64,000 nucleotides of DNA from IMG/VR virus record IMGVR_UViG_3300044712_001062, positions 71,062 through 135,061 of that record. One strand, 5' to 3'. This DNA is from a virus. Below, piece after piece: positions 1-64,000 of this stretch. The first letter of the stretch is position 1; every line of letters starts with the position of its first letter. The notes under the pieces were generated by a model. It saw only the letters and a list, made by a program, of their open reading frames with translations, did not search any database and was not told where the DNA came from. The translations under genes were made by a program, and so were the position numbers.

Positions 1-319
1 AAAGGCTTTCAGAAGTAGTGCTATCGAGGCTGTGCAGTTCATCTAAGAATAGTATATCATTGTCCTTCATTTTGAGGATTTTAGTGTTGAGGATTTGAGG
101 AGAGTTTTTTATTGTGGAGCACATGAGTTTTTCAACGTGGACATTCATTTCTTTGCCAATAAGCATGGCCAATTCTGATTTTCCACAGCCTGAACATCCT
201 GCGATGAATACATGATCGAGGGGTTCATTGCGTAGTTTAGATGCATTTATAGATTCTTTTAGGAGAGCCTTGGTGTTGTCGTTGCCGATATAGTCATTGA
301 ATGATTTAATTTCTTTCAT
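1..319 (-). CDS. ruvB: RuvB-like AAA+ ATPase, N-terminal part (runs off the window edge)
   Basis: Manual translation from ATG 319: MKEIKSFNDYIGNDNTKALLKESINASKLRNEPLDHVFIAGCSGCGKS...NDILFLDELHSL. This follows the RuvB pattern (YIGQ..., EALDHVLLYGPPGLGKT Walker A, DVLFIDEIH Walker B). Confidence 0.8.
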   Translation of the reverse strand, partial: MKEIKSFNDYIGNDNTKALLKESINASKLRNEPLDHVFIAGCSGCGKSELAMLIGKEMNVHVEKLMCSTIKNSPQILNTKILKMKDNDILFLDELHSLDSTTSESL

Positions 320-346
320 GGTTGATTGTCCTTGGGTTTTTAAATT

Positions 347-604
347 TTAGATTTCGTTGATTGTGTGATAGTTTGGTTGGCGAATTATCCAGCGTGCAAA
401 GTCATTAGTGGGATTCTTGAGCCACATGATGTATGGTTTTTGTGTTTTTACGTTTTTAAATGATACTTCATATTCATTGCTTGTTGGATAGTAGTGAATG
501 TAATTGAGATGATAATGGTTGATCATTCCTTGTATACACATTTGCATTTCATATGATGAAATTTTACTCCATTGATGGTCAGTGTTGATACTTTGAAATA
601 ACAT
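347..604 (-). CDS. hypothetical protein (cassette ORF)
   Basis: ATG 604 lies just after the repeated motif at 613; the stop abuts the next motif. Confidence 0.6.
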   Translation of the reverse strand: MLFQSINTDHQWSKISSYEMQMCIQGMINHYHLNYIHYYPTSNEYEVSFKNVKTQKPYIMWLKNPTNDFARWIIRQPNYHTINEI

Positions 605-650
605 GATGGATGATCCTTTGGTTTTTAAATTTTTAAAATTTGTTAATTTT

Positions 651-890
651 TTAGATGATCTCAAGTTTATCATTATCAACTAATTTCCACATGAGACCTT
701 TGCCGTCCATTAACAGGATGGTTTGAGTGGTCTGGTCTTTACATAGGTGAAGTTCTGGAGTGAACTGGAATGAATTTAGTTGGTTGATTAGTGCCTGGAG
801 GATCAATTGAGAGACGTAGAGGTCTTTACTGGTGAACTTTCCAATATCGCAGATGATTGACATTTGTGTTTTAAATGTTGTGTTTTTCAT
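651..890 (-). CDS. hypothetical protein
   Basis: 79-aa ORF in the co-oriented small-gene array. Confidence 0.55.
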   Translation of the reverse strand: MKNTTFKTQMSIICDIGKFTSKDLYVSQLILQALINQLNSFQFTPELHLCKDQTTQTILLMDGKGLMWKLVDNDKLEII

Positions 891-1130
891 GATGTTAAAT
901 TTTTAGATCCATAGAGGATCTGAAAATTGTGTGGTGGTGGACGGCTCAACTCCAGTCTATGAGACCCATGCTCATGAGTTCTTCTTTTGATAATTTCATT
1001 TTTTGTTGGACTCGATGACATTTTAAGATTGAACATTTTGCTGGATCGCAGTGGTGGAGTGTGTTTGTGATGTATGTACAGGTTTTAATGATATCACCTT
1101 TGTTCCATAATATATTAGTTAAATGTATAT

Positions 1131-1562
1131 TTAGTTGTTTTCAATTGTATCATGATCATTGGTTGTTAGGTGGTCAAATGGAGGGGGGAAATCTACCAAA
1201 TTGTTGTATAGATTGTGAATGAGGTCGATTGATGATCGAATTACGTTGTTTTTCATATCAGTGTAATAGCCACTGGAGTTGATGAATTCATCAAGGGATT
1301 TATAGAGGCAGGATGTTATACAATCGTGGGTTAAATGGATGTTCATGCCATTGTCATCGAGATAGCCAAGGATCATAATGGCATCGAAATAGTTCAACAA
1401 TCCTGAATTGACATCCTGGATGATTTGAGTATTGAAATCTGTGTTATCAGGATCATATAGGGTATCTTCAAGTGGTGTATAACATGGTTCGAAATAGAGT
1501 TCAGTGTAGTAATGTTCATTGAGCCATTCTCGGTTTAGTGGTGAGGTGGTTAGTGTTATCAT
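1131..1562 (-). CDS. hypothetical acidic protein (cassette ORF)
   Basis: 143 aa, preceded by the motif at 1569. Confidence 0.65.
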   Translation of the reverse strand: MITLTTSPLNREWLNEHYYTELYFEPCYTPLEDTLYDPDNTDFNTQIIQDVNSGLLNYFDAIMILGYLDDNGMNIHLTHDCITSCLYKSLDEFINSSGYYTDMKNNVIRSSIDLIHNLYNNLVDFPPPFDHLTTNDHDTIENN

Positions 1563-1595
1563 GATGGGTTCCTTGGTTTTAGAATTTTAAATAAT

Positions 1596-1635
1596 GTGAT
1601 GATCGATTTTGTGATGATCGAATTGGTGATGATCT
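1596..1635. repeat. short tandem repeat, GTGATGATC x3 with 15-bp period
   Basis: gtgatgatcgatttt gtgatgatcgaattg gtgatgatct. Related GTGAT repeats occur at 6631-6668 and 8803-8850. Confidence 0.7.
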
Positions 1636-1636
1636 A

Positions 1637-1813
1637 CTAATTCCAACTTTCAATTACTTTATTATGATTATCATATTCTACAAGTTTATCATACCATTCG
1701 TTATTACATTGTAGAAAATCAGTCCCTTCATTGTTTATGATTTTGATGGCTTCTTGATCATTTTCAGCCTCAAATTCATATTCCATGGTTGTAATAAATG
1801 TGTATTTTTTCAT
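1637..1813 (-). CDS. small acidic hypothetical protein (cassette ORF)
   Basis: Likely start is ATG 1813 after the motif; the TTG start in the ORF track lies inside the motif. Confidence 0.6.
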   Translation of the reverse strand: MKKYTFITTMEYEFEAENDQEAIKIINNEGTDFLQCNNEWYDKLVEYDNHNKVIESWN

Positions 1814-2181
1814 GGTGGTGTTCTCCAAGTTTTAAAATTCTGTAAATTTGTTTAGTTCTTTGTTATAGAGCAATTTTGATTCTACATAATCACAATCTTC
1901 TAAAAGTTCTGATATCTGTTGTTTAGTTCTGTTTGATAATTTGAAATTGGTTGTTAGATGGCTTACTCCTTTTCTAATTTCATTAATTTGATCTATGTTC
2001 ATGATAAGAAATCCTTTTAGAATTTTAATGGAGTTATTTTTGGTAAAGTTTTTTGATTATTTGATCAATCATTTCAATGTCATTTGGTGTGTTATGAGAT
2101 GATTGGCTCATCCGCTTAAGCATTAGTGTGCTGAATAAGAATGAGGTTTCATCATCTGTGAAATGTAATCCTTGGGCCTTC

Positions 2182-2427
2182 TCATTGGACATTTGCGATC
2201 TCCTGGAACATGATGTGATTGTCGTGGATTTTGAAAGTTTTGGGGTAGAGTTGTACGAGGGTGAGTGGTTCAAGGTGGATTTTTGAAGCATAGGATAACT
2301 TCATTTTGTGAGTTTTGGATTTTGCGAGTTTGACTTTGAGTTTTATGGCTTTGTCGTAAGGGGTTTCACTGGCTGCGATTAGTTGTTTTTTCAATTGGCG
2401 CTTGAGGGATGGGGTTAGTTCAGTCAT
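2182..2427 (-). CDS. basic hypothetical protein (cassette ORF)
   Basis: 81 aa, K-rich, with the motif at 2433. Confidence 0.6.
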   Translation of the reverse strand: MTELTPSLKRQLKKQLIAASETPYDKAIKLKVKLAKSKTHKMKLSYASKIHLEPLTLVQLYPKTFKIHDNHIMFQEIANVQ

Positions 2428-2459
2428 TATGGTTCTCCAAGTTTTAAAAATTTTAATTG

Positions 2460-2993
2460 TTAAGATTTTTTAATTGGTTTAAAGAATTTTTTGAGGTGGT
2501 CAATTACTGGTTCGGGTATGACTCTAATTAACCATTCATTGCCAAATGGTATGTTTCCTTCGTTGTAGAGTTCTGGGTGATTAATTTTGAGCCATTTAGC
2601 ATTGTCAGGTGTCCAACATGGTTCAAGGTTGGCTGATTGGAGGGCATGATACTGTTTTTGAGTGATACAACGGGATGCCAGGTGATAATTATTCCAGATT
2701 GCGAGGATTTCAATGAGGTCGCTTCGATTTTTGGGATTGTCGATTTCATTCAGATAGGTTGATTTGATGGTATCTTGGATTTGGCCAACCGATTCAGGTT
2801 GTCTGTGGAATTTTTCGTAGATTTCTCCAGTTAGGGAAATTTCGGTGTAGTCAGGAGTTGGTGATTGATCAATCCACGAACGCCGAGTTTCCCAATGACA
2901 TTGGTTAATTTCGAGGTCGATTACGATACGAGTTCCATTGGTTGTTTTGAAGGTTCGTGTAAAAGTTTGTGTGTTTAGAATGTCTGCGGGCAT
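2460..2993 (-). CDS. hypothetical protein (cassette ORF)
   Basis: 177 aa from ATG 2993, with the motif at 2998. Confidence 0.7.
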   Translation of the reverse strand: MPADILNTQTFTRTFKTTNGTRIVIDLEINQCHWETRRSWIDQSPTPDYTEISLTGEIYEKFHRQPESVGQIQDTIKSTYLNEIDNPKNRSDLIEILAIWNNYHLASRCITQKQYHALQSANLEPCWTPDNAKWLKINHPELYNEGNIPFGNEWLIRVIPEPVIDHLKKFFKPIKKS

Positions 2994-3201
2994 GATGTTC
3001 TCCAAGTTTTAAAAATTTTTAAACGATTAGTTTTTCTCATTGGTCAGTGTTTTACAGTAGATGTGAAATAACTCATCTTTTGGGAATTTTGATTCGGTGA
3101 ATTCGTTTAGTTTTTCCCAAGCATCATTAGAGTTAGATGCATCGATGAGGATAGTTCCTTCGATGTTAAACATGTAGGTTGTCATTTAAAATCTCCAAGT
3201 T

Positions 3202-3426
3202 TTAAAAATTTATGGAATCGAAATTGATAGTAATTTCAAATTTTTCGCCAATAGGATTGTTTTCTTCATCTGTGATTGTAATAAATACTTGTGTATTAGT
3301 CACAGTCATTGATTCATTGTTAAGTTTTTGATTTGCTTCTTTAATGAATTTCGCAAGTGTTTCGCTGCTATTGGCTTTAATTGTAGTTTTTTTAATAATT
3401 TCAATTTCAAAATAATCCATTATCAT
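3202..3426 (-). CDS. hypothetical protein (cassette ORF)
   Basis: Flanked by motif copies on both sides. Confidence 0.6.
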   Translation of the reverse strand: MIMDYFEIEIIKKTTIKANSSETLAKFIKEANQKLNNESMTVTNTQVFITITDEENNPIGEKFEITINFDSINF

Positions 3427-3446
3427 ACTCCTTTGTTTTAAAAATT

Positions 3447-3707
3447 TTAATTGTTAGTTCCCCACATCTTGAGGCCTTTGTAGGTTTCAATAAAGTGGTA
3501 ATCGTTGTTCAGATACTGCTCAAAGGTTTTGAACATTTTAGTTTGAACCTGCTTTGCAGTGATTTTATAGATTTGGACTTCTTTGTTGTCGTTTATGTAT
3601 TCAACGATTGTAGAAGTTCCTTGCTTGAATACTCGTGCTTCAGTGAGGTCAAGTCCAAATTCTTCGAGGGGTGTTTTGTTTTCAAATTCAAACCACATTG
3701 TTGTCAT
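3447..3707 (-). CDS. hypothetical protein
   Basis: 86 aa, with a TATA-like TTTATAAC ~30 nt upstream (leaderless). Confidence 0.6.
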   Translation of the reverse strand: MTTMWFEFENKTPLEEFGLDLTEARVFKQGTSTIVEYINDNKEVQIYKITAKQVQTKMFKTFEQYLNNDYHFIETYKGLKMWGTNN

Positions 3708-3785
3708 GAATTAATGTTGGTTGTTTATGGTTATAAAGGTTTGGTGTGAGGTTGCTCCAAAGTGAAAAAATAAGGAGATTTTACT

Positions 3786-3983
3786 TTATTCTGGGGGATC
3801 AAATGATGATTTCATCAATCTATTAGCGTAAGCGCGAAGACTGATGGCGTTGTCGATTTTGAGTTTGAAAGATTCTGGCTGATCGAAATCGCCATGAACG
3901 TCAATTTGACCACCTGTGCTTGGGGTGCCCAGGCGAATGACATCTGGGATTTTCTCAGGTTTTGAGATGTGTAGGTTAAACAT
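3786..3983 (-). CDS. hypothetical protein
   Basis: 65-aa ORF with globular-looking sequence. Confidence 0.6.
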   Translation of the reverse strand: MFNLHISKPEKIPDVIRLGTPSTGGQIDVHGDFDQPESFKLKIDNAISLRAYANRLMKSSFDPPE

Positions 3984-4015
3984 GGTAGTTCACGGGGGTT
4001 GTTTTCAAAATTTGA

Positions 4016-4393
4016 TTAATAGGCTATTTCCATTGCGTTTTTGAAAAGTTTAGAATGGTTGTTTCCTTCGGAATTCCAGGTGGAGTATCCACCATATGCT
4101 ATGAGGGCTTCGACTTTCATTTCATTGGTGATTTCAGGCTCGTTTGTTAGACTGGAGTAATGTAAAGCGTTTTCAATTATTAGTTCATCGATTTCGCTTA
4201 AGGTTAGTTCATGGACTTCAATGAGGTATTTATTTGGGTGATTGTGGTCCATTGCATGATGGAGGTTTGTTAGGGAAATTACTTGATAGGTGTCATTGTC
4301 TGTGGTTTTGTACCATGAGCCATCCCATTCAGACCAATTGAGGTCGCCAGTGAGGAAGTTCCAAGATTTAGGTAAAGGTGGATTAGTGGTCAT
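4016..4393 (-). CDS. hypothetical protein
   Basis: 125 aa, with an AAGGA SD-like motif upstream. Confidence 0.65.
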   Translation of the reverse strand: MTTNPPLPKSWNFLTGDLNWSEWDGSWYKTTDNDTYQVISLTNLHHAMDHNHPNKYLIEVHELTLSEIDELIIENALHYSSLTNEPEITNEMKVEALIAYGGYSTWNSEGNNHSKLFKNAMEIAY

Positions 4394-4408
4394 TTTAAGT
4401 TCCTTGGT

Positions 4409-4918
4409 TTATGATAAATCTTCAATGCCTAATATGTTATTGAATCTTTTAATGACATCAACATTACAATGATATACAATAATAGGAATTACTTTCTTAT
4501 TTTCCATAATAAGTGCTTGTTTGGCTTTGTTGGTGTCTTTACTGAATTGTACTTCGATGAACTTATGAAGTTTATCAGAGTAATAGAGTTTCATATAACA
4601 CCAATACCGTTCAGAGTCATTGTAATGTTCGGCAATCAATTCAATTGTTGATATGTCAATAATTTTATTTGTGTGCTTACAAGTATGTTCACAAATAGTT
4701 GTATAAAGAGGGCAAATTTCTGATTCTGTTTTCATTTTCGCTTCTATTTTTGGTTCTGGTTCTATTTCAATTGTCATTGGTTTTTCCTTGGGTTCAAATC
4801 TTTCAAAAAATGCTACTATTTCTTTCCATTGAACCCACGTCATTACATGATAAGTCCCGTCATCATAATCGAACCTTACCATAGGTTGTTCATTTGAGTA
4901 ATACGTTGATGGTTGCAT
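4409..4918 (-). CDS. hypothetical protein (cassette ORF)
   Basis: 169 aa, with the motif at 4926. Confidence 0.6.
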   Translation of the reverse strand: MQPSTYYSNEQPMVRFDYDDGTYHVMTWVQWKEIVAFFERFEPKEKPMTIEIEPEPKIEAKMKTESEICPLYTTICEHTCKHTNKIIDISTIELIAEHYNDSERYWCYMKLYYSDKLHKFIEVQFSKDTNKAKQALIMENKKVIPIIVYHCNVDVIKRFNNILGIEDLS

Positions 4919-5182
4919 GTTTTATTTCTCCAAGTTTTAAAATTTTTAATTGTTTAATATCTTGTAAAGCCATTTTCGAATTTGGATTTTAAATTGGGAT
5001 ATGCATTTATTAATTTGTCATATGTTTTTTGTATGTCATGCTTGGTAGGATTATGTTCACTTCTGGTCATTTGGAAATGCTTTAGACTTGAAATAATAAG
5101 TTCCAAGTCATCATTGTTTAATTCAATAGACATTTTATGATCCTTTGTTTTTTAAATTTTAGAGTTAGTTCGATCATTTTGT

Positions 5183-5479
5183 TTAATAATTACTTATGAT
5201 GTAATCGTGGAGGAGTGATCGGTAGGCTTCATTACATAGAGTGATAAAGGATGATTTGTCAATTTCACGATCTAACATTTTACTTTCGAGATGGCTGATG
5301 AAATTGTAATCGTCTATGATGTTGCAGAGATCGCTTGGGGTTTTAATGAAGTCGTTGTTTTCACAGTAGTAAAAGGCATTGTCGAATACTTCATCACTGT
5401 TTAGGTTTAGCCCTTCTTCATGGTAGAAAATGTTCAGATGGGCGTGCAGTTGTTTTTGTAAGGTGTAAGTGTATGACAT
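5183..5479 (-). CDS. hypothetical protein (cassette ORF)
   Basis: ATG 5479 after the motif at 5485. Confidence 0.6.
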   Translation of the reverse strand: MSYTYTLQKQLHAHLNIFYHEEGLNLNSDEVFDNAFYYCENNDFIKTPSDLCNIIDDYNFISHLESKMLDREIDKSSFITLCNEAYRSLLHDYIISNY

Positions 5480-5570
5480 TAGGTACTCCTTGGTTTTTAG
5501 AATTTTTAAATGGTTGATGATCAAATTGTTCATTGATCAATACCTTGGGTTTTTTAAATTTTAAATGGGG

Positions 5571-5762
5571 TTATTTTTCATTAATATCAATAGTCATTTT
5601 TTTTACTTTTTTCCAATTTGGTTTAACTTTGTAAGAATCACATAAACATGCTGATGGTTCAAAATATTCACGATCATTAAAACATTCCATTAATGCAAAA
5701 CACGGGACTTCAATAGAGTCACAATCATCACATCGAAATAGATTATAGTTTACTTCATTCAT
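5571..5762 (-). CDS. small Cys-rich (CxxC...CxC) protein
   Basis: Contains CDDC and CLC; motif at 5768. Confidence 0.55.
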   Translation of the reverse strand: MNEVNYNLFRCDDCDSIEVPCFALMECFNDREYFEPSACLCDSYKVKPNWKKVKKMTIDINEK

Positions 5763-5800
5763 AATTACTCATTGGGTTTTAGAATCTTAAAGGAGTTGTT

Positions 5801-6046
5801 TTAGAACCATATAAAATTTATTACGTTTACAATTGTTAGGAATATCAATGCATAAATTAGGATGTTTTCTATTGTAAATAATAGAAATGTTATGATTGAT
5901 CCATGCTTCCACATTTCAGGAGTAAATGATTCAGTAGTTACATTTCTGTTTTTTACAGCACACATATATCCAAGTATGCATATAAATCCTAATATAGCAG
6001 CAATTGATAAATTTGTCCAGAAAAGTTTGTTAATAATTTCTATCAT
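5801..6046 (-). CDS. small membrane protein with two TM segments
   Basis: Two hydrophobic stretches. Confidence 0.6.
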   Translation of the reverse strand: MIEIINKLFWTNLSIAAILGFICILGYMCAVKNRNVTTESFTPEMWKHGSIITFLLFTIENILIYALIFLTIVNVINFIWF

Positions 6047-7220
6047 AGATGTCCTTCGATGAATTCATAAACATCATCATTTGTTTCGATAGGCTCTTCA
6101 GAATTTAAATAATCATTGATAATTTCAACAATTTTAGAAGTTGGAAAATTATTAGATACTAAAGCATTAAGCAATGTATCATGTGTCTCGTAATTCATGA
6201 TTTAATACTCTGAAAGTTTATCGGGTTCAAAATCGATTATGATGTATCCACGTGGGCAATCACCACGTAAGCAACAAGATATATTCCTATAAAATAAATC
6301 ACAATCATATTCGCATGATTCAAATTTAGCCATAATTTTAATCCTCATTATTTTTCATTTGAGTTTTACAACCATTATAGTAATATTCATTGAGGTTATC
6401 TTTGAATATTATTACTTCATGGCATTTGGAAGGTTTTTCACAGATGTAATAGTTGTTTTCTTCTCTCATAGTGTCATTGCATACTGGGCATATCATGTGA
6501 TACTCCTTGGTTTTTAGAATTTTAAGGGGGTTGTTTTCAAATTTGAGATGTTCAAATGGCTATGCTGAATGTTATTTTTAGGGAGTGAGCCTAAATAATA
6601 ATTTGGTATTTTTAAATTTAGAAAAGTGAAGTGATCATATAGGTGAGTTGATCATATAGGTGATGATCTTATTCGGGATTTAAGATCAGGTGGATTGGGG
6701 TCCATTGCGAGTGATGAAAGGTTTAAGGTTTTCAGTATGGCTTACTGGATGGTGTTTTTACATGGGCATCAGCCATCAGCACAAATTAAGGATTGAACCT
6801 TGGAATTTATGAAAATAAGTAAGGGGGTTACTTATTTTTGACAAAGAAAACGGGACGCATTTGTAGTTTTTAATGAGGATATCAGCCTCCAAAATGTAAG
6901 TAGGGATTGAGCCTACGTTACATCGAACACTATGAATTAGTAATAGGTTTGGTGAGGTGATTGTTTGGTGGTCAATGATAGTTTGTATATTAAGACTTCA
7001 GGAGTTATAGTTCATCAATGAGGATCGGTTCACTGATCGACTATTAGTTTTTATTCAGGGTTTCGCCTGGACAATTAGAAGTGGAGTGAACCACTATCTA
7101 ATTACCATACACGTAGACATTTCATTTCTATTTTTTTTGTTTGTCGACATTTGGCATCAGAAAATGAATAGGATAAACATTTTTAGTAATTAATCATTTC
7201 ATCATTTGCCTAATGTTTAA

Positions 7221-7303
7221 TGGGTAATAGCCGATTTGCACGGCTGAACTCCTATGAGGCGACATCTTGAGTGTCGTGGGTTTGACTGCTTCCCTAATTA
7301 CCC
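7221..7303 (-). tRNA. tRNA-Leu(CAA), long variable arm
   Basis: Minus strand folds as a cloverleaf: acceptor GGGTAAT/ATTACCC-A, anticodon arm CGACA-CTCAAGA-TGTCG, long variable arm, T arm AGCCG-TGCAAAT-CGGCT. No encoded CCA. Confidence 0.88.
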
Positions 7304-7694
7304 AAAATTTGAGCATTTGGTTGGTTGATGTTCGATACCTCACACTTTGGAAACAGGTTAGTGTTTCATTGGCCTCTCATCACATGACCAATCCGGGTGA
7401 GTATCGGATTTGAAATGATCATGCACATGTGGAGATTGGTGAACTGACTTCCATTTGTATATGGTTGTTAGTTCCCTGTTATGTATATTGTATGTCAGAG
7501 GTTATATACATTTTGGTTGGTAGTTTGAATCTGGGAAAGTTTGTTTCTTTGATTCGTTGCTACGATACTAATGTTGGTTTGATTAGTATTTATAGTTATG
7601 GGATTTATAATTTGTTAAAATTGAGAAGGGTTATCAGTTTTGAGAAGAGTAAAGGATCTGAAAATGGTGTGATCGCTAATTAGGTTCTCCAAGT

Positions 7695-7863
7695 GCACCC
7701 ATAGACAGAATCAGAGTGTGAACTTCCAGCCCCTTCTGTTTAGAGCAGTTTGGATGGGTATGTGCGCAGGATGATCGTGTTAGGGAATTGTGTTTAGAGG
7801 ATAGGGATGCTCACGTAAACAGTGAGGGTGTGGTAAGACACATCTTCATCTGTCTATGGGTGC
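7695..7863 (-). ncRNA. putative ~170 nt ncRNA closed by a long terminal stem
   Basis: Perfect 16-bp inverted repeat TGCACCCATAGACAGA (7694-7709 / 7849-7864). TTTAAATA box at 7893-7886, 30 nt upstream of G7863. Internal hairpins TGTG-N6-CACA and CTCAC-N7-GTGAG. Confidence 0.7.
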
Positions 7864-7888
7864 AAAATAATGTAGGTATTGACTGTAT

Positions 7889-8341
7889 TTAAATGTTTGT
7901 CTGGTTAGAATTTTTGTAGTTAAGGATCTCTGAATCGCAAAGTTGATCGCAAATTGAGGTATAGTGATTTTCTCTTGGATTCCATGTGAGGGTTATGTGG
8001 GTGTTGGTGAATAGGGCTTGGCCAAGGATGGTGATTGTATTGTGGAGTTTTTTTAAGGTTGGATTGTTGATTTTGTAAGAGCCGTTTAGTTGGTTGATTA
8101 GTAATTGTGAATCGCTTATGAGGTGGATATCAGTTTCATTGGTGATTAGGTGTTTGTTATGCATGAGGTAGGTTAGTGCTTCGATCATGGCTGTGTACTC
8201 AGCGATGTTGTTAGTGGTGTTAATGCCTACTATGCCGGATGATTGGTGAGCAAGGCGATCATCTATGAGGATTACATAGGCGAATGCTGCGATTCCTGGA
8301 TTGGGTTGTGCCCCTCCATCTGTGTAGATTTTAAGTGTCAT
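7889..8341 (-). CDS. rnhA: ribonuclease HI
   Basis: YTDGGAQPNPG, TNNIAEY, SDSQL and PREN..DQL carry the RNase HI catalytic DEDD motifs. Confidence 0.93.
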   Translation of the reverse strand: MTLKIYTDGGAQPNPGIAAFAYVILIDDRLAHQSSGIVGINTTNNIAEYTAMIEALTYLMHNKHLITNETDIHLISDSQLLINQLNGSYKINNPTLKKLHNTITILGQALFTNTHITLTWNPRENHYTSICDQLCDSEILNYKNSNQTNI

Positions 8342-8351
8342 GATAGATCCT

Positions 8352-8741
8352 TTATGGTCTTCTCAATTTGTGGTTAATGATATATAGTTCTCGTCTACGA
8401 TCACATATCATGTGAATTGAGAATATTGTTTTCCCATTGACTATTATTTCGATTGGCCTATATAAACTGATGATGTAGCAAAGTCTTTTTTCTTTTGATT
8501 TGAGAGGTTTTTTGTCCATGAAATATGCTGTTATTATTTCGGTGAGGTATTGTTCCATTTGAGGATCATCAACTATTATTGAGTAGGTATAATTATGGTG
8601 ATAGAGATGTTGTTTATTTGCTACGTGATATATTGCGTATTTTAGGGGGTTTCCCATGAACTCTTTTGTGATGGATTTTTTAATGTTGTTGATTGTGACG
8701 TGAGTGATTGGTGGTTTGGTCGATATGGAGATTAATACCAT
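8352..8741 (-). CDS. hypothetical protein
   Basis: 129 aa, directly upstream of and co-oriented with RNase H. Confidence 0.55.
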   Translation of the reverse strand: MVLISISTKPPITHVTINNIKKSITKEFMGNPLKYAIYHVANKQHLYHHNYTYSIIVDDPQMEQYLTEIITAYFMDKKPLKSKEKRLCYIISLYRPIEIIVNGKTIFSIHMICDRRRELYIINHKLRRP

Positions 8742-8853
8742 AGGATCTATTAGTTGGGATGATATTTATATTTTGTGATTTATATATGGGCAATGAGAAT
8801 AGTGTGGTGATCAAATTTGTGGTGATGGACGATCTTGTGGTGATGGACGGGTT

Positions 8854-9315
8854 TTGGTAATGGGCGATCTATTGAATATGATGTATAGGATAAAGGTTGA
8901 TAGTGGTGTGGTTGATTTAGATTATTTGAATAAGATTGGGAGGTGTGATGAGTATTTTAGGTTGAAGGCTTTTGAATGGTGGATGAATGATAAGATGGGG
9001 GGTTTTGATAAAGTGGTTTTTGATAATGGTGGGATGTTTGTATTGAAGAATGAGAGAATGGTTGGCAGTGAATGGGGGATAGATGATCAAATTGAGGGTG
9101 ATGAGTTTTATAAATGGGGGATTGATGAATTTTGTAAGGCGATGTTTGTTTTTGGCGATTGGTGGAGGTGGGAGAGATTTCCTGGAGATTTGTATTTTGT
9201 AAAGGGGTGTGTTATTAGGGATATGATTGATGAATTGTGGAAAGGTGGTGAGGATTGGCTGGCATGTGCATTGGTGAAAAGTTTGGATAGGGGTGAAGGT
9301 ATTGTTTATACTTAG
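8854..9315 (+). CDS. hypothetical protein
   Basis: 153-aa ORF, rich in W/G/D. Confidence 0.55.
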   Translation: MVMGDLLNMMYRIKVDSGVVDLDYLNKIGRCDEYFRLKAFEWWMNDKMGGFDKVVFDNGGMFVLKNERMVGSEWGIDDQIEGDEFYKWGIDEFCKAMFVFGDWWRWERFPGDLYFVKGCVIRDMIDELWKGGEDWLACALVKSLDRGEGIVYT

Positions 9316-9429
9316 GGATTTTAATGGGGGTTAAAAATGAAGATTAATTACTAATCAATTATTGGGGTTTAAAAATGAGAAAGGTTTACTAATTGATTAT
9401 TGATAGAGGATCTGAAAATAATGTGATGA

Positions 9430-10158
9430 TCAAATTTCATCGAATTTTAATTTACGTGTTTTGATTTTTTCATATACGAGGCGGCGATCTTTCATGGTAG
9501 TTGGCTTTCCACAGTCAAGTCTTACATTGAAACGGGGAACATTCATGTGCATGTGTTTGTATAGTGCGAGATTGAGATCGTGGTGTTTGCGTTCATCTTC
9601 GTTTACGATGTGAGCAATACCAGTAATTTTCTTTTTATTGTGGTTATTTGGATCATGTTGGAATTCGTGCTGATTTGTTTCACAATCTATTGAGCAGAAT
9701 GAGCAGTCATATGGATTGGTTGTTTTGAAGGCACGTCCACACCACTCACAGTAGTACCAGATGGAACGATACCCACGATTATTATCAGCGCAATGTCGGC
9801 TGCAATAGATTTTCCGACCTTCTTCAATGTGAATTGAGTAGGCTTGAAAATCAGAGAAACATGCTGCACATCGTTTGGTCAGGAGTCCATCAGGTTTGAT
9901 TTTGTTTTTATTGGATGGTTTAAACCGATTGGAATTTCCACAATGCTTACAATATTGCTGATCTTTTTTATTGGTGAATTTAATTCGACCACATCTATCG
10001 CAGATTAAGACGAAACCGGATTTTGAGCCACGCCCGCATGGGGGTCGTTGATCTTCTACGATTTGCTTGTGTGCTGCGAATTTGGGATTGCGGAAGTTGT
10101 TTCGGTAGTCTTTTTCGGTTGCGAGTTTTATGAATTCATCAAATGGAATGGTTGACAT
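9430..10158 (-). CDS. multi zinc-finger protein
   Basis: Repeated CxxC and (Y/F)CSxxC motifs: CDRC, CKHC, CAAC, YCSRHC, CEWC, FCSIDC. Confidence 0.7.
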   Translation of the reverse strand: MSTIPFDEFIKLATEKDYRNNFRNPKFAAHKQIVEDQRPPCGRGSKSGFVLICDRCGRIKFTNKKDQQYCKHCGNSNRFKPSNKNKIKPDGLLTKRCAACFSDFQAYSIHIEEGRKIYCSRHCADNNRGYRSIWYYCEWCGRAFKTTNPYDCSFCSIDCETNQHEFQHDPNNHNKKKITGIAHIVNEDERKHHDLNLALYKHMHMNVPRFNVRLDCGKPTTMKDRRLVYEKIKTRKLKFDEI

Positions 10159-11147
10159 TGGGTTTCTCCAAGTAATAGTTCTCCAAGTGGATATTATTGA
10201 TCAATAAGTGAATTGATTGGTAATATATTGGTGGTTATTATATTTAATAGTAGTGAGGGTGATATTTGATTAGTTGGAAAATTTAGAAGCAGTATATTTT
10301 TTTGATTGGTAAAATTGAGAAGAATAATAGTTTTGTTGGGTGTATAAGTGATTGCTTATAGTCTTTTGGTGGTGTGATCTGCAGTGGAAATCGTGCTTGG
10401 TGAGTGGAAGATTGGAGGGGTGATTGGATTGGAGGGTAGATTGGGGTTGGATTTTTCAGGAGTTACAAAGGGTTTATATACTGGTAGAGACAATACTACT
10501 CACCTCTGGGATGGATGAATAAAGTAGTGTGTGTGATATTGAGGTTAGAAATGGAATGGGGGCTGATGCTTCCCCCTTTTCCGTTTTTAAGTGCTACATA
10601 TATATATGACCCCCCAAAAAAAAGGTGGGGGGTTTACCCAGGGACCATTGAACTATAACATAACCACAATTTAAATTCCAAGTAAGATTCTTTTTTATTT
10701 TAGTGCCAATTTTGTTTTCATATAGTATCTGCGTTTTGGGTAACAAATCGCAAAAGTGATTTTCAAAAAGGAGAAAGCACATGCTCCAGTTTTAAGATCT
10801 GGATTTTTATCTATCCCAAACTGACTTTCGGATCGATTTTTTTAGATATAATTCTCGCGCCTGCCAGCGATAACGATTTAATAAAAGATTATAAAATATT
10901 TATTGATCCCAGTTTGCTTCTCTTACTTCCCCCCGATTATTGGCAAAATGGGCTTGAATCTGGAATTCGACAGTATACAATGCTTGGATAATTTTATCGA
11001 GCAAGAATTATACGGTTTGCTTTGTTTACAAATCAGAGAATAGAACTTGCTTTGTTTAAAAAATCCAAGAAAGGTTTATATGTGGGCAATAAATGTGGAG
11101 GCTTAACAAAAATTGAGGAAAGTGGTGTGAAAAATATAAAATTTGAT

Positions 11148-11363
11148 CTATAAAATTTTCCACTTGGATCTAATTTTGTCAGACTTGAGGTAGGCTTTGG
11201 TGAGGAGATCTTCAGCACGCCTGATATCTGCATCAATGCCACTGAGTTCCATGAGTAAGGTGGTGGAGGCTTCTCGATAGCCACTTCTGGCCATTTCATT
11301 AGCGTGGTTTGTGCATAATTTTTTGATTTGGTTGATTTCCTGGAGGGTGCTTTCCATCGACAT
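11148..11363 (-). CDS. small helical hypothetical protein
   Basis: 71 aa, with a TTTAAAA box ~30 nt upstream. Confidence 0.55.
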   Translation of the reverse strand: MSMESTLQEINQIKKLCTNHANEMARSGYREASTTLLMELSGIDADIRRAEDLLTKAYLKSDKIRSKWKIL

Positions 11364-11494
11364 ACATATTACATGGGCGTATTAGGTTTTAAAGGTTGTT
11401 ATTGGGGTGTCTTGGATTGAGAAAATATGACATTTTGATAGATGGGCTTAAATATATGGATAGATTTTTATAGTTTGGTGTTTTATTTGTATGT

Positions 11495-11560
11495 GCCAAA
11501 CGGGACAGATGACAAGGAAAGAGGAGAATCATTTCCTTTTTCCTGTTGTTTGTTTCAAGG
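11495..11560 (+). ncRNA. hairpin sRNA family copy 1
   Basis: TTTTTATA at 11465, then TTTGTATGTGCC, then a ~25-bp purine/pyrimidine stem with about 8 G-U pairs. Confidence 0.65.
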
Positions 11561-11797
11561 TGGTTTTCGAAATTTTATAATACCCGAGATATCGGTTATT
11601 AAATGCATGTTGTTAACTTTTCTATTTTGTTCAATGTGTCCGGAGCCATCGGACATTGGATATAATACCCCCGAATGGTGTTGTTAAATTATATTAATTG
11701 ATTATTATAATTTGTTCATCGGTCAGTGTAACACGGACCAGCCTAAACTTATAAAGATTTTGGTGCGCAAATGTTTCTGGCTAAAAGAGTTCAAAGA

Positions 11798-11853
11798 CTG
11801 CTCTAAACAAAACAAAGAAGGAAGGTTTTCCCTTTTCGTTTTGCTCGTTAGGC
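11798..11853 (-). ncRNA. hairpin sRNA family copy 2
   Basis: TATATAAA at 11883, TTTGTATGTGCC, a stem, ending TTGTTTAGAGCAG. Convergent with copy 1. Confidence 0.65.
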
Positions 11854-11997
11854 ACATACAAATAAGTATTGACTGTTTATATACTTATTGATGGCACACA
11901 CATTCGAACGCTATTGAGGTTGTTGGTTGGTGGTATGGTTGATCGTTTTATGGATTATAATGGCATGGTGTGATGATGTGAGATGATGATAGGCATT

Positions 11998-12132
11998 TTT
12001 TCGCGGTAACTATAGAGGTTTTTTGTATTGTCTTTTTTTAGAAAAAATACCTGGAAAAGTTTAGGTAAAAATTTCGCGGTAACTGGGAAGACTTTTTTCT
12101 TTGTTTTTTTAAATTAAAAATACCTGGAAAAG
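11998..12132. repeat. imperfect tandem duplication with ~73 bp period
   Basis: TTTCGCGGTAACT at ~11999 and 12072; AAAAATACCTGGAAAAG at 12043 and 12116. Confidence 0.75.
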
Positions 12133-12782
12133 CAAAGTTAAAAAATTTTAGTAAAGTTAAAAGATGTTGAATTGTGTGGTCACTTATATCCTGGGATTAA
12201 TATATTAAAATTTGAATAAAAGTAAGGTGGTTTGATAGGTAGTATTATAGTAGGTTGTGGTGTTGTTTGGTATTTAAAGGAAGATAGATCGATAGGTTTA
12301 TATATTTTTAGATCTAATTTTATTATGTCAAAGGTGAAGTGAATGTATAAATCAAAAATGTATAAAACCAAAGTGGCTTTGTTGTTTGGACTGAATACTG
12401 TATTATTGTATACAATTGTATTTGTATCATGGTTTAAGGTGTTCTGATGTTGTTACAAGGTGAATACCCCCATTTGGTTGAAGGACTTATAAATCAGTAC
12501 AAATGTTTAAACTGTGGACATTATTTACAACTTGTTTCACTTGGTTATAATTATCCAGATATGATAATATGCGATCAGAAAGAATGTTCATATATGAAGG
12601 TGCTATAAAATGGAAAAAATCGAATGTAGTTTAATTACTGCTATGGAGATCATGAATGAGAATTATGCTTTGTATACTTTAGAACGAGATATGACTAATT
12701 ATACCTGGTATCATAATGGTGTTGGATTAGGATCTTACAATGAGTATACAAAGGAATTTGTGTATAGGGAGGTTTGATTATT

Positions 12783-13211
12783 ATGGATAAATCAGAATTA
12801 ATTAAAAAGATACTTGATAACATGGAATATATGGAAGAGATTCGTGGAGGTATCTGGAAATGCAAAGATGAGACTTATCAGGATCTATACTTTGAGGCTC
12901 ATCAAGATATGCTTCCTGATGATTGGAGATATAAGATGATACATGATAGTTTGATCGCGCTCGGGGAAGTCGAAGAAGGCTATGATGTCATGGAAGCATT
13001 AGACAGCCATATACCAATTTATACTCATGAACTCATGGCATGGATGGGATCAAGGAATGATAGATATAGTTATGTTGATCAGGCAATTGAAGATTTTGGT
13101 AAGGCTGACAGCATCATTAATGATATCATGGCGGGATATCTGAAGGAATTGGAAGAGGTTTATTATTCAGTTGATCAGTGGATAGATGAACATGTTGATG
13201 AGGATTTATAA
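12783..13211 (+). CDS. Ocr (T7 gp0.3)-like acidic DNA-mimic protein
   Basis: Very D/E-rich. YDVMEALDSHIPIYTHELMAWMGS resembles T7 Ocr [25 protein letters not shown]. Acidic C-terminal tail; GGAGGT SD upstream. Confidence 0.6.
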   Translation: MDKSELIKKILDNMEYMEEIRGGIWKCKDETYQDLYFEAHQDMLPDDWRYKMIHDSLIALGEVEEGYDVMEALDSHIPIYTHELMAWMGSRNDRYSYVDQAIEDFGKADSIINDIMAGYLKELEEVYYSVDQWIDEHVDEDL

Positions 13212-13693
13212 TGGTAGTGAATATGGAAGACTCAAATCCTATTGCATTGGCTAATGAGATGCATATTGTATATGATAGACTCAAGGATCATGAAGATTCT
13301 TTATGGCCTTTGGAAGATGGGGGACATTACCATAAGGTATTTTTTGGGCAGATATGGATTAGTGATATTTGGAATGATGTTGAAGAAGCGCTTGAATCGT
13401 ATGGTCTTTGGATAGAGACAGGGGAAGATGATGGCGCTGATGTTTACGTATGTGGGAATGACACATTACATTTTTGTAAAAATTGCAAGTGGATGGATAA
13501 AGGAGAGTATGAATTAAGATTAGAGGTTTGTAGATGTTATAAACCTCAAAATATTATCCAAAGAGGAAATATCTTAAAATTTGATCATTGCGATAAGGGA
13601 TCATTGGCTTGCTATTATTATGTAGAAAGGACTGATGATAATGCGAATGACTATAAGGATACATTAGAATTTAAAGCAGGATGTTATCTATGA
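13211..13693 (+). CDS. acidic hypothetical protein with Cys-rich C-terminal part
   Basis: Translationally coupled to the Ocr-like gene (TAATG); contains CKNC. Confidence 0.6.
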   Translation: MVVNMEDSNPIALANEMHIVYDRLKDHEDSLWPLEDGGHYHKVFFGQIWISDIWNDVEEALESYGLWIETGEDDGADVYVCGNDTLHFCKNCKWMDKGEYELRLEVCRCYKPQNIIQRGNILKFDHCDKGSLACYYYVERTDDNANDYKDTLEFKAGCYL

Positions 13694-13905
13694 GTGATGA
13701 TTTGAAATTTTTAGCGGATGAGATCAATAGGAAAAATGCTCTATTGCGATATTATCGTTCAAGGGTTGATCCTCATAGTCATATGGCTGCAATTGCCATA
13801 AGTGGTGAGTTAGAAGGATTGAGAAGGCAAAGGGATCAAGTTAAGGCAGATGTAAGGCTGGATAGGTTGATCAGTAGATATCCAAATGTTAGGAGGTTAC
13901 TTTAA
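13690..13905 (+). CDS. hypothetical helical protein
   Basis: ATGA overlap with the upstream gene. Confidence 0.55.
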   Translation: MSDDLKFLADEINRKNALLRYYRSRVDPHSHMAAIAISGELEGLRRQRDQVKADVRLDRLISRYPNVRRLL

Positions 13906-13920
13906 TTTTTTTTTAATGGC

Positions 13921-14460
13921 CAGTGATATTTTTGTGATATTTTTGTGATATTTTTTTTTCGATTTTTTCAAGTGTTACGAATGTGAGATTTTTCACATCA
14001 CAATTTTTCCAGTGATGTTGGTGTTACGAATGTCCAGGTTAGTGTTATCACAATTTGTTCAGTGATATCACAAAATAGTGTTATGGATTTGATGATTGGT
14101 GTTACTGTGATGTGGGTTTGTATGTGGTGATGTTAGATCGGCGGGTTAATAGTGGGGGGATTGACGAATGGTTGGTGATGTGGGGTTAGTGATATCACTG
14201 GGAATAAAAAACGGGGCGGTAGCGGTGGGTAATACATGAAAGCTGGTGTATATAAATCAATCCCAATATTTTCCAATTTTATCAACCGAAAATTTAATCA
14301 ACCAAAAAAACATATTAAAAATTACACCCATAAAATTTCAAAATTACATCCACACCTCCATTAAATTTTATCAAACGAAAAATCTACCCAACCCCCTCCT
14401 ATTTTTATCAAACGAAAAAATTAACTTTGATACCATCATTCATTCTATCAAACGAAACTT
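13921..14460. repeat. iteron-like repeat cluster at the strand-skew switch (putative replication origin or genome-end region)
   Basis: More than 10 GTG(A/T)TAY motifs in 13921-14200, including GTGTTACGAATGT x2 and palindromic AGTGATATCACT. TATCAA(A/C)CGAAA x4 at ~14280, 14369, 14406 and 14446. The + strand flips from G/T-rich to C/A-rich at ~14230. Confidence 0.6.
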
Positions 14461-14489
14461 TCAAATAATGTAAACAACCACCACCCCTT

Positions 14490-14732
14490 ATGTCTAAAAA
14501 ACGCACTTGCACTTGTGAATTTTGCTCCACCACCTTCCCAACCTACCTCAACGAACTTCTCCGTGGTCGTGCACAAACTTGCTCCAAACAATGTGCAGGA
14601 AAATTCAAGCATAAGAGCGCCACGAGCAAAATATGCCCCATATGTTCAACAAAGTTTTCAACTTACTCCAATAGAACTCATTGTTGCAACGAATGCCAAG
14701 ATATATCAAAGGCACTCCTTTCACAACCTTAA
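14490..14732 (+). CDS. small zinc-finger protein
   Basis: CEFC, TCSKQC, CPIC and CCNEC motifs. Confidence 0.65.
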   Translation: MSKKRTCTCEFCSTTFPTYLNELLRGRAQTCSKQCAGKFKHKSATSKICPICSTKFSTYSNRTHCCNECQDISKALLSQP

Positions 14733-14746
14733 AATAACGTCAATAA

Positions 14747-15022
14747 GTGATCACTATTATGGAACCAATTACCATAATCGGCTATATCCTATCAGCTCTT
14801 ATAGTCGGAATACCCCTAGTCTACACCTATTCGAAAAAACTTGGTCTTGCCCTATCATTCATCTATGAATTCCTAAACATCATCTCATCATACATGAATG
14901 GCGATCTCGATCACGAATTCACAGATTCTGAAAAACTCGCTCTTGCAGATTCAGTAATTGCTCTCGGCAAGCGAATCGACGAAAATCTAGACATCGACGC
15001 CATATTAAATTTTAAAAAATAA
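14747..15022 (+). CDS. small membrane protein (holin-like topology)
   Basis: N-terminal TM helix and charged C-terminus. Confidence 0.5.
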   Translation: MITIMEPITIIGYILSALIVGIPLVYTYSKKLGLALSFIYEFLNIISSYMNGDLDHEFTDSEKLALADSVIALGKRIDENLDIDAILNFKK

Positions 15023-15148
15023 TTGATCATTAAACAAATCTAATTTTTAAACCACAAAAATGATCAGATCTCATAGAAAACTTTTTATAAAGTAAAATTG
15101 CATATTATGTGTAGCATTTATTCGAACCGAAAACCTACAGTGATCACT

Positions 15149-15385
15149 ATGGTAGATATTGCAGCAGAAAAAATCATTAAGGAATATCCAAATGGATATA
15201 CTATTAGACAGGACGCCGATCTGACCAACAAGGAAGATGGAATTACTTACTCCGATTACCAGATCGTCAATCCGCAGGGCAAAGTCCTTGTTCACGATGA
15301 AGATCTTGGAGTTCTCGAATCCTTCATTGCAAACCCAGTGTTCCTTGAGCGCCTGGAAAAATCCGGGTCAATCGTCAAACGCTAA
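15149..15385 (+). CDS. hypothetical protein
   Basis: Likely start MVDIAAE; codon style resembles the highly expressed structural genes. Confidence 0.6.
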   Translation: MVDIAAEKIIKEYPNGYTIRQDADLTNKEDGITYSDYQIVNPQGKVLVHDEDLGVLESFIANPVFLERLEKSGSIVKR

Positions 15386-15497
15386 TTGACAATTAACAAT
15401 TAACTTTTCAAGATACCAAATCACCTCCTTCTATTTTTCCCCAAACAAAACCATCCGAGTAATAAGTTTTATATACTCAACCACCCTACACTACTCC

Positions 15498-16193
15498 ATG
15501 GATTTAACATTAGCAATCATCCTATTCACTTTGATCGCCATAACGATCATCTTCCTATTCCCAGACATAATCGGCCTCATAGCCATATTTGGATTATTCA
15601 CCCTAATGTTTCTATTCCCCCTCATCTTCATAGGCTGCGGAACAAATCAAATCGCCTTTAACGAAGATACTAACACCACAACATTTGGCAAATCCCAATG
15701 GAAATTACCCTGGCAAAAATCCTCGGTAATGCCCAACACCCCTGATAAAATCTACCATGATATAACCCTAACAACTTACACATCTGAAGGAACCCCCATC
15801 AACTTCTACTTCGACATGCAAAATGTCAAATTCAACAAGGTGGGCTTCGATAAATTCCAAATCCACAGCCAATCCGACTACAACAAAGTAATGAACGATC
15901 TAGTAATCCGAATTGTATCCAAACACACCTCAACATGGACCAACGATTACGCTCATTACACCGGGACCAAACTAGACGACGAAATCGGCCAGGAAATCTA
16001 CGACTACATCCAAAATTCAGATTACCATACTCTCTTCAAATACACCGAAACCCCCTATGACAAGAGACGCCTCAACATGTTCCTGTTCTCAATAGCAGGT
16101 AGCAACGAACTCGAAAGTCCCTACACCTGTATAGATTACAGCGGATACTGCCAAGGATTAACCACCGCAACAAACATCAAAAAATCCAATTAA
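15498..16193 (+). CDS. membrane-anchored SPFH/band-7-like protein
   Basis: Two N-terminal TM segments, then GKSQWKLPWQ and TYTSEGTPINF (SPFH-like motifs). TTTATATA box 30 nt upstream. Confidence 0.5.
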   Translation: MDLTLAIILFTLIAITIIFLFPDIIGLIAIFGLFTLMFLFPLIFIGCGTNQIAFNEDTNTTTFGKSQWKLPWQKSSVMPNTPDKIYHDITLTTYTSEGTPINFYFDMQNVKFNKVGFDKFQIHSQSDYNKVMNDLVIRIVSKHTSTWTNDYAHYTGTKLDDEIGQEIYDYIQNSDYHTLFKYTETPYDKRRLNMFLFSIAGSNELESPYTCIDYSGYCQGLTTATNIKKSN

Positions 16194-16234
16194 CACCAAA
16201 ACATTTTTATACTATTAAAAATATACTATAAATC

Positions 16235-16816
16235 ATGAAAGAAAAAATTTTATCAAATCTCATACTTAACACTACTTGTGAATATTCAGAATTCATCATC
16301 CCACTATCATTACTCACACAATCCAACAACCAAACATTATCAAAAAAAGTCACATTCAATGCTGATTGGTGTAATACATCACCCGAAGAAATAAAGAGTG
16401 GTATAGCAAAAACTTCTTTAATGCTATCGAATCGCATAGATCTCGAAATTATAAAACTATTAATTAATTTTCAAAACCCACTTACTTTCATATCTAAAGA
16501 TAAATGGAAAAATGGAGGGATTGCATATGACATTGGGGAATCAATTCCACAAGAACACATAACACTATTCTATCCACTCAAACTATACCAGTATAATATA
16601 CATGAGCAACTTAAAGAACTTTCAAATTTCCATACAATAAAAGCAATTGGCACTATGAAATTGAACCGCATAAATAAGGCAATAGTAATCGCATCTGAAA
16701 CCCCAATACAAATAACATATAATATATCATTCGATGGCGATCAAATGGGCAATTTCGATTACACTATTAAAATAGATCCAAATGCTGATATCTACATCAT
16801 AGAAAATATTTGCTAA
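16235..16816 (+). CDS. truncated, diverged paralog of the major capsid protein
   Basis: Four colinear blocks shared with 26569..27519: NRIDLEII/NKRDLNIL, W..GG..YDIG/W..AG...GDIG, FYPLKLY/YYPLKLF, IGTMKLN/IGSTKLN. Confidence 0.7.
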   Translation: MKEKILSNLILNTTCEYSEFIIPLSLLTQSNNQTLSKKVTFNADWCNTSPEEIKSGIAKTSLMLSNRIDLEIIKLLINFQNPLTFISKDKWKNGGIAYDIGESIPQEHITLFYPLKLYQYNIHEQLKELSNFHTIKAIGTMKLNRINKAIVIASETPIQITYNISFDGDQMGNFDYTIKIDPNADIYIIENIC

Positions 16817-17027
16817 AATCACCCACCCCTATTTTATTCCCTGCAAAAAATATGCGCTAATGGTTCTCCAAGTCATTATATACAACCTGAACACCCCCAA
16901 CCTACCAAACATTTAAATACTTTAACTACCAACATACTAAATGCAAGGGATGTTGTTAACTGATCCACTAACAAACCCTTAAAATTCGATCATTAATTAA
17001 TCAATGATCACCAAGGAGCAAATTCAA

Positions 17028-17252
17028 ATGTCAAACGAAGTATCTTACCCAATCGCAACTACCGAATCAATCATTAAGAAGAATGCAGGCGTTCACCGCA
17101 TTTCACATGGCGCTGGAGTAAAACTCGCAAGTCTCGCAGCATCACATATCATCGATCTCGCAACCAAGGCCAACACCGTGGCAACTCACGCTGGACGCAC
17201 TACGATCCGCGAAGAAGATATCGATGTAGTTCTCGGCCTCTCCTCAAATTAA
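17028..17252 (+). CDS. archaeal histone (HMf-type single histone fold)
   Basis: PIA...IIK..AG..RIS...HAGRTTIREEDI matches the HMfB pattern; GGAG SD at 17015. Confidence 0.92.
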   Translation: MSNEVSYPIATTESIIKKNAGVHRISHGAGVKLASLAASHIIDLATKANTVATHAGRTTIREEDIDVVLGLSSN

Positions 17253-17325
17253 AAATTTAACTTCTCCAAGTCTAAAATCTGAATCATACGTGGCATAATC
17301 AACCATTACTTTTTTAAATTATCAC

Positions 17326-17398
17326 AGTCCTATAGTGTAGTGGCCAACCATACTGGATTTTGAGTCCGGTGACACCAGTTCGAATCTGGTTAGGACTA
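17326..17398 (+). tRNA. tRNA-Gln(UUG)
   Basis: Acceptor AGTCCTA/TAGGACT-A (A1:U72, typical of archaeal tRNA-Gln), anticodon arm CTGGA-TTTTGAG-TCCGG, T arm ACCAG-TTCGAAT-CTGGT. Confidence 0.93.
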
Positions 17399-17570
17399 TC
17401 ATGAAAACCTTAAATTTCTCCAAACCTTCACCAAACCCAACCATTCAAATGATCGCACAAATGGTCCATCACAACGAACTACCATTTACACACGCTCTAT
17501 ACATCCTCCAGGTCGATCCTGAAGAACTTCAAGCACTACTAACAATCTACCCTAAAAAAGTTTAAAAAAA

Positions 17571-17891
17571 TTAATGTGAATGATTACAAGTAGTTGCCTG
17601 ACAATCACAACCAATCGATGTCCAAGAAGTATTATGAGTAAGTTCAATACCATTCACATAAAGAAGCCCACTCACTACACTACCACTTGGCACTTCAACA
17701 TCTTCTAAATCCTGATTGACAAATTCCTCGAATTCTTCTTGCAATCTACCTAATTCCTCACACTTCCGATCAATTTCACCTTCCAATCTCTCAATCTTAC
17801 TCAATTTCCCCTTAATCTGATCCTTAACCCACTTAATTTTCTTCTCCATCATTTCACTCTCAACTTCATCAACTAATTCGCCAATAATCAT
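17571..17891 (-). CDS. coiled-coil protein
   Basis: E/K heptad-rich; GAGGT SD upstream. Confidence 0.6.
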   Translation of the reverse strand: MIIGELVDEVESEMMEKKIKWVKDQIKGKLSKIERLEGEIDRKCEELGRLQEEFEEFVNQDLEDVEVPSGSVVSGLLYVNGIELTHNTSWTSIGCDCQATTCNHSH

Positions 17892-17956
17892 AATAAATTA
17901 CCTCTATAACTTAACTTTTATACCTAACAATATATAAAACTATCCCAAAAACCCAC

Positions 17957-18223
17957 CTAATTATACTTCTCAATTACATCCATCATGCCTTCAAACAACT
18001 CCTGCCCCAATTTCGTAACAAAAACAACCACATCATTCCCATTGGATCTTTGCCCAACTAACCCGCCATTCACTAAAATCTCCAATGTCTGAACAGCCTT
18101 AATACCCCCCAACTCCAATGGCCCATTCTCATAAATGTCCACAAAAACATCATAAGTTCGCTCATTCAACGCAACAACATTATTTCTATATTCTTCATAA
18201 TATTTTAAGGGGGTTCTTTTCAT
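17957..18223 (-). CDS. possible winged-helix protein
   Basis: C-terminal LVNGGLV...VFVTKLGQELF resembles the wing of a wHTH domain. Confidence 0.45.
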   Translation of the reverse strand: MKRTPLKYYEEYRNNVVALNERTYDVFVDIYENGPLELGGIKAVQTLEILVNGGLVGQRSNGNDVVVFVTKLGQELFEGMMDVIEKYN

Positions 18224-18429
18224 TATTCCCCACCCTTTTCAAACTCAATAACAATCTTTTCGATCATCTTACAAATTTCATTGCAAATTTCGGCCAATTC
18301 ATAAAACAATAAACTTATGACCTCAAAAATCATCCCCATAAAAGCAAATGGCAACATAAAAACCAACACTATAAACAACCTAATCCCCTTACGATAATTT
18401 TCCATATTCAACCATCCCCCAACAAGCAT
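18223..18429 (-). CDS. small membrane protein
   Basis: Hydrophobic core; coupled to neighbouring ORFs. Confidence 0.5.
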   Translation of the reverse strand: MLVGGWLNMENYRKGIRLFIVLVFMLPFAFMGMIFEVISLLFYELAEICNEICKMIEKIVIEFEKGGE

Positions 18430-18800
18430 TCGTCATTTGCCCAGGCATTGCAAAATCCAACTGCCAGTTTCTCAATCATCATCTCGAAAATACTATTGCC
18501 AAAGTCATTCAATGGCTTTTTCCTCTCCAAATACCCCAAAAAGTTATCGCAAACAATATGAACCATCTCATGAGTAACCGTCAGCATCCAATCAATGCCA
18601 ACCACATCCTTATTCACAAAAATAACATACTTATTAAGCGTCCTTTGCGACTCATAATATCCATGGACACAACCATCAATCCCCTTCAACTTAATATGAT
18701 CATCGTCAATAATCTCGCCATACACATCACAGTCATTCAACCTCATCAAATCCTGCAATTCGATAATATATCTGGCCAAATTTACATCATTCAATTCCAT
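18408..18800 (-). CDS. HExxH zincin-like metallopeptidase domain protein
   Basis: IFVNK...LTVTHEMVHI...E. Likely start MELNDV. Confidence 0.6.
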   Translation of the reverse strand: MELNDVNLARYIIELQDLMRLNDCDVYGEIIDDDHIKLKGIDGCVHGYYESQRTLNKYVIFVNKDVVGIDWMLTVTHEMVHIVCDNFLGYLERKKPLNDFGNSIFEMMIEKLAVGFCNAWANDECLLGDG

Positions 18801-18943
18801 ATAACAAACTATATACAACAACACATATAAAAGCCCAACCCAAAAGTTTAAATAATCTATTTTTTTCGATCTCAACGACTACTATTTGCGAACTTTTATA
18901 ACTCACGCGCACATAAAACCCTGCTAAAAAAGACCCGGAAAAA

Positions 18944-19007
18944 CTACTCTAACAAAAACAAAGGAAAAGGAAATGATCTTCCTCTTCTTTTATTCTTGCG
19001 TTGGGGT
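18944..19007 (-). ncRNA. hairpin sRNA family copy 3
   Basis: TTTATAAA at 19037, TTTGTATGTACC, R-rich/Y-rich stem, ending TTGTTAGAGTAG. Confidence 0.6.
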
Positions 19008-19088
19008 ACATACAAATAAGAATAACCAATTTATAAAACTATTGTTCCACGATAATTATTAATGTTATAATAACAAATATACTCGTAT

Positions 19089-19661
19089 ATGTTCATCAAA
19101 CCAATTCAAACACGATATCAAGGTTATAATTTTCGAAGTAGGCTTGAAGCACGTTGGGCAGTATTTTTCGACGCTTTAAACATCAACTGGGAATATGAAA
19201 GTGAAGGATATGTATTGCCAAATGGCAAAAATTATCTCCCAGATTTTTATTTACCACAAGTAAACATGTATGTAGAAGTAAAGCCAAAGATTGGTTTTGA
19301 TGAAATTGCTCTTTCTAAATGTAAAGAACTTGTAATGTCATTAAAATGTGGAATATTGCTTGCCGAAGGAATGCCAGGATCTACCCCAGTTATAAATGGC
19401 TATGAATATGGCGAGCAACTATACGAAGATGATGGAACATACATAAATCCAAACCCTGACGAATACATTGCGGCAAAATACCAATATCATCTATGGAATC
19501 CACATAATTACCATCAATGCGAAGGTAGATTTTATAACGATCCTGGTTGGTATCCCAATTATGTATATTATATGGACGAAATTTACAAAAATATCATCAA
19601 TGAAGCGGCGAACAAAGCAAAAAGTGCGAGATTTGAATTTGGTCAAAATGGCCCAACATAA
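19089..19661 (+). CDS. PD-(D/E)XK nuclease (phage endonuclease I-like)
   Basis: FRSRLEARWA...WEYE...YLPDFYL....VEVKP. Confidence 0.85.
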   Translation: MFIKPIQTRYQGYNFRSRLEARWAVFFDALNINWEYESEGYVLPNGKNYLPDFYLPQVNMYVEVKPKIGFDEIALSKCKELVMSLKCGILLAEGMPGSTPVINGYEYGEQLYEDDGTYINPNPDEYIAAKYQYHLWNPHNYHQCEGRFYNDPGWYPNYVYYMDEIYKNIINEAANKAKSARFEFGQNGPT

Positions 19662-19673
19662 AAAATTTAATCA

Positions 19674-20063
19674 TCAAATTTTAATAACCTTATAGTCATT
19701 TGGCAAATCCTCAACCTCATCCACCACAATCCCTTCTACAAATTTTGAATTATCCTCCTCAATGACCTCCAACTCCCAATTTTTACCATCATCATCTTCA
19801 GGTAAATCAAACGCCCTACTACATTTCGAACACAACGCATATCTACCAGACTTAAAAATCGGATTAACATAACATATCCTATAATTATAACTATAACATT
19901 CTGGGCACTTAATCTTCTCAAAAATAGGATCGTTTAATAAATCCTGCTCATCTACATCAAATGGTTGAACCTTCGTTACTTCATTCCATACATTCACAAC
20001 AACCCACATAATCACAAACATCAATAACATACCTATTAGTATTTCCACGATCATAACATACAA
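19674..20063 (-). CDS. membrane-anchored zinc-ribbon protein
   Basis: N-terminal TM segment; CPEC...CSKC. Confidence 0.6.
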   Translation of the reverse strand: MYVMIVEILIGMLLMFVIMWVVVNVWNEVTKVQPFDVDEQDLLNDPIFEKIKCPECYSYNYRICYVNPIFKSGRYALCSKCSRAFDLPEDDDGKNWELEVIEEDNSKFVEGIVVDEVEDLPNDYKVIKI

Positions 20064-20149
20064 AACACCTACCCATTATATATAAATATAGCACAAAAAT
20101 TTATATACTCAACCAACACCTTTAAATACTATAAATCCCAACTCATATT

Positions 20150-20635
20150 ATGGTTTTTATACTTACTCAAGAATACAATACTACCATTGGGAATGCTCCA
20201 GCCCGCGATATCCTGGATCTTCAAGGTTACACCAATTATCGCATTATCAAAGACGAAAATGGCGAATATAATGTATATATTGTATATGGAGAGCAATCCA
20301 ACGCTCTATTTAAAGTGCCAAGTGAAAAAGAATGTGTGACCATCATGCAAAATATCCTCACATACCACGCGAAGCATGAAAATCACATAATTTGCGATAT
20401 TAATGCCTTTTTAATCCCAGAAGTCAATCCCGAAGGCACAACAGTAGAAGAACTTCACGATCTAATCCTGGAAGTTGCCGAATTACATGGCTACGATGAA
20501 TTAGTCTCATTATATGAACATAAACTCGAAGAACTCGAAACCAATTTATCTGAAGATCCTAACTTCCAGTCAATAATGAACACTGTTGAAAAATTAGATA
20601 AAGGTATTGCACCACTTGGAGAACTCAAATTATGA
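20150..20635 (+). CDS. hypothetical acidic protein
   Basis: TTTAAATA box 29 nt upstream; 161 aa. Confidence 0.65.
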   Translation: MVFILTQEYNTTIGNAPARDILDLQGYTNYRIIKDENGEYNVYIVYGEQSNALFKVPSEKECVTIMQNILTYHAKHENHIICDINAFLIPEVNPEGTTVEELHDLILEVAELHGYDELVSLYEHKLEELETNLSEDPNFQSIMNTVEKLDKGIAPLGELKL

Positions 20636-21168
20636 TTCGCGATGAATGTCCAATATGCAAGAGTGGAGCATTTGGCCTCAAATGGACAAGGGATTATTTC
20701 GCACGAGACGACATAACCGCTCAAGATCTCGCAACTCACTTCAGCATAACCACTGAAGATGTCATGGATCACATTAACAACCATGAAATTTGCGTGGGAG
20801 TTACCACCACTTCAAATGGCCGACAAGTCAAAGAACTTCGAAGTCCCGATCTACTATTAGACGAATTGGGTGTTCTATACAGTATTGTTCGTGATTGTGT
20901 TGAATACATTCGTCAAGATGGCGAGTGGGATACCGTAAAAATTGATCAACTTACTAAATTATCCAAGGAATGCACAAACATAATCAGTAAAATAGGCGAG
21001 TTCCAAGGTCGTCTAAAGCCAACCACCACCATTGAAAATAAAATTCTACACGTTGAAGGAAATTTAAATACAGTAACCAGTTTACTTTCAGGAGGAATTC
21101 TATGTCCAACTTGCCAGAAAAAGGCAGATCGCATGATTGAAGACATTACACCAACACTCATTGAATAA
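20632..21168 (+). CDS. putative terminase small subunit (zinc-binding/HTH)
   Basis: Directly upstream of TerL; CPIC...HINNH, an HTH-like segment and C-terminal CPTC. Confidence 0.5.
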   Translation: MIRDECPICKSGAFGLKWTRDYFARDDITAQDLATHFSITTEDVMDHINNHEICVGVTTTSNGRQVKELRSPDLLLDELGVLYSIVRDCVEYIRQDGEWDTVKIDQLTKLSKECTNIISKIGEFQGRLKPTTTIENKILHVEGNLNTVTSLLSGGILCPTCQKKADRMIEDITPTLIE

Positions 21169-21206
21169 CCCACCTTTTTATATAACGTAAATATTCACTT
21201 TGATTA

Positions 21207-22682
21207 GTGTCAGAAACTTTATCACTCAAAGAACGCCTTGAATATGCCAAAACAGTCAATAAGGCACGCAACGATCCAATTTGGTTCTTAAGAGATGTGA
21301 TGGGATGGAAAACAATATTCCCAAAACAAGAAGAAATTATTAGAACATTTTATCAATATAAATATGATCAAACACTTCCGGAATTTAAAAAGTTAATAAT
21401 CAAAGCGGGTCAAAGATCGGGTAAAACGGTATTAGGAGGCAAGATAGCCTCTTTTGAATTTTTCGAACTGGTGAGTTTGGACAACCCACATGAACACTTC
21501 AATGTTCTTCCAAGTCAGCCAATTGCTATTTCTTGTGTTGCAGCAGGCCGTGAACAAGCAATGGACGGTATCTACGCAGTTATGCGCAATGATATTGAAC
21601 AAAGCGAGTGGTTTAATCAATGGTTCGATCTAAAAATCAATGATGGTCGAATTACCTGCCCAAAAAAGAATGTATTTGCCCAAGTGACTGCAGCGAAAGC
21701 AGGGAGTGGCGCAGGCACTGGATATACCTCAAAATTTTCATTAGCCGATGAAATAGACCTATTTCAGCAAACGGACTCCAAAGTGGGCGCAGAAATTGTT
21801 TGGTCAAAAATGGTTAACTCTACTCAAAGTTTAGGTATAAAAGGTAAGTGCATGGCCATTTCATCCACTCAATTTTCGGGTGGGATGATTGAAAAATTGT
21901 ACGGTGATGGAATATATGAAGATACCACATTAACTTACGATCTCAAAACATGGGAATGTAATCCACGATTCAATGAAGCCGCTCTCCGTGAAGAATATAA
22001 ATATAAAATGGAAATGTTCTGGAGAGATTTTGCAAATCGACCCGATGTATCTGGTGGACTAGTATTCCCACAAGGAGTTCGTTTCAACCGCAATATCACA
22101 AATGTATTCGAAACTGATCGAATTCCCGAAGAATCACAACGACATTATCATGTTCTTGCGTGCGATCCTGCATACCGCAACGATTCTTTTGGTATGTCAT
22201 GTGGGTATCGTGATGGCAATCACATAATTATCGACGGGGTAATGAAATTCGAAAAACGCGATACAAATGACGCATATGTCCTTCCATCCGACATCGAAGC
22301 AGGAATCGAAAAAGCAATACACGATCTCAATGTCACCACCCTCATATATGATACTGATACCATGATGCAAGTCATCGAGAAATGTGATAATCAATGGGGT
22401 GTTGAAACGCTTAAACATATTGCTGATTCTGAAGTTTATGGAACTTGGATGAGCCTGAATGATGATGTTGGTGAATTTAACTTGGATGTTGTATATAACG
22501 AACATTTAAAGAGAGAAGCCGAACAACTCATCAAAGTTCAAAAAGCACGAGGTATAAAAGTCGATCACACTGCCTACTCAAGCAAAGATTTGGCAGATAC
22601 GACTGCTCACTGTATTTGGTATTTAGCCAACAACGAAGGCGGATCCATCTACACCCCAAGTGGTGGAATATACCGCATCTAA
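21207..22682 (+). CDS. terL: terminase large subunit
   Basis: GQRSGKT Walker A, LADEID Walker B, ISS coupling motif, ACDPA...DSFG and KDLAD nuclease motifs. Confidence 0.93.
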   Translation: MSETLSLKERLEYAKTVNKARNDPIWFLRDVMGWKTIFPKQEEIIRTFYQYKYDQTLPEFKKLIIKAGQRSGKTVLGGKIASFEFFELVSLDNPHEHFNVLPSQPIAISCVAAGREQAMDGIYAVMRNDIEQSEWFNQWFDLKINDGRITCPKKNVFAQVTAAKAGSGAGTGYTSKFSLADEIDLFQQTDSKVGAEIVWSKMVNSTQSLGIKGKCMAISSTQFSGGMIEKLYGDGIYEDTTLTYDLKTWECNPRFNEAALREEYKYKMEMFWRDFANRPDVSGGLVFPQGVRFNRNITNVFETDRIPEESQRHYHVLACDPAYRNDSFGMSCGYRDGNHIIIDGVMKFEKRDTNDAYVLPSDIEAGIEKAIHDLNVTTLIYDTDTMMQVIEKCDNQWGVETLKHIADSEVYGTWMSLNDDVGEFNLDVVYNEHLKREAEQLIKVQKARGIKVDHTAYSSKDLADTTAHCIWYLANNEGGSIYTPSGGIYRI

Positions 22683-22699
22683 TTTTTATTCCCACTCCA

Positions 22700-22715
22700 T
22701 TTATATAAGGACAAT
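22700..22715 (+). promoter_or_regulatory. putative late promoter TTTATATAAGGACAAT
   Basis: Identical 16-mer at 22700, 24751 and 32372. Variants (TATA + (G/C/T)GTAAA) at 21177, 30670, 33491, 40541 and 53531, all upstream of structural genes. Confidence 0.75.
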
Positions 22716-22820
22716 AACCTCATTTCATCACACGATCATTGGATCGTCAAACTCCGAAGCAATTGAGGTGTGGAAATCCTCACACTATATTATCCAATTG
22801 TTTTGTCGGGATAGAAGCCA

Positions 22821-24500
22821 ATGGCTCTCCCAGAGTATAATGAGGTTGAATTTATGTCTGAAACAAAATCGAAGCGTAGACAACGCTATAAATTTTCTGC
22901 AGCCTCCAATCGAACGCCAAACAAATTGCCAACGCAATCTTTTACTCGTCCGTGCGTATCGGGAGTCGCTGTTCATCAGGCAAATTCATCTAATTTCGTT
23001 AATTTTTTAAACGGCATATCGGACTTCGCGAATGAGCCAAAAGACGATCTTCTCGAACACATGTATACCATGGAACCCGAGATCGCAAGTGCAGTGGACA
23101 GTTTCGCACTTATGGTTCGCGAATCCTTTAAATACTTTGATGTAATTAACGATACAGAATTAGATAATTTGCCAGACAAATTAGAAATTGACGATCAAAC
23201 ATTTGATTTCTCCAAGGCCAATAACAAATTACTTCGTGAAATGGTAGATGTCGCCAATAAACTTTCCAAGGAACTTGACATCAAAAATCTATACGAAATT
23301 TATGCATCAGTATTGTTCATGCATGGGAATCTATTCCTTAAAATCAACAAAAACTTATCATTAACAGTCCTTCCAAATGATCGCGTAACAGTATTAGACA
23401 CCCTCAACCGCCTGCAGGATTCAGCAAGTGGTAATACAATCGACGATCTCATGATGCAGGCTAATTTCCTCGTTGTTGATGAAAATTTAGACACCCAGAA
23501 AATCTACAACAAAGGCGAGTTCATCATCATCAGATTCCGCGACACCCCACTCTATGTTGAAGACTCTAAAGGCCGAGTAACCTACGGAATATACGGTGTT
23601 TCGCCACTTCGACGCACTATCATCCCAGTATGGTATAAGCGTATTATTATGGCCAATGACGCACTCTGGCGATACCGAAACGTCCCACGCCTGCACGTAC
23701 AATTGGCAGCCGAATCATTCAATTCGTTGAACTTCCAGGGAAATCCAGAACTTCGCCGCCAAAAAGCCGAAGGTGCAGCAACATCCGCATTATCACAGCA
23801 AGCCGCTGTAATGGAAGAACAAGGCCCCGATCAAGCATTCATCACATTGGACACCACTAAAATTTCCACGGTGGACGCTAATTCCGGCGGATATATGCAA
23901 GCAAATGAACTTCTAAACCAAGTTAATGAATCTATATTTTCAGCCGTTAATATGCCCGTCTCGATCATCAAGGGAGTTTCATCATCCAATTATGCAAGTG
24001 AACTTGTGATATACGCACATGCAAGCATAAAAGTTGCCCAAATCGCTGATAAAATTTCCCGAGTAATCCTCAAGATCATGAAGGAAAGACTTCGTCTTAT
24101 CAACCCATCATATCCAGTTGAATTCCTCGAATGCAATATAAGCGCAGACATCAGTGCAAACCCACTTGACAACCTCAAAAAGGCTCAATTCAAATACGCA
24201 ATGTCTGGATGCTACACAGAAACCGAAATACGACGAACTACCGGTGATAAACCCCTTACCGAAGAACAAAAGAATTCCAGCGAACTCATCAAGAAGTTCG
24301 AAGCAGAAGTCAAAAATCTCAACACAAAACAAACAACATTTGCTGATTACAACACACCTGGTGGAAATTCCAATGGGCAAACATCATACCCAACCACCTC
24401 TCATAGCGCTGACAAACAACCAACAGACACCGCACAAGCCGTCATCAACAAAGGGGCCAACAGCAAAATAAACGAAAAAACCGGAATGAAACCCATCTAA
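22821..24500 (+). CDS. portal protein
   Basis: Follows TerL; 559 aa; HGNLF, YGIYGVSPL and SSNYAS portal-type motifs. The start may be 22854. Confidence 0.85.
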   Translation: MALPEYNEVEFMSETKSKRRQRYKFSAASNRTPNKLPTQSFTRPCVSGVAVHQANSSNFVNFLNGISDFANEPKDDLLEHMYTMEPEIASAVDSFALMVRESFKYFDVINDTELDNLPDKLEIDDQTFDFSKANNKLLREMVDVANKLSKELDIKNLYEIYASVLFMHGNLFLKINKNLSLTVLPNDRVTVLDTLNRLQDSASGNTIDDLMMQANFLVVDENLDTQKIYNKGEFIIIRFRDTPLYVEDSKGRVTYGIYGVSPLRRTIIPVWYKRIIMANDALWRYRNVPRLHVQLAAESFNSLNFQGNPELRRQKAEGAATSALSQQAAVMEEQGPDQAFITLDTTKISTVDANSGGYMQANELLNQVNESIFSAVNMPVSIIKGVSSSNYASELVIYAHASIKVAQIADKISRVILKIMKERLRLINPSYPVEFLECNISADISANPLDNLKKAQFKYAMSGCYTETEIRRTTGDKPLTEEQKNSSELIKKFEAEVKNLNTKQTTFADYNTPGGNSNGQTSYPTTSHSADKQPTDTAQAVINKGANSKINEKTGMKPI

Positions 24501-24590
24501 ATTTTTCATTTTTACGCGACAAATCTCAAGGCTCATATGGAGAACCAATTCCCTAACACCACAATTTTTGAAAGAACAAACGCCCCCAAA

Positions 24591-24661
24591 TACTCCTTAA
24601 CAAAACGAAAAAGAAAGTCCGGATCTCATCCCGTCTTCCTGTTCATTTTGTTGCGTGAGGC
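24591..24661 (-). ncRNA. hairpin sRNA family copy 4
   Basis: TTTATATA at 24692, TTTGTATGTGCC, R-rich/Y-rich stem, ending TTGTTAAGGAGTA. Lies between portal and protease genes. Confidence 0.6.
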
Positions 24662-24785
24662 ACATACAAATATACTCTTAACTATATATAAAACTATTGT
24701 ATAATATACATTTTTAATACTTAAAATTATAAAACATTATTATCACTACCTTTATATAAGGACAATTTTATAAATCTTTGCCAAG

Positions 24786-25910
24786 ATGTCAATCCACAAT
24801 CATGTTAAGGATTTCCAAACATATGTCATTGATAGCCCCATTGTAACTGCGGGTAAATTTACTGACAAATCTGGGAAAACTCTTGAATTATCAAGCGATG
24901 ATGTGGCGAGTATCTTCAACGATGTTAACAGCCAAGTTGAACTAATTGATGTTCATGACGGAAAGGACGTAATTGGCAAAGTCCAGAAATACGTGTTAAA
25001 TAATGACTCGATTCACGCTAAAATTTTGATTACGAATCCTGCCAAATTTGATTTAATGCGTAAAAATGGCTTCCATTCACTCTCTCCTGAAATCTCTATT
25101 GATCGCCACGAACATTCAATTTCTGCTTCTTTGGATAAAATTGCAATGAGTTGCAAACCAGGTATGGTAAGTGAGCAATTTATGACTGAAGTTTTAAAAT
25201 TTGACGCACCTGAAAGTGTTGATGCTCAAATTACTAATGATGCATGGAAAGAACCTCTTGGTGAAATTTCCAAGAAATTGAACGAATTGAATGAGAAAAT
25301 GACCGCACAAAATGTAACTACACCTGCTGTGGAGTCAAAACCTGCAGCGGATCCAAATACCGTGACCATGAGCAAGGATGATCTATCAGCATTAATCAGA
25401 TCGTCTATTGAGGAATACGCAAAATCGTCTACTCCAAAAGTAGAAGAACCCATTGCAAAGCCAGTTGTCGAAAATGAGAGTACTAGTGAACCTTCACCAG
25501 AGATCATGGATAAACTCAACAAGGTTTCCGCTGAATATGAGAAACTTCTCAAACGTCAGAAGGACAGCCTAATGAGTGATATCAAGGCTCTTGGTGTCGC
25601 AAATCCGGATAAACTAGTTCTTGATTCGGGGTTGGATCTTTCACAGCAAATCGTAATGCTTGAGCGAATCAAGGAGAATTTTGCTAACTCACCAATAAGC
25701 GAACCTCTTGATGGAGCAGTTTCCAGTTCCTCACCAAGTTCGACAAAACCATTGGATGTAGATACTCTCCTTGCCAGTGAATCATTCGAAAGTGCGAACG
25801 ATCCTGAACTGCGTCACAAATTAATGAGAATGAGTGACCCAGTTCTGATGCGAAAATACAATATGAATGTCCTATTTGACCCAAATGGGAATTTTATTGG
25901 ACAATTATAA
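24786..25910 (+). CDS. prohead protease / scaffold fusion
   Basis: N-terminal Mu-like protease motifs (IDVHD, SLSPEI) and an acidic coiled-coil C-terminus; positioned before the capsid gene. Confidence 0.75.
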   Translation: MSIHNHVKDFQTYVIDSPIVTAGKFTDKSGKTLELSSDDVASIFNDVNSQVELIDVHDGKDVIGKVQKYVLNNDSIHAKILITNPAKFDLMRKNGFHSLSPEISIDRHEHSISASLDKIAMSCKPGMVSEQFMTEVLKFDAPESVDAQITNDAWKEPLGEISKKLNELNEKMTAQNVTTPAVESKPAADPNTVTMSKDDLSALIRSSIEEYAKSSTPKVEEPIAKPVVENESTSEPSPEIMDKLNKVSAEYEKLLKRQKDSLMSDIKALGVANPDKLVLDSGLDLSQQIVMLERIKENFANSPISEPLDGAVSSSSPSSTKPLDVDTLLASESFESANDPELRHKLMRMSDPVLMRKYNMNVLFDPNGNFIGQL

Positions 25911-25981
25911 TTATATTTATAAATTTTTATAAATAAAGTTATATATAATCACAAATTCCAAGAATCATTAAGTGATGACCT

Positions 25982-26557
25982 ATGAAGATACCAAACATTC
26001 TCGGTATTGGTTTCCGTGTTCTCTTCAAAAACGGAGAACAGCAAGAGGCAAACCAGATTACCAACATGACCTATGCAACCCCTTATCAGATTAAGTTCGA
26101 AGGGCTGCTTGTAGAGACCGACAAACTATCCACTGCATACGATGCAGATGCCACCCCTACCCAGTGTGTTGCAGTTCCTGCAGCCAATGGTGAATACGTA
26201 GACGGATGGGCATACATCACTACATACACACCACACCCGCTTCCTGGTGGCTCAAATGTAATTTACCCAACTGATGCACAGGTTGCAGGTTCTGGATATT
26301 CTACTGAATACACTGAATGGCCCGACGTTACCATCGTTCCTCTGATCCCAGGGCAACTCGTTGGTATGCCAATCTATGCAGACACTTCCATGGCATATGC
26401 CGCAGAAGTAGCCGCAGCAACTGGTGGATTCATCAAGACTGCAGCATCTGGACAGTGGGTTATTGGTAAAGTTGAGTGGGCCGCTGACAACACAGGCGGG
26501 GCTTCTGGCGCAAAGACTGCATCGGTGCGTGTATGTCACCAGTACAAGAAGGCTTGA
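25982..26557 (+). CDS. capsid decoration/cement protein
   Basis: Immediately before the MCP gene; A/G-rich beta-type C-terminus (GQWVIGKV...A). Confidence 0.6.
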   Translation: MKIPNILGIGFRVLFKNGEQQEANQITNMTYATPYQIKFEGLLVETDKLSTAYDADATPTQCVAVPAANGEYVDGWAYITTYTPHPLPGGSNVIYPTDAQVAGSGYSTEYTEWPDVTIVPLIPGQLVGMPIYADTSMAYAAEVAAATGGFIKTAASGQWVIGKVEWAADNTGGASGAKTASVRVCHQYKKA

Positions 26558-26568
26558 GGTGATTTAAC

Positions 26569-27519
26569 ATGGTAGATAAACATATTATAGGATCTAACGT
26601 ATCCGTTGGAGAAGGCGTCCTTAAAGCAGGCACTCTTTCACTTACTCAACTCATCGATCTGACTTCTTACGAGCAGATGGAGTTTTATGGGGCTGCATCT
26701 TTCAAGAATGTAACCAATCTTGATGTGCACCGTGAATTCACCAAGCGTCTAACTGGTGGAGTATTCGACAGTTCTGAAGGTGGAATGGTTCCCTACACCA
26801 CTGATGAAGTGTTCGAGAAATTCATTCACCTGAACAAGAGCCGATTCGCTGTCAAACTCACTGATGAGTCCAAGATTCGTCGTGACATGGCATTCCAGTT
26901 GAACAGCGCAATTGATCGTGCTGGTGAAACTTTCGCTAACAAGCGAGACCTTAACATCCTCAATGCAATCAAGAACGGCTACGGAGTTACCAAGGCTGCT
27001 TCCGCACAGTGGGATGCTGCAGGTGCTGATGTAACTGGTGATATTGGTGGACTTCTTGACACTCTCTTCAACAAAGAAGATGTTAGTGTTCGTGAAGGCG
27101 ACATCAATGGTATGAAAATTTATTACCCACTGAAACTGTTCTCACAGATTCGTGAACCAGCCCGTCTCATGTCTGCAACCTCACAGGTCGCAAGCCGAAT
27201 TCAGGTCAACACTTCTGATCTTGAATGGTCCAAGGACACCTATGGCGTTGAATGGATTGGTAGCACTAAACTGAACTACCTTGGAAATGTCTACGCTGTA
27301 ATTCCAACCCCTAACAAGACTCTCGATCACTACACCTACACTGGCCCTGACGCACCTGGCGTTGAGCGTGCCCGTGATATCTACAGTGGTAGTGAAATGT
27401 TCGTTCACACCAAGTACTTCAATTCAATGGTAATCCCAGAGAATGAAGACACTCTGAACAACAACTATCGTATCATGAGAATCAGCGGTGTATGTGCAGC
27501 AAGCACCTTCACACCCTAA
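26569..27519 (+). CDS. major capsid protein (HK97 fold)
   Basis: Position, 316-aa size, SEGG.VP motif, spine-helix-like ANKRDLNILNAI, strong GAGGTGA SD and optimised codon style. Confidence 0.8.
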   Translation: MVDKHIIGSNVSVGEGVLKAGTLSLTQLIDLTSYEQMEFYGAASFKNVTNLDVHREFTKRLTGGVFDSSEGGMVPYTTDEVFEKFIHLNKSRFAVKLTDESKIRRDMAFQLNSAIDRAGETFANKRDLNILNAIKNGYGVTKAASAQWDAAGADVTGDIGGLLDTLFNKEDVSVREGDINGMKIYYPLKLFSQIREPARLMSATSQVASRIQVNTSDLEWSKDTYGVEWIGSTKLNYLGNVYAVIPTPNKTLDHYTYTGPDAPGVERARDIYSGSEMFVHTKYFNSMVIPENEDTLNNNYRIMRISGVCAASTFTP

Positions 27520-27570
27520 TTCTAATAATTTTTGACTATCTCTAATTTTTTGAATCAAAGGTAAATCTCA

Positions 27571-28002
27571 ATGGCAGTCGATCTATCTAATTTAATATTC
27601 GTGTTGAGGGATAAACTCAGTGAAATCGGTATTGATCATTACGATGATCGACTTGCATATCGAGATTTGAAAGATGCAAGTGATACCATAGACATGATCG
27701 CCTTACAATTACAGGTCGATCTAACTGATTATACTGAATTCCCAACGAAACACATAGAGCGATGTACGGTTCGAGTCGGTACATATCACGCTTATAGAAA
27801 TTATACAAGGCTCGCAGAACGTCAGAATGGTTCATTACCAAGTGCAGCGGGATTGACCGTAACATACGATATCACAGATGCTAAAAACTGTCTATCACTG
27901 CTATTTGGCACAACCTTTACTGATGAATTGATACCCGAGGTAATTGAGCGAGGAATCTTACCAATTGCAACAGGTCAAGGCCCCTCAATTATTAATCCAT
28001 GA
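27571..28002 (+). CDS. head-tail adaptor
   Basis: Follows the MCP gene; helical, 143 aa. Confidence 0.55.
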   Translation: MAVDLSNLIFVLRDKLSEIGIDHYDDRLAYRDLKDASDTIDMIALQLQVDLTDYTEFPTKHIERCTVRVGTYHAYRNYTRLAERQNGSLPSAAGLTVTYDITDAKNCLSLLFGTTFTDELIPEVIERGILPIATGQGPSIINP

Positions 28003-28937
28003 CCTCCAATACTCGTTTTTTCCGCATTAGAGTAAATCAAACTTTATTCCATAGCAAACCTTCCACCGATAAAAACATCCAAAGTGTAGAACTTGGAAAA
28101 AACATCTACTTTTACATGTCTAAATCTTATAGAATCGAACAATCACGTGATGCTCATATAAAATTTGGACAAGACATGAGCAAGCAAATCCAAAATATCA
28201 TTAAAACTGAAGCCATGCAATTACAAAAATTTTGGTATGATCACGTTAACCAATATTTTGATCGCAGGGCCTCCCATTACAACAAATGGACAAAACAAGG
28301 TTCGTGGATCCGCACTACCAAGAGACGAAACTTACATCCCTCGCCATCAGACAAACCCAGTGCAATGTATAACACGACTCGTCAACACACTGGGCAACTT
28401 CGCAAAGCCCTGAAGATTGGCCGCATAACACCCATGGCCATTGAATTATATGTTGCTCCATGTTCAGCAAAAACAAATCGCCGTGACTACGTAGAAATAC
28501 TTGTCAAAGGTGCATCACCAGGACCACGAGCATACATCCCAGACTTCGATTTCAGAATCAAAAATGGAACTTGGAAAGGAATCCCCAAATCATATTGGGC
28601 GATGTGGCAAATGGCCTTTCTAAAGCAAATTGAAGTTGCTGAAAAACGAGCAAATGCCAAAATTGAAAAACTAATCAACAATATGGGAATATTACACCAA
28701 AAAGATTTACGTGCCATTCGTGAACGATCATCCCGAAATAAACAATATATTGCTGAAATGGATGAACTTGATGAAAATTACTCCAAGCAATTTGATCGTA
28801 AAACATTCGATGAATCAATGGAACGAAAAGCCAATTACTGGGAAAATTACCCAATATGGGAGCAAATCAAACAAACAAACAAAGAATATGCACAAAATTT
28901 CAGAAAAAATTTCAAAGCATCACGTAGAGTAATATAA
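27999..28937 (+). CDS. neck/tail-completion protein (HK97 gp10-like motif)
   Basis: Basic; contains the HTGQLRKAL motif; position in the neck module. Confidence 0.5.
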   Translation: MTSNTRFFRIRVNQTLFHSKPSTDKNIQSVELGKNIYFYMSKSYRIEQSRDAHIKFGQDMSKQIQNIIKTEAMQLQKFWYDHVNQYFDRRASHYNKWTKQGSWIRTTKRRNLHPSPSDKPSAMYNTTRQHTGQLRKALKIGRITPMAIELYVAPCSAKTNRRDYVEILVKGASPGPRAYIPDFDFRIKNGTWKGIPKSYWAMWQMAFLKQIEVAEKRANAKIEKLINNMGILHQKDLRAIRERSSRNKQYIAEMDELDENYSKQFDRKTFDESMERKANYWENYPIWEQIKQTNKEYAQNFRKNFKASRRVI

Positions 28938-28964
28938 TAATCGAAAAACATAGAGGTTCTCATT

Positions 28965-29366
28965 ATGGTAGTTAGATTAAAAAGACAACAAGACTGCAAA
29001 TTGGAAGTTGAAAAATCCTTATCGAAATTAGGCTATAAAAATTCACCACGCCTTCAAGAAGCAATGGCCAATAAAGAATGTGTAGTGACGTTCACTGATG
29101 TCCCAATTGACATTTATACAAATGAAAGTTATGCAGTTGATGTTGAATTGTGCATTGAATTGAACATTGATAACAATAATGAATTTCCATATACCATATT
29201 AGAGATCATTGAAAATGTAACTCGTGATGTTGAAGCAAGTGGCGCCCCATGGTGCACTGGATTTAGATTTACCAAACCCACCTACAGCACACTTGGAGAA
29301 ACCATCAATGTCCACTTATATGCGATTTATCCAATGGAACTTGACTGGATCGACAACAATAATTGA
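28965..29366 (+). CDS. putative tail terminator
   Basis: Acidic 133 aa immediately before the tail tube gene. Confidence 0.5.
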   Translation: MVVRLKRQQDCKLEVEKSLSKLGYKNSPRLQEAMANKECVVTFTDVPIDIYTNESYAVDVELCIELNIDNNNEFPYTILEIIENVTRDVEASGAPWCTGFRFTKPTYSTLGETINVHLYAIYPMELDWIDNNN

Positions 29367-29474
29367 TCATTAAACCATTTAAACCCATTTTTTAACTTTC
29401 ATAATTTACACTGCATATAAATGAGGTAAATAAAGATCATCTATCACCTTTGATCAAGAGGAGAAAATAAGACC

Positions 29475-30626
29475 ATGGTCGCAAAAAGAGAAATATGCAT
29501 TACCGAAGACCCATATGCATATGATGAGGCAGTCGTAAATGATTACGATATTGCCGCTGGCTTCGTAACAGCCAGTGATTGGATCGCGTATCCTGGGGGC
29601 ACCGGTTATGCACATACCGCAGCGTTCAAAACTCTGCGTGTTAATCAGCATGACGATGCAGTCAGTCGTGATACCATTCGTGAAGAGTCAACCGATCAGG
29701 TTTCCGTTGCAAGTTTGTTCGGTGGAACTATCAGTCCAAAAGGTTCTTTCAGTGGAGCATTCAGAGGGTACGATTTCCATACCACTGGTCTCTTAAGAGG
29801 AATTATGGGCTATCAGACCCCTGCAACTGTAGCAAGCCCAGCAACTGGATTCGCCGCAGGATATCGATATGAACTTACGATGGTTCCGGCAACTCTCGCA
29901 ATTAAAATTGTCGATGAAGCAGCAAAACTTACCAGTGGCGCAAAGGGATCTACTACCGTTTACCGTGGAGTAGGTATCAGTTCATTCGAACTTAAACTTG
30001 CAGCCAAACAGTATGCAACTTCAACTATTCAGTGGCTTTCGCGAAAACCTGAAGTATACGACGAGGCAGTTAACTCAAACACTGAACCAACCGGGGATCC
30101 AGCACTGTTCTACAATGCAGTTCTTAAGTGGACTCCAGAAGGTGGAAGTGCAACTCCATTCAAGTGCATTGATTTCAGCATGAGTATTAACCGTCCAATC
30201 GATACCGATGACTATTCCATTGGATCACAGTTCCTTGCAAATTTATCATACAACGGTCTTACCGAACTTGGAGGAGACATCACCCTTTCCGGTACTGACT
30301 GGGATAAGATTCGTGCCATGTATGCAGGTAGCAACAGCGATCTCATCAACACACTTGACCAGGGCAAGCGTGAATACTTCGGTAGTGTAACCAATACTAC
30401 AACCAGTAACGTCCTTGCAAACGCAATTCCTGCAGGAAAACTCGAAATTCTCCTGCACTCTCCAGACGGAACTCGTGTAATTTCCCGTATCACTTGTGAT
30501 CAGGCAAAACTTACCGAAGCAAGCCGTTCTGCACAGGGAATTCAGCGATGGAACAAGACCGTTAAGTGGATGGCAATTACTAACAACACCAGCAAATTCT
30601 ACGTTGATGTTTGGAACCCAGTATAG
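29475..30626 (+). CDS. major tail tube protein
   Basis: Beta-rich, 383 aa, optimised codon style, positioned before the chaperone and TMP. Confidence 0.75.
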   Translation: MVAKREICITEDPYAYDEAVVNDYDIAAGFVTASDWIAYPGGTGYAHTAAFKTLRVNQHDDAVSRDTIREESTDQVSVASLFGGTISPKGSFSGAFRGYDFHTTGLLRGIMGYQTPATVASPATGFAAGYRYELTMVPATLAIKIVDEAAKLTSGAKGSTTVYRGVGISSFELKLAAKQYATSTIQWLSRKPEVYDEAVNSNTEPTGDPALFYNAVLKWTPEGGSATPFKCIDFSMSINRPIDTDDYSIGSQFLANLSYNGLTELGGDITLSGTDWDKIRAMYAGSNSDLINTLDQGKREYFGSVTNTTTSNVLANAIPAGKLEILLHSPDGTRVISRITCDQAKLTEASRSAQGIQRWNKTVKWMAITNNTSKFYVDVWNPV

Positions 30627-30698
30627 AATCCCCTTAATTTTTCTATTTTTTAACTTCGCTACATTCGGGTTATATAAGGTAAATACCCAAAATGTGGT

Positions 30699-31436
30699 AT
30701 GGTAAGAGGAGTCAAAATCACTACCGATCTTCCGATTAGTGATTCTTCATTCAATATAGGCAGAGATCCACTTGTTGAGCAATCAATGAATGGAAAAGGT
30801 GGTCAAAAGTTATACGGCGGGTTATATAACAATATTAGTGGTTCATTTGGTGGAGCACTTCGAGCAAGTATGGTTACATATGCTTCGACAATGATAACTG
30901 ATAATGGTAAAAAAGACTATACAATTATAACCAACGACGATAACGGCAATGGTATTAGCGCAACTGATTGTGCAATTACTTCTTGTGAAATTTCCATGAA
31001 AGCCGGTGATTATGGTAGAATTTCCTATAATTGGATCGGCCAAGAATACTCAATGACAGCAGGTGCAGGTGCTGGCGATTACAGCGCTGATATTGGTGTG
31101 TTTTCTGGTGGATCGTGTAGTGCGGGAAGCGTCAGTGCATTTAGTGTGAAAATCGAACGCCCATATTCCGCTGACGATTTCATCATAGGAACTGACTATT
31201 TCTCACAATCAATCTATCAAAGCGGTGATACTAAAGTCACAGGAACCATCACACTGGCCCAAGCAACTGCATATCCAGGAGCAAGCGTAAGTGGAGCAAC
31301 ATTCGACTTTGACGTTGCAGGTGTCACAATAGCCACTATGATTCTCACTGGAATTGCTCAAAATACCAGTAGTAGAAGCCTCATTCAAAAAACATACAAC
31401 TGGGCTTGTGGATCTGACGATATCGAATTCACTTAA
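30699..31436 (+). CDS. tail tube paralog 2
   Basis: Shares LYGG..GSF.GA.R, ITSCE, RP...DD..IG and GTITL with 29475..30626. Confidence 0.7.
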   Translation: MVRGVKITTDLPISDSSFNIGRDPLVEQSMNGKGGQKLYGGLYNNISGSFGGALRASMVTYASTMITDNGKKDYTIITNDDNGNGISATDCAITSCEISMKAGDYGRISYNWIGQEYSMTAGAGAGDYSADIGVFSGGSCSAGSVSAFSVKIERPYSADDFIIGTDYFSQSIYQSGDTKVTGTITLAQATAYPGASVSGATFDFDVAGVTIATMILTGIAQNTSSRSLIQKTYNWACGSDDIEFT

Positions 31437-31438
31437 AC

Positions 31439-32308
31439 ATGTTCATCAAAGGACTTGCCTTAAATTCAACATCCCTACCAATATTATCCACAAATTTCTC
31501 CACCGATAGAAATTTATTAATTGAAGAATCATGTGGATCGGTTGGTGAGCCTAAAATTTATGGTGGAAATTACACTACAAATGGCCAATTTAGCGCAGCA
31601 TATCGCCCTGAAATATTCAACACTTACATCCAAAACGGTCTACTAGGCAACACATCAGGTGGGGTTGGTGAATCCTTTTCATTCTACGATGTATCCACTG
31701 GCGATCAATATGGCAAAGTATGGACATTTGCATCATGTGCGATAACATCATGTGAATTAAGCGTAAGAACTAAAGATTTCGCCCACATAACATTTGACTG
31801 GATTGGAACCTATAAAAAACCACTCGCATACACCTTGAGTGCCCCAGACAACACCAAGGAAATCCCAATATTTTACAATGCAACCATCCAAGGAATTAAA
31901 TGCACTGGAGTTACCATTAAAATCACCAGGCCATTAGGTAACGATGATAATATCCTTGGTAGTCAATATACTCAATCCCTTTACCAAAATGCCAATTTGA
32001 ATATCGAAGGTTCAATATCATTATCCAACCGAGATTACACATACATAGACGACATCATAACAACCGGTGATGAAGCAAATTGGAATAACGATGATCCAAA
32101 ATCCAATGTGGTAAGCCTTGGGCAATTAGTAATCAACTTACATAATCCAAGTGGCACTAAACGATTAACCACCATAACCCTGCCAAACATCAACGCCGTC
32201 AATACTGAAGTTTCAACTGAAGGACAAAGTCGCTTTGAAAAATCCATTAAGTGGCGTGCAACAACATCCAATACAAGCGCAATACAATTCAGCGATGTTT
32301 ATCCATAA
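31439..32308 (+). CDS. tail tube paralog 3
   Basis: Shares the same blocks, plus LHNPSGTK/LHSPDGTR and KSIKWRA/KTVKWMA. Confidence 0.7.
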   Translation: MFIKGLALNSTSLPILSTNFSTDRNLLIEESCGSVGEPKIYGGNYTTNGQFSAAYRPEIFNTYIQNGLLGNTSGGVGESFSFYDVSTGDQYGKVWTFASCAITSCELSVRTKDFAHITFDWIGTYKKPLAYTLSAPDNTKEIPIFYNATIQGIKCTGVTIKITRPLGNDDNILGSQYTQSLYQNANLNIEGSISLSNRDYTYIDDIITTGDEANWNNDDPKSNVVSLGQLVINLHNPSGTKRLTTITLPNINAVNTEVSTEGQSRFEKSIKWRATTSNTSAIQFSDVYP

Positions 32309-32401
32309 TTTTACTATTTTTTGAACATTTAAAAACTAAATTTCTAAATCTCAAAACACCCTTACATTACATTTATATAAGGACAATTTGAACTTTGCTT
32401 A

Positions 32402-32905
32402 ATGACTCGTAAAGCGGTAAATAACGGACGTTTAGAAATTAAAGGCGATGACGATACTTATATCATCAAAGTTCCAACCGGACCACTTGGATGGAAACAC
32501 TTTAGAATTCTCATGGAAGTTGAGAACGAGCGTGCCAATTGCCCAAGAGAACCAGTATTCGTTGACAAAATGGTCGAAGTCAAAGATGCAAAAGGCAAAG
32601 TAATACTTGGTGAAGATGGCAAACCCAAATTCGAAAAAGTCCTTGATGAAAATGGCAAGCCGATCAGAGTTCCACTCCTTGATGATCTGGGTGTTCAGGT
32701 CGAACGTGTATTAGAAACCCCAGCCCTAAAAGAAGTGATGATGACCCAGATGGACAAATGGGTAGAGTTGGTGCTTCCGTCTATCCTAATCTCACATGAA
32801 CTTGATGAAATTCCGTGGACCCAGTTAATGGCAATCTTCACGGCGGCGGTGCAAAATATTTCAATAGACAACCGCTCCTTTCGAGATATGGACGAGCCTG
32901 TATGA
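32402..32905 (+). CDS. tail assembly chaperone (gpG-like)
   Basis: Between the tail tube genes and the TMP; has its own late promoter. Confidence 0.7.
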   Translation: MTRKAVNNGRLEIKGDDDTYIIKVPTGPLGWKHFRILMEVENERANCPREPVFVDKMVEVKDAKGKVILGEDGKPKFEKVLDENGKPIRVPLLDDLGVQVERVLETPALKEVMMTQMDKWVELVLPSILISHELDEIPWTQLMAIFTAAVQNISIDNRSFRDMDEPV

Positions 32906-33122
32906 ACAAGCAACCCAATGTAATGATCCAGATGGTTATGACAATAGATCTGACGAAATGATGAAGTCAATAGGCTTCTTGGCATTGCTATCAGGTTGTT
33001 TACCACACCAAGTATTCGAAGCAGATAATTGGTTTGAATGCCTATCGTTTGACCTTCGTTGCTCTAATTTGGTGTGGTCCGAAATGATTCCAATATTAGC
33101 AGGCAAGATGGGCTTTAAATGA
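32880..33122 (+). CDS. +1 frameshift extension of the tail chaperone (gpGT-like)
   Basis: 80-codon +1 frame (FEIWTSLYEQ...GKMGFK*) entered at TCC TTT CGA (32876-32884). The +1 frame has a stop just upstream of this site. Confidence 0.7.
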   Translation, partial: FEIWTSLYEQATQCNDPDGYDNRSDEMMKSIGFLALLSGCLPHQVFEADNWFECLSFDLRCSNLVWSEMIPILAGKMGFK

Positions 33123-33167
33123 TCCATTACCCATACATTTATATAACTTCAAAACTAATTTGTATGT

Positions 33168-33232
33168 GCCCAACATGAACAAACAGTTCAAAGCAAGGAT
33201 CTTTTTTTCCTTGTTTTTGTTTGTTTAGGATT
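33168..33232 (+). ncRNA. hairpin sRNA family copy 5
   Basis: TTTATATA at 33138, TTTGTATGTGCC, stem TGAACAAACAG..AAGCAAGG / CCTTGTTT.TTGTTTGTTTA. Confidence 0.65.
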
Positions 33233-33356
33233 ATACGGCATTGTATCGCTGAACTCTCAACATCAACAAACAACTATTTTATTTTTAATCCAAATGATAT
33301 AGCCAACGCTATCCAATTTTAAACTTTGAGAAATGAATTGCCGACAACCTCAAAAC

Positions 33357-33412
33357 TACTCTAAACAAAACAACAAAGAAGGGGTTCCCTCTTTTATGTC
33401 TTGTCCATCGGC
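33357..33412 (-). ncRNA. hairpin sRNA family copy 6
   Basis: TTTATAAT at 33441, TTTGTATGTGCC, a stem, ending TTGTTTAGAGTAG. Convergent with copy 5. Confidence 0.65.
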
Positions 33413-33522
33413 ACATACAAATATATCGCAACTATTATAAAAATGTATTGATCACCGTGCATAAAACATCACCGGCGAATGACCCTCCTGATTTTATATG
33501 TGGTAAATAACATTGAATTGGT

Positions 33523-36500
33523 ATGGCTCAATACAGTGATGAACAGTATAGCAGGATGGTTAAGGCCATTAATGGTGCATTAAGTGGAATTTTCAATAAG
33601 CCAAGAGAATTACCACATTATGCGGAGGGCACTAACGATCTTACTGGCACACAAAAAATTGAGCAATATGCAAGAGACTTGATGCTTGGTGGAATATCCC
33701 CAGAGGAAATAGCGAGGAGATATGCTGCACAGCAATTCGCTCAAAAAGGAAAATATAGCGAAGCATCAGTCAAACAACTTGCTCCTCACATCGCTGATCG
33801 CCTACAGCCAATTCGACAAAATGTTCAATCACAAGTAAGTAAATATAATCAAGTTAAGGATCCTGTATTGGAAAATGTCATTCGCATTATTGGACTTACT
33901 GGCCATACTTCCAATATGAAAGCCATAATGGATGGCAAAAATATTAGTCCTGAACTCCAGGAAATGTATATTAAAAATGCATATGCAAAGAGATCTACTA
34001 TTGCGACTAATAATTTCCAAAATATTATAAAGTCGAAATCAGGCCCTGAACTTGAAAAATACCTCAAATCACTTGCAAGAGTTAAAACTTCAAATCCACA
34101 ATTTGATCAAATAGGTGGTGATATTGGTGGAAATGCAGTGGCAAGACACGTTCGATCTTTAATGAAGGCCAATGAACCTAATATCATGGGAATGGGTATT
34201 AGTCGATCTATCCTGCGTAATTATATTCCAGATGTTAAACCAATTGCTGCCAAACCAGCCACTCAAATTTCAGATTCATATGCCCAAAAATTCCTACAAA
34301 ATGTTCAACGTAATCAATCATTAAAAGGTCACTTTGCAGCCTTGCAAAACTTTACTAAAGTTGGACAAAACCTTCCAGCATTTGGCCTGCAAAATATGCT
34401 TAAGAGCCTTAAATCTCCTAAAATGCCCAATCAAATTAGTAGATTGCCAAATTTAAATTTCATGGGCAATAGTCGTGATAGTCATAAATATGGCATTTTA
34501 GATTCTATTAAGTCACGTAAAAAAGATATAATATCAACTGGACTCCAAGGCGCTGGAATCGCAGGACTTGGAATGCTTGGAAGTTTTGTTGGTAATCTAT
34601 TTTCAAGTGGAATTCCAATGCCATTTAAAGAAGGGGGTATGATTCCCCGATTTAATAGCGGTGATTATATAGATGCAGAAGAAGCACAGGGTGGACAACT
34701 TCAGTTTAGAAATGCTGATTACTTTAATAAAATATACAAGGAACAAGTAAATGGATTGATGAATTCCAAGGGTAAAAATCTTACTTTTTGGAGAGGAGCA
34801 GATGGCCACGATCCATCAGTAATATCTGATAATCAAATGGAAACTTCTGGAAAATGGTTCACTCCAGATCAGAATTATGCACAGGACTATGCCAAGTATA
34901 CTAAAGGTAGTTTGTTTCGTGTAGACATTCCAAAGAAAGATGTAAAACATAGCCAACTTCGCAATTGGTTATCACAAGCAGCATCTCCGAATGAAGCAGT
35001 GTTGCCAAAGAATTTTGCTGCAATGGCAAAACATTGGGGCAAATTTGCTAAAGGTGGACTTGGTGGTATACCTGCACTCATTTCGTCACATGAAAAATTC
35101 GTCTCGCCAAATGTAACTGGAAAATATGGAGTTAAACTCCTAAATGCTATAAACCGAGGTGGGATTGATGGAAATTTAGATAAACATGAACAATTATCAA
35201 TTTCCAAGATGATCTCTGGTAAACAATTGTCAAATGGTGGGATTTCGACTATTATGGGTGGTAGTGGGAATCCAACTGCTGATGACATATTTAGTGTATT
35301 GCCAAGAAATTCATATATTGTCAATGCCAAGGCAAGTGCTGAAGTCGATAAGCATTTCCCAGGTTTGTTAAATTCAAGTGGAGTTAGTCGATTTGCAAAT
35401 GGTGGACTTGCTGGATTTGCCAAGGGAGATCAAGTAGATCCACGCAAATATGATTCAATTGCCAAGAACTTTGTAGGATCTTACAGTGCCGATATGGGCA
35501 CGAGTAGTGATGCAATATATGGTAATTTATTAGGCTCCAAGGATTTATTTGCATTAGTTGCCAAGAATACTAATAGACGACAGGGAGATTTACGTAGTCA
35601 ATTAGATAGTGGTGATGTTAAGGCTCACGATGATTTGAAAAATTATGCAAATCGAGTAATGCCAATTGTTGAACAGGCAATTAAACAGGCATTTCCAGAT
35701 ACAGTTAGAAATCCGGGACTTGATGGTAAATCATATCCAAAAGTTGATTATTCAAGTGATGGTTCGAAATTTAACAATCAGCGATATTCAAGTATAGCGG
35801 GAGTAGGTCCGACTCAACCACAATACGGTGATAAAGTTGCACATGCTGGAATTACATCTTCATTTTCAACAGTTCCTGGTGCTGGTCTAACCAATGTAAT
35901 GAGCAAAGGCTTTGAACAATACAATGCAAATAATGATCCTTTTGCATATTTAATGAGATCGTTCAGGAAAAATAATGCTGAACAAAAAATTGATCAGTTT
36001 TTTAAAAATATGCATATGGCAAGTCAGGTAATGGGAAAGGGTATTTTTTCAGAATCTGATGATATGGATGTTGGTGATCGTAGATCAATGGGTAAGTCAA
36101 GTGTTGGTGGTTTGTATCGTGGACACATGACCTATAAACAGGGAGAACTTACTGATCATGCTGGTGCTCCAATTGGCCCCGCGGGTGCTCGCATAGACAT
36201 GAGCGATGCTTGGGCATGGTCTACTGATGAATTAAATAGTATTGGAAAAACAAAACCAAATCGTGGTAGAATTAGAAGTGCAATTCATGATATGAGTGGT
36301 GGTATTGGGACGTTCTTTAAAAACATGGGAAGTCCAATGGATACCAAATATAGTTTCTCTGCACAAGCAAATGCTGATGTTGGTGGAATATATTCTAATA
36401 TTGATACCAGTAAATTGTCAATTGACGAACTTACAAAGGTTTTGGAAACTGGTAGACTTAATGGGCAAGATCCACAAGAACTGAAGAAACTTTCAGCATT

Positions 36501-39500
36501 TATTAGCAATCGCAAGGCATATGACGATGCTCCTAAAAATATTGCTGAAGAATTTAGTCGTGAATTTGGCAATACAATTGGAAAAAGTCAAATAAAAGAT
36601 TTAATTAATATTGAACGTGGTGTAGCGACTGATAACAAAGGAACTCAAAAAGCAACTACTGTGGTTACTACTGATATATTAAAAACAATGCTTGATAAAA
36701 GTGGAATGGATCCTGCTGAAATTGAGCAACGTATTGGTCATGTAATGAGCAGGGTTTTCCAAGTCCCTGAAGAAATGAGACCAAATTATCAAAGGGGTCT
36801 GACTGATAAACTATCAGCAGGAGTAATGGGGACTAATGGGCAGATGGTTCGTGGTCGTACTGACTTAATGAACTTTGATAGAGAAGGTCGTCCAGAATTA
36901 AATGCAAATGCCATAAAACAGTCGGGTGCTGATTTAAATCAAGTTCGTAAAGTAGCAAATGAATATCACAAAGAATTTATTGCGAATAATAATGTAGCCA
37001 CAGTTTCTGTTAATCATACTGCGGAATCGGTTAAGAAGGTTGGTCTTGGCATTGGTGAGATGAGCAAGAGTGAGAAAATCTTATCTACACTTTCTTGGAA
37101 ATTTGCATCGTTAAGTATGTCGGCAATGGGTGTATATTTCTCCATGCAGTCTGTGATAATGATCTTCCAGCAGGCTGTAGGAGCAATCACAGGACCACTT
37201 AGTGATATCGAAGGTATGATGAAGAACATTGGCATGTCCAATGCTTTTGGTGGTCTTGTAAACGCCAATAGCGTGATGGACAAGATGAATGTCAATGTCG
37301 ATGATCTTACTAATGGATGGAAGCAGGTAACTGGATTAACCGCGACTATTCAGACGATGTTTGCCACATTAGGTGCTAAAGTTTTTGGTGATTCATCATT
37401 TAGCGATAGGTTATTGGGGCCGCTTCAAGATTTATTTGCTGAATTGGGTAGTGCTGAAAACATTGATACATTCCAAAGTTTAATTGAAAGTGTAGTTAAG
37501 GCTGCTCCTGCAATGGTCGAAGGAATGAAGACATTTGCAAGCGTCCTTAAGATGATTACGGACAATCAAGGTTTAATGCAAGTGCTTGCCAATTTGTATA
37601 TAATGTCGATTTTGGTTCAGCCCCTTGCAAGTGGATTTACTGCATTGCTCACAGTGATTGGTGGATTTGCCGAGATGACAAGGCTTGTCCAAACTTTCAA
37701 TGCCGCGTTACTTGCAACTGAAGCAATTTCCAAGAGTTCGGCAGCATCATTCTTGGTTGGATGGGGATTAGTCCTCGCAGAAATTTTACTCGTTGTCGAA
37801 GCAGTTAGTGAACTTGCCAATTTAATGCAAGTATCGCCAATGTTCCTTGGACAAGGTAATTACCTACCGACATTATCCAATGGCCTTAATATTTCAGGGG
37901 TAACAGGCGCTCTTACTGGAACTCAAGGCAATTTCGCAACTGGCGGAGAAGTTAATGGTCCTGGTGGTCCACGCGAAGATAAAGTCAATGCAAGATTAAG
38001 TGATGGTGAATATGTTATTAATGCGCAATCATCCAAGAAATTAGGCAAAACATTCCTCGATGATTTGAACAATTTCGCGCAAGGTGGCACACCAAATCCA
38101 GCATCAATTCCATTAGGCCCAAGTGCAGCATATGATGTAGGTGGTCGATCCGACACTAATTACTATGGTGGAAAAACAGTAAGTGCGTTGGAAGATAATG
38201 CAACAGTAAATGGTATTACTTCCAAAGTATTGAATGATGCCAAGGAAAGTGATGGAATTGGCGTATATGTTCGCAATTGGAAAGAAGGAGATTGGGGTCC
38301 AGGAAAAGGTAATGGTAATAACCAAACACCATTCCAACTTCCAGACATTGGATATGTTTCAAGATTGTTAAGTGCAACTCCAAATAATTTCAACTTCAAT
38401 GGAAATAATGCAAATGCAAATCCAAATCCAACAACAAACCCAACTACAAATCCAGGCAGAATAACTGTAAATCCAAGCCCAACACCAAATCCTACGCCAA
38501 ACCCTACGCCAAATCCATCGCCTACACCAAATACAAATCCAATATCAACTGTAATAAATTCAATAGTTTCATCAATAACTTCATTATTAGCAACTATGAA
38601 TTCTACAACTGTTGGTTACAATCCAAAGACTGGAAGGGTTCGTGTTAGAATACCACCACCACCGAAACAAAATGGTAGTGGGTCAACTAATCACCAATCT
38701 GGAAATATAAATCCGTCAGCAGGGTTTGCAAATAGTGAACTGTCTGAAATTTACTACAATCATGCTGGATATAGAAAGTGGGGAGATATTACTGATTATG
38801 GTCCACAGTCACGTAAGAAAACTGGATATATGGATCGGTGGAATAATGGTAATTACAATTATGGAAATGCTCCAGCAAATGCACAAAATGCAGCAGGGAG
38901 AAAGTTTACATTAGATCCGCAATTTGGGTTTATCCCTGGTGATTACGTAGGTCCAAATCAACGAGCATTATGGAGTAATGATGCAACGTGGGGTAGTGAT
39001 CCAGCAGATCATGGAATGACTATGCAAGTTGCTGCAACTACTGGTGGTGATGCTGAATCAGTAGCAAAGGCATATGGTTCAGTAAAAGTTCAGAATGCAA
39101 TAGTTGGATATGCGGGAAAAGGATTCCAATGGGCTGGCCAAGGTGCACCTGCGGCAATTGCAAAGGTTGGTGCAAAATATGCTCCACAAATGCTTCAGAA
39201 TAGTAAAACTGCAGGAATTGCTGGTAGATATGCAGCAAGTGGTGTTGGTAAAGGAGCTGCACTTGCAGGAACTGCATTTACAAAAGCCAATGCAATTGCA
39301 TTCAATCCATATGTAATTGCAGGGGCTGGAATATTAGAAGCAGGATCTGAAAATGACAAGTTTGTTAAGCAAGGTCAATCACTTGACAGTATGATGGATC
39401 CAAAATACAAGTCAAATTCAGTAACTGGTTTATTAACTGGGGGAGCAGTAGCACCTACCTATGCACGAGGAATGAAAATTATGGCTGCATCATATGGCAA

Positions 39501-40479
39501 GTCCGAAAAAGAACTTCGTGAAATGATGCAACAAATGGATCCTGTAATGAGTATTGGGGCAGGACCGGGAACAGTTGCAAGAAATGCTTTGAAAGGTCTT
39601 ACTGGAAGTGATGCTACATATAATGATACAGCGAAGAAATTAGAAAATTATCGAGATGGTGTTACAGATTCTATAAAGAGAATTAATAAAAATATCACAT
39701 TGCCAATTATTGGTGAAATAGGAACTAACACTGCTGCTGGACTTGTCAAAGATTCATACAATTTAGTTGCAAAGGCAATGACTGCAAATGTTGGAGATAT
39801 CGTTGCAATGGGAGCAAGTGGTGTTGGAATGGGAGCAACTGCAATGGATGTTAGTAAAGATGTTGGAAGTGCAGTTACTCAAAATCCATGGAGTGCTGCA
39901 CAAATGTTTTTATCTGCTGGAATGCCAGGGGTTCCAATTCCAGGAGCGTCAATTGTAGGCACGATGACTGCCGATATGCTAATGCCACAGACAACCCAAT
40001 GGCTTAATGATGGTAGATACAAAGAACAAAGTGGAGTAACCCCGCTTACAATTGATGGCAAAGATACTGGATATTATCAAGGTGGAGAAACAGCAGCATC
40101 AATTGCATCATTCAACGAGGCAATCACATCAGCAGTAACTAACATTAATGACTTATTCGGAAAGCAAACCAATGATCAACTAAATACATTTGGTGTTGCA
40201 TATGCTGGAAAAGATGATAGCGCAACGGTGAACTCTATTACTGGAGTTTCAGATACCACTGCATTATCCAACACATTCTTACAGATGCTCAAGGAACAAC
40301 AGACTGTTCAACAACAGCAACAACAACCAGTTTCTACAGTTCCTGAAAATGTCCAAGTTGTAATCACGGTAACTGGTAGTGATAAGAATGAAATTGCAAA
40401 TCAAGTGATGCAGCAAATTCAGGCTCAATTACCACAGATGCTTCAACAAGGTAAAACACAAACCAGTAGAACTTCATAG
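33523..40479 (+). CDS. tape measure protein with accessory domains
   Basis: 2318 aa after the chaperone; central amphipathic/hydrophobic helices; repeated FAxGG motifs and GPGGPREDKVNARLSDGEYVINA (TMP C-terminal-type motif); PN/PT-rich linker. Confidence 0.85.
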   Translation: MAQYSDEQYSRMVKAINGALSGIFNKPRELPHYAEGTNDLTGTQKIEQYARDLMLGGISPEEIARRYAAQQFAQKGKYSEASVKQLAPHIADRLQPIRQNVQSQVSKYNQVKDPVLENVIRIIGLTGHTSNMKAIMDGKNISPELQEMYIKNAYAKRSTIATNNFQNIIKSKSGPELEKYLKSLARVKTSNPQFDQIGGDIGGNAVARHVRSLMKANEPNIMGMGISRSILRNYIPDVKPIAAKPATQISDSYAQKFLQNVQRNQSLKGHFAALQNFTKVGQNLPAFGLQNMLKSLKSPKMPNQISRLPNLNFMGNSRDSHKYGILDSIKSRKKDIISTGLQGAGIAGLGMLGSFVGNLFSSGIPMPFKEGGMIPRFNSGDYIDAEEAQGGQLQFRNADYFNKIYKEQVNGLMNSKGKNLTFWRGADGHDPSVISDNQMETSGKWFTPDQNYAQDYAKYTKGSLFRVDIPKKDVKHSQLRNWLSQAASPNEAVLPKNFAAMAKHWGKFAKGGLGGIPALISSHEKFVSPNVTGKYGVKLLNAINRGGIDGNLDKHEQLSISKMISGKQLSNGGISTIMGGSGNPTADDIFSVLPRNSYIVNAKASAEVDKHFPGLLNSSGVSRFANGGLAGFAKGDQVDPRKYDSIAKNFVGSYSADMGTSSDAIYGNLLGSKDLFALVAKNTNRRQGDLRSQLDSGDVKAHDDLKNYANRVMPIVEQAIKQAFPDTVRNPGLDGKSYPKVDYSSDGSKFNNQRYSSIAGVGPTQPQYGDKVAHAGITSSFSTVPGAGLTNVMSKGFEQYNANNDPFAYLMRSFRKNNAEQKIDQFFKNMHMASQVMGKGIFSESDDMDVGDRRSMGKSSVGGLYRGHMTYKQGELTDHAGAPIGPAGARIDMSDAWAWSTDELNSIGKTKPNRGRIRSAIHDMSGGIGTFFKNMGSPMDTKYSFSAQANADVGGIYSNIDTSKLSIDELTKVLETGRLNGQDPQELKKLSAFISNRKAYDDAPKNIAEEFSREFGNTIGKSQIKDLINIERGVATDNKGTQKATTVVTTDILKTMLDKSGMDPAEIEQRIGHVMSRVFQVPEEMRPNYQRGLTDKLSAGVMGTNGQMVRGRTDLMNFDREGRPELNANAIKQSGADLNQVRKVANEYHKEFIANNNVATVSVNHTAESVKKVGLGIGEMSKSEKILSTLSWKFASLSMSAMGVYFSMQSVIMIFQQAVGAITGPLSDIEGMMKNIGMSNAFGGLVNANSVMDKMNVNVDDLTNGWKQVTGLTATIQTMFATLGAKVFGDSSFSDRLLGPLQDLFAELGSAENIDTFQSLIESVVKAAPAMVEGMKTFASVLKMITDNQGLMQVLANLYIMSILVQPLASGFTALLTVIGGFAEMTRLVQTFNAALLATEAISKSSAASFLVGWGLVLAEILLVVEAVSELANLMQVSPMFLGQGNYLPTLSNGLNISGVTGALTGTQGNFATGGEVNGPGGPREDKVNARLSDGEYVINAQSSKKLGKTFLDDLNNFAQGGTPNPASIPLGPSAAYDVGGRSDTNYYGGKTVSALEDNATVNGITSKVLNDAKESDGIGVYVRNWKEGDWGPGKGNGNNQTPFQLPDIGYVSRLLSATPNNFNFNGNNANANPNPTTNPTTNPGRITVNPSPTPNPTPNPTPNPSPTPNTNPISTVINSIVSSITSLLATMNSTTVGYNPKTGRVRVRIPPPPKQNGSGSTNHQSGNINPSAGFANSELSEIYYNHAGYRKWGDITDYGPQSRKKTGYMDRWNNGNYNYGNAPANAQNAAGRKFTLDPQFGFIPGDYVGPNQRALWSNDATWGSDPADHGMTMQVAATTGGDAESVAKAYGSVKVQNAIVGYAGKGFQWAGQGAPAAIAKVGAKYAPQMLQNSKTAGIAGRYAASGVGKGAALAGTAFTKANAIAFNPYVIAGAGILEAGSENDKFVKQGQSLDSMMDPKYKSNSVTGLLTGGAVAPTYARGMKIMAASYGKSEKELREMMQQMDPVMSIGAGPGTVARNALKGLTGSDATYNDTAKKLENYRDGVTDSIKRINKNITLPIIGEIGTNTAAGLVKDSYNLVAKAMTANVGDIVAMGASGVGMGATAMDVSKDVGSAVTQNPWSAAQMFLSAGMPGVPIPGASIVGTMTADMLMPQTTQWLNDGRYKEQSGVTPLTIDGKDTGYYQGGETAASIASFNEAITSAVTNINDLFGKQTNDQLNTFGVAYAGKDDSATVNSITGVSDTTALSNTFLQMLKEQQTVQQQQQQPVSTVPENVQVVITVTGSDKNEIANQVMQQIQAQLPQMLQQGKTQTSRTS

Positions 40480-40571
40480 ACAATATACTTTTTTTAATTT
40501 TCGAACTATTAAATATTTTTTAAAACTTGGAGAACTTTGGTTTTATATATGGTAAAACATCATGTTTTTTC

Positions 40572-41036
40572 ATGGCGTTGAACTTTACTGAATATTTCAT
40601 TAAAATATCCATGAGTGCCCAGGGTCATGGCAATAAAACCTATACATATGCTGGTGGAGCAACGCATAATATAAAAAGTTATCGCCTCAAATATACCAAT
40701 GCAGTAAATGTCATTTCGCAAAATCAAGGTCAGGGTTCAGTCCCACTATCAGTTATGAGAGGTAAAAAGGTTGATGTTTTAGTCCTTGAAGTTCGCATTG
40801 GCGATACCCAAGAACAATTGGATTATATGAGCGCTATATCAGCGTATAGACTATCAAATACTCAATCGCCAAGGAATATTTTCATGGCAGGTTCATTGTT
40901 AATTGCAAGTGCTGGATATGGTTTTCAGGAAATTCCAAGTGGTTCAAAGTGGTTTGTCAATTCATGGAGAGTTCGTGAAGGAGTAAGTCAACGAATCATG
41001 CATGGCGATCTGGAATTGTATAGGTGGTATGAATGA
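40572..41036 (+). CDS. distal tail-like protein
   Basis: Follows the TMP; late promoter 31 nt upstream of ATG 40572. Confidence 0.5.
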   Translation: MALNFTEYFIKISMSAQGHGNKTYTYAGGATHNIKSYRLKYTNAVNVISQNQGQGSVPLSVMRGKKVDVLVLEVRIGDTQEQLDYMSAISAYRLSNTQSPRNIFMAGSLLIASAGYGFQEIPSGSKWFVNSWRVREGVSQRIMHGDLELYRWYE

Positions 41037-42775
41037 CCTTACCAACTTCGCAAGTTCAATTTAGAATTATCGAGGAAGTTAAAGATACCAAGGGCAAATC
41101 ATCTTGGGTAGCAGCCGACATTCTATCTCCATGTACAATTGAAGACATTAATTGTTCGACTATTGCTGCGTGTATCAAAATCGAAGATAATACCCTTGAA
41201 CCTGAAATCATTCCAATGGGTATTGATAAATGTGAATGTGTAGTAACTGGTTATTTTGAATTAAATACCCCCGATGATCCGGGTTCAGAAATTACTGATG
41301 AAGATTTATTTAATGGCTGTTATCAATATGGATCGAAAGGGACTTTTTGCGGACGTGGATTAGAACTCAAGGATGGTCGGAATAACTTTCCAACACTTCG
41401 GGGTAAGTGGAAAATCGCATCATTTACTTGGGATAGAAATGCCAAAGAACTCGGTCATTATCGCTTTATGATGACCTTAAGTTATATATGGTCAGATCCC
41501 AAGGAAAGTCAATTATTCGATGGTAATGATGGATCGGCATTAAAGCAAAATGTTCAATATTTCATCAAGTTAGGCATCAGTGATAGTGGAGATCAAATCC
41601 CAGTTATTGATCCTGAAATTCGAGGAAGTTTATTTGACCCAAACACTGCGAAATTTAGGTCGATCAACAAGATAGATGGCTTGGTTGAAAATGCAGAACT
41701 TCGAATATTTTCAGAATTAGAACAAACAATTCCAGCATTTATTGGTTATATAAAAAGTGTTAAGGTTTCAACTGGTGGGATGGTTTCATATGAATGTTCG
41801 GAATTAAATAGCGTATTATATCAATGTGCAGTTAGAAATCCACAAGCAGGATTGTTCAAACCTCGTGTTATGATTAGAAATCCAACTGAAAGTGGAATTA
41901 ACATGTCTATTGAGCAAATGGTTCAAAGTATAATGTCATTTTATACTGGACATCCGACCATTCAATATAATCCAGGAGTTGGTATATCAAACCCTGATTC
42001 ATTAGGCAAGTTGAAATTGTTACCAAATAGATCAACAAATATTATACTCCCAACTCAAATTTTATCAGGAACTGATGTTGGGACAGCCATAGATAGTTTT
42101 TTGGAGAACGAGTGTGGATTCTATACTTGGTATGGTCGATTAGATGGTTCTTTGCAATACGGGTATGGGCGAGATACCATAACATTAGATTTGAATTATG
42201 AAGTGATATTACATAGTGAGAAACAACCAGAAGATCTTTCACTGCCATATAAGCCAAATAATGTAGTTGTCTGGAATAGTGATGGGAGTGCATATAAATT
42301 GTATCCAGAATCCTTGCCAGTTGGAAATGTTACTGTAGCATCATTTAGACTTCAAACTAATAAATTGGATAGAAATTTACAAGCATTCGCTGAAAAAATA
42401 TGGAATGATCTCCAAAATGATCGTAAAACATATAAAGTTAGGTTTCCCGCTGGAATAACTCGCTTCAAAGAAGGTGATATGTTCAATGGACTTGGAGATC
42501 AGACTATCAAAGAAAAAATGGTCTATCGTAGTGGTCCTGATCAAAACCCGACTGAAGATCCAAGTGACACTGTTTGGCAAATCAAAGATGTTTATATGTG
42601 TGGTGATTATACTGAAGTTGTTGTTGGGCCATCATTCTACTCAATATTCGACTTATACCGCGATCAAATTCAATTGATTCATTCCACGCCATCACCCACT
42701 GAAGTTGAAAAATGGGATAGTTCGGTAGTGATTGTTGGCGGGGAGAAAATCGCTGAAAGTGAAGGACAATCATGA
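41033..42775 (+). CDS. baseplate hub / tail tip protein
   Basis: Position; FIGYI..V..YEC hub-like motif. Confidence 0.55.
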   Translation: MTLPTSQVQFRIIEEVKDTKGKSSWVAADILSPCTIEDINCSTIAACIKIEDNTLEPEIIPMGIDKCECVVTGYFELNTPDDPGSEITDEDLFNGCYQYGSKGTFCGRGLELKDGRNNFPTLRGKWKIASFTWDRNAKELGHYRFMMTLSYIWSDPKESQLFDGNDGSALKQNVQYFIKLGISDSGDQIPVIDPEIRGSLFDPNTAKFRSINKIDGLVENAELRIFSELEQTIPAFIGYIKSVKVSTGGMVSYECSELNSVLYQCAVRNPQAGLFKPRVMIRNPTESGINMSIEQMVQSIMSFYTGHPTIQYNPGVGISNPDSLGKLKLLPNRSTNIILPTQILSGTDVGTAIDSFLENECGFYTWYGRLDGSLQYGYGRDTITLDLNYEVILHSEKQPEDLSLPYKPNNVVVWNSDGSAYKLYPESLPVGNVTVASFRLQTNKLDRNLQAFAEKIWNDLQNDRKTYKVRFPAGITRFKEGDMFNGLGDQTIKEKMVYRSGPDQNPTEDPSDTVWQIKDVYMCGDYTEVVVGPSFYSIFDLYRDQIQLIHSTPSPTEVEKWDSSVVIVGGEKIAESEGQS

Positions 42776-42824
42776 TTAGTGGACATTTTATTTTTTTCAA
42801 ATTTAAAATCATAAAGGTAAAATA

Positions 42825-44765
42825 ATGGCTCCATATATTGAGACTAAAAAGACTGGTGATAAATCAGCATCATTTACTTTAATCGTTGATCCAAGTGATG
42901 GTAGTAATATCACGCAAATAATTTGGACATCAAATGGCGAAACATTTAGTAGTGGATCTCCTACTGCGAGTTTAACTGTAGCAGAGTTTGGTGCTTACAA
43001 TATTAGTGTTGGATATAAAAATTCAGCACAGAATGATAAGGGTGCTCAAACAAGTATAACATTTACTGATCCACAATTAACTCCAGTTGATGATGAAAAA
43101 ACATCAACCACCACCGATGCATTTTATATGCGGCCATTTATAATTCCACCTGAATCAAATGGCGAGATTAAAATTACTGCATCTATAACCGATTTATCTG
43201 ATGTTAAAAATTCATATGATGAGAGTAAAGTTGCAACCATTGATAATTATATTACATTTGGAGAAGTTCCAATAGAAGGAGATGCATCTATAGAATTATA
43301 TATGGGAGAAGGATCTTATGGATCTGATGAATATATTGTAGATGATGGCGCTAATAATATGAGTGATATTCCTGCATTCTATGATTATGGTCAAGTATAC
43401 ATTCAATATACCATTGGAGAAACTGACGATCCTGATGCTGCATTTGACATAGATTGGGATATGGCAATGTCATTTGCTGCAGAGCCTTCGTGGTATGGAG
43501 TAGATCTGACTTATGATAGTTTGGTATGTAAAGATATAATTACTGGCGATGCTTCTAATGTCAAATATCCAAGTGCCGCACAATACACCACAATGATCCA
43601 GCAATATACAATTGGAACTTGGAAAGGTATACCCCCATTCAAATTGGATTGGTGGACATCAGGAAAAGAAGGAGAAACGGCAATTAAACGAGCATTGTTA
43701 TATCCTCCTGAATTTAGGTTTACCATCACCAATAACATTTCATCAAAAATAACCTTGAACAATATATCTATTAAGATGAAATTTTTTTACTATGAAGATG
43801 GCACATTGATGAACATTCGTAGTTCCACTGACAAAACAAAGGAATCCACAAAAATTTACGTATTACCAAAAGGATCAGAATTAGTCACGCAAACACTTCC
43901 AATTTTTGGGATTGTTGATGGTTATGAAATGGATGAAATTGTCAAGATTTGGGGATTCTATGACAAGTGGTATGCAGATACTGCAGTATACTTCCCTTCA
44001 TGTTTTCAGTTAATGCCAGTTACTGGATATGATGGAACTAATCATCCATGTGTATTGTGGAAGTCAGATGAAAGTTTATATTCCACACAAGGAGGAGATC
44101 AGCCAACACTTGACTATACTAGGATGGCATATAAAGGAATGTCCAATAGTGAATATTTGAAAGTTATAACCCCTCAAATAATTGCTGCTGATGAATATTA
44201 TAGAATTATTGACGTTAAATGCGATGGAAATGTAAATGATGAGGCTGCAATATTTACCATAACCATCAAACCAAATGACACGGTAGACGATTTCATAACT
44301 GCTGAAGAATTGGGAAGTAGTGTTGCATCATTAAGATTTTATAATCAAGTTTTGCCATTTTCACCTGAAGTTACAACCTACAGATCATCAGTACATCCAG
44401 TATTTTACGAACGGATGCAAAATACTTATAAAAATAGTGTGGTATTGGAGTCTATTAAAAGTGAACCATTACACTTCGTTGAATTCACTATTAATGATAG
44501 TTTAGATACTTATATTCCAATTTACCATGGCCAAACTGTGGAATTCAGTGATTACTTGACTCGATGTAATGATGGAATTCGAAGTGGGGATGTTTTCAAC
44601 TTTAGTATGACTAATGCTAATAAAATAGGCATCAAGAATCCCACACAACATAAATATAAGGTAAAGTTTCATGTTGACTACGAAGTATATAAAGACATTT
44701 ATATCATGAGCGAGGCAGATCAACCATGGCTAATATCACAAACACCGGATTCCACGACAAACTAG
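42825..44765 (+). CDS. minor tail protein with N-terminal Ig/PKD-like domain
   Basis: Acidic and beta-rich; IIWT...GAYNISV. Confidence 0.5.
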   Translation: MAPYIETKKTGDKSASFTLIVDPSDGSNITQIIWTSNGETFSSGSPTASLTVAEFGAYNISVGYKNSAQNDKGAQTSITFTDPQLTPVDDEKTSTTTDAFYMRPFIIPPESNGEIKITASITDLSDVKNSYDESKVATIDNYITFGEVPIEGDASIELYMGEGSYGSDEYIVDDGANNMSDIPAFYDYGQVYIQYTIGETDDPDAAFDIDWDMAMSFAAEPSWYGVDLTYDSLVCKDIITGDASNVKYPSAAQYTTMIQQYTIGTWKGIPPFKLDWWTSGKEGETAIKRALLYPPEFRFTITNNISSKITLNNISIKMKFFYYEDGTLMNIRSSTDKTKESTKIYVLPKGSELVTQTLPIFGIVDGYEMDEIVKIWGFYDKWYADTAVYFPSCFQLMPVTGYDGTNHPCVLWKSDESLYSTQGGDQPTLDYTRMAYKGMSNSEYLKVITPQIIAADEYYRIIDVKCDGNVNDEAAIFTITIKPNDTVDDFITAEELGSSVASLRFYNQVLPFSPEVTTYRSSVHPVFYERMQNTYKNSVVLESIKSEPLHFVEFTINDSLDTYIPIYHGQTVEFSDYLTRCNDGIRSGDVFNFSMTNANKIGIKNPTQHKYKVKFHVDYEVYKDIYIMSEADQPWLISQTPDSTTN

Positions 44766-45250
44766 AACTGTATAGAATAGATAAACATGGCCGATGGGAT
44801 TTGGAAGTTGAAACCGTCAAAAAACCATCGGTTTTTCAAAAACTCAAATGTAGAGTTGGCCTTGGAAATATGGCTGATGATGCATTGACAAATTACGCAA
44901 TTAATGATTTGGCAGCATACCTTTCAACTAAATACACATATGTTTCAGTAGGCACTGACGCGACACTTGGAACTGACTACACCCTCAATGAACTTGTCGC
45001 CCCAGTAATGACAAGAGTTGCAGCAACAAAATCCTTTATGAATACTTATGGCACTGATGTATTGCTTCCTGACACTGCTGTATACACCTCTATAATGACA
45101 TCAAGTGGCGATTACACATTACGAGAGTCGGGTTTGCACACAACTATTACAGGTGGATATATGGGTGCACGCCAGACCTACTACAATTGGGTTGTTGCTA
45201 ATGGTGAGACATTTGGTATGATTTGGAAGATCATCAATAGCCGAGGATAA
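44726..45250 (+). CDS. baseplate/tail fibre attachment protein
   Basis: YVSVGTD...L...LRESGL pattern typical of tail collar/baseplate proteins. Confidence 0.5.
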   Translation: MANITNTGFHDKLELYRIDKHGRWDLEVETVKKPSVFQKLKCRVGLGNMADDALTNYAINDLAAYLSTKYTYVSVGTDATLGTDYTLNELVAPVMTRVAATKSFMNTYGTDVLLPDTAVYTSIMTSSGDYTLRESGLHTTITGGYMGARQTYYNWVVANGETFGMIWKIINSRG

Positions 45251-45252
45251 TC

Positions 45253-45549
45253 ATGACTGTCGGTGATGTGGTATCTACCCAAGTTCAACTTTTATCTACC
45301 AATTCATTAGATGTCAGGCCAGCAACATCTGCAGCCGAATGGGTAATACACAATATATATTTGCCATTTGGATCCACCATAGAACTATATCGAAATGATG
45401 GGACATATTCCTTTAAGATTTCCAATTTGTCAAGTTCCCTATTATCATATAGTTTTCACTGCACGAGAAACAATTATCTAACCATTACCAATGTTGGTAC
45501 GGGATCAGTATACATTTCATATGATGGTGTGATTACCAAGGAGTCATAA
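45253..45549 (+). CDS. small virion protein
   Basis: 98 aa, beta-rich, coupled to the next gene. Confidence 0.5.
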   Translation: MTVGDVVSTQVQLLSTNSLDVRPATSAAEWVIHNIYLPFGSTIELYRNDGTYSFKISNLSSSLLSYSFHCTRNNYLTITNVGTGSVYISYDGVITKES

Positions 45550-47738
45550 TGATACGGCCATTTGACAACGTAATGTGGGAAACCTCAACCAATTGGGCAT
45601 TATATGATCCTATCATACCAAGGGGTGTATTTGCCCTCAATATTGATAACTTGGAGATCAAAATTGGTAATGGATCGACAGTTTGGTCATCATTGGGTTA
45701 TGTAGGTGGAACTACCATTGGTGATCATTTAATTCAAAGCGATCGAGATCCATTACAGGATGAAATTTTAATTTATGATGAATCATCATCAAAATGGTTA
45801 TACCGTTTGCACGCTGTAGTTGACACTGCTACTAATTGGGAATCTAATAATGATGTATTTCCAACATTTGCCCTGTTAGTCGAAAAGAATGAATTAAGTA
45901 ATTTGTATACTGGTCGATTTAAAATTTCAGATGGAGTAACTCAAAGTCATCAAATTCCATGGGCAGGCAGTGATATTGATTTAACAAGTTTTCCAACTGG
46001 ATATGGTATAAAATTTAACGGCACTCAATTTGAGGCTGCTCATTTTATTGAAATTGGTGATAGTCCAGCATCAACAATTCCAACTGGGATAAAATTTGCT
46101 CGTGATGATGGAATATGGGCAGAACCTGGAAGTGGTTATGTAGTTGGAATTCCAGGAGCCACAAATAATTCCATAGTAGTATTTGATGGCACTAGTGGAT
46201 ATAATATTAAAAATAGTGGTGTATCATACCTAGACTTGGTTCCATCAATTGGCACACCCAATGCATCATTTCAAATAAATAACGGTGTTAAGTTATTCGA
46301 TGTAAGTGGTGAATTACACGTTAAAACCGCAACAAATGCACTATCTCATATTAGATCTGCTTCATTATATTCTGAAGTTGCAACTCATAATACTGTATAT
46401 GTTGGTGGTTATCCAACTGAAGCAACAAGCGTGACACTTACTGGTGATGGCACATATTTGTATGTTGATGGTGGAAAGTTATTCACAAATTTAACTGGTG
46501 GCCATGGAAGTGGAAGTGAAAGTGATTTATTAGATGGATACCATGCAAGTGAATTTGCCACATTAAATCATATACATGTCCAGCAACCAGCAAGTGGAGT
46601 TTTATTAACCAGTAAAATTGGTTCGACATATAATAATGTTCAGCAATGGGTAGATGTAATTCAATCAAGTGGCAGAATAAGTGGTGGATTAATAACCGCA
46701 CATTCACCAGCAAATGGAACTGTAGATGTTAGTGCATTAACAGGATTTATCAAACTGACCGATGATTCCATTGGAAATGTTGAATTTTTCGATCTTGCTG
46801 CATCAACAAGCGTAGCACTTACTGATAATCAAACTAACTACATTTATGTAACTTACAATTCTGGAAATCCACAAATATTAGTAACTACTGATAGATCATC
46901 GATTAGGCAAACTGATCAATTTACCATTGGAAGGGCATTTAGAAGTGGAACTGCAGTAGAAGTTTTGGTTAGTGGAATTAACTTATATAATAAATCAAGA
47001 TTGATTCATGAAAAATGGATTGATACATTTGGCGGAGTGAGTTATGCAAGTGGCCTTACAGTATCAGCAACTGGCCTTAAACCTGCATTTACCGCTGGAG
47101 TTTTATACGCAGGTAGTAATAAAATAAATGTCAATGCATTAGATTGTAATACTTCTGGGACATTTAACGCATATTATACCACTGATAATGGAACTACTTG
47201 GACAATTCAAACTGCACAAACATCAATAAACAACACACAATATAACAATGCAGCAACAGGTCTTGCAGATTTATCAAACAATCAATATGGTGTGCATTGG
47301 TTATATATATGTCCAGAAGGCTCTATGTATATGTTATATGGCAAAGCATCATACACACTCGCGCAAGCACAAGCAGCAACAGGTCCAGTTGCACCCATAC
47401 CAAATTACCTCGCACAATGGGCAAAATTGGCCGCAAAGATAATTGTATTAAAAAGCGCAACCAGTATATATTCAATTACTCTTGCGTGGTCTACTCAATT
47501 TCCAGTGCAACTCCCCGGAGATCACAATTCACTTGCAAGTTTACAAGGTGGGACATCAGGACAATATTACCACTTAACATCATTAGAATATACAACGACT
47601 GTTCCTCGTTATTATGGTGAACTGGCAAGTGCTCCTGCTACATATAAACCAGGTGACTCATATTGGAATACCGGAGATGTATCATTAAAGACATTTATTA
47701 GTTATGGAGTTGGTTGGAAAACTATAACAACCACATAA
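45549..47738 (+). CDS. tail fibre protein with two Mtd-N/hyaluronidase-like N-terminal repeats
   Basis: W...PII.RG...IKIGNGSTVWSSL and a second copy FKISDGVT..HQIPW; also DLLDGYHASEF. Confidence 0.7.
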   Translation: MIRPFDNVMWETSTNWALYDPIIPRGVFALNIDNLEIKIGNGSTVWSSLGYVGGTTIGDHLIQSDRDPLQDEILIYDESSSKWLYRLHAVVDTATNWESNNDVFPTFALLVEKNELSNLYTGRFKISDGVTQSHQIPWAGSDIDLTSFPTGYGIKFNGTQFEAAHFIEIGDSPASTIPTGIKFARDDGIWAEPGSGYVVGIPGATNNSIVVFDGTSGYNIKNSGVSYLDLVPSIGTPNASFQINNGVKLFDVSGELHVKTATNALSHIRSASLYSEVATHNTVYVGGYPTEATSVTLTGDGTYLYVDGGKLFTNLTGGHGSGSESDLLDGYHASEFATLNHIHVQQPASGVLLTSKIGSTYNNVQQWVDVIQSSGRISGGLITAHSPANGTVDVSALTGFIKLTDDSIGNVEFFDLAASTSVALTDNQTNYIYVTYNSGNPQILVTTDRSSIRQTDQFTIGRAFRSGTAVEVLVSGINLYNKSRLIHEKWIDTFGGVSYASGLTVSATGLKPAFTAGVLYAGSNKINVNALDCNTSGTFNAYYTTDNGTTWTIQTAQTSINNTQYNNAATGLADLSNNQYGVHWLYICPEGSMYMLYGKASYTLAQAQAATGPVAPIPNYLAQWAKLAAKIIVLKSATSIYSITLAWSTQFPVQLPGDHNSLASLQGGTSGQYYHLTSLEYTTTVPRYYGELASAPATYKPGDSYWNTGDVSLKTFISYGVGWKTITTT

Positions 47739-47775
47739 TATTAATAACATTACTTACTATTTTATATATATATTT

Positions 47776-48609
47776 ATGACATCTTCAAATGCACAGCGAG
47801 TTTATGGTTTATTAAATGGTAATCAATGTTTGATATGGTTACATAGATTTGCTCTTGTTTACGGAAGTGATACATTAAATCCAGATCAGACAACTGGAAA
47901 TGTATATTATGGCGATCAAACTGGAGTATACACCAAACAATGTAGTTATAAATACAATGGTTATTTATCGATTCTTTGGGTTATATCAGGGTTGACCATT
48001 GCAGTTGCCGAAGGTAGAATTTGTAAACGAAATACAAATGTAATAATCATTGAAAGTTATGGAGAATCTGCCACAACACAACCAATTTCACTATGGTTCA
48101 ATACTGGAACTGGCGAATCTCCAATTTGGAATAAATTAAACTCGGTTATTGCAAATGGAACGATGCCATATTCGTCAAGTAATTACAATTTCAGAGAACG
48201 ATTAACTGAAAAGTCTGGTGCTACTAAAATTGATGATTGTGAAACATGCCCTGAAACTGGAGATTCCGGTTGTTTGGTATGTGGAGTTGCCAGCAGATTT
48301 AAAGTTGTAACAGTAACTTTTAGTATTGCTACCAATTGCTGTAATTATGCAACATTGACACCAAGCGAATCCACTGAAATTGGGGAAACGACTTACAATT
48401 ATGGATTGCATAACCTTGGAATAAATACCATACCATTTACAAATTTATATGTAGAATACAAATTGCTATGTAAATCAATATTAATTTATGTATATTCCAA
48501 GGAAGAAAATAGTAAATATAGCATGGTATATTACCTTGACGATCTTGGTGTATGGAATTTAATTACTGAAGGATATAAAGAAGATATAGGAGAATATAAT
48601 GACCTTTGA
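47776..48609 (+). CDS. Cys-containing virion-associated protein
   Basis: 277-aa ORF in the tail operon. Confidence 0.5.
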   Translation: MTSSNAQRVYGLLNGNQCLIWLHRFALVYGSDTLNPDQTTGNVYYGDQTGVYTKQCSYKYNGYLSILWVISGLTIAVAEGRICKRNTNVIIIESYGESATTQPISLWFNTGTGESPIWNKLNSVIANGTMPYSSSNYNFRERLTEKSGATKIDDCETCPETGDSGCLVCGVASRFKVVTVTFSIATNCCNYATLTPSESTEIGETTYNYGLHNLGINTIPFTNLYVEYKLLCKSILIYVYSKEENSKYSMVYYLDDLGVWNLITEGYKEDIGEYNDL

Positions 48610-49267
48610 TATTAATTCACTTAATGGAAAAGTGTTATCAATGTATACCGGAACAAATTTGATCCAACGTGGAACAATCATCAGCACATCAATTGGAAAT
48701 ATTGTCAAATTTGATAGAGATTCATTGTATAGCCCAGGATCTAATTTGGTAAATACCATAAATATTGATTCATCATATGCAAATGTAACAAATACATTTT
48801 GTGGGGAAATAACTTTCCAAAAGTATACTACTACCCATACAGTTGATTTGTGTAATATAGTTCAAACAAATAGTGTAAAAATATCATTTTCGTTTGCCAT
48901 AAAAGTAGAAATTTATGATGTTGCTACCGAAACATGGTTTATGCCCGCTGTAACTGGAATCGATACCGATCCATGTAAATATATCAAACTTGAATTATTT
49001 TATGGTGGATATGCTGGAACAGTGTTCAATGGAACATCAAATATTTATACCGGCGAATATACTGGAAATGTATGTGGAGATCTAACAAATATCAATGAAC
49101 GTAAAAATGGAGATGTCAGATTAATAGCCAGTGCAAATGGTCAATACACTAATACAACTCCAGTTAGAATGACCTTTACACTTTCGCACATAACATATAC
49201 TGATTGCAATGGTGATGATATTGTAGATGGAGATAAATGTTTATTAATCGGAACTTACACTGGGTGA
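48599..49267 (+). CDS. beta-rich virion-associated protein
   Basis: 222-aa ORF in the tail operon. Confidence 0.5.
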   Translation: MTFDINSLNGKVLSMYTGTNLIQRGTIISTSIGNIVKFDRDSLYSPGSNLVNTINIDSSYANVTNTFCGEITFQKYTTTHTVDLCNIVQTNSVKISFSFAIKVEIYDVATETWFMPAVTGIDTDPCKYIKLELFYGGYAGTVFNGTSNIYTGEYTGNVCGDLTNINERKNGDVRLIASANGQYTNTTPVRMTFTLSHITYTDCNGDDIVDGDKCLLIGTYTG

Positions 49268-49272
49268 ACTAA

Positions 49273-50592
49273 ATGAAATCAACATCTTATCCATTTGATT
49301 TTTTAAAGAATTGTACAACATCATCACTTACATTTAGCGGATGTGAAACAACAAATTTTGGATACCCAAACCTACCAATCACCGCACTCTTATGGCAATT
49401 CACTCCTCCAGACACATCATCAACTTTAACTGCATTACCAACATCGACACCTGCAAATAAATGTTTGAATTCCAATTATTATAGATATACTTGGGATTTG
49501 AATTATGGTAAAACACCAAGTATTCCAATTAATGATATGAAAGTAGTTGAATATGATTTTAATACTCAACCATATTATGCAACTGATTTCAATTCAGTCA
49601 ATTTCAACATTTATGTTAAGACAGCCGATTTGTATACTAACCAAACCCCGAAGTATTTAGAAAAATTAACCAACAATTGTGTGAATTTCACAGGTTCTGG
49701 GCCTGCTAATACTTGGTATACTGCAAGTGGTTCACATGGAAGAGTCATTAATGGTATGGCATGTGGAATGGTTGGGTTATACAGTGGGTATAATGCTGGA
49801 ATTTTTTCAGTAATGCTCGCATCACCATACGATAAAGGAGCAATTAAAATTTTATCCCAAGGAAACTACTATTGGGTAAAATGCGGATTTCTTCCAGGGG
49901 CGGGGGGCGCACAAGGAAGCCCTCTTGATTACACTGAAGATGGAGAATGGTGCACCCTGTATACAACTGGATATGGGCAATATGTTGCTTCATTTTACAA
50001 CAGTAGCCTCACAGCAAATACACGAACTGTTGGTTTTTCAGGACCAAACCCATCATATTTACCATCATGTGTATATGCAGGAGAATACATAATAATCCCA
50101 TTTTATTCATGGTCTTGGCCATTTACTGAATGTTATATGAGAGTAACCAACCTAAATGGCTCAATTAATGACGAAATGTCAAACATCCCAAGGAATAAAT
50201 TCTTATACAACTCAAAAATAGCAGTTGAAATGGATGGAAAATTATACTTGTTCCATGAAGATATGATTTATTACAATGTATTGAACTCGATTAGTGATCC
50301 GGGAACATTACCAACCACTGTAGATGGAAATATTTATATTACAGATCCAGGAAACATTCGTGGCAGTTCATTTGCTGTGCATCTTGGAAAAATATATGCG
50401 ATCAGAGAACAAAAATTAGTAGTTTTGATTGAAGGTTCTCATTTCGAAGAAATACCAGGAGTAACATTGCCAATTGGTGGAGGTTCTATAGTTTCATATG
50501 GCGATTACTTGGTAATTATCATGAGCAAACAACCAGATGGCCGATATTTACCAAACATTGAAATCATTCCAAATTCAATGTTGGAAATTTGA
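49273..50592 (+). CDS. virion-associated protein, possible beta-propeller
   Basis: Kelch-like segments (DGKLYLF, LGKIYAI, YGDYLVI). Confidence 0.5.
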   Translation: MKSTSYPFDFLKNCTTSSLTFSGCETTNFGYPNLPITALLWQFTPPDTSSTLTALPTSTPANKCLNSNYYRYTWDLNYGKTPSIPINDMKVVEYDFNTQPYYATDFNSVNFNIYVKTADLYTNQTPKYLEKLTNNCVNFTGSGPANTWYTASGSHGRVINGMACGMVGLYSGYNAGIFSVMLASPYDKGAIKILSQGNYYWVKCGFLPGAGGAQGSPLDYTEDGEWCTLYTTGYGQYVASFYNSSLTANTRTVGFSGPNPSYLPSCVYAGEYIIIPFYSWSWPFTECYMRVTNLNGSINDEMSNIPRNKFLYNSKIAVEMDGKLYLFHEDMIYYNVLNSISDPGTLPTTVDGNIYITDPGNIRGSSFAVHLGKIYAIREQKLVVLIEGSHFEEIPGVTLPIGGGSIVSYGDYLVIIMSKQPDGRYLPNIEIIPNSMLEI

Positions 50593-50635
50593 TTATCCAC
50601 CTATTTTATATTAAGTAAACTATCATTACACTTTA

Positions 50636-52909
50636 ATGTCTAGATTCTCTGCTTGGGCGTATAGAAAATCACTAACAATTTCAAATGCTGGTAGTGAACT
50701 AACCGGATACCCCATAAAATTCACAATAAACATTGGATCTGGAACCAGCACCGGCGAAACTATATATATACCAAGTGGGCATTGTAAAAGCGACTTCAGC
50801 GATATACGATTTTATAATCCATATGGAGATTTATCCTATAGTTATTTTATCGAAAGTTATACAAGTAATACCACGGCGATTGTCTGGGTAAAATTCAATA
50901 CAATATCGATATCAGGATTAACAATATACTTAATCTATGGAAATGCACTTGCAAATAGTGAAAGTAATGGGACCAATACTTTTACGTTTTTCGAAGGATT
51001 TTCATCAAATACCATAGGAACAGTATGGACCGAATCATCAACATTTACAACCCACACAATTGAAAACGGCGGTTACCACAATCAAATTACTGTAGCGGCT
51101 GATAAATCAACAACTCTCACAAAAACCACTGCACTTGCATCCACCTCAATTTGCAGAGCTAATATTTCACTACTTGGTGTATCTGGCAGAACTCCGCCAT
51201 GGTGGTATGTAGAATTTGGATATAATGCCAGCCGCATCCAAAATGGATATTGGGGAGGGGTCGTTGGTGGATTTAACCCAAATTATCCAACTGACGATCT
51301 ATGGATAGAATGGTCTGATGCATATACCACAAACAATGTCAAAGTTTATCGTAACGGTACGGTAGTTTCTACACGATCTGCAACATTTGCCACAAACAAA
51401 CGTCCTGAATTTTTTATTCGGACAGCCAGTTCTGAAATAATCAACATATATATTAAAAATGTTTCAGCCCGTCAATATACAGCAACTCCCCCGACACTTG
51501 GAACTTGGACATCCGAAGAATATAACGTGGATAGTGGAAATATCCTATCATTAGTCGTAACTCCACTTACTGGAATTTTACCATTAACCCCAACAATAAC
51601 AGTAAATATCCTCGAACAACTAACCAACTTCACCCTATTATATGGTGATGGCGAAACTTACTCACCAGGAACTCTTAACGCATCATTCTTAACAACCCAC
51701 ACATATGACGAATTTGGAACTTTCTTCGTTCATGCCCAAGGATACGATACAAGTAACAAATTACAAATTTCAAATGCCACAGTAACAGTCTCAAAAAATC
51801 CAGTTGATACATCATTCGCCATATCACAAACTTTAAACTCTATATCATTCACTGATACATCAACAGGAAGTCCCAATGAATGGTGGTGGGAATTTGGAGA
51901 TTCATCTAATAGCGATGTGCAAAACCCAACTCACATATACGATACGCCAGGAACTTACATAGTAACACTTTACTCATCCAACCAACAATACAGTGATTCA
52001 TATTCAACTACCATCACCATTGCAAACCCAATACCAACACTTAACATATCCATATATACACATGATGATTACAACATTCCTGGAAAACTTACATTCACCC
52101 CTACAATCACTACTAACAAATCCCTCAACGAATATATAACAAATTTAATTTGGACCATAGATGGCACCACATACAACATTGACAGCCCAACAATAGTATT
52201 CGATGAAAGTGGAACAAAATCAATCTCATGCACAATATCAAACAATTACAATATTTCAACTACAGCAGCAACAACTATAACACTTGGCCAATCTCCAGAT
52301 GCCAACTTCAAACCAAGTTACCTAAATGTAATTACCAACACACTCCCAGTCAGTGTTCAATTTACCAATTTATCGCTTGGGGAAAACTTAACATATATTT
52401 GGAATTTCGGAGATGGGCATTCATCAACAGTCACCAGCCCGACAAATTCATATGCAAATTATGGATTTTACAATGTCACATTAGACGCTACAAATTCAGC
52501 AGGAACTTCAACTAAAACATACACTAACTGTATTAAAATCCACTATGCCGCAAAAACATTCATCGAAAAACTAAACTTTATCGAGGATCAATTTAGTTCA
52601 TTCGACGTGAAAACATTCGAAGAACCCATTGAATTTTCTACGCAAATAGTCCCTGCGAAAATTTTCAGCGAGACTACCTGTTATATCCAAAAGGAAGTCC
52701 CAGACACCCCAGGCCTCGATGAATTCGGCAATTTATCATTCTACAGACAACTTGACGAATGGGGAAAATTGATCATTGGAACAATTAATGCCGTTGGCCA
52801 TAAAATCCTCAAAGTAGCGGGATTGAGCGATCAAACTGGATTAACATTCTTCCGAACTAAAGAACTTGAAGAAACTGTCTATTATGAACTGGACATGGAC
52901 AGACAATAA
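50636..52909 (+). CDS. DUF2341 + multiple PKD domain adhesin
   Basis: WAYRKSLTI...DFSDIRF...IVWVK...YGN...SNG..TF.FFE (DUF2341); WEFGD/WNFGDG...NPTH.Y..PG.Y.VTL (PKD). Confidence 0.88.
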   Translation: MSRFSAWAYRKSLTISNAGSELTGYPIKFTINIGSGTSTGETIYIPSGHCKSDFSDIRFYNPYGDLSYSYFIESYTSNTTAIVWVKFNTISISGLTIYLIYGNALANSESNGTNTFTFFEGFSSNTIGTVWTESSTFTTHTIENGGYHNQITVAADKSTTLTKTTALASTSICRANISLLGVSGRTPPWWYVEFGYNASRIQNGYWGGVVGGFNPNYPTDDLWIEWSDAYTTNNVKVYRNGTVVSTRSATFATNKRPEFFIRTASSEIINIYIKNVSARQYTATPPTLGTWTSEEYNVDSGNILSLVVTPLTGILPLTPTITVNILEQLTNFTLLYGDGETYSPGTLNASFLTTHTYDEFGTFFVHAQGYDTSNKLQISNATVTVSKNPVDTSFAISQTLNSISFTDTSTGSPNEWWWEFGDSSNSDVQNPTHIYDTPGTYIVTLYSSNQQYSDSYSTTITIANPIPTLNISIYTHDDYNIPGKLTFTPTITTNKSLNEYITNLIWTIDGTTYNIDSPTIVFDESGTKSISCTISNNYNISTTAATTITLGQSPDANFKPSYLNVITNTLPVSVQFTNLSLGENLTYIWNFGDGHSSTVTSPTNSYANYGFYNVTLDATNSAGTSTKTYTNCIKIHYAAKTFIEKLNFIEDQFSSFDVKTFEEPIEFSTQIVPAKIFSETTCYIQKEVPDTPGLDEFGNLSFYRQLDEWGKLIIGTINAVGHKILKVAGLSDQTGLTFFRTKELEETVYYELDMDRQ

Positions 52910-52938
52910 AATTTTTCGAAGAATAGACAATCACCAAA

Positions 52939-52996
52939 TACTCTAAACAAAACAAAAAGAAAAAGATATTCTCTTCTTCTTGCTTTGTCCCTTGGC
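52939..52996 (-). ncRNA. hairpin sRNA family copy 7
   Basis: TTTATATA at 53027, TTTGTATGTGCC, ~20-bp G-U-rich stem, ending TTGTTTAGAGTA. Confidence 0.65.
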
Positions 52997-53039
52997 ACAT
53001 ACAAATATATCTCTACCACTATATAAAGATAGTAGATGA

Positions 53040-53465
53040 TCACCTAACGTCTATACTTTTCATACAACTACCATAGGAGTTAGTTAGAAAGTCACTAACT
53101 TTCAAAGTTACTTTCATAGTTCCACAAACCCTAGGAGTTATAGTAACAGTTTGGCCATTTAGACTTTTCGTCGTTGAGCCATCTCGGTACTGCCAAGACC
53201 ATCCAGCAAGAGGGCTTAATGGATTTCCACTGATTTGGTAACCTGAAAGACTCAAGGCGTTATTAGTTCGGATTTTATTAGGCATGTCAAATCCAATTTC
53301 GACTTGTGATGCTGGAATAGGTGTGGGTGTTGGAACAGGTGTTGGCCCACCACAAGATAGACAAATTGGCTTGTAAATAGTAGGCGCCATAACATCGTCA
53401 GCCAAACTGGGAACGATCATTACTGTGATCAGCAATAGAATTGTTAATGCTGTTGTTTTTTGCAT
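53040..53465 (-). CDS. secreted PT-linker + PKD/Ig-like protein
   Basis: Signal peptide (..VPSLA/DD), PTPVPTPTP linker, WSWQY...G.MKVTLKVSD. Confidence 0.75.
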   Translation of the reverse strand: MQKTTALTILLLITVMIVPSLADDVMAPTIYKPICLSCGGPTPVPTPTPIPASQVEIGFDMPNKIRTNNALSLSGYQISGNPLSPLAGWSWQYRDGSTTKSLNGQTVTITPRVCGTMKVTLKVSDFLTNSYGSCMKSIDVR

Positions 53466-53575
53466 ATAGGGTAATAGATCGTTATGTTATTTATATTTAT
53501 TGAATTTTGATTTTTAAATAAAACTTCTGGTATTATATAATGTAAATATTAATTGTTGCTACAGGTGAATAAACC

Positions 53576-53923
53576 GTGGTACTAGGCAACATAACCGAAT
53601 TACGCACTCTCCCACAGATCACACAATTGGAAGATGTGTCAGTAACCGCAGATACAGAAATTTGCACCTTGGAAGGTGTAATTGAAAATAATGGAATATC
53701 GTTGATTAGTCTGCAATGTTTTTTCGAGGCTGCTGGACGTTTATATGTTGAAACTCCATCAGGAAAACGTCACTATCTTACTGATCCCAATCAAGACTAT
53801 CCAGCAAAGTTTCAAATTATTTCTAGTTATTTCTTACCAAAAGGACAAACTGTGTCACTTAAATATTCAGCATCAACTACGATGACTGGTTTGGTAACGG
53901 TGGCTTGTGGTGGCGTATTCTGA
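53576..53923 (+). CDS. small virion-associated protein
   Basis: AGGTGA SD; first gene of the second fibre operon. Confidence 0.55.
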   Translation: MVLGNITELRTLPQITQLEDVSVTADTEICTLEGVIENNGISLISLQCFFEAAGRLYVETPSGKRHYLTDPNQDYPAKFQIISSYFLPKGQTVSLKYSASTTMTGLVTVACGGVF

Positions 53924-53941
53924 TGAATGGAGGCTTAAACA

Positions 53942-55600
53942 ATGTTTCTTCCTAAACAAAATACGGGTGGTGCGATCACTGTTGCTAACGATCACATTTT
54001 TGCAGATACTACTGCTCGTGATGCATATTTCGTCACAAATCCCACTGAACTGGTAGATAATTTACCAATTTACATCACAAGCACTGAAAGTCTCCAGCAG
54101 TATAAAGTTGCAACGAGTTCATGGCTCGATATGACCCCTACTATTATGGGACCAACTGGACCTGCGGGTGCCGATGGAACTGATGGTATAGACGGTACTG
54201 ATGGTCATTCAATTGTAATTGCAACACAAGATGAACCCCCGGCAAATCCAGTAGATGGTGATTTATGGGCAGATACAAATGAAGCAAGTTATGTTGCTCC
54301 CCATAAAACAAATCATGCATCGGGTGGAATTGATCAGATTTTACCCAGTGATATTGGAGCACAGCCAGTAGATGCTACATTAACTGCAATTGCGGGGCTT
54401 ACTACTTCTGCTGACAAATTACCATACTTCACTGGAACTGATACAGCAACTACAACCCCAATAACAGCAGCAGCACGAAGTTTACTTGATGATACAACCA
54501 CTACTGCAATGCGAGATACATTATCTGCTGCGAGTTCCACAACCGCAACCCAGAGTATCTATGTAGACAAAGCGGCAACTGGGGCAGGCACCGGGGTTGA
54601 TTGGGCTAACGCTTTTACTACTGGTCAGGCTGCAATAAATTCGTTACCTGCAATTATCAACCACGCGGTTACTATCTATATCAGAAAAGGAACAACCCCA
54701 TATCGAGAAACCATTACTATTCAGCGTTCTATTGCAGGAGGATCACTTGAAATTCGTGGCGAGTATTATTGGTATAATCAGGCAGCAACAAATGCAACTG
54801 TAAACCGGTTGGTAAAAGCAGCAGCAGATGATTTCTCCGCTGTTGAAGTTGGCGATGTAGTATTTCTGATGCCATACTCCGGAACATATCAAGCGTCTTC
54901 TCCTTCAACATCATATGTTGGAACGGTTACCGATGTTACTAACAGGGCATCTGGGTATGTCACGGTATCAATGGGGTCGTCAGTAACTCCGACAGCAGGA
55001 TGGCAGTATGTTATCGTCAGGACGCAGATGGATGGATCTGATGACGGAACCACCCCTGTAAGAAATTCCTGTTTTGTTATAACTGGTGCAACAACAAACG
55101 TGTTAATTCGCGGTTTAAATTTAGTTAGGTCTAACAGTTTTGCTATAAATTCAACCAACGCTGTTTTAACTGTGCAGAATTGTATTTTGCAGGCATGTAA
55201 GAGAGGAATAACAATCTCCTCATCTCAATTCGGAAGTGTTCAGTTTTGTTATATTGCATCGACAACGACGGATTCTATATGTGCATTAGCACAGAATCTT
55301 GTTGGTGCGGTTGCTGATAGTGCTTTGGCTGGAGTTAAAGGTGGTGCTTCTATTGCTATTTCCGGGTCATCGGTTAGTAGAATGTCTATATACCGGAACC
55401 ACATAAAAAACCACGACTATGCAATTGCTGTTGCTGCATCATACGCATATTTACAACGGAATTTCATAGATTCTGATAACACGACTGGAATATGGGCTAC
55501 GTTTGGTGGATATGTTGCTGATGGGACTGGAAATACGAACAGCGCAACAACTCCGAAGAATCCGGCATCGAGCACAGATTGGAACTTCATAGGGGTGTGA
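53942..55600 (+). CDS. tail fibre/spike with collagen-like segment and right-handed beta-helix
   Basis: GPTGPAGADGTDGIDGTDG; DATLTAIAGL..ADKLPYFTG fibre repeat; IYVD..ATGAGTG..W.NAF.T pectin-lyase-like N-terminus. Confidence 0.8.
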   Translation: MFLPKQNTGGAITVANDHIFADTTARDAYFVTNPTELVDNLPIYITSTESLQQYKVATSSWLDMTPTIMGPTGPAGADGTDGIDGTDGHSIVIATQDEPPANPVDGDLWADTNEASYVAPHKTNHASGGIDQILPSDIGAQPVDATLTAIAGLTTSADKLPYFTGTDTATTTPITAAARSLLDDTTTTAMRDTLSAASSTTATQSIYVDKAATGAGTGVDWANAFTTGQAAINSLPAIINHAVTIYIRKGTTPYRETITIQRSIAGGSLEIRGEYYWYNQAATNATVNRLVKAAADDFSAVEVGDVVFLMPYSGTYQASSPSTSYVGTVTDVTNRASGYVTVSMGSSVTPTAGWQYVIVRTQMDGSDDGTTPVRNSCFVITGATTNVLIRGLNLVRSNSFAINSTNAVLTVQNCILQACKRGITISSSQFGSVQFCYIASTTTDSICALAQNLVGAVADSALAGVKGGASIAISGSSVSRMSIYRNHIKNHDYAIAVAASYAYLQRNFIDSDNTTGIWATFGGYVADGTGNTNSATTPKNPASSTDWNFIGV

Positions 55601-55606
55601 TTACAA

Positions 55607-55873
55607 ATGTTTCTAATTTTTGACAAAACAACCAAGAGAATCCTGTCCTATGGGTTTGGAACTCCAACTGAATCAGCAGGGAAATTATATCTCGGCTCTG
55701 AAGCCATCTGCAACTCGCTTACTATTTGCGGCTGGAAATACATCGCAGACCAGAAACTTGAGCAGGACGATACCGGGTTCGTTTATGATGCAGATCATTA
55801 TGAAGAGATCGCTCCTGAACCGACTTTACAAGAGCAAATTGATGCATTGGTGATGTTGATGGGAGGGGTATAA
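55607..55873 (+). CDS. tail fibre assembly-type protein
   Basis: Ends EPTLQEQIDAL; follows the fibre gene. Confidence 0.6.
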   Translation: MFLIFDKTTKRILSYGFGTPTESAGKLYLGSEAICNSLTICGWKYIADQKLEQDDTGFVYDADHYEEIAPEPTLQEQIDALVMLMGGV

Positions 55874-56007
55874 TGGCGAGTGCAGTGTTGATTAAATGTT
55901 TGAAGTCGTGGTTTAAGAGGGGGCTGAAGGATGAAGTTTACATTCAATCTTTGGTACCTTCGGTTTTGACTCAAACAGAAGCAGATGAAATTATAGGAGG
56001 TGTATAA
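55873..56007 (+). CDS. XkdX-like small protein
   Basis: Manual translation MASAVLIKCLKSWFKRGLKDEVYIQSLVPSVLTQTEADEIIGGV; TAATG-coupled on both sides. Confidence 0.6.
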   Translation: MASAVLIKCLKSWFKRGLKDEVYIQSLVPSVLTQTEADEIIGGV

Positions 56008-57623
56008 TGACTAATCTTAAAGTTTGGGTTCAGGAACTTGGTGAATGGCAATATGTTGGAAATGGTAGTGATCTAGGGTATACTGCTGAAAATATTGCAA
56101 ATAAAGCAGTTGCTTATGGATATGCCAGTTTAGGGGCTGATGGAAAAGTGCCATCAGTTCAACTTCCTGCAATCACAATGACTGCAGTTAAAGTTCAGGA
56201 AACAGAGCCTACATCACCAGAGGAAGGATGGGTGTGGATCAAGCCATCTACTGGAGTAAGCAAGATTTATTCCGAGGTTAACGTAACGTGGTACGAACTT
56301 GCAAACGCATCAGGATATGTTACAACAGTTAATGGACAAAGTGGACCTACGGTATCATTAAGTAAATCAGATTTAAGTTTAGGTAATGTTGCGAATGTCG
56401 ATACAACTAATGCATCGAATATTAGCAGTGGAACTTTAAACACTGCACGATTACCAATTGCAAGTGGATCTGCAGTTGGTGGAGTTAAGATTGGTAGCGG
56501 TATAAGTGTTGCTGGTGATGGAACAATATCCACTGTAGGTGAAGCAAATACTGCAAGTAATGTCGGAACTGGAACTGGAACTGTATATAAAACCAAAGTT
56601 GGCGTTGATTTACAATTAAAGACGATCAAGGCTGGAACTGGAATCACAATAACTAATAACACTGATGATATAACATTAACATCAACTGCTACTGGAACTG
56701 GTGATGTAGTTGGTCCAAGTTCAGCAACTGATAATGCCATAACAAGATTTGACAATACAACTGGGAAACTTGTACAAAATTCACTTGCTACAGTGGATGA
56801 TAATGGTTCAGTAAATATTCCAACTGGTCAAACTTACAAAATTAATAATGTAGCATTAAGTGCTTCGAATGTGGGGGCAGCAGCATCATCACATACTCAT
56901 GCGCAAAGTGATGTCACGAATTTAACTACTGATTTAGGTAATAAGGCTGCTTTAGCAAGTCCAACATTCACTGGAGTTCCAGCAGCACCAACAGCAACTG
57001 CAGGTACCAATACTACTCAATTAGCAACCACGGAATTTGTTACTACAGCAGTAAGTGGTGTGAGTGGTAGTCAAGTTAAAGTTTCATCTAATGATTCAAC
57101 GGCAGGATATCTCAATGGTAAACTAGTTGCTGGAACCGGAGTTACACTTACCGAAGGAACTGATGGTGGTAATGAAACATTAACTATTGCAGTAAGTTCA
57201 TCTGCAACAAACACTTCGACATATAATGTACAAAGAACTATTGAAGGTGTTGTGTATGAAACAACTTTGTTATATTGGGTTGCTCCTGCAGCATGTTCAA
57301 TATTATCAGTTTCAATGAATTTAGGAACAAATCCGACAAACACTGGCTCATATTGCAAAGTTCAAGTTATGAAAAATGGACTACTTGAAACGAATTCAAT
57401 ATTTAATAGTGATGTTCCAATGCAGATTACAGAGGCTACAAGTGCAACAAATGGAATTTATCAAGCCAGTGGAACTTTAGATTCAGGACAGACTACTCTG
57501 GCTACTGGTGATGTAATTCAATTTAGAGTCAATCAAGCCGACCTTGGAAGTTCTGATTTAATAATTTCATTATTCGCAGGAGTTTCAATTACAGCAGGTA
57601 CAATTGATGGAGGTAGCCCATAA
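56007..57623 (+). CDS. tail fibre protein
   Basis: GYASLGADGKVP, LGNVANVD and ASPTFTGVPAAPTATAGTNTTQLATTEFV fibre repeats. Confidence 0.8.
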   Translation: MTNLKVWVQELGEWQYVGNGSDLGYTAENIANKAVAYGYASLGADGKVPSVQLPAITMTAVKVQETEPTSPEEGWVWIKPSTGVSKIYSEVNVTWYELANASGYVTTVNGQSGPTVSLSKSDLSLGNVANVDTTNASNISSGTLNTARLPIASGSAVGGVKIGSGISVAGDGTISTVGEANTASNVGTGTGTVYKTKVGVDLQLKTIKAGTGITITNNTDDITLTSTATGTGDVVGPSSATDNAITRFDNTTGKLVQNSLATVDDNGSVNIPTGQTYKINNVALSASNVGAAASSHTHAQSDVTNLTTDLGNKAALASPTFTGVPAAPTATAGTNTTQLATTEFVTTAVSGVSGSQVKVSSNDSTAGYLNGKLVAGTGVTLTEGTDGGNETLTIAVSSSATNTSTYNVQRTIEGVVYETTLLYWVAPAACSILSVSMNLGTNPTNTGSYCKVQVMKNGLLETNSIFNSDVPMQITEATSATNGIYQASGTLDSGQTTLATGDVIQFRVNQADLGSSDLIISLFAGVSITAGTIDGGSP

Positions 57624-57742
57624 TGGAGTTAATTTGCAAAGATTGTGGAAATATTGAATCATGTTATCTTGAAGCAGTGGATTGTGATACTCCAAAATTC
57701 TGTCCATGGACTGGAAAAAGTTGTAATTGGAAAGGTGAATAA
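57623..57742 (+). CDS. 39-aa Cys-rich peptide
   Basis: MELICKDCGNIESCYLEAVDCDTPKFCPWTGKSCNWKGE; TAATG-coupled on both sides. Confidence 0.45.
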   Translation: MELICKDCGNIESCYLEAVDCDTPKFCPWTGKSCNWKGE

Positions 57743-58911
57743 TGGCACGAATTAATTTACTAAAAATTAGAAATGGGATTAAGTCTCTATGGACTTCCCA
57801 GGCATCCGTTTTGGAAGCAGGTGAACCCGGATACGATTCTACCTATAACATCCTGAAAGTGGGTAACGGGGCTTCCACGTTTGACAATTTACCCGCAGCA
57901 GTTCCGTATACCGGATATAACTACATCATCAACGGCGGGTTTGAAGTCAATCAGCGGGCGGTTGCAAGTGTTACTGTAAACGGGGGATACCCCGTAGATA
58001 GGTGGATGTCGATATCTTTAGGGTCTACATTTGTAGCATCGCAACAGGCATTTACACTTGGTCAGACCGATGTTCCGGGGGAGCCTAAAAACTATATGCG
58101 GTATGTTGTAACGAGTGTTGCAAATGCTGCAAACCGGGTGTGTGTATTTGAACGGGTGGAGGGCGTTAGAACTTTGGCAGGCAAAGTGGCAACGCTTACG
58201 TTTTACGCAAAAGTAGATGCAGCAAAACCAATTGCCATAGAGTTCAGCCAGTCGTTTGGGACTGGTGGAAGTCCATCTACTTCAGTTAATGCGATTAATG
58301 TTGTAAAGACCACTTTATCTACCACATGGACAAAATACACAATTCCTGTAACGGTTCCAAGTATTAGTGGCAAAACTCTTGGAACTGATAACAATGACAA
58401 TCTTGCAGTTGGTATTTGGTTTGATGCTGGTTCAGATTACAATACCAGAACAAACTCATTAGGCCAACAGTCCGGCACGTTTGAGATTTCTAACGTAAAA
58501 CTCGAAGAAGGGCCGGTTGCAACTCCGTTCGTGAACGAAGGGTATGCTGTTGAATTACAGAAATGCAGGCGGTATTGCCGGGCACTTGGCGGTAATGTTG
58601 TATACGAGGATATTTCAGTTCCGAGAGGTGCAGCATCAACAATTGTGGCACATGTGCAGATCCCGCTTTTCCCGCCTATGAGAGCAATTCCCACAATTGT
58701 TGCCCCGACATCATACGCGAATTTCATGCTTACCGATGGTGCAGGAGCAAGCGCCGCGTTAAGTACAAATCCAACAGTTAACTCGGGGAGTTCCCCAAAT
58801 ATGTTGACTGTAACCTGCACAGTTGCATCGGGTCTCACTCAATATAGACCGTATAATTTAATTACAGGAAACCAGACCACTGACAGGTTTATTATTTCAT
58901 CGGAGTTGTAA
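57742..58911 (+). CDS. tail fibre with Mtd-N-like N-terminus and carbohydrate-binding-like domain
   Basis: LEAGEPGYD...LKVGNG; NYIINGGFEVNQR...DRW...VKLEEG.VATPF...ELQKCRRY. Confidence 0.75.
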   Translation: MARINLLKIRNGIKSLWTSQASVLEAGEPGYDSTYNILKVGNGASTFDNLPAAVPYTGYNYIINGGFEVNQRAVASVTVNGGYPVDRWMSISLGSTFVASQQAFTLGQTDVPGEPKNYMRYVVTSVANAANRVCVFERVEGVRTLAGKVATLTFYAKVDAAKPIAIEFSQSFGTGGSPSTSVNAINVVKTTLSTTWTKYTIPVTVPSISGKTLGTDNNDNLAVGIWFDAGSDYNTRTNSLGQQSGTFEISNVKLEEGPVATPFVNEGYAVELQKCRRYCRALGGNVVYEDISVPRGAASTIVAHVQIPLFPPMRAIPTIVAPTSYANFMLTDGAGASAALSTNPTVNSGSSPNMLTVTCTVASGLTQYRPYNLITGNQTTDRFIISSEL

Positions 58912-58913
58912 AA

Positions 58914-59102
58914 ATGGAAGACTATACTGTATTTAAATCATCGACCGGTGGTATCCTTTCAATTTTTAGGAACAAGGAACCAAAAGCAAGTATTCCTGTT
59001 TGTAATGGAAATACAGATTATCAATTGTATCTTGAGGATCTTGAATTAAGGGGAGAACCTTATCCTGAAGAAATTATTAACGGGCATGAATATGATTATT
59101 AA
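58914..59102 (+). CDS. small fibre-associated protein
   Basis: ASIP...GNTDYQ.YL motif typical of phage tail small proteins. Confidence 0.55.
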   Translation: MEDYTVFKSSTGGILSIFRNKEPKASIPVCNGNTDYQLYLEDLELRGEPYPEEIINGHEYDY

Positions 59103-59116
59103 ATGTTTTTTAGGGG

Positions 59117-61132
59117 GTGAGTGATATTACTGGAAAGTTCCCCGATCTTTTTCGTAACTGCGTATTATGGTGGCCGGGCGTGTTTGTAGCGTCGTCTGCG
59201 TCTACGAAGACAGTAACTGCCAGTGGGAACGCCCAACCCATATTCCCTACCCGTGCAAGCGGTGTTGCGGTTTTTGACGGGACCGGCGACTGGATAACTA
59301 CTCCAGCAGCAGCGGAGTTCAATTTCGGAACTGGTGATTTTACAATAGAGTTCTATTTCTACACTGGTAGCACTGGGGGATACCTGTTTTCGTATGACAG
59401 TGGATCGGAATACCATTCGTGTTATATCAGCGGTAGCAGTATTACCTGGAAGAACTACCATTCGGGAGCACAGCAGTGGGCTGTATCCGAGTCGTTCAGT
59501 GTCAACACACTTACCCATGTTGCATTAGTAAGACAGGGTGCAAGCCAGCGAATGTATATTAACGGTGTTCTGGGGTCTGGGCCAGGCACGTATTCTGGCA
59601 GGGTTGCCAATGGCGACACGCTGTTTGCAGTCGGGAACCGTGTTAACGAAGGAGGAACACCGTTTACCGGGTTAATGAGTGAGTTTATCGTATCTAATGT
59701 TGCTCGATACACTGGGTCGTTTGCTCCAAGGTCTATACGGTTTGTCGCAGATTCCAGCACATTGATGTGGTTACGGTGCAGTGCAAATGGCACTACTATA
59801 ACAGATAGCAGTCCATACGCCCGTGCAATGTCACGAATGGGCGATGTCAAATGTATAGCATCCCCGTTAACTGATGGCGGTGGAGGAATCTTTGACGGGA
59901 CTGGGGATTACCTTACGATCCCTGATAGCGCAGACTTTGCGTTTGGGTCGTCTGACTACTGTATAGAGTTCTGGATCAACACCACGAACCACGGTGCGTC
60001 GAACGGAACTCTGGTCTACCAAGGAGACGCATCTGGGACAGGCAGTTCAATTGCAACATGTATTCAGATCATTAATGGGTGGATATTCTTTTATCCTGAT
60101 TATTCTAACACCCCGCAGCACCCAATTAATTCAAATGGTGCGTTAAATAACGGTGCGTGGCACCATATTGCGTGTGTTAAAGAAGGAACTGTCTATAGCA
60201 TGTATGTTGACGGGGTGCGGGTTAGCACAACCACACTTACATGGAGTGGGATTGACTCTGCAAACCCATTGACAATAGGTGCAATGACCAGTGGGACATA
60301 CAACCCATATAACGGGTATATGGCAGAACTCCGGGTATCAGTAGGCACAAACCGGTATACTGGATCGTCTATAACATATCCAACCAGAGCGTTTACCACC
60401 GACTCGTATACAAAACTACTGATCCATTTCTGGGGAACGGCATCTGTTGATTCCAGTGGTCCTGCGTTATACGACGAGTTCCCGATCATCCCTTCGGGTG
60501 TAACTGTAACTCCTGCGGGAACGTGGACGAAAGACAGTTTGGGTAACAACAAGTCAGTGATGAAGTTCGACGGGTCTACGAACTATTTGAGTTTGACGGA
60601 CGTTGATTCGTGGAGTTTTGGGGCAGGTGATTTTACATTTTGTGGATGGGTGAAACTTAATTCAACAGATTCTACTGGGCCTGCATTATTTTGTCAGTCA
60701 AATGCTGGCGGATATCAGCCCGTATTTTTCGGCATTGAAACTCTCAAGATATATACTCAAGGCTCTTATAATGGCACTACGTGGGGAATATCAGGAAATT
60801 ATGGTAGTACTACTCTATCGTCATCAACTTGGTATCATGTAACATTATATCGAACCGGGGGATATATAAAATGTCTATTAAATGGAGTTGATGATGGGAT
60901 TAGTATTAATGTGGGATCTAATACTTTATTTGATTCAACTGGATTGGCATATATCGGTTACAATCGACCCGCATTTACTGATCTCGCTCCATGCAACATC
61001 AAAGACCTCTTGATCTACAAAGGCCGTGCATTGACCGTCCCCGAGATAAAACTGATCATGGCACGAACTCATCCCACGACTGGCACAGGTATGATACCGG
61101 GGCCTTATGACTATTGGAGGCTTACAGCATGA
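59117..61132 (+). CDS. LamG/concanavalin-like multi-domain adhesin
   Basis: FDGTGD..., DFTIE, WHHIA.V and E.R.S..ARYT repeats; three LamG modules. Confidence 0.85.
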   Translation: MSDITGKFPDLFRNCVLWWPGVFVASSASTKTVTASGNAQPIFPTRASGVAVFDGTGDWITTPAAAEFNFGTGDFTIEFYFYTGSTGGYLFSYDSGSEYHSCYISGSSITWKNYHSGAQQWAVSESFSVNTLTHVALVRQGASQRMYINGVLGSGPGTYSGRVANGDTLFAVGNRVNEGGTPFTGLMSEFIVSNVARYTGSFAPRSIRFVADSSTLMWLRCSANGTTITDSSPYARAMSRMGDVKCIASPLTDGGGGIFDGTGDYLTIPDSADFAFGSSDYCIEFWINTTNHGASNGTLVYQGDASGTGSSIATCIQIINGWIFFYPDYSNTPQHPINSNGALNNGAWHHIACVKEGTVYSMYVDGVRVSTTTLTWSGIDSANPLTIGAMTSGTYNPYNGYMAELRVSVGTNRYTGSSITYPTRAFTTDSYTKLLIHFWGTASVDSSGPALYDEFPIIPSGVTVTPAGTWTKDSLGNNKSVMKFDGSTNYLSLTDVDSWSFGAGDFTFCGWVKLNSTDSTGPALFCQSNAGGYQPVFFGIETLKIYTQGSYNGTTWGISGNYGSTTLSSSTWYHVTLYRTGGYIKCLLNGVDDGISINVGSNTLFDSTGLAYIGYNRPAFTDLAPCNIKDLLIYKGRALTVPEIKLIMARTHPTTGTGMIPGPYDYWRLTA

Positions 61133-61875
61133 CTTTAACGACATACACCCAATATACAGAGTTATTTCGAAATTGCGTTTTACATTGGCAGGGAACTAAC
61201 GAGACTAACCTCGGGTTCCCGTTTCTGCCTGCAGGAGTGACAGTAACCCCGAATGGGACATGGGCGAATTCTCTTAACCTTGGGAACAATGTTACACTGA
61301 AAACTTTCGACGGGTCAACGAACTATATATCGCTGCTTGATGATGCATCATGGGATTTCTGGATAGATGCAGCATCTATATCATTTTGGATAAAGTTCAA
61401 TTCGATATCAGCCGGTGTTATATTCAATGTATATAGCCAGTATGCAGATTCTTCAAACTGGGCTTCGATATATTGGCAACAGTCATCCGGATTATTGTTT
61501 TTCCAGCGGTATGTTAGCGGGAGCAGTAATGGTAATCATGCCGTATCATTATCCCCTGCTTTGGGGAACTGGTATCACGTTGCGTTTGTAAAATCTTCTG
61601 CAACAGGAACTCCATCTGTTTATATTAATGGGGTATTGCAGGTGCTATCCACTTCGGTTGCACAAACCGATTCTTCTACGGTGTTCGCTGCAGCCGCTTT
61701 GATTGGTAGAAATGGTGCAGGGACAGTGTTTGGAAACGGAAACATCAAAGATTTGCTTATCTACAAAGGCAAAGCGTTAGCCGGTGCTGAAATCGGTGCT
61801 ATCATGAAAATGTCCCACCCGACAACGGGTAAAGGACTTGTCGCGTTATATCCCGGTGTGAGGGGTGTAGAGTAA
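61129..61875 (+). CDS. single LamG domain protein
   Basis: FDGSTNY...WYHVAFV...NIKDLLIY; ATGA overlap with the upstream gene. Confidence 0.8.
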   Translation: MTLTTYTQYTELFRNCVLHWQGTNETNLGFPFLPAGVTVTPNGTWANSLNLGNNVTLKTFDGSTNYISLLDDASWDFWIDAASISFWIKFNSISAGVIFNVYSQYADSSNWASIYWQQSSGLLFFQRYVSGSSNGNHAVSLSPALGNWYHVAFVKSSATGTPSVYINGVLQVLSTSVAQTDSSTVFAAAALIGRNGAGTVFGNGNIKDLLIYKGKALAGAEIGAIMKMSHPTTGKGLVALYPGVRGVE

Positions 61876-61920
61876 TGCTGTCGCATTCCGCAACCATCCG
61901 TTTCACGGAGGTCGAATAAT

Positions 61921-63870
61921 ATGTCGTTAACAAGTATCAACGGGTTGAAACAGAACAACTGTATCCTCCATTGGCCTGGTGGAGTATCTACAGCCAATGC
62001 ACCGAAGACTATCACTGCTAACGGTGACGCTAAACAACTGTTACCGTTTCCGGGTGCTGGTATTGGGAGGTTTGATGGTACGGGGGATTATATATCTACT
62101 CCTGCTTCTACCGAGTTGAATATATTCAACTCTGATTTTACAATAGAGACACTGGTGACATTTAATTCGGTTGCAGCGTCATGTCCCTTATATGGCCAAT
62201 ATGCAGATGCTAATAACGGGGTAACCGTTTACTGGGATTATGCAAACCAAATATACCTTTGGGGAAAATCAGGGGGCACAATAAAGTTCTCATATAATTG
62301 TTCGTTCACTCCTGTAGTCAACACATGGTATCATATTGTGGTTGTGAGGTCTGGATCTGCGTGTTTAATGTTTATTAATGGTGTATCACAGTCTGTAACT
62401 ACGACAACTGCATTTACAACCCTTGCTGATATATCTGCACCTGTATTGATTGGAAATTACAATGTGATATATCATAATGGAAATTTGTCTGAGTTCCGTA
62501 TATCCAACGTAGCCCGTTACACTGCATCGTTTACTCCTCCATACCGACAACTCCAGAACGATAGCAACACGAAACTGTTACTGCATTTCCTCGCTAACAA
62601 TGCCACGTTCGTAGACTCGTCACCGTCACCCAAGACGATCACCGCTTCCGGGAACGCTACCCAGTTGACCAGCCCGTGCGGGTCAGGAATTGCAGCGTTC
62701 GATGGGACAGGGGATTATCTTACTGCCCCGTATTCAGCGGATCTTTATACAAACGGGGATTTTACATTAGAATGTAATGTCATGTGGAAGTCGTATCCTG
62801 CAACCGATGGCTATATAGTTGTTATAAATTCTGGTTCTGCTGGAAATACTGCATTGTGTTTGATTGAAACATATAATGGACAACTTGCAGTTTCAACACA
62901 TGATGGATCTGCACGTTGGGTATTTGGATCAACCGTTTCATTGAATGTTCAATATCATATAGCAGTTGTAAAAACTGGAACAACATTGAAATTGTATGTA
63001 GATGGTTCATATGTTAATCAATACACGGGATTGGGCACAATCACCAATTCAAGTGGGTTATCATATGTAGGGAGACAAGCAAATACAACAATCCCCGGCT
63101 ATTGCAATGCATATGTTTCAGAAGTTAGATTCAGCAATGTTGCCCGTTACACCGCAACATTTACTCCACCCACTCAACCGTTCCGTCCAGACCCGAATAC
63201 CAAGTTGCTCCTGCATATGGATGGTATAGGTGCAGCGTTCTACGATGCCAGTGACGCACCGGGTGACAATGGATTCACTATTCTCCCCGATGGATGCACC
63301 GTAACACCCAGTGGAACATTTACAACCCAGAAAATGAAAAATGGCAGGAATATCTGGAAGTTTGACGGCAGCACGAATTATGTGAGTTTGAGCGATAATG
63401 CAGTATGGGATATTTATGCAAATGATTTTACCGTTTGTTTTTGGATAAACTTCGGAGCGATATCTGCAGACTTTGATGTAATTTCGCAATATAATTCATC
63501 GACGTCATATACCCGATTGCACTGGAGGCAATCTGCAAACTATTTTAGGTTTTTTAGTGTTACATCCACTGGAGTAAATGGATTTATATTCAGATGTGAT
63601 TTGGCATCCCCACCAACAAATGCGTGGTATCATGTTACATTTGTAAGATCTGGATCTACTGGGTTGATTTATTTTAATGGTATCAAACAAACAGTAACTA
63701 CAGATGCCGCATTTGATACAAGTGTTACCACAATTGCTGCTAATTTACTGATTGGTGGATTCAATAATGCATCTACATCTAATGGAAACATCAAAGACCT
63801 GATGATTTTCAAACGTGCGTTGACACTTGACCAGATCTGGGCGTTGATGGACGACACATTTATATATTGA
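61921..63870 (+). CDS. LamG/concanavalin-like multi-domain adhesin
   Basis: Same three-module architecture as 59117..61132. Confidence 0.85.
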   Translation: MSLTSINGLKQNNCILHWPGGVSTANAPKTITANGDAKQLLPFPGAGIGRFDGTGDYISTPASTELNIFNSDFTIETLVTFNSVAASCPLYGQYADANNGVTVYWDYANQIYLWGKSGGTIKFSYNCSFTPVVNTWYHIVVVRSGSACLMFINGVSQSVTTTTAFTTLADISAPVLIGNYNVIYHNGNLSEFRISNVARYTASFTPPYRQLQNDSNTKLLLHFLANNATFVDSSPSPKTITASGNATQLTSPCGSGIAAFDGTGDYLTAPYSADLYTNGDFTLECNVMWKSYPATDGYIVVINSGSAGNTALCLIETYNGQLAVSTHDGSARWVFGSTVSLNVQYHIAVVKTGTTLKLYVDGSYVNQYTGLGTITNSSGLSYVGRQANTTIPGYCNAYVSEVRFSNVARYTATFTPPTQPFRPDPNTKLLLHMDGIGAAFYDASDAPGDNGFTILPDGCTVTPSGTFTTQKMKNGRNIWKFDGSTNYVSLSDNAVWDIYANDFTVCFWINFGAISADFDVISQYNSSTSYTRLHWRQSANYFRFFSVTSTGVNGFIFRCDLASPPTNAWYHVTFVRSGSTGLIYFNGIKQTVTTDAAFDTSVTTIAANLLIGGFNNASTSNGNIKDLMIFKRALTLDQIWALMDDTFIY

Positions 63871-64000
63871 TTGGGCAAATATTAAATAGTAAATGAGGTT
63901 AATTCTGATACTAAAACGTTTTAGTAGGTAATTATCATGGGAAAATTAGTACAGGCAGCCACAGAGGCTTTTAACAACTGGAAAGCAACCACCCCAGTTA

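Follow-up and report, generated by a model that had tools for sequence, protein, structure and literature searches.

A long inverted repeat beside a viral RNase HI gene and its possible origin from the virus's own promoter–hairpin units

The stretch of DNA analysed here (the window, 64,000 nt of a 135,061-nt virus genome) carries an RNase HI gene on its minus strand and, directly beyond the stop codon of this gene, a long imperfect inverted repeat, hereafter the element. The neighbouring genes are all on the minus strand, as are a tRNA-Leu call and a box C/D-like signal (Rfam C/D matches at 7150-7213), and the element heads a hairpin-dense minus-strand non-coding region. A plus-strand ORF at 7429-7683 has no Pfam match and no plus-strand promoter and was taken as spurious. 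The features of the locus are listed below with their window coordinates and the method by which each was assigned.

7661-7664, minus strand: first U4 run past the hairpin, a possible archaeal-type stop (inferred by reading the sequence)
7693-7759, plus strand: left arm, putative remnant of a plus-oriented family unit, colinear from head-like GTGCACCC to tail TGTTTAGAGCAGTTTGG (local alignment)
7694-7864, no strand assigned: the element, a 171-nt hairpin formed by a long imperfect inverted repeat (fold, repeat search and composition)
7694-7709, no strand assigned: left copy of the perfect 16-bp terminal repeat, resembling the family head-plus-leader block (TGTGCC...GGACA(A/G)A) in alignment
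7737-7745, plus strand: family tail motif TGTTTAGAG, copy 1, inside the stem of the minus-strand RNA in the predicted fold (motif search)
7758-7803, plus strand: central fragment with head GTATGTGC, a leader like that of the plus-strand unit at 9437, 25 nt, and tail TGTTTAGAG; no TATA box precedes it (motif search and alignment)
7791-7799, plus strand: family tail motif, copy 2, in the apical loop of the minus-strand RNA in the predicted fold (motif search)
7805-7902, minus strand: right arm with promoter, putative minus-oriented remnant (promoter, degenerate head CATTATTTTGCACCC and early body; local alignment)
7810-7822, minus strand: degenerate tail-like CTGTTTACGTGAG of the minus-oriented remnant, pairing with the left-arm tail in the fold (read from the sequence)
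7849-7864, no strand assigned: right copy of the perfect 16-bp terminal repeat (inverted-repeat search)
7873-7902, minus strand: family-type promoter region of 30 nt with TATA-like TTTAAATA at 7893-7886 (position weight matrix score 12.3; family register)
7889-8341, minus strand: RNase HI gene, 150 amino acids, its stop codon inside the TATA-like box (PF00075, E 6.9e-10)

The element is a genuine and extreme structure for this genome. The first-pass annotation had described a closed stem of about 170 nt with a perfect 16-bp terminal repeat; the repeat arms, TGCACCCATAGACAGA and TCTGTCTATGGGTGCA, are separated by 139 nt, and pairing extends well beyond them to 45 pairs, all of them Watson–Crick and none G:U, so that the stem forms equally well on either strand. 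With gaps of up to 300 nt allowed, the genome has no longer perfect inverted repeat than this: nine reach at least 12 nt, and only the one in the element reaches 14 nt or more; the longest in each of 20 mononucleotide shuffles measured 12-15 nt. The predicted minimum free energy is -59.2 kcal/mol on the minus strand (z -5.49, 0 of 200 shuffles) and -67.4 kcal/mol on the plus strand (z -3.91, 1 of 200 shuffles), and after correction for composition the 180-nt window around the element ranks second in structure among 5996 genome windows. Its GC content is 47%, compared with 36% for the genome. The pseudoknot proposed earlier between CUGUUUA and UAAACAG dissolves on folding, as both segments simply belong to the main stem of the minimum-free-energy structure. 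The element matches no Rfam family even at E <= 10, and a search of the genome found no second copy. A MITE-like element was rejected: there is a single genomic copy, no flanking direct repeat, and the 16-mer has only four isolated matches in IMG/VR.

The genome also contains a family of 17 promoter–hairpin units (17 nhmmer matches, E <= 3.4e-15), seven of them in the window, which are scattered over the genome, each with its own promoter, and form no tandem array. A typical unit begins with about 30 nt made up of a TATA box and a conserved spacer that ends in ATA, directly upstream of a head, TTTGTATGT(G/A)C, placed at the start site behind the promoter. This is followed by the unit's own hairpin of 16-25 bp, with one purine and one pyrimidine arm, rich in G:U and stable in the sense orientation only, and by a T-rich tail that ends in TTGTTTAGAG or a near variant; the perfect tail motif is kept in nine of the 17 units. 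The family hairpins, with 65 G:U among 347 pairs, are strand-specific (mean minimum free energy -19.5 kcal/mol in sense versus -11.8 kcal/mol in antisense). Seven convergent pairs, a plus-strand unit followed by a minus-strand unit, occur in the genome, and the heads of such a pair make a terminal inverted repeat, for example the 13-bp perfect repeat at 33158-33170 and 33410-33422 that closes 240 nt. A role for the units as mRNA leaders was dropped, since most are not followed by an ORF of at least 40 amino acids.

The same family is carried by relatives with 61% and 45% PolB identity; the relatives in which it is seen are G001/G002 and G003, with four plus-then-minus pairs in G001. Beyond this lineage, IMG/VR searches with the family 14-mer, the 16-mer stem and the head...tail pattern returned only isolated matches on unrelated contigs; one (L017) lies in a coding region with a helicase-like motif, and others (L125-L131) share a common unrelated stretch that has neither TATA box nor hairpin. 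In 185,579 species genomes the head...tail pattern matched at ten scattered places, all of them bacterial and none archaeal. A full-text motif-string search and a keyword search of the literature listed nothing relevant to such a promoter–hairpin arrangement.

Family motifs recur inside the element. The tail motif is found at both sites listed above and the head motif once between them, at 7758-7765, all on the plus strand and hence, as first noted, in antisense to a minus-strand transcript. Genome-wide counts show that this is not random: of 11 tail motifs in the genome, nine are in family units and the remaining two are both in the element, while of 19 occurrences of GTATGTGC, 15 are in units and four outside, one of these in the element. 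The exact matches on which the earlier proposal also relied (13 nt shared with copy 2, 14 nt with 24546-24559, and an 11-mer at 7876-7886 shared with 11866-11876) are present, but each is individually at chance level. When the element was dinucleotide-shuffled 100 times, the top hit scored 26.9 bits on average and 36.2 at most, compared with 30.2 for the real sequence, and hits of at least 24 bits averaged 4.7, compared with seven. When a family-style tail was sought on each strand, it was exact twice on the plus strand and degenerate on the minus strand (CTGTTTACGTGAG, 7822-7810).

The site proposed as a TATA-type promoter within the end of the RNase H gene is plausible; it is the sole family-type promoter nearby and stands in the family register. 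Its TATA-like TTTAAATA (minus strand, 7893-7886) overlaps the stop codon at 7889-7891, and the promoter register predicts a start at about 7868-7871. The score of 12.3 is the highest in 6000-8600 and a modest match when set against the range of 9.4-26.4 over the 17 units; 25 sites in the genome exceed 12, 17 of which are family units, and five shuffled genomes have 2-5 such sites each. As a counterpoint to the remnant reading given below, the score lies within the range that shuffled genomes reach two to five times. A weight-matrix scan found no family-type promoter on the plus strand adjoining the element, there is no sigma-70-like site in 7300-8000, and the exact head at 7758 has no TATA box upstream. 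At the head position of the minus strand the sequence is CATTATTTTGCACCC, and the family head is absent there. An archaeal TATA promoter was preferred to a Bacteroidota-type promoter (TAnnTTTG), which was dropped, because the virus has a histone-fold gene, the named relatives of its PolB are archaeal and a box C/D-like RNA is nearby. Transcription of the element, putatively from its minus strand, would yield an RNA about 205 nt long if it stopped at 7661-7664.

Local alignment against the units in both orientations bears on where the element came from. In the plus orientation the left arm reaches a mean score of 24.1, compared with 17.1 +/- 1.7 for shuffled sequences (0 of 200 shuffles as high), whereas its reverse complement is not significant (38 of 200); this arm lacks both a promoter and a hairpin of its own. 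For the centre, 3 of 200 shuffles reach the plus-strand mean score and 179 of 200 that of the reverse complement. The right arm is the opposite case: its minus-strand score is reached by 2 of 200 shuffles with the promoter included, but by 104 of 200, which is not significant, when the promoter is left out. Searched with the family profile, the element gives a weak plus-strand match that is not significant (nhmmer E 0.7, 7698-7758). Motif counts and oriented alignments together place the relationship of the element to the hairpin family, suspected from the beginning, beyond chance.

We interpret the element as a collapsed, rearranged convergent pair of the virus's own promoter–hairpin units together with one extra fragment, a reading to which we assign a probability of about one half. 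One remnant would face left; its TATA promoter sits at the stop codon of RNase H, and its head and tail are both degenerate. Two others, the left arm and the centre, would face right, with head and tail motifs preserved and no promoter. Since the outer remnants would be inverted copies of each other, the transcript or the DNA would fold as one long hairpin, and the antisense family motifs in the loop would be traces of ancestry. The lack of G:U among the 45 pairs, compared with 65 in 347 for the family, fits inverted duplication of DNA and not long evolution at the RNA level. The plus-then-minus layout of the remnants is the family's convergent layout elsewhere in the virus and in its relatives. 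A degenerate eighth copy, which the first-pass annotation had named as the outcome that would count against its own proposal, comes close to this result, but the reading favoured here is a degenerate convergent pair.

That earlier proposal was a hub RNA partnering the hairpin RNAs. In its present form, which we consider unlikely, a trans-acting antisense hub or sponge RNA of about 180-205 nt would be transcribed from the minus strand and pair with the conserved 5' heads and 3' tails of the 17 family RNAs through GCACAUAC and CUCUAAACA, left exposed by its apical loop of 60 nt, and would so titrate, splint or mark them. In its favour, the promoter-like site on the minus strand sits in the family register, the only tail motifs outside the family are those of the element, and the motifs are perfect here whereas the perfect tail motif survives in just nine of 17 units; inverted duplication of a target would also be a natural origin for a regulator of this type. 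Pairing of the minus-strand RNA with family RNAs is computable in silico. In an accessibility-aware model the mean total is -8.3 kcal/mol, with 12 of 17 family RNAs below -8, mostly through predicted pairing of the family head with the loop site at 7757-7770; across 17 controls with shuffled loops the mean ranged from -1.7 to -6.3 and 0-5 of 17 RNAs fell below -8, and none of the 17 was as good. Plain duplex energies (duplexfold), which ignore intramolecular structure, average -42.3 kcal/mol compared with -29.4 +/- 2.4 for shuffled sequences (0 of 100), and RNAcofold, which is unable to put intermolecular pairs in a hairpin loop, gives a ddG of about zero for 17 of 17 partners and so speaks neither for nor against pairing. 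As a counterpoint to the remnant reading, the predicted pairing of the loop with family 5' ends outdoes that of 17 of 17 loop-shuffled controls, as would be the case for a trans-acting RNA.

Nevertheless, such complementarity is automatic given the plus-oriented homology, and nothing shows a dedicated hub: colinear plus-strand homology of the left arm and centre, with minus-strand homology of the right arm and promoter, explains the sharing. Pairing with the heads presumes a start of the family RNAs at the G of GUAUGUGC; in the fold, the element's own stem hides one tail site, and family tails lie partly within their own hairpins, so that tail-based totals are weak. Nor do relatives or proteins point to such a system. 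In the examined parts of G001, G002 and G003, all of which keep the family, no cluster of head and tail motifs was found outside the units; the syntenic region of G002 has just one antisense 10-mer. The co-occurrence to be looked for in related viruses is not seen in G002, which keeps both family and synteny and has no such hairpin between RNase H and tRNA-Leu. A search for an RT or RNA-guided protein had likewise been suggested, and neither RT nor Piwi, TnpB-type, Nop or RtcB proteins were found in the 135 kb. The fullest version, in which some 17 self-promoted hairpin small RNAs would be served by one master antisense RNA derived from an inverted unit duplication, its loop pairing in each member with both the 5' head (GUAUGUGC) and the 3' tail (UGUUUAGAG), appears a shade more doubtful still. 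In the minus-strand RNA, 25 nt separate the head complement from a tail complement upstream of it, a spacing that could splint both ends of one family RNA. If true, the hub would be a first case in archaea of one antisense RNA serving as hub for a family of viral small RNAs, and the master-RNA version a multi-RNA regulatory circuit carried by a virus, for which archaea offer no described counterpart.

A function at the level of DNA, as a cluster of three binding sites for a protein that would recognise the family's head and tail on DNA, a cruciform or a segment invertible through its 16-bp inverted repeats, is improbable. The exclusively Watson–Crick pairing, equally good as DNA and on both strands, and the rank of the repeat as the genome's longest speak for such a function, and we take the element's size and repeat length to be like those of invertible promoter switches. 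Against this, the 135 kb encode no tyrosine or serine recombinase (PF00589, PF00239), a candidate binding protein is lacking, the spacer is GC-rich and not AT-rich, and the GC-skew turn that may mark an origin or terminus lies near window position 14,000, away from the element. The source-candidate DNA run, a single assembled contig in one orientation with no variants and no joints, is uninformative on inversion or heterogeneity.

Least probable of all is an independent structured RNA gene whose motif sharing with the family is incidental, such as a leader or processing stem of the tRNA-Leu and box C/D island or a protein-binding RNA containing a tandem G.A internal loop: a GC-rich island does head the hairpin-dense minus-strand region, and an internal loop beside the 16-bp stem (5'-UGA/5'-GAU, that is U.U plus tandem G.A) is flanked by C-box-like AUGAAGA and CUGA, but this loop is without the 3-nt bulge of a K-turn, no Rfam family matches at the threshold given above, G002 has no counterpart, and motif sharing and oriented homology are far above chance. 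A box C/D sRNA or K-turn proper (RUGAUGA plus CUGA) was rejected on the same loop, and there is no Rfam C/D match on the element itself.

The link that had been suggested between the element and RNase H is not conserved. Three metagenomic RNase H relatives with 55, 44 and 40% identity lie on contigs of 1-2 kb; in two of them coding genes follow directly, and the third has only 109 nt of flank to inspect. The order in G002 is RNase H, one ORF, 377 nt of non-coding DNA and tRNA-Leu(caa), and the interval from RNase H to tRNA-Leu shows neither a comparable closed hairpin nor any homology at the nucleotide level; the relatives compared are fragments of 40-45% estimated completeness. The virus itself encodes a histone-fold protein, PolB and NrdD. 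Its closest relative by PolB has 72% identity (P0122, a 133-kb contig), and the closest named PolB match is a Methanospirillum MAG at 55%. Positions 7000-9000 of the window (as DNA) and the 559-residue product of ORF 22821-24500 (as protein) had no match in a phage record collection, and single-protein IMG/VR searches with PolB and the product of ORF 26569-27519 found no relative.

Compared with known systems, the element is most like the virus's own units. It shares with them the TATA box and spacer register, an intergenic position behind a minus-strand gene, head-like and tail motifs in colinear parts, the convergent plus/minus layout and head-to-head terminal inverted repeats. It differs in that its remnants have no G:U-rich purine/pyrimidine hairpin of their own and pair with one another instead, neither the TTTGTATGTGCC head nor the exact tail survives in the copy that bears the promoter, and the motif-bearing copies have no promoter. 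Young plant microRNA genes are hairpin RNA genes proposed to arise by inverted duplication of their target, and they resemble the element in being long near-perfect hairpins whose arms are homologous in both orientations to possible pairing partners; here, no Dicer/Argonaute-type machinery was found, the host is archaeal, and processing and targeting are hypothetical. 6S RNA and tracrRNA are similar in size (about 170-200 nt), closed stem and a single-stranded complement of repeated promoter-proximal or repeat sequence. The element has a terminal loop and not a central bubble, and on this ground and the Rfam result 6S RNA was rejected; 6S RNA is not known in archaea. A tracrRNA or CRISPR RNA was also rejected, as there is no Cas gene or CRISPR array, no TnpB/Cas12-type domain above cut-off and no Rfam match.

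For the family as a whole, the nearest likeness is to the PeSLs (promoter-early stem-loop cassettes) of T4-type phages, which two reports describe as many dispersed intergenic copies of a strong promoter with a stem-loop that border small variable gene cassettes, nrdD included, and are proposed to punctuate transcription and to serve as recombination points rearranging the units (Arbiol et al., 2010, PMC2839356; Comeau et al., 2014, PMC4122927). The likeness is one of architecture only, namely repeated intergenic promoter–stem-loop units that border variable genes (PMC2839356). PeSLs have a bacterial sigma-70 promoter with the stem-loop within or upstream of it, whereas the virus units, for which termination and recombination are hypothetical, have an archaeal-type TATA box, a hairpin downstream of the start and convergent inverted pairs. 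The unit arrangement is an archaeal-virus counterpart of PeSL cassettes, and the larger picture is that of a lineage of large archaeal tailed viruses with a conserved promoter–hairpin family forming convergent pairs around gene cassettes. The element itself would most likely carry little weight: it would have arisen incidentally as repeated regulatory units were rearranged, and would mark them as units that recombine.

If the element derives from a convergent pair, a role in cis, as inferred for the regular units, can be suggested on weak grounds. The promoter and very stable stem-loop would punctuate transcription where the RNase H gene gives way to the minus-strand non-coding RNA island downstream of it (a tRNA-Leu-like gene, a box C/D-like RNA and a minihelix array), and the element would also supply the island transcript with a structured 5' end. 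Archaeal termination is not known to depend on hairpins, which weighs against punctuation in cis. Two perfect 9-mers and one perfect 8-mer have outlasted the decay of the plus-oriented remnants, which hints at selection on these motifs here.

The 171-nt element at 7694-7864, adjoining the RNase HI gene (7889-8341, minus strand), is closed by a perfect 16-bp inverted repeat (7694-7709 / 7849-7864). Among perfect inverted repeats whose arms lie at most 300 nt apart, it is the longest in the genome; 20 shuffled genomes gave 12-15 nt. The fold has 45 pairs and an apical loop of ~60 nt (z = -5.5 on the minus strand, -3.9 on the plus strand), and its window ranks 2/5996 in a composition-corrected sliding 180-nt scan of both strands. 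The internal loop beside the 16-bp stem (7710-7712 / 7846-7848) reads 5'-UGA / 5'-GAU, that is, a U.U plus a tandem G.A; AUGAAGA and CUGA, which resemble boxes C and D without the K-turn bulge, flank it. The first-pass annotation had called the RNase H gene correctly, and the TATA-like TTTAAATA is present, overlapping that gene's stop codon. Also present are the motifs of the virus's dispersed promoter-hairpin family that it had reported in antisense:

7737 and 7791, plus strand: family motif TGTTTAGAG
7758, plus strand: family motif GTATGTGC

Genome-wide, TGTTTAGAG occurs 11 times, nine inside family units and the other two both in the element; GTATGTGC occurs 19 times, with 15 inside units and one of the remaining four in the element. 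The exact matches of 13, 14 and 11 nt to which the annotation also pointed do exist, but alone they carry no evidential weight, since a shuffled element finds such lengths equally often.

The IMG/VR viral record (135,061 nt, of which the window is bases 71,062-135,061) is an estimated 83% complete. The window encodes a tail-tube protein, a histone-fold protein (PF00808), a family-B DNA polymerase (PolB), a UvrD-type helicase and an anaerobic ribonucleotide reductase. Every named PolB relative is archaeal: the first is a Methanospirillum MAG (55% identity), followed by Thorarchaeota, Thermoproteota and haloarchaeal PolB3. A rhizosphere metagenome was the sole run found to contain window DNA. 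Our reading is a large tailed virus that infects an anaerobic archaeon; TATA boxes serve as its promoters rather than sigma-70 sites. A 1072-aa protein elsewhere in the genome (62699-65917; contig L215:2699-5917, minus strand) possesses the Mtd (major tropism determinant) N-terminal domain (PF18454, E = 5e-8); despite this, no reverse transcriptase was found in the 135 kb, and a diversity-generating retroelement is not evident.

Head and then profile searches identified exactly 17 strong family units in the genome, seven of them in the window. In each, a TATA box and conserved spacer precede TTTGTATGT(G/A)CC, after which come a hairpin and a T-rich tail; for most, no ORF follows directly. The hairpins are RNA-like and strand-specific, with 65 G:U in 347 pairs and a mean MFE of -19.5 kcal/mol in sense versus -11.8 in antisense. 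Seven convergent pairs, plus then minus, account for 14 of the 17 units and bracket anything from nothing to ~4 kb of minus-strand gene cassettes, one with nrdD; the heads of a pair form a terminal inverted repeat, such as the one at 33158-33422, where 13 bp close 240 nt. The family is conserved across viruses with 45-61% PolB identity: units occur in viral contigs at 61% (G001 and G002) and 45% (G003 and L228), G001 has four plus-then-minus pairs, and the relatives' heads are similar and their tails different. The nearest described analogue known to us is the PeSL cassettes of T4-type phages, which the arrangement of units resembles.

Parts of the element were aligned locally with all 17 units, using 200 dinucleotide shuffles per part. 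The left arm (7693-7759) is colinear on the plus strand with units from a head-like GTGCACCC through the tail and beyond (0/200 shuffles), its reverse complement not rising above chance (38/200). The centre (7758-7803, plus strand) presents a head plus leader resembling unit +9437, then a tail (3/200; reverse complement at chance, 179/200). The right arm with its promoter (7805-7902, minus strand) also aligns (2/200), and without the promoter it does not do so significantly (104/200). A family promoter matrix scores 12.3 on the minus strand upstream of the element, in exact register and as the best such site in 6000-8600; that interval holds no plus-strand site able to drive the plus remnants. 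Because of this oriented homology and the promoter match, the element is arranged like a family convergent pair but departs from it in three ways: a promoter survives only in the leftward unit, exact head and tail motifs survive only in the rightward remnants, and no remnant has a hairpin of its own, the outer remnants being each other's closest relatives and mutually paired. Both the structure and the kinship are real. Not one of the stem's 45 pairs is G:U, and either strand forms it equally well; at the family's 19% rate, an old RNA helix would have very little chance of showing this. The pattern fits inverted DNA duplication or ongoing homogenisation.

All neighbouring genes lie on the minus strand, and the sequence suggests that the element, if transcribed, is most likely read leftwards, from its own promoter or via RNase H read-through; such a transcript would form the 5' end of a non-coding island:

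7400-7693, both strands: several local hairpins, the genome's most structured 180-nt window (rank 1/5996 after composition correction), no Rfam match
7304-7220, minus strand: tRNA-Leu(caa), called by ARAGORN
7213-7150, minus strand: box C/D sRNA-like gene directly after the tRNA call, from sub-threshold Rfam C/D matches

The tRNA is undetected by the Rfam tRNA model even at E <= 1, and the syntenic tRNA-Leu(caa) of G002 (62189-62271; contig L241:2189-2271) scores 48.9 bits; the one in the window may be an aberrant tRNA or no more than tRNA-like. The C/D-like RNA draws 17 sub-threshold matches to different Rfam C/D families that align box C (AUGAUGA), box D (CUGA) and the terminal stem (GGCA/UGCC), and has two guide-length segments. 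It would be unusual for a virus to encode a C/D RNA.

The most economical reading, to which we give a probability of about one half, is that a convergent pair of family units was rearranged and collapsed to give the element, which would still supply the stretch between RNase H and the non-coding island with a promoter plus a very stable stem-loop. This reading explains least well the three motifs perfectly kept in otherwise decayed remnants, and this conservation keeps alive the earlier proposal of a trans-acting antisense hub, ranked second although we consider it unlikely. A minus-strand RNA would carry complements of the family head and tail, and in a pairing script that accounts for accessibility, the predicted partner of its loop site 7757-7770 is the first 9-20 nt of family RNAs (mean total energy -8.3 kcal/mol; 12/17 below -8; 0/17 loop-shuffled controls as good). 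However, this pairing rests on an assumed, unmapped start site, tail sites score badly when structure is included, and complementarity is automatic in any transcript through oppositely oriented family sequence, including read-through at every convergent pair. Moreover, a search of the 135 kb (~17% of the genome is missing) found no gene for a reverse transcriptase, RtcB, Piwi, TnpB-type or Nop protein, integrase or resolvase. A DNA-level role for the element, whose stem suits either strand, is still less probable, and a structured RNA unrelated to the family, set against the oriented alignments, is the least probable of all.

Relatives (those of RNase H, G001, G002 and G003) bring no help to the hub proposal. 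On short metagenome contigs, genes directly follow two of three RNase H relatives; upstream of the closest RNase H relative (55% identity; L132:1-1036) is a gene with GGNHFIE, which we take to be an RtcB RNA-ligase-like motif. In the examined parts of G001, G002 and G003, head and tail motifs form no cluster other than in units. The interval comparison covers G002, at 61% PolB identity (the virus's closest relative by PolB is at 72%), which keeps the order RNase H, one ORF, 377 nt of non-coding DNA and tRNA-Leu(caa). Those 377 nt lack a closed 170-nt hairpin and any detectable homology, and contain only one antisense tail 10-mer plus a weak head-like string. Within this interval (G002:62272-62648, minus strand), GTGTAGCAAGG, a 49-nt hairpin and TTGTAACAATAATGGG come after a TATA box and spacer, an arrangement that looks like a diverged family-type unit ahead of tRNA-Leu; the antisense 10-mer lies ~60 nt upstream of its TATA box.

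Follow-up and report, generated by a model that had tools for sequence, protein, structure and literature searches.

The OOP RNA of phage lambda is short and self-terminated, has its own promoter and lies convergent at a gene 3' end; it is a single-copy, bacterial RNA that acts via antisense overlap with cII. The original papers on methanogen stable-RNA promoters are said to be those of Wich in 1986 and of Thomm and Wich in 1988. As summarized by Li, Reich and Olsen 2009 (PMC2699501), these promoters drive cellular rRNA and tRNA genes and have an A box TTTATATA, T(-1), G(+1), C(+2) and an A+T-rich element from -11 to -2. The class I and class II intergenic repeats (IRs) of halovirus HF2 are described as 29-58 bp promoters of long mRNAs, and this description includes no hairpin (Russ, Pfeiffer and Dyall-Smith 2021, PMC8707807). 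In T4-type phages, the stem-loop of promoter-early stem-loop (PeSL) cassettes is described as lying within or upstream of the promoter, before the start; an RBS and gene come next, and the cassettes are oriented with the genes (Arbiol et al. 2010, PMC2839356). They adjoin plastic auxiliary genes (nrdD, DNA polymerase gene), and their positions vary between relatives (PMC2839356). At the T4 R-loop origins oriF and oriG, a promoter with a short transcript near its template, an R-loop and processing by RNase H are documented (Kreuzer and Brister 2010, PMC3016281).

We analysed a 64-kb window (the whole stretch of DNA under study, 64,000 nucleotides) from the 135,061-bp genome of a tailed virus with methanogen-type promoters. 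The genome carries 17 dispersed mini-units, all intergenic (17/17), and seven of them lie in the window. In each unit, a promoter of the stable-RNA type is followed directly by a long G-U-rich hairpin and U runs. The units have the appearance of genes for short viral RNAs, a family not yet catalogued; the reading that we put forward, at about even chances, is that they are self-terminating small-RNA genes that would double as one-way terminators. They resemble the HF2 IRs, as described in PMC8707807, in being dispersed intergenic repeats of a tailed archaeal virus with BRE, TATA and a conserved region at a G start. Some HF2 IRs are also reported to give rise to transcripts from the counter strand (PMC8707807). 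Unlike the HF2 IRs, the present promoters lead directly into the hairpin, and neighbouring genes keep their own promoters. The units of the window and two related loci are as follows.

11465..11575, plus strand: copy 1 (genome 82547+), TATA from 11465, TTTGTATGT at 11486-11494, predicted start G 11495, tail CAAGGUGGUUUU; left member of a convergent pair.
11778..11885, minus strand: copy 2 (genome 82923-), predicted start G 11853, hairpin of 18 bp, tail UUUAGAGCAGUCUUU; right member of the pair, which lies within a 1.1-kb divergent region separating two gene arms.
18932..19037, minus strand: copy 3 (genome 90077-), A-type box TTTGTATGTACC, predicted start 19007, hairpin of 20 bp; in a divergent spacer, the co-directional gene downstream retaining a separate TATA 31 nt upstream of its ATG.
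24586..24692, minus strand: copy 4 (genome 95731-), predicted start 24661, irregular hairpin of 22 bp; antisense, flanked by two plus-strand head-module genes (559 aa, 374 aa).
33138..33245, plus strand: copy 5 (genome 104220+), predicted start 33168, hairpin of 19 bp, degenerate tail UUUAGGAUUA; left member of a pair located between the 167-aa and 2318-aa genes.
33337..33443, minus strand: copy 6 (genome 104482-), predicted start 33412, hairpin of 17 bp, tail UUUAGAGUAGUUUU, possible outer closing stem GCCGAU/GUCGGC; right member of the pair with copy 5.
52921..53027, minus strand: copy 7 (genome 124066-), predicted start 52996, hairpin of 20 bp with 6 G-U pairs, tail UUUAGAGUAUUUGG; begins 35 nt past the stop of a co-directional 141-aa gene and opposes the 3' end of a 757-aa plus-strand gene.
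19674..20095, minus strand: leaderless 126-aa gene with a TTTGTATGT box in its promoter, ATG one base past the box.
7694..7893, minus strand: related locus, two TGTTTAGAG 9-mers flanking GTATGTGC on the plus strand.

A sequence-only reading had proposed a multi-copy, TATA-driven family of viral small RNAs, and the sequence evidence supports a viral family of many copies, each with an archaeal-type promoter of its own. All seven sites with the shared layout were present as it described them, with exact matches to TTTGTATGT(G/A)CC at 7/7. Alignment of the seven copies, which it had suggested as a check, revealed an invariant TATA region, a 12-mer invariant except at its R position and a TTGTTTAGAG-type tail. 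Its count of seven holds for the window, whereas 17 copies are present in the whole genome; a covariance model searched against the genome recovered exactly these 17 units at E up to 0.03. Exact matches to TTTGTATGTRCC in the window were located at 11486+, 11862-, 19016-, 24670-, 33159+, 33421- and 53005-. With up to 2 mismatches, 17 matches were found in the window against 15.7 expected; the remaining 10 of the 17 are at chance level, and the four that were inspected all lacked the unit layout. Rfam gave no match for the family, in agreement with the earlier statement that it was not recognised as a known one. The literature searched yielded analogues only. Among five HF2 motifs taken from PMC8707807, the three longer ones were absent from the present genome, and two 8-mer substrings occurred twice each, away from the units.

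A TATA 8-mer was present in 17/17 copies, with BRE/TATA upstream of GCC. The distance from the first T of TATA to the G of GCC, which is the predicted start listed above for each window copy, was 29-32 nt in 16 of the 17 genome copies. For the 17th (genome 67299+) the script chose another 8-mer, and TATTTATAA was found by eye 28-30 nt upstream. In leaderless genes of the same genome, the TATA-to-ATG distance peaks at 30-32 nt (10, 6 and 4 genes); the units thus have the spacing of the leaderless genes, as had been noted earlier with a value of 29-31 nt. The spacer proposed after TATA also exists, but it measures 12-15 nt between the 8-mer and TTTGTATGT rather than 14-18 nt. The TATA spacing and the initiator match make a start at GCC likely, as had been proposed: the T|GC of the units is the initiator of methanogen stable-RNA promoters (PMC2699501). 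The units share with these promoters, as described, the TTTATATA-type box, T(-1), G(+1), C(+2) and the A+T-rich element from -11 to -2, but 9-12 nt of their proximal box do not vary at all, far beyond the weak methanogen pattern, and they would drive a virus-specific hairpin RNA instead of rRNA and tRNA (PMC2699501).

The same TTTGTATGT box is found in one leaderless protein gene, whose ATG occupies the predicted-start position; its 126-aa product has an N-terminal hydrophobic helix and CxxC...CxxC. The presence of TTTGTATGT in this promoter shows that it is a promoter-proximal element. Since the box lies upstream of the predicted start, it is probably a promoter box and not a conserved RNA 5' end, a point that had been missed. 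The shared box suggests that the 17 units and at least one protein gene may be co-switched by one factor. The invariant box also contains an ATG, in TTTGTATGTGCC, and window copies 19016- and 24670- stop in frame at the conserved tail, as would be expected of leaderless micro-peptides. We give this explanation almost no credence: ORFs from the box ATG are 4 to 65 codons long, indels between copies preserve no frame, and the ATG precedes the predicted start by 4 nt. Among the 17 copies, the tail stop is in frame 0 in 3, in frame 1 in 5 and in frame 2 in 9, which contradicts the micro-peptide reading.

Each unit has a hairpin of 16-25 bp with a purine arm, a pyrimidine arm and 1-7 G-U pairs; that of copy 1, given earlier as about 25 bp with about 8 G-U pairs, has 25 bp with 7 G-U pairs. 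On the TATA strand, the window copies folded at -20.8 to -33.6 kcal/mol (z -2.0 to -5.7), and 0, 6, 0, 0, 0, 0 and 0 of 200 shuffles were as stable as copies 1-7, respectively. The opposite strand gave -7.6 to -18.4. The sense strand was more stable in 17/17 units (mean -22.1 vs -13.4 kcal/mol), in accordance with the claim that pairing, through G-U pairs, is specific to the TATA-defined strand. In an arm-swap test on the 17 copies, own arms totalled -316.6 against -229.9 +/- 11.4 for permuted arms (0/20,000 reached the observed value), with the caveat that the mean was still -13.2 kcal/mol after swapping, compared with -18.6 kcal/mol for a copy's own arms. In a model-fitted alignment, 80.8% of cells paired compared with 74.6% after shuffling (0/500), 12 pairs were changed on both sides (4/500 shuffles), and all slid controls were lower than observed. 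The hairpin is thus kept although the arms differ, as had been claimed: own arms beat swapped arms in 20,000/20,000 permutations, and covariation exceeds the shuffled and slid controls. Because purine and pyrimidine arms pair generically, the covariation argument is weakened, and the conservation of structure over sequence, though real, is less impressive than it seems at first. From the strand bias of the fold and the arm pairing, selection is judged to act on the own-strand transcript of each unit.

T runs (>=4) occur on the sense strand at 2.7 per 85 nt compared with 0.64 genome-wide, with at least one in 17/17 units. This suggests a strong one-way terminator character of the 3' arm, which had been missed, and transcription would probably end there. 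Leader and tail are more complementary than permuted partners, which reached the observed level in 199/20,000 cases for all 31 units and in 463/20,000 for the 17; in roughly half of the copies, however, the outer stem is weak or missing. U runs within the 3' arm should terminate transcription before the tail, which fits poorly with an RNA that includes the outer stem.

As a small-RNA gene, each unit would be a self-contained small transcription unit read by host RNA polymerase. BRE/TATA and the invariant proximal box (ATATTTGTATGT, -12 to -1) would set the start at the G of GCC, with a T(-1)/G(+1)/C(+2) initiator of the methanogen type for stable RNAs. The RNA would consist of a short leader, the 16-25 bp hairpin with its purine-rich 5' arm and U-rich 3' arm, the conserved (U)UUAGAGUR tail and one more U run. 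About half of the copies may in addition form a copy-specific outer stem between the leader and sequence past the tail. A stable RNA about 60-95 nt long would result. Like OOP RNA, it would be short and self-terminated with its own promoter, but 17 copies are present here and overlap with coding sequence is minimal. Since U runs are confined to the sense strand, transcription entering from the promoter side would be stopped, and the unit would act as a one-way terminator. The basal helix and tail are conserved and the upper stem is free to vary, which looks like a protein-binding platform; the RNA may act in trans. The sequence-only reading had suggested that it could be a dsRNA-like decoy, a ligand of a defence protein or a guide precursor. 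A Pfam scan of 91 proteins detected no viral RNA-binding or RNA-processing partner except RNase H, which counts against the small-RNA-gene reading.

The units are autonomous: four co-directional genes downstream retain a TATA of their own, most of the units do not face a gene, and 7/17 face only a convergent gene or a partner unit. This bears on a reading as 5' leaders or attenuators, in which the unit promoter drives the next gene and the hairpin is a regulated early stop or 5' stabiliser. Co-directional genes do lie within 145-433 nt of genome units 2343-, 13484-, 23176-, 37523- and 90077-, and the HF2 IRs are described as promoters of long transcripts (PMC8707807). Four of these five genes, however, possess a separate TATA about 31 nt from the ATG, as in leaderless genes; at 7/17 units a convergent gene or partner comes first, with no co-directional gene in between, and the units in the structural module are mostly oriented against genes. 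The leader reading retains a slim chance.

The family was found by the covariance model in related viruses, down to 44% capsid identity. One convergent pair is syntenic among relatives, L012 and L007 also having a pair in the copy 5/6 spacer; sequence and position of HF2 IRs are similarly reported to be kept among related viruses (PMC8707807). L014, L015 and L021 have a single unit in the corresponding spacer. Copy 4 is missing from the same spacer of L008 (82%-capsid relative), and L008 has a unit in a spacer only 28 bp long in the present virus. Unit positions thus turn over among relatives.

The orientations of the 17 units read +-+-+-+-+-+---+-- (runs test, P = 0.011; left-arm alternation, P = 0.002). 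This strict alternation was not noticed in the sequence-only reading. It hints at a cis role, and it counts against the small-RNA-gene reading because purely trans-acting RNA genes would not need to alternate. In addition, six minus-strand copies begin 12-43 nt past the stop codon of a co-directional gene, the site of a plain terminator, which also argues against RNA genes. The units may instead be mainly cis-acting, PeSL-like regulatory boundary cassettes, in which the hairpin and U tract stop transcription that comes in from one side, the RNA is a by-product, the promoter region serves as a roadblock or as a site of restart, and the repeated conserved flanks are recombination substrates that shuffle gene blocks. 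The sense-strand specificity of the T runs and the variable positions (copy 4 and L008 above) agree with this. The alternation yields seven inward-facing pairs that bracket blocks, one holding dCMP deaminase, AdoMet decarboxylase and a split NrdD, another a metallophosphoesterase; the PolB gene ends 40 nt before a unit. PeSLs are reported to flank nrdD and the DNA polymerase gene, with inter-cassette recombination, and they are likewise many small intergenic cassettes with a strong host-type promoter and a stable terminating stem-loop, in whose stems G-T pairs are noted, as G-U pairs are here (PMC2839356). Unlike the described PeSLs, the present hairpin lies downstream of the start and would be transcribed from its own, archaeal-type promoter, the next gene has its own TATA instead of an RBS directly following, and 7/17 units are oriented against or away from genes (PMC2839356). 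Moreover, the invariant promoter is kept in 17/17 although a terminator needs none, three units lie in divergent spacers with nothing to terminate, selection appears to act on the own-strand transcript, and a block between inverted repeats would be inverted rather than excised. We therefore regard the cis-cassette reading as possible but on balance unlikely.

The seven inverted pairs, three with only 260-530 bp between starts, and their differing positions among relatives could also suggest ends of mobile elements, the pairs being inverted termini (MITE-like or composite transposon) and single units solo remnants. This is very improbable. Target-site duplications were absent (longest shared flank word, mean 4.9 nt vs 5.3 for mismatched pairs), partners were not more alike than non-partners, arm sequences vary unlike those of transposon copies, no transposase family was matched among the proteins scanned, and the conserved outer part is a textbook promoter with correct spacing.

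The units might also be transcription-primed replication origins comparable to T4 oriF/oriG, in which the purine-rich 5' arm, in a stable RNA-DNA hybrid, is trimmed by RNase H to a primer for PolB, and a convergent pair is a bidirectional origin without primase. The viral proteins include PolB, a UvrD-type helicase, a RuvB-like ATPase and RNase H. A virus-encoded RNase H is shared with T4 as described, as would be a promoter with a short transcript close to its template (PMC3016281). No primase family was matched among the 91 proteins scanned, but the right arm or one of the many ORFans may supply a primase, and the host primase may serve. The geometry of the convergent pairs suits two leading strands passing one another, and local skew changes at about 36.5, 90, 104.5 and 124 kb. 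Own-strand GC skew was higher downstream than upstream at 14/17 units, a count inflated because members of tight pairs yield the same number. No unit lies near either of the two largest skew inversions, at about 57-60 kb and 85.2 kb, the skew between the 37- and 67-kb pairs is opposite to that of two origins with G-rich leading strands, and the skew pattern at the units is not consistent. The T4 origins are described as needing an A+T-rich unwinding element and no RNA hairpin (PMC3016281), whereas here the 100 nt past the hairpin have an A+T content of 0.67 vs 0.64 for the genome, with no clear unwinding element. An R-loop does not require selection for a G-U-paired RNA hairpin, which would compete with it, and a weak rU-dA 3' end is poorly suited to priming. 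The origin reading is distinctly unlikely.

TGTTTAGAG occurs 11 times in the genome, and only the two copies at 7694..7893 lie outside the family. A TATA-fronted minus-strand RNA from this locus, with a 16-bp closing stem, would carry the antisense of the two 9-mers.

The window lies on a single contig of 135,061 bp, whose two ends share the same ~175 bp (genome 1-175 and 134887-135061); this suggests either a direct terminal repeat or an overlap from circular assembly, and with it a complete genome. The sequence-only reading had placed seven small hairpin genes in the window, and all seven sites were borne out, the 12-mer TTTGTATGTRCC being exact at each of them. The family is larger than seven, as a sequence scan of the whole contig found 17 units. 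In their own orientation, the seven window copies share a CAATA-like stretch and a TTTATATA-type box, which a spacer of 12-15 nt separates from the invariant TTTGTATGT and (G/A)CC. Then come a short leader that varies between copies, a purine-rich arm, a loop of 3-11 nt and a U-rich arm with UUUUGUUU at its end. The U-rich arm of these copies is followed by the tail (U)AGAGUR or a near variant and then usually by another U run. A covariance model built from 9 units, a step that the same reading had proposed, recovered exactly the same 17 units in the genome at E <=0.03 and no others; E-values from these covariance models are rough. The family had not been recognised as a known one, and in Rfam 15 none reached the gathering threshold at the units: the sole match over the whole window was a tRNA (17326-17398), and a permissive scan of 11400-11950 gave at best 22.7 bits against a threshold of 60 (E 0.21). 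By eye and against consensus sequences, none of K-turn, box C/D, Sm-site, CRISPR-repeat and retron fitted consistently. A protein-coding micro-ORF was also considered. Because ORFs starting at the ATG of the box run for anything between 4 and 65 codons and the tail stop is spread over all three frames (3, 5 and 9 of the 17 units), we regard the units as non-coding.

The promoter half of the unit was compared with the gene promoters of the same genome. The first T of the TATA 8-mer lies 29-32 nt from the G of GCC in 16 of the 17 units, and in the remaining one a TATTTATAA was seen by eye 28-30 nt upstream of that G. Among genes of at least 60 aa, taken from greedy ATG-only ORF picks, the distance from a TATA-like box to the A of ATG peaks at 30, 31 and 32 nt (10, 6 and 4 cases), and 32 genes in the genome have such a box at leaderless distance; judged from sequence, this spacing is the leaderless-mRNA pattern. 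By analogy with these genes, the predicted start of the unit RNA is the G of GCC, where the sequence-only reading had also put it, and the equal spacing supports that position. T|GC stands at this predicted start in 17/17 units. With the start predicted there, TTTGTATGT falls at -9 to -1, so of the two conserved ends claimed for the RNA the tail stands, while TTTGTATGT would be a promoter-proximal box and not the RNA 5' end. In the accessible sections of Li, Reich and Olsen (PMC2699501), the methanogen A box is given as TTTATATA, an A+T-rich proximal element is placed at -11 to -2, and the stable-RNA promoters of Methanococcales are said to favour G at +1, T at -1 and C at +2. The units have the corresponding sequence features, namely a TTTATATA-like TATA box at ~30 nt and a purine +1 after T. 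Taken with those initiator preferences, the T|GC of all 17 units points to a promoter of stable-RNA type, which would be dedicated to the unit and probably co-regulated across units. The promoters of the two viral tRNA genes do not carry the units' box. Among the listed gene promoters (32 with TATA), the exact box occurs in a single gene, and there is a near match in the promoter of the gene at genome 21314-21517.

Window 19674-20095, minus strand: leaderless 126-aa gene (19674-20054) with the units' exact box, its ATG one base after the box.

The 126-aa protein has a hydrophobic N-terminus, two CxxC pairs and an acidic tail, with no Pfam match, and its gene may be co-regulated with the units.

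On the TATA strand, the window copies fold at -20.8 to -33.6 kcal/mol (z -2.0 to -5.7), and for 6 of the 7 none of 200 shuffles folded as well; on the opposite strand they fold at -7.6 to -18.4 kcal/mol. The pairing had been assigned to the TATA-defined strand, and the sense fold was indeed the stabler in 17/17 units (means of -22.1 kcal/mol for sense and -13.4 kcal/mol for antisense), with hairpins of 16-25 pairs, 1-7 of them G-U. Since the purine arm pairs with almost any U-rich arm, copy-specific complementarity was assessed by joining every 5' arm to every 3' arm in 20,000 permutations. Own partners totalled -316.6 kcal/mol versus -229.9 +/- 11.4 kcal/mol for permuted ones, and none of the 20,000 permutations reached the observed value. 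Foreign arms still averaged -13.2 kcal/mol, compared with -18.6 kcal/mol for own arms, which makes the conserved structure generic in part; the claim that structure is kept over sequence holds for own-arm pairing and has to be reduced by this generic part. The proposed alignment with RNAalifold, run on MAFFT alignments, predicted just 9-10 pairs. Indels and the low complexity of the arms put them out of register in the sequence alignment, and the covariance model and per-copy folding with permutation tests were therefore adopted instead. In the model-fitted alignment, which is biased toward structure because it is fitted to it and which consists of related copies, 80.8% of cells pair versus 74.6% when shuffled (0/500), both-sided changes occur in 12 of 18 pairs (4/500 shuffles), and all six slid controls fell below the observed value. 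Secondary structure is conserved beyond these controls, in arms that are related and share generic purine/pyrimidine pairing.

While the upper stem of the hairpin is variable, its basal helix GGACAAGA/UUUUGUUU is conserved, as is the tail, which is the pattern of a putative protein-binding platform carrying a free extension. Candidate partners were sought with Pfam among 91 left-arm proteins (39 + 42 + 10), mostly of at least 85 aa, with ORFs of <85 aa left out. For one left-arm set 25 of 26 families were listed; 10 left-arm cassette proteins were also scanned, and the right arm was represented by 19 selected proteins. The 91 proteins include PolB, a UvrD-type helicase, a RuvB-like ATPase, RNase H, nucleotide-metabolism enzymes and methyltransferases, together with a MarR/TrmB-type winged-helix regulator in the 42-protein set (E 1.4e-08 and 2.9e-07), which is a candidate binder of the invariant box. 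No RNA-binding partner for the platform-like base was found among these 91 proteins, and RNase III, Cas6, Lsm, L7Ae and primase were not among the Pfam families listed for them.

Archaeal RNA polymerase terminates intrinsically at oligo-T at the 3' end of the transcribed strand. Runs of at least 4 T average 2.7 between +1 and +85 on the sense strand of the units versus 0.64 per 85 nt genome-wide, and at least one such run falls within +26 to +85 in 17/17 units. Antisense T runs average 1.18 over a longer stretch, and 4 of the 17 units have none. By the oligo-T rule, the units would qualify as archaeal intrinsic terminators and each is predicted to be a strong one-way stop. In many units the leader (GCC and a few bases) is also complementary to the sequence after the tail, with a sequence that differs per unit (e.g. 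GCACAA/UUGUGC, GCCACA/UGUGGU and GCCGA/UCGGC), and several more such outer stems were seen in relatives. About half of the units show the outer stem clearly, and others lack it. Permuted leader-tail partners reached the observed value in 681 of 20,000 trials with a first cutting of the segments; with another cutting, the counts were 463 for the 17 own units, 1,270 for 14 units of relatives and 199 for all 31, each out of 20,000. Leader-tail complementarity is thus modestly above that of permuted partners, about half of the units being without the stem. An RNA ending inside the 3' arm would be ~60 nt long, but this further stem in many units would argue against such an end; with the outer stem the predicted RNA would reach up to ~95 nt.

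All 17 units are intergenic, lying between ORFs. Seven of them face nothing but a convergent gene or partner. Four others (genome 2343-, 13484-, 23176- and 90077-) precede a co-directional gene that has its own TATA ~31 nt before the ATG, so these genes do not need the unit promoter, and a leader or attenuator reading fails on the same ground. Six minus-strand units start 12-43 nt past the stop codon of a co-directional gene, in what may be called terminator territory, and three units lie in divergent spacers, where nothing needs stopping. Most likely, the units are self-terminating small-RNA genes with a dedicated promoter, each of which would also stop transcription in one direction. If made, the RNAs would be a regulon of stable, co-regulated viral RNAs with a conserved, protein-platform-like base, and a new handle on viral control of host transcription, RNA decay or defence.

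The nearest published systems include the intergenic repeats of the halovirus HF2, which bear promoters (PMC8707807). From the class I alpha/beta/gamma and class II motifs given in the accessible part of that paper, TCTTTAAGTC, CGTCTNNTAGAG and CTAAAGACTTAGAA are absent from this genome, and the 8-mers CTTTAAGT and CCCTTTAC occur twice each, never at a unit, so the units were not assigned to the HF2 repeats. Sequence also argues against an HF2-type promoter of long downstream transcripts, since the genes further downstream are preceded by TATA boxes of their own. The other near systems are PeSL cassettes and methanogen stable-RNA promoters; as described in the sections accessible to us, none of the three, HF2 included, joins an archaeal stable-RNA promoter to a transcribed, variable, G-U-rich hairpin in 17 dispersed, alternating copies. 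In the articles searched in full text, we found no description of a multi-copy hairpin family in viruses with methanogen-type promoters. To our knowledge, few non-coding RNAs of archaeal viruses have been reported.

Along the genome, the units are oriented +-+-+-+-+-+---+--, which makes seven pairs that face inward, with 0.26 to 4 kb between partners, and leaves three minus-strand units single. As many runs were obtained in 1.1% of orientation shuffles, and the six plus and six minus units of the left arm alternate perfectly (probability 0.002). For a purely trans-acting RNA, this alternation is the chief fact left unexplained. Partners within pairs were neither more complementary nor more alike than non-partners, and no target-site duplications beyond control were found flanking the pairs; with arms that also differ between copies, we rejected MITE or transposon ends. 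Three pairs enclose only non-coding DNA or tiny ORFs, and one bracketed block holds a metallophosphoesterase. The block at genome 9500-13479, bracketed by units 9437+ and 13484-, encodes a dCMP deaminase and an AdoMet decarboxylase, as well as a split anaerobic ribonucleotide reductase whose C-terminal piece is separate from a 589-aa part. The reductase block points to an anaerobic host. Alternation, bracketing of nrdD- and polymerase-type genes, positions past stop codons and turnover between relatives would all suit cis-acting boundary or shuffling cassettes, like the PeSLs of T4-type phages, and an archaeal virus would then split its 135-kb genome into transcription blocks with one-way stops. 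We consider this unlikely, as it leaves unexplained both an invariant promoter firing into its own terminator and the units in divergent spacers. Moreover, the accessible part of PMC2839356 places the PeSL stem-loop in or upstream of the promoter, and so before the start site, with a co-oriented gene and ribosome-binding site directly downstream, whereas the unit hairpin spans ~+7 to +60, after the start, and 7/17 units have no co-directional gene.

A different role would follow if the virus has no primase of its own. The 17 units could then be transcription-primed origins, in which the purine tract survives the viral RNase H, like a retroviral polypurine tract, and primes PolB, each convergent pair being a bidirectional origin; this would explain the missing primase and amount to a multi-origin, RNA-polymerase-primed system in an archaeal virus. 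T4 oriF and oriG are transcription-primed origins, according to the accessible sections of PMC3016281. At 14 of the 17 units, the GC skew of the unit's strand increases downstream (members of tight pairs are not independent), but the two largest skew inversions, at ~57-60 kb and 85.2 kb of the genome (the second at window ~14,100), have no unit nearby, and between the 37-kb and 67-kb pairs the skew has the wrong direction. There is also no clear A+T-rich unwinding element, the A+T content from +81 to +181 being 0.67 versus 0.64 in the genome. Set beside T4-type R-loop origins as described there, the units thus have a promoter by sequence, this A+T content and a mixed GC skew, and we think a role in priming quite improbable. 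The skew inversion at 85.2 kb is abrupt, and the gene sense strand is C/A-rich between ~57-60 and 85.2 kb.

Relatives of the capsid protein range from 85% down to 33% identity, those at 84% being on 130-133 kb contigs. The DNA of relatives with 82%, 72%, 63% and 44-50% capsid identity was compared, one of them lying on a contig that bears a Methanospirillum MAG label. The head and tail module keeps its gene order, and units of this kind occur in the relatives too, where their box has diverged (e.g. TAGGTATGTGCA, TATTATGGTGCCC and ATATATATTGCCCC). This clade of ~130-140 kb tailed viruses, from digesters, sludge and soil, has 10-17 units per genome. The spacer between the 167-aa gene homologue and the giant tail gene holds a convergent pair in two related loci (L012 and L007), as in the window, and a single unit in three others (L014, L015 and L021). 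Elsewhere, unit positions differ between relatives; copy 4 is missing from L008, the 82%-capsid relative, and a unit of L008 sits between two genes that are 28 bp apart here. Within the spacer of the giant-tail-gene pair, two GTCCAC copies in partly palindromic surroundings were seen by eye in L012 (17780-17930) and L007 (16615-16725) and not in the same spacer of the window. The tblastn match of the 491-aa protein (window 21207-22682) is split in L007, L010, L011 and L012 by a gap of 0.4-1.3 kb, which could reflect an intron, an intein or a gene insertion in those relatives.

A search of viruses and methanogen genomes, close to the one proposed, found units in these relatives and none in the host-type genomes searched or among the listed loose-pattern loci. 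In IMG/VR, a strict pattern matched 6 loci, all one unrelated coding sequence without TATA and without hairpin. A loose pattern matched 108 stretches there, and none of the 80 loci listed matched R2, a covariance model of the family, at E <=0.1. Capsid tblastn against GenBank phages gave no match, and the portal-like protein had no relatives in IMG/VR. Among 151 genomes from the order to which the Methanospirillum-labelled genome belongs, R2 matched in two, one through that genome's own virus-like contigs. The other match (L140, G126:C4:154914-155000) lies at a gene end and is a plain hairpin followed by a long run of T, with no promoter box, in a genome without a capsid relative. The unit family was therefore not found in the 151 host-type genomes searched, virus-like contigs aside; this one example indicates that the hairpin half of the viral unit can have look-alikes among ordinary terminators of this methanogen order.

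The 9-mer TGTTTAGAG occurs 11 times in the genome, nine times in hairpin units and twice at one further locus.

Window 7694-7893 (genome 78755-78954): related locus with two TGTTTAGAG on the plus strand, 54 nt apart, flanking a GTATGTGC.

Predicted at this locus is a minus-strand RNA with a TATA box in front and a perfect closing stem of 16 bp, which would carry TGTTTAGAG in antisense. This RNA would include 13 nt of perfect complementarity to the tail of copy 2, and complements of at least 9 nt to 10 of the 17 units; the mean longest complement to the units is 8.8 nt, compared with 6.9 nt in 55 control segments. The locus could be a decayed unit or an antisense partner.

Follow-up and report, generated by a model that had tools for sequence, protein, structure and literature searches.

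A miniaturised paralog of the major capsid protein encoded outside the head gene row of a probably archaeal tailed virus

The vertex protein gp24 of T4 is reportedly a paralog of the major capsid protein gp23, and is said to be near full length, encoded in the head gene cluster and built into the shell as a stoichiometric subunit. Ccm of SaPIbov5, a homolog of a major capsid protein (MCP), takes pentamer positions and reshapes the helper capsid (PMC8569155). In this study we describe a short gene, ORF193, that lies outside the head module of a virus possessing its own full-length MCP gene and whose product seems to put the capsid fold to another use. The window, meaning the whole 64,000-nucleotide stretch of DNA analysed, makes up the right-hand 64 kb of one virus record of 135,061 bp (genome G000), on which the genes for the large terminase subunit (TerL), portal, MCP and tail are found together with ORF193. 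A search of the literature, supplementary files aside, found no description of a miniature MCP paralog of this sort. The two genes compared here are as follows.

16235..16816, plus strand: ORF193, the mini-MCP (mini) gene, 193 aa; a miniaturised paralog of the HK97-fold MCP, assigned from the open reading frame, homology and relatives
26569..27519, plus strand: the MCP, 316 aa, HK97 fold by AF2 and Foldseek; parent type of the paralog

Homology to the major capsid protein

The full-length MCP has 17 homologs in public data, at 33-85% identity. Their alignment served for an AlphaFold2 model (pLDDT 62) in which two long strands are followed by a 31-residue helix, by mixed A-domain elements and finally by C-terminal strands, as expected of an HK97 fold. 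Searching the PDB with this model by Foldseek returned 333 matches at E<=0.001 (best 3.6e-10), headed by phage capsids and encapsulins and including SaPIbov5 Ccm (PDB 7rwz) at rank 8. Precomputed tables label the window MCP family PF25209 Phage_capsid_4; that family had no match at E<=10 anywhere in the genome, MCP included, Pfam at E<=1 gave no family for either ORF193 or the MCP, and a comparison of the MCP with 50,697 deposited phage records gave no match.

The case for paralogy made in the sequence-only reading was based on four motif blocks, all of which are present and colinear in ORF193 and the MCP. Pairwise BLASTP aligned residues 52-130 of ORF193 with residues 110-202 of the MCP (23/95 identical; E 0.004, for a single comparison), and hhalign aligned residues 51-163 with 110-259, adding the block IGTMKLN/IGSTKLN and covering all four. 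Taken from ORF193 alone, evidence of this kind is borderline. When ORF193 was compared with its own 135,061-bp genome by tblastn, the match to the MCP had an E value of 1.1 and was not the best non-self match; an 18-MCP profile matched ORF193 in hhalign with a probability of 31.9% (E 4.9e-4). The 18-MCP HMM, run on 843 six-frame ORFs of the genome, placed ORF193 as the best non-self match (E 0.023; next 0.57), and shuffled versions of ORF193 reached its full-sequence score in 0/5000 cases and its best-domain score in 3/5000.

The decisive evidence came from relatives, whose matches to the MCP profile are stronger than that of ORF193 itself. Four intact relatives were found, giving a five-member family of 175-229 aa, or 55-72% of MCP length. 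Two are proteins from public metagenomes: P0020 (191 aa, E 3.6e-4), the sole relative in a phmmer scan of 1.84 billion representative proteins, and P0021 (203 aa), which was added by profile search. The other two came from scans of viral contigs and belong to genomes that each carry a full-length MCP beside the mini, namely G001 (175 aa, L006:9875-10402, on a 43-kb record) and G003 (229 aa, L012:2183-2872, on a 66-kb record). Against the 18-MCP profile, hhalign gave a probability of 93.3% and E 2.6e-7 for P0020, E 7.6e-8 for P0021, E 2.6e-12 for a three-member mini profile, and a probability of 98.6% and E 6.9e-16 for the five-member profile. A leave-one-out HMM made from three non-window minis and run on the 843 genome ORFs recovered ORF193 (4e-16) and the MCP (3.8e-7), the next match standing at 0.2. 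For the core segment alone, hhalign gave E 8.8e-19, and the reversed control gave P 0.58. Considering the profile matches of the relatives, the leave-one-out HMM and the reversed-sequence controls, we take the homology of ORF193 and its family to the MCP as established, with something close to certainty.

The family HMM also indicates which capsid lineage is involved. It picked out the resident MCPs of G001 (2.3e-10), G003 (7.4e-10) and the G004 contig (6.7e-8), and in a second comparison its matches to the MCPs of G001 and G003 and to that of a related 25-kb contig stood at 1e-10 to 1e-11, whereas the more distant G002 MCP was not recognized (E 0.68). Recognition of MCPs within the lineage, with that of G002 missed, is consistent with descent of the minis from this MCP lineage and not from another HK97 protein.

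Several broader searches bounded the family. Pfam and PHROGs cover none of the five minis (best E values 0.043 and 0.062, respectively; no family for ORF193), a word-indexed protein search with ORF193 returned only itself among 116 candidates, and viral contig scans with A5 and with P0020 yielded no further member. Among genome contigs, 243 pattern matches contained no mini relative, and in 401 genomes sampled from the class of a Methanospirillum metagenome-assembled genome (MAG) the sole match was the MCP of that MAG. A PDB sequence search with the mini profile gave one match, a chain named "Capsid protein," at a nonsignificant E of 1. Both the mini and the histone gene are absent from G002, a complete relative of 127 kb; an 89-aa frame in it (L001:8486-8752, E 0.025) was considered as a mini and dismissed, as it overlaps a longer opposite-strand ORF. 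In a close relative, L002 (TerL 84% identical), the contig starts 66 bp upstream of the histone gene, and the position where a mini would be expected is off the contig. Among sequencing runs, no RNA run was listed for the sequence; the only run listed was a DNA run that may be its source, and the contigs of that run showed no variants.

Anatomy and genomic setting of the minis

The significant part of the alignment is confined to a core, given here for both proteins.

16385..16717, plus strand: mini core, ORF193 residues 51-161; aligns significantly with MCP residues ~112-252, which take in the spine helix along with strands and a helix of the central A-domain
26902..27324, plus strand: MCP residues 112-252, to which the mini family aligns in hhalign

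Core residues of ORF193 include D69, W91, D99, YPLKLY at 113-118 and G139..LN144. In the MCP model, the matched part consists of the long spine helix (107-137), the strand that follows it and central A-domain elements. Beyond the core, the last 14 columns of the alignment gave P 0.005, compared with 0.17 for the reversed control, and end at a cysteine common to the MCP (IYIIENIC versus RIMRISGVC); the N-terminal 50 residues are suggestive (EYSEF versus EQMEF) and not significant (P 0.32).

ORF193 had been described from its letters as lacking most of the N-terminal part of the MCP. The shortening is borne out and appears to extend beyond the N terminus, with losses in eight or more segments. 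A joint alignment, tentative outside the core, leaves about 102 MCP residues unmatched in four or more of the five minis, the segments concerned being 5-23, 49-77, 83-88, 166-177, 199-206, 257-263, 274-281 and 310-316. The largest of these, 49-77, corresponds in the MCP model to the first strand and the tip of the E-loop hairpin. The minis do not retain all of the shell-forming elements (N-arm, E-loop hairpin, P-domain and A-domain), insofar as the tentative outer alignment can be followed. The mini therefore looks like a colinear, miniaturised MCP and not like a simple N-terminal truncation, a description that is tentative outside the core.

A predicted model of the mini was of low confidence (pLDDT 41). 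It has a strand at 34-42, a 29-residue helix at 50-78 and then strands, in the same order of elements as the MCP model. Foldseek with this model gave best E values of 0.024 (PDB) and 0.012 (BFVD), with 0/500 matches at E<=0.001. Of the profile and structural comparisons suggested in the sequence-only reading, the former thus gave a significant alignment (98.6%, E 6.9e-16), and the latter, made with this poor model, gave no significant match. The first 23 PDB rows listed for the mini model were all capsid or encapsulin entries, and the named BFVD rows were mostly major capsid proteins; coming from a poor model, these rows are only consistent with an HK97 fold, which for the mini we infer from its homology to the MCP. 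The nonsignificant BFVD list also holds two small uncharacterised proteins, encoded by Pseudomonas phage Noxifer (164 aa, rank 1) and Lactococcus phage CHPC1170 (197 aa, rank 14), which may be small HK97-like proteins in other phages and are offered as leads only. Leads from the ESM Atlas were discarded: the best feature score was 0.84, below the useful range, and neighbours had TM 0.29-0.36 with a model pLDDT of 0.29.

The surroundings of ORF193 in the window include the following features.

16200..16211, plus strand: TATA-box-like element AACATTTTTATA, 24-35 bp upstream of the ORF193 ATG; putative promoter
16908-16919: near-identical TATA-like element AACATTTAAATA, upstream of the histone gene
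17004..17252, plus strand: histone-fold gene (PF00808, 1.4e-8), neighbour of the mini
21207..22682, plus strand: TerL, 491 aa, with PHROG terminase matches; start of the packaging/head module and synteny anchor
22821..24500: portal, in the head gene row

The gene properties noted at first sight hold up: ORF193 encodes 193 aa from an unambiguous ATG, one codon after the preceding stop; it is AT-rich, with a GC content of 30.2% compared with 35.9% for the genome and 45.6% for the MCP gene; and it ends 187 bp upstream of the histone-fold gene. Its GC3 is 25.8%, compared with 44.8% for the MCP gene and 45.8% for the histone gene, which suggests modest expression. All minis are acidic (pI 4.4-5.6). 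Archaeal promoters have a recognized consensus, the basis on which the TATA-like element upstream of ORF193 is read as the gene's own putative promoter and the T-rich stretch after its stop codon as a putative terminator. The promoter motif AACATTTWWATA occurs 11 times in the window, against 7.4 matches expected, and thus shows no enrichment and defines no temporal class.

Small unannotated genes surround ORF193; TerL follows 4.4 kb downstream of it and the MCP gene 9.75 kb downstream. The head row runs in the order terminase, portal, a 374-aa protein, a 191-aa virion protein and MCP. Other observations in the window include a tRNA-Gln(TTG) at 17326-17398 directly 3' of the histone gene, a tRNA-Leu(CAA) on the minus strand at 7220-7304 and a 2318-aa open frame in the tail region at 33523-40479. 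A 190-aa protein encoded at 19089-19661, just upstream of the packaging genes, matches phrog_21138 (9e-36) and PHROGs for Holliday-junction resolvases or endonucleases (3e-12). GC skew switches sign (+0.42 to -0.22) near position 14000, about where genes turn from the minus to the plus strand, and this switch may mark a boundary from which transcription or replication diverges; beyond it, in the rightward arm, the mini follows after about 2 kb.

Placement of the mini is similar across the genomes that carry it. In G000, G001 and G003 it is on the TerS/TerL strand, 1.3-5 kb upstream of those genes, and outside the head gene row (portal, protease or scaffold, MCP), at distances from the MCP gene of 9.75 kb in the window, 12 kb in G001 and 8 kb in G003. 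In G003 just 70 bp lie between the mini and the packaging gene row downstream of it. In G000 and G001, by comparison, a few genes on the opposite strand stand between mini and packaging genes, making cotranscription with head genes unlikely in these two. A histone-fold gene adjoins the mini in G000 and G001 and is 3.7 kb away in G003 (PF00808 matches at window 17004-17252, G001:C1:19054-19248 and G003:C1:53139-53327), and the co-occurrence of mini and histone across four genomes may reflect mere kinship. The TerL of G001 (L006:14498-17341) has 947 aa, compared with 491 aa in the window, and contains a long insert with a Cys start and an HN-then-S end that looks like an intein.

The host is probably an archaeon, a methanogen, given the histone gene and a related MCP contig binned with the Methanospirillum MAG. 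That contig (L015, 25 kb) encodes an MCP 44% identical to that of the window, and the mini profile found no mini anywhere in the MAG. This contig hints at the host lineage; in the genomes searched, those of the MAG and of the 401 from its class, the virus group does not show up as a common provirus.

Divergence and retained residues

In a maximum-likelihood tree of 22 MCPs and 5 minis over 174 shared columns, the minis were monophyletic (UFBoot 99), and G003 was the first to branch among them, as it was among the corresponding MCPs. Patristic distances between minis exceeded those between the MCPs of the same genomes (2.38 versus 0.63, 3.27 versus 1.17 and 3.55 versus 1.16), so that minis diverge 3-4 times faster than MCPs. 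The MCPs of G000 and G001 share 63% identity, compared with 28% for their minis; the relatives with which ORF193 groups are only 25-31% identical. The three minis for which DNA is available are only 25-29% identical, and synonymous sites are thus saturated. Their frames are nonetheless intact in all three genomes, where the probability of an open frame arising by chance at the base composition of the gene is 3e-7, 3e-7 and 3e-10.

What has been retained is found preferentially where the MCP is itself constrained. Among the columns invariant in all five minis, 12/13 carry the MCP majority residue. The MCP residue is kept in 89/190 cells (47%) at columns invariant among in-group MCPs and in 121/675 (18%) at variable columns, a contrast that alignment bias somewhat inflates, and the set of mini-invariant columns was unchanged in an alignment built without any MCP. 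Invariant residues common to the minis and the MCP are D127, D158, Y186, P187, K189, L190, G231, L235, N236, I302 and I305. Maintenance of the minis by selection is very likely. The earlier proposal of an exapted capsid fold, kept for a role other than that of the main shell, is supported in this general form: the gene is intact in three genomes, monophyletic, faithful to the MCP majority at those 12 of 13 positions, and outside the head module. These features speak against the decaying duplicate that the proposal named as grounds for its refutation; the particular roles it offered (decoy, assembly modulator, interference) are candidates only.

Two further patterns bear on how minis change. 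P0020 and P0021 form a mosaic in which the N-terminal 75 columns (72/75 identical) and the C-terminal 41 columns (39/41) enclose 90 central columns with only 30/90 identities, and the A-domain-like centre looks like a cassette swapped by recombination. G003 holds a third MCP-like piece (L012:1368-1830), about 350 bp upstream of its intact mini, in two overlapping frames, of which 1353-1661 corresponds to MCP HMM positions 106-155 (E 0.34) and 1552-1827 to positions 210-252 (E 1.3e-5). This piece has no YPLKLY block and is probably a frameshifted or decayed tandem copy; its split over two frames indicates that copies can decay. BLAST scores between minis and MCPs showed no consistent preference for the MCP of the same virus, and, as minis do not score best against their own MCP, there is no sign of mini-MCP coadaptation.

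Candidate roles and known systems

The mini most likely works by resembling the MCP, since the MCP core is preserved and no new motif has appeared. In the model we propose, the mini family goes back to one duplication of the MCP gene, which took place no later than the base of a lineage of tailed, probably archaeal, viruses. About 100 residues would then have been lost, apparently including the first strand and the tip of the E-loop, and the mini would have been inherited with the virus since that time, diverging 3-4 times faster than the MCP while selection kept the MCP invariant core, namely the last part of the spine helix together with strands of the central A-domain (D..W..D.., YPLKLY, G..LN). 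The product would mimic a capsomer, docking on MCP subunits or on capsomers through its spine-helix and A-domain core, and, having no E-loop, could not be locked into the lattice. It might thereby cap, chaperone or poison head assembly, either that of its own virus, with an effect on timing or geometry, or that of co-infecting relatives.

The steps of this model differ in strength. That the mini acts by mimicking the MCP is somewhat probable; that its partner is the MCP or head assembly is a tentative suggestion at best; and the model as a whole, a family of MCP mimics docking on the MCP or its capsomers, is the best overall explanation we can offer while falling short of a probable one. A link to morphogenesis is favoured by the position of the mini on the TerS/TerL strand, upstream of those genes, and by the 70-bp distance from the packaging row in G003. 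A complex prediction for MCP and mini, made without controls, scored 0.00 and speaks neither for nor against binding. The low GC3, and a complete genome (G002) that does without the gene, suit an accessory gene that can be dispensed with no less than they suit an assembly factor.

In the main rival explanation, the mini is an immune decoy or sponge: by displaying the surface of the MCP A-domain and spine to a host capsid-fold sensor, it would soak up or block that sensor with no activating oligomer being formed. Three STAND sensors of bacteria, Avs7, Avs8 and Avs10, are reported to wrap around the HK97 fold and to contact the conserved region of the A-domain that forms capsomers (PMC13581612). 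It is this region that the minis keep. Fast divergence, patchy distribution (absence from G002), low GC3 and a position among small unannotated genes all suit such a role. So does the exchanged centre of P0020 and P0021 between near-identical flanks, swapped central cassettes being frequent in arms-race proteins. However, we know of no MCP-sensing system in archaea, and literature searches turned up no virus-encoded capsid decoy, so that the idea has no precedent; on balance we judge it unlikely.

Slightly less doubtful, and still improbable in our estimation, is the wider proposal that the mini is the first virus-encoded capsid mimic, with a stripped-down HK97 core, diversifying pressure and swaps of A-domain-like cassettes, acting either as a decoy or as a dominant-negative capsomer poison. 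If true, this would represent a capsid fold exapted as a weapon within the virus's own genome, directed against host capsid-fold sensors or against co-infecting relatives.

A minor virion component, such as a specialised penton or portal-proximal capsomer subunit in the manner reported for T4 gp24, is less probable again. The mini is a paralog of the MCP in the same genome, retains the capsomer-forming core and is encoded on the strand of the packaging genes, upstream of them, and SaPIbov5 Ccm provides an example of an MCP homolog able to occupy pentamers (PMC8569155). Against this, the mini gene stands apart from the head gene row, has evolved at 3-4 times the rate of the MCP, has a low GC3 and is missing from the complete genome G002. 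Its product also lacks about 100 residues, including, on the tentative alignment, the E-loop region with which known shell subunits make lattice contacts.

We consider it highly improbable that the mini is a functionless, decaying remnant of an MCP duplication. Minis do diverge fast, ORF193 is the most eroded member with the weakest match to the MCP profile (E 4.9e-4), the additional MCP-like copy in G003 is broken into two frames, and the searches turned up no ortholog from the closest relatives (MCPs about 84% identical). Decay, however, would not account for five intact members at 25-31% identity in frames that chance would not keep open, for retention specific to MCP-invariant sites (47% versus 18%) or for the conservation of length class and genomic position. 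Chance resemblance to an unrelated MCP, which the own-genome search (E 1.1) and the 31.9% hhalign probability for ORF193 alone might have suggested, is refuted by the profile and leave-one-out tests, in which independent relatives match the MCP profile better than ORF193, and has a negligible probability.

Our preferred reading, a mimic that docks on the MCP or its capsomers, can be set beside what is described elsewhere. Duplicated capsid genes are known as extra shell subunits, reportedly in the case of T4 gp24, and, in the case of Ccm, as satellite assembly hijackers. Like the mini, gp24 is said to be encoded by a second HK97-fold gene that arose by MCP duplication in the same virus genome. 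Unlike gp24, the mini has 55-72% of MCP length, apparently lacks the E-loop region, has its gene away from the head module, has diverged at 3-4 times the MCP rate and does not occur in one complete relative.

Encapsulins, which appear among the top nonsignificant matches of the poor mini model, likewise exemplify reuse of the HK97 fold outside the virion, as proposed here for the mini. They are full HK97 folds that self-assemble into shells and are encoded in cellular genomes, whereas the mini is viral and shorter than the listed chains (244-395 aa), and nothing suggests that it forms a shell.

The closest precedent for the proposed mechanism is Ccm, a diverged MCP homolog that alters the assembly of another MCP (PMC8569155). 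Ccm is encoded by a satellite that parasitises a helper phage, and it occupies pentamers, whereas the mini is much shorter and is virus-encoded beside its own MCP. The mini is not satellite-borne: G000 encodes TerL, portal, MCP and tail genes, and G001 and G003 carry a full MCP together with the mini.

In comparison with the MCP family of the window, the minis have significant profile homology over MCP residues 112-252 and invariant residues in common, and differ in leaving about 102 MCP residues unmatched, forming a separate clade, occupying another genomic position and evolving faster. If the mini binds the MCP, it would provide a natural minimal fragment for the study of HK97 capsomer contacts, and the control of assembly, or the interference between viruses, that it exerts would be of a new kind. 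Binding to a host sensor would instead be evidence that archaea sense the capsid fold and that viruses evade this sensing. The family is distinct from the described cases in being much shorter, apparently without an E-loop, virus-borne outside the head module and intact despite 3-4 times faster divergence, and what it preserves is the invariant core of the MCP itself.
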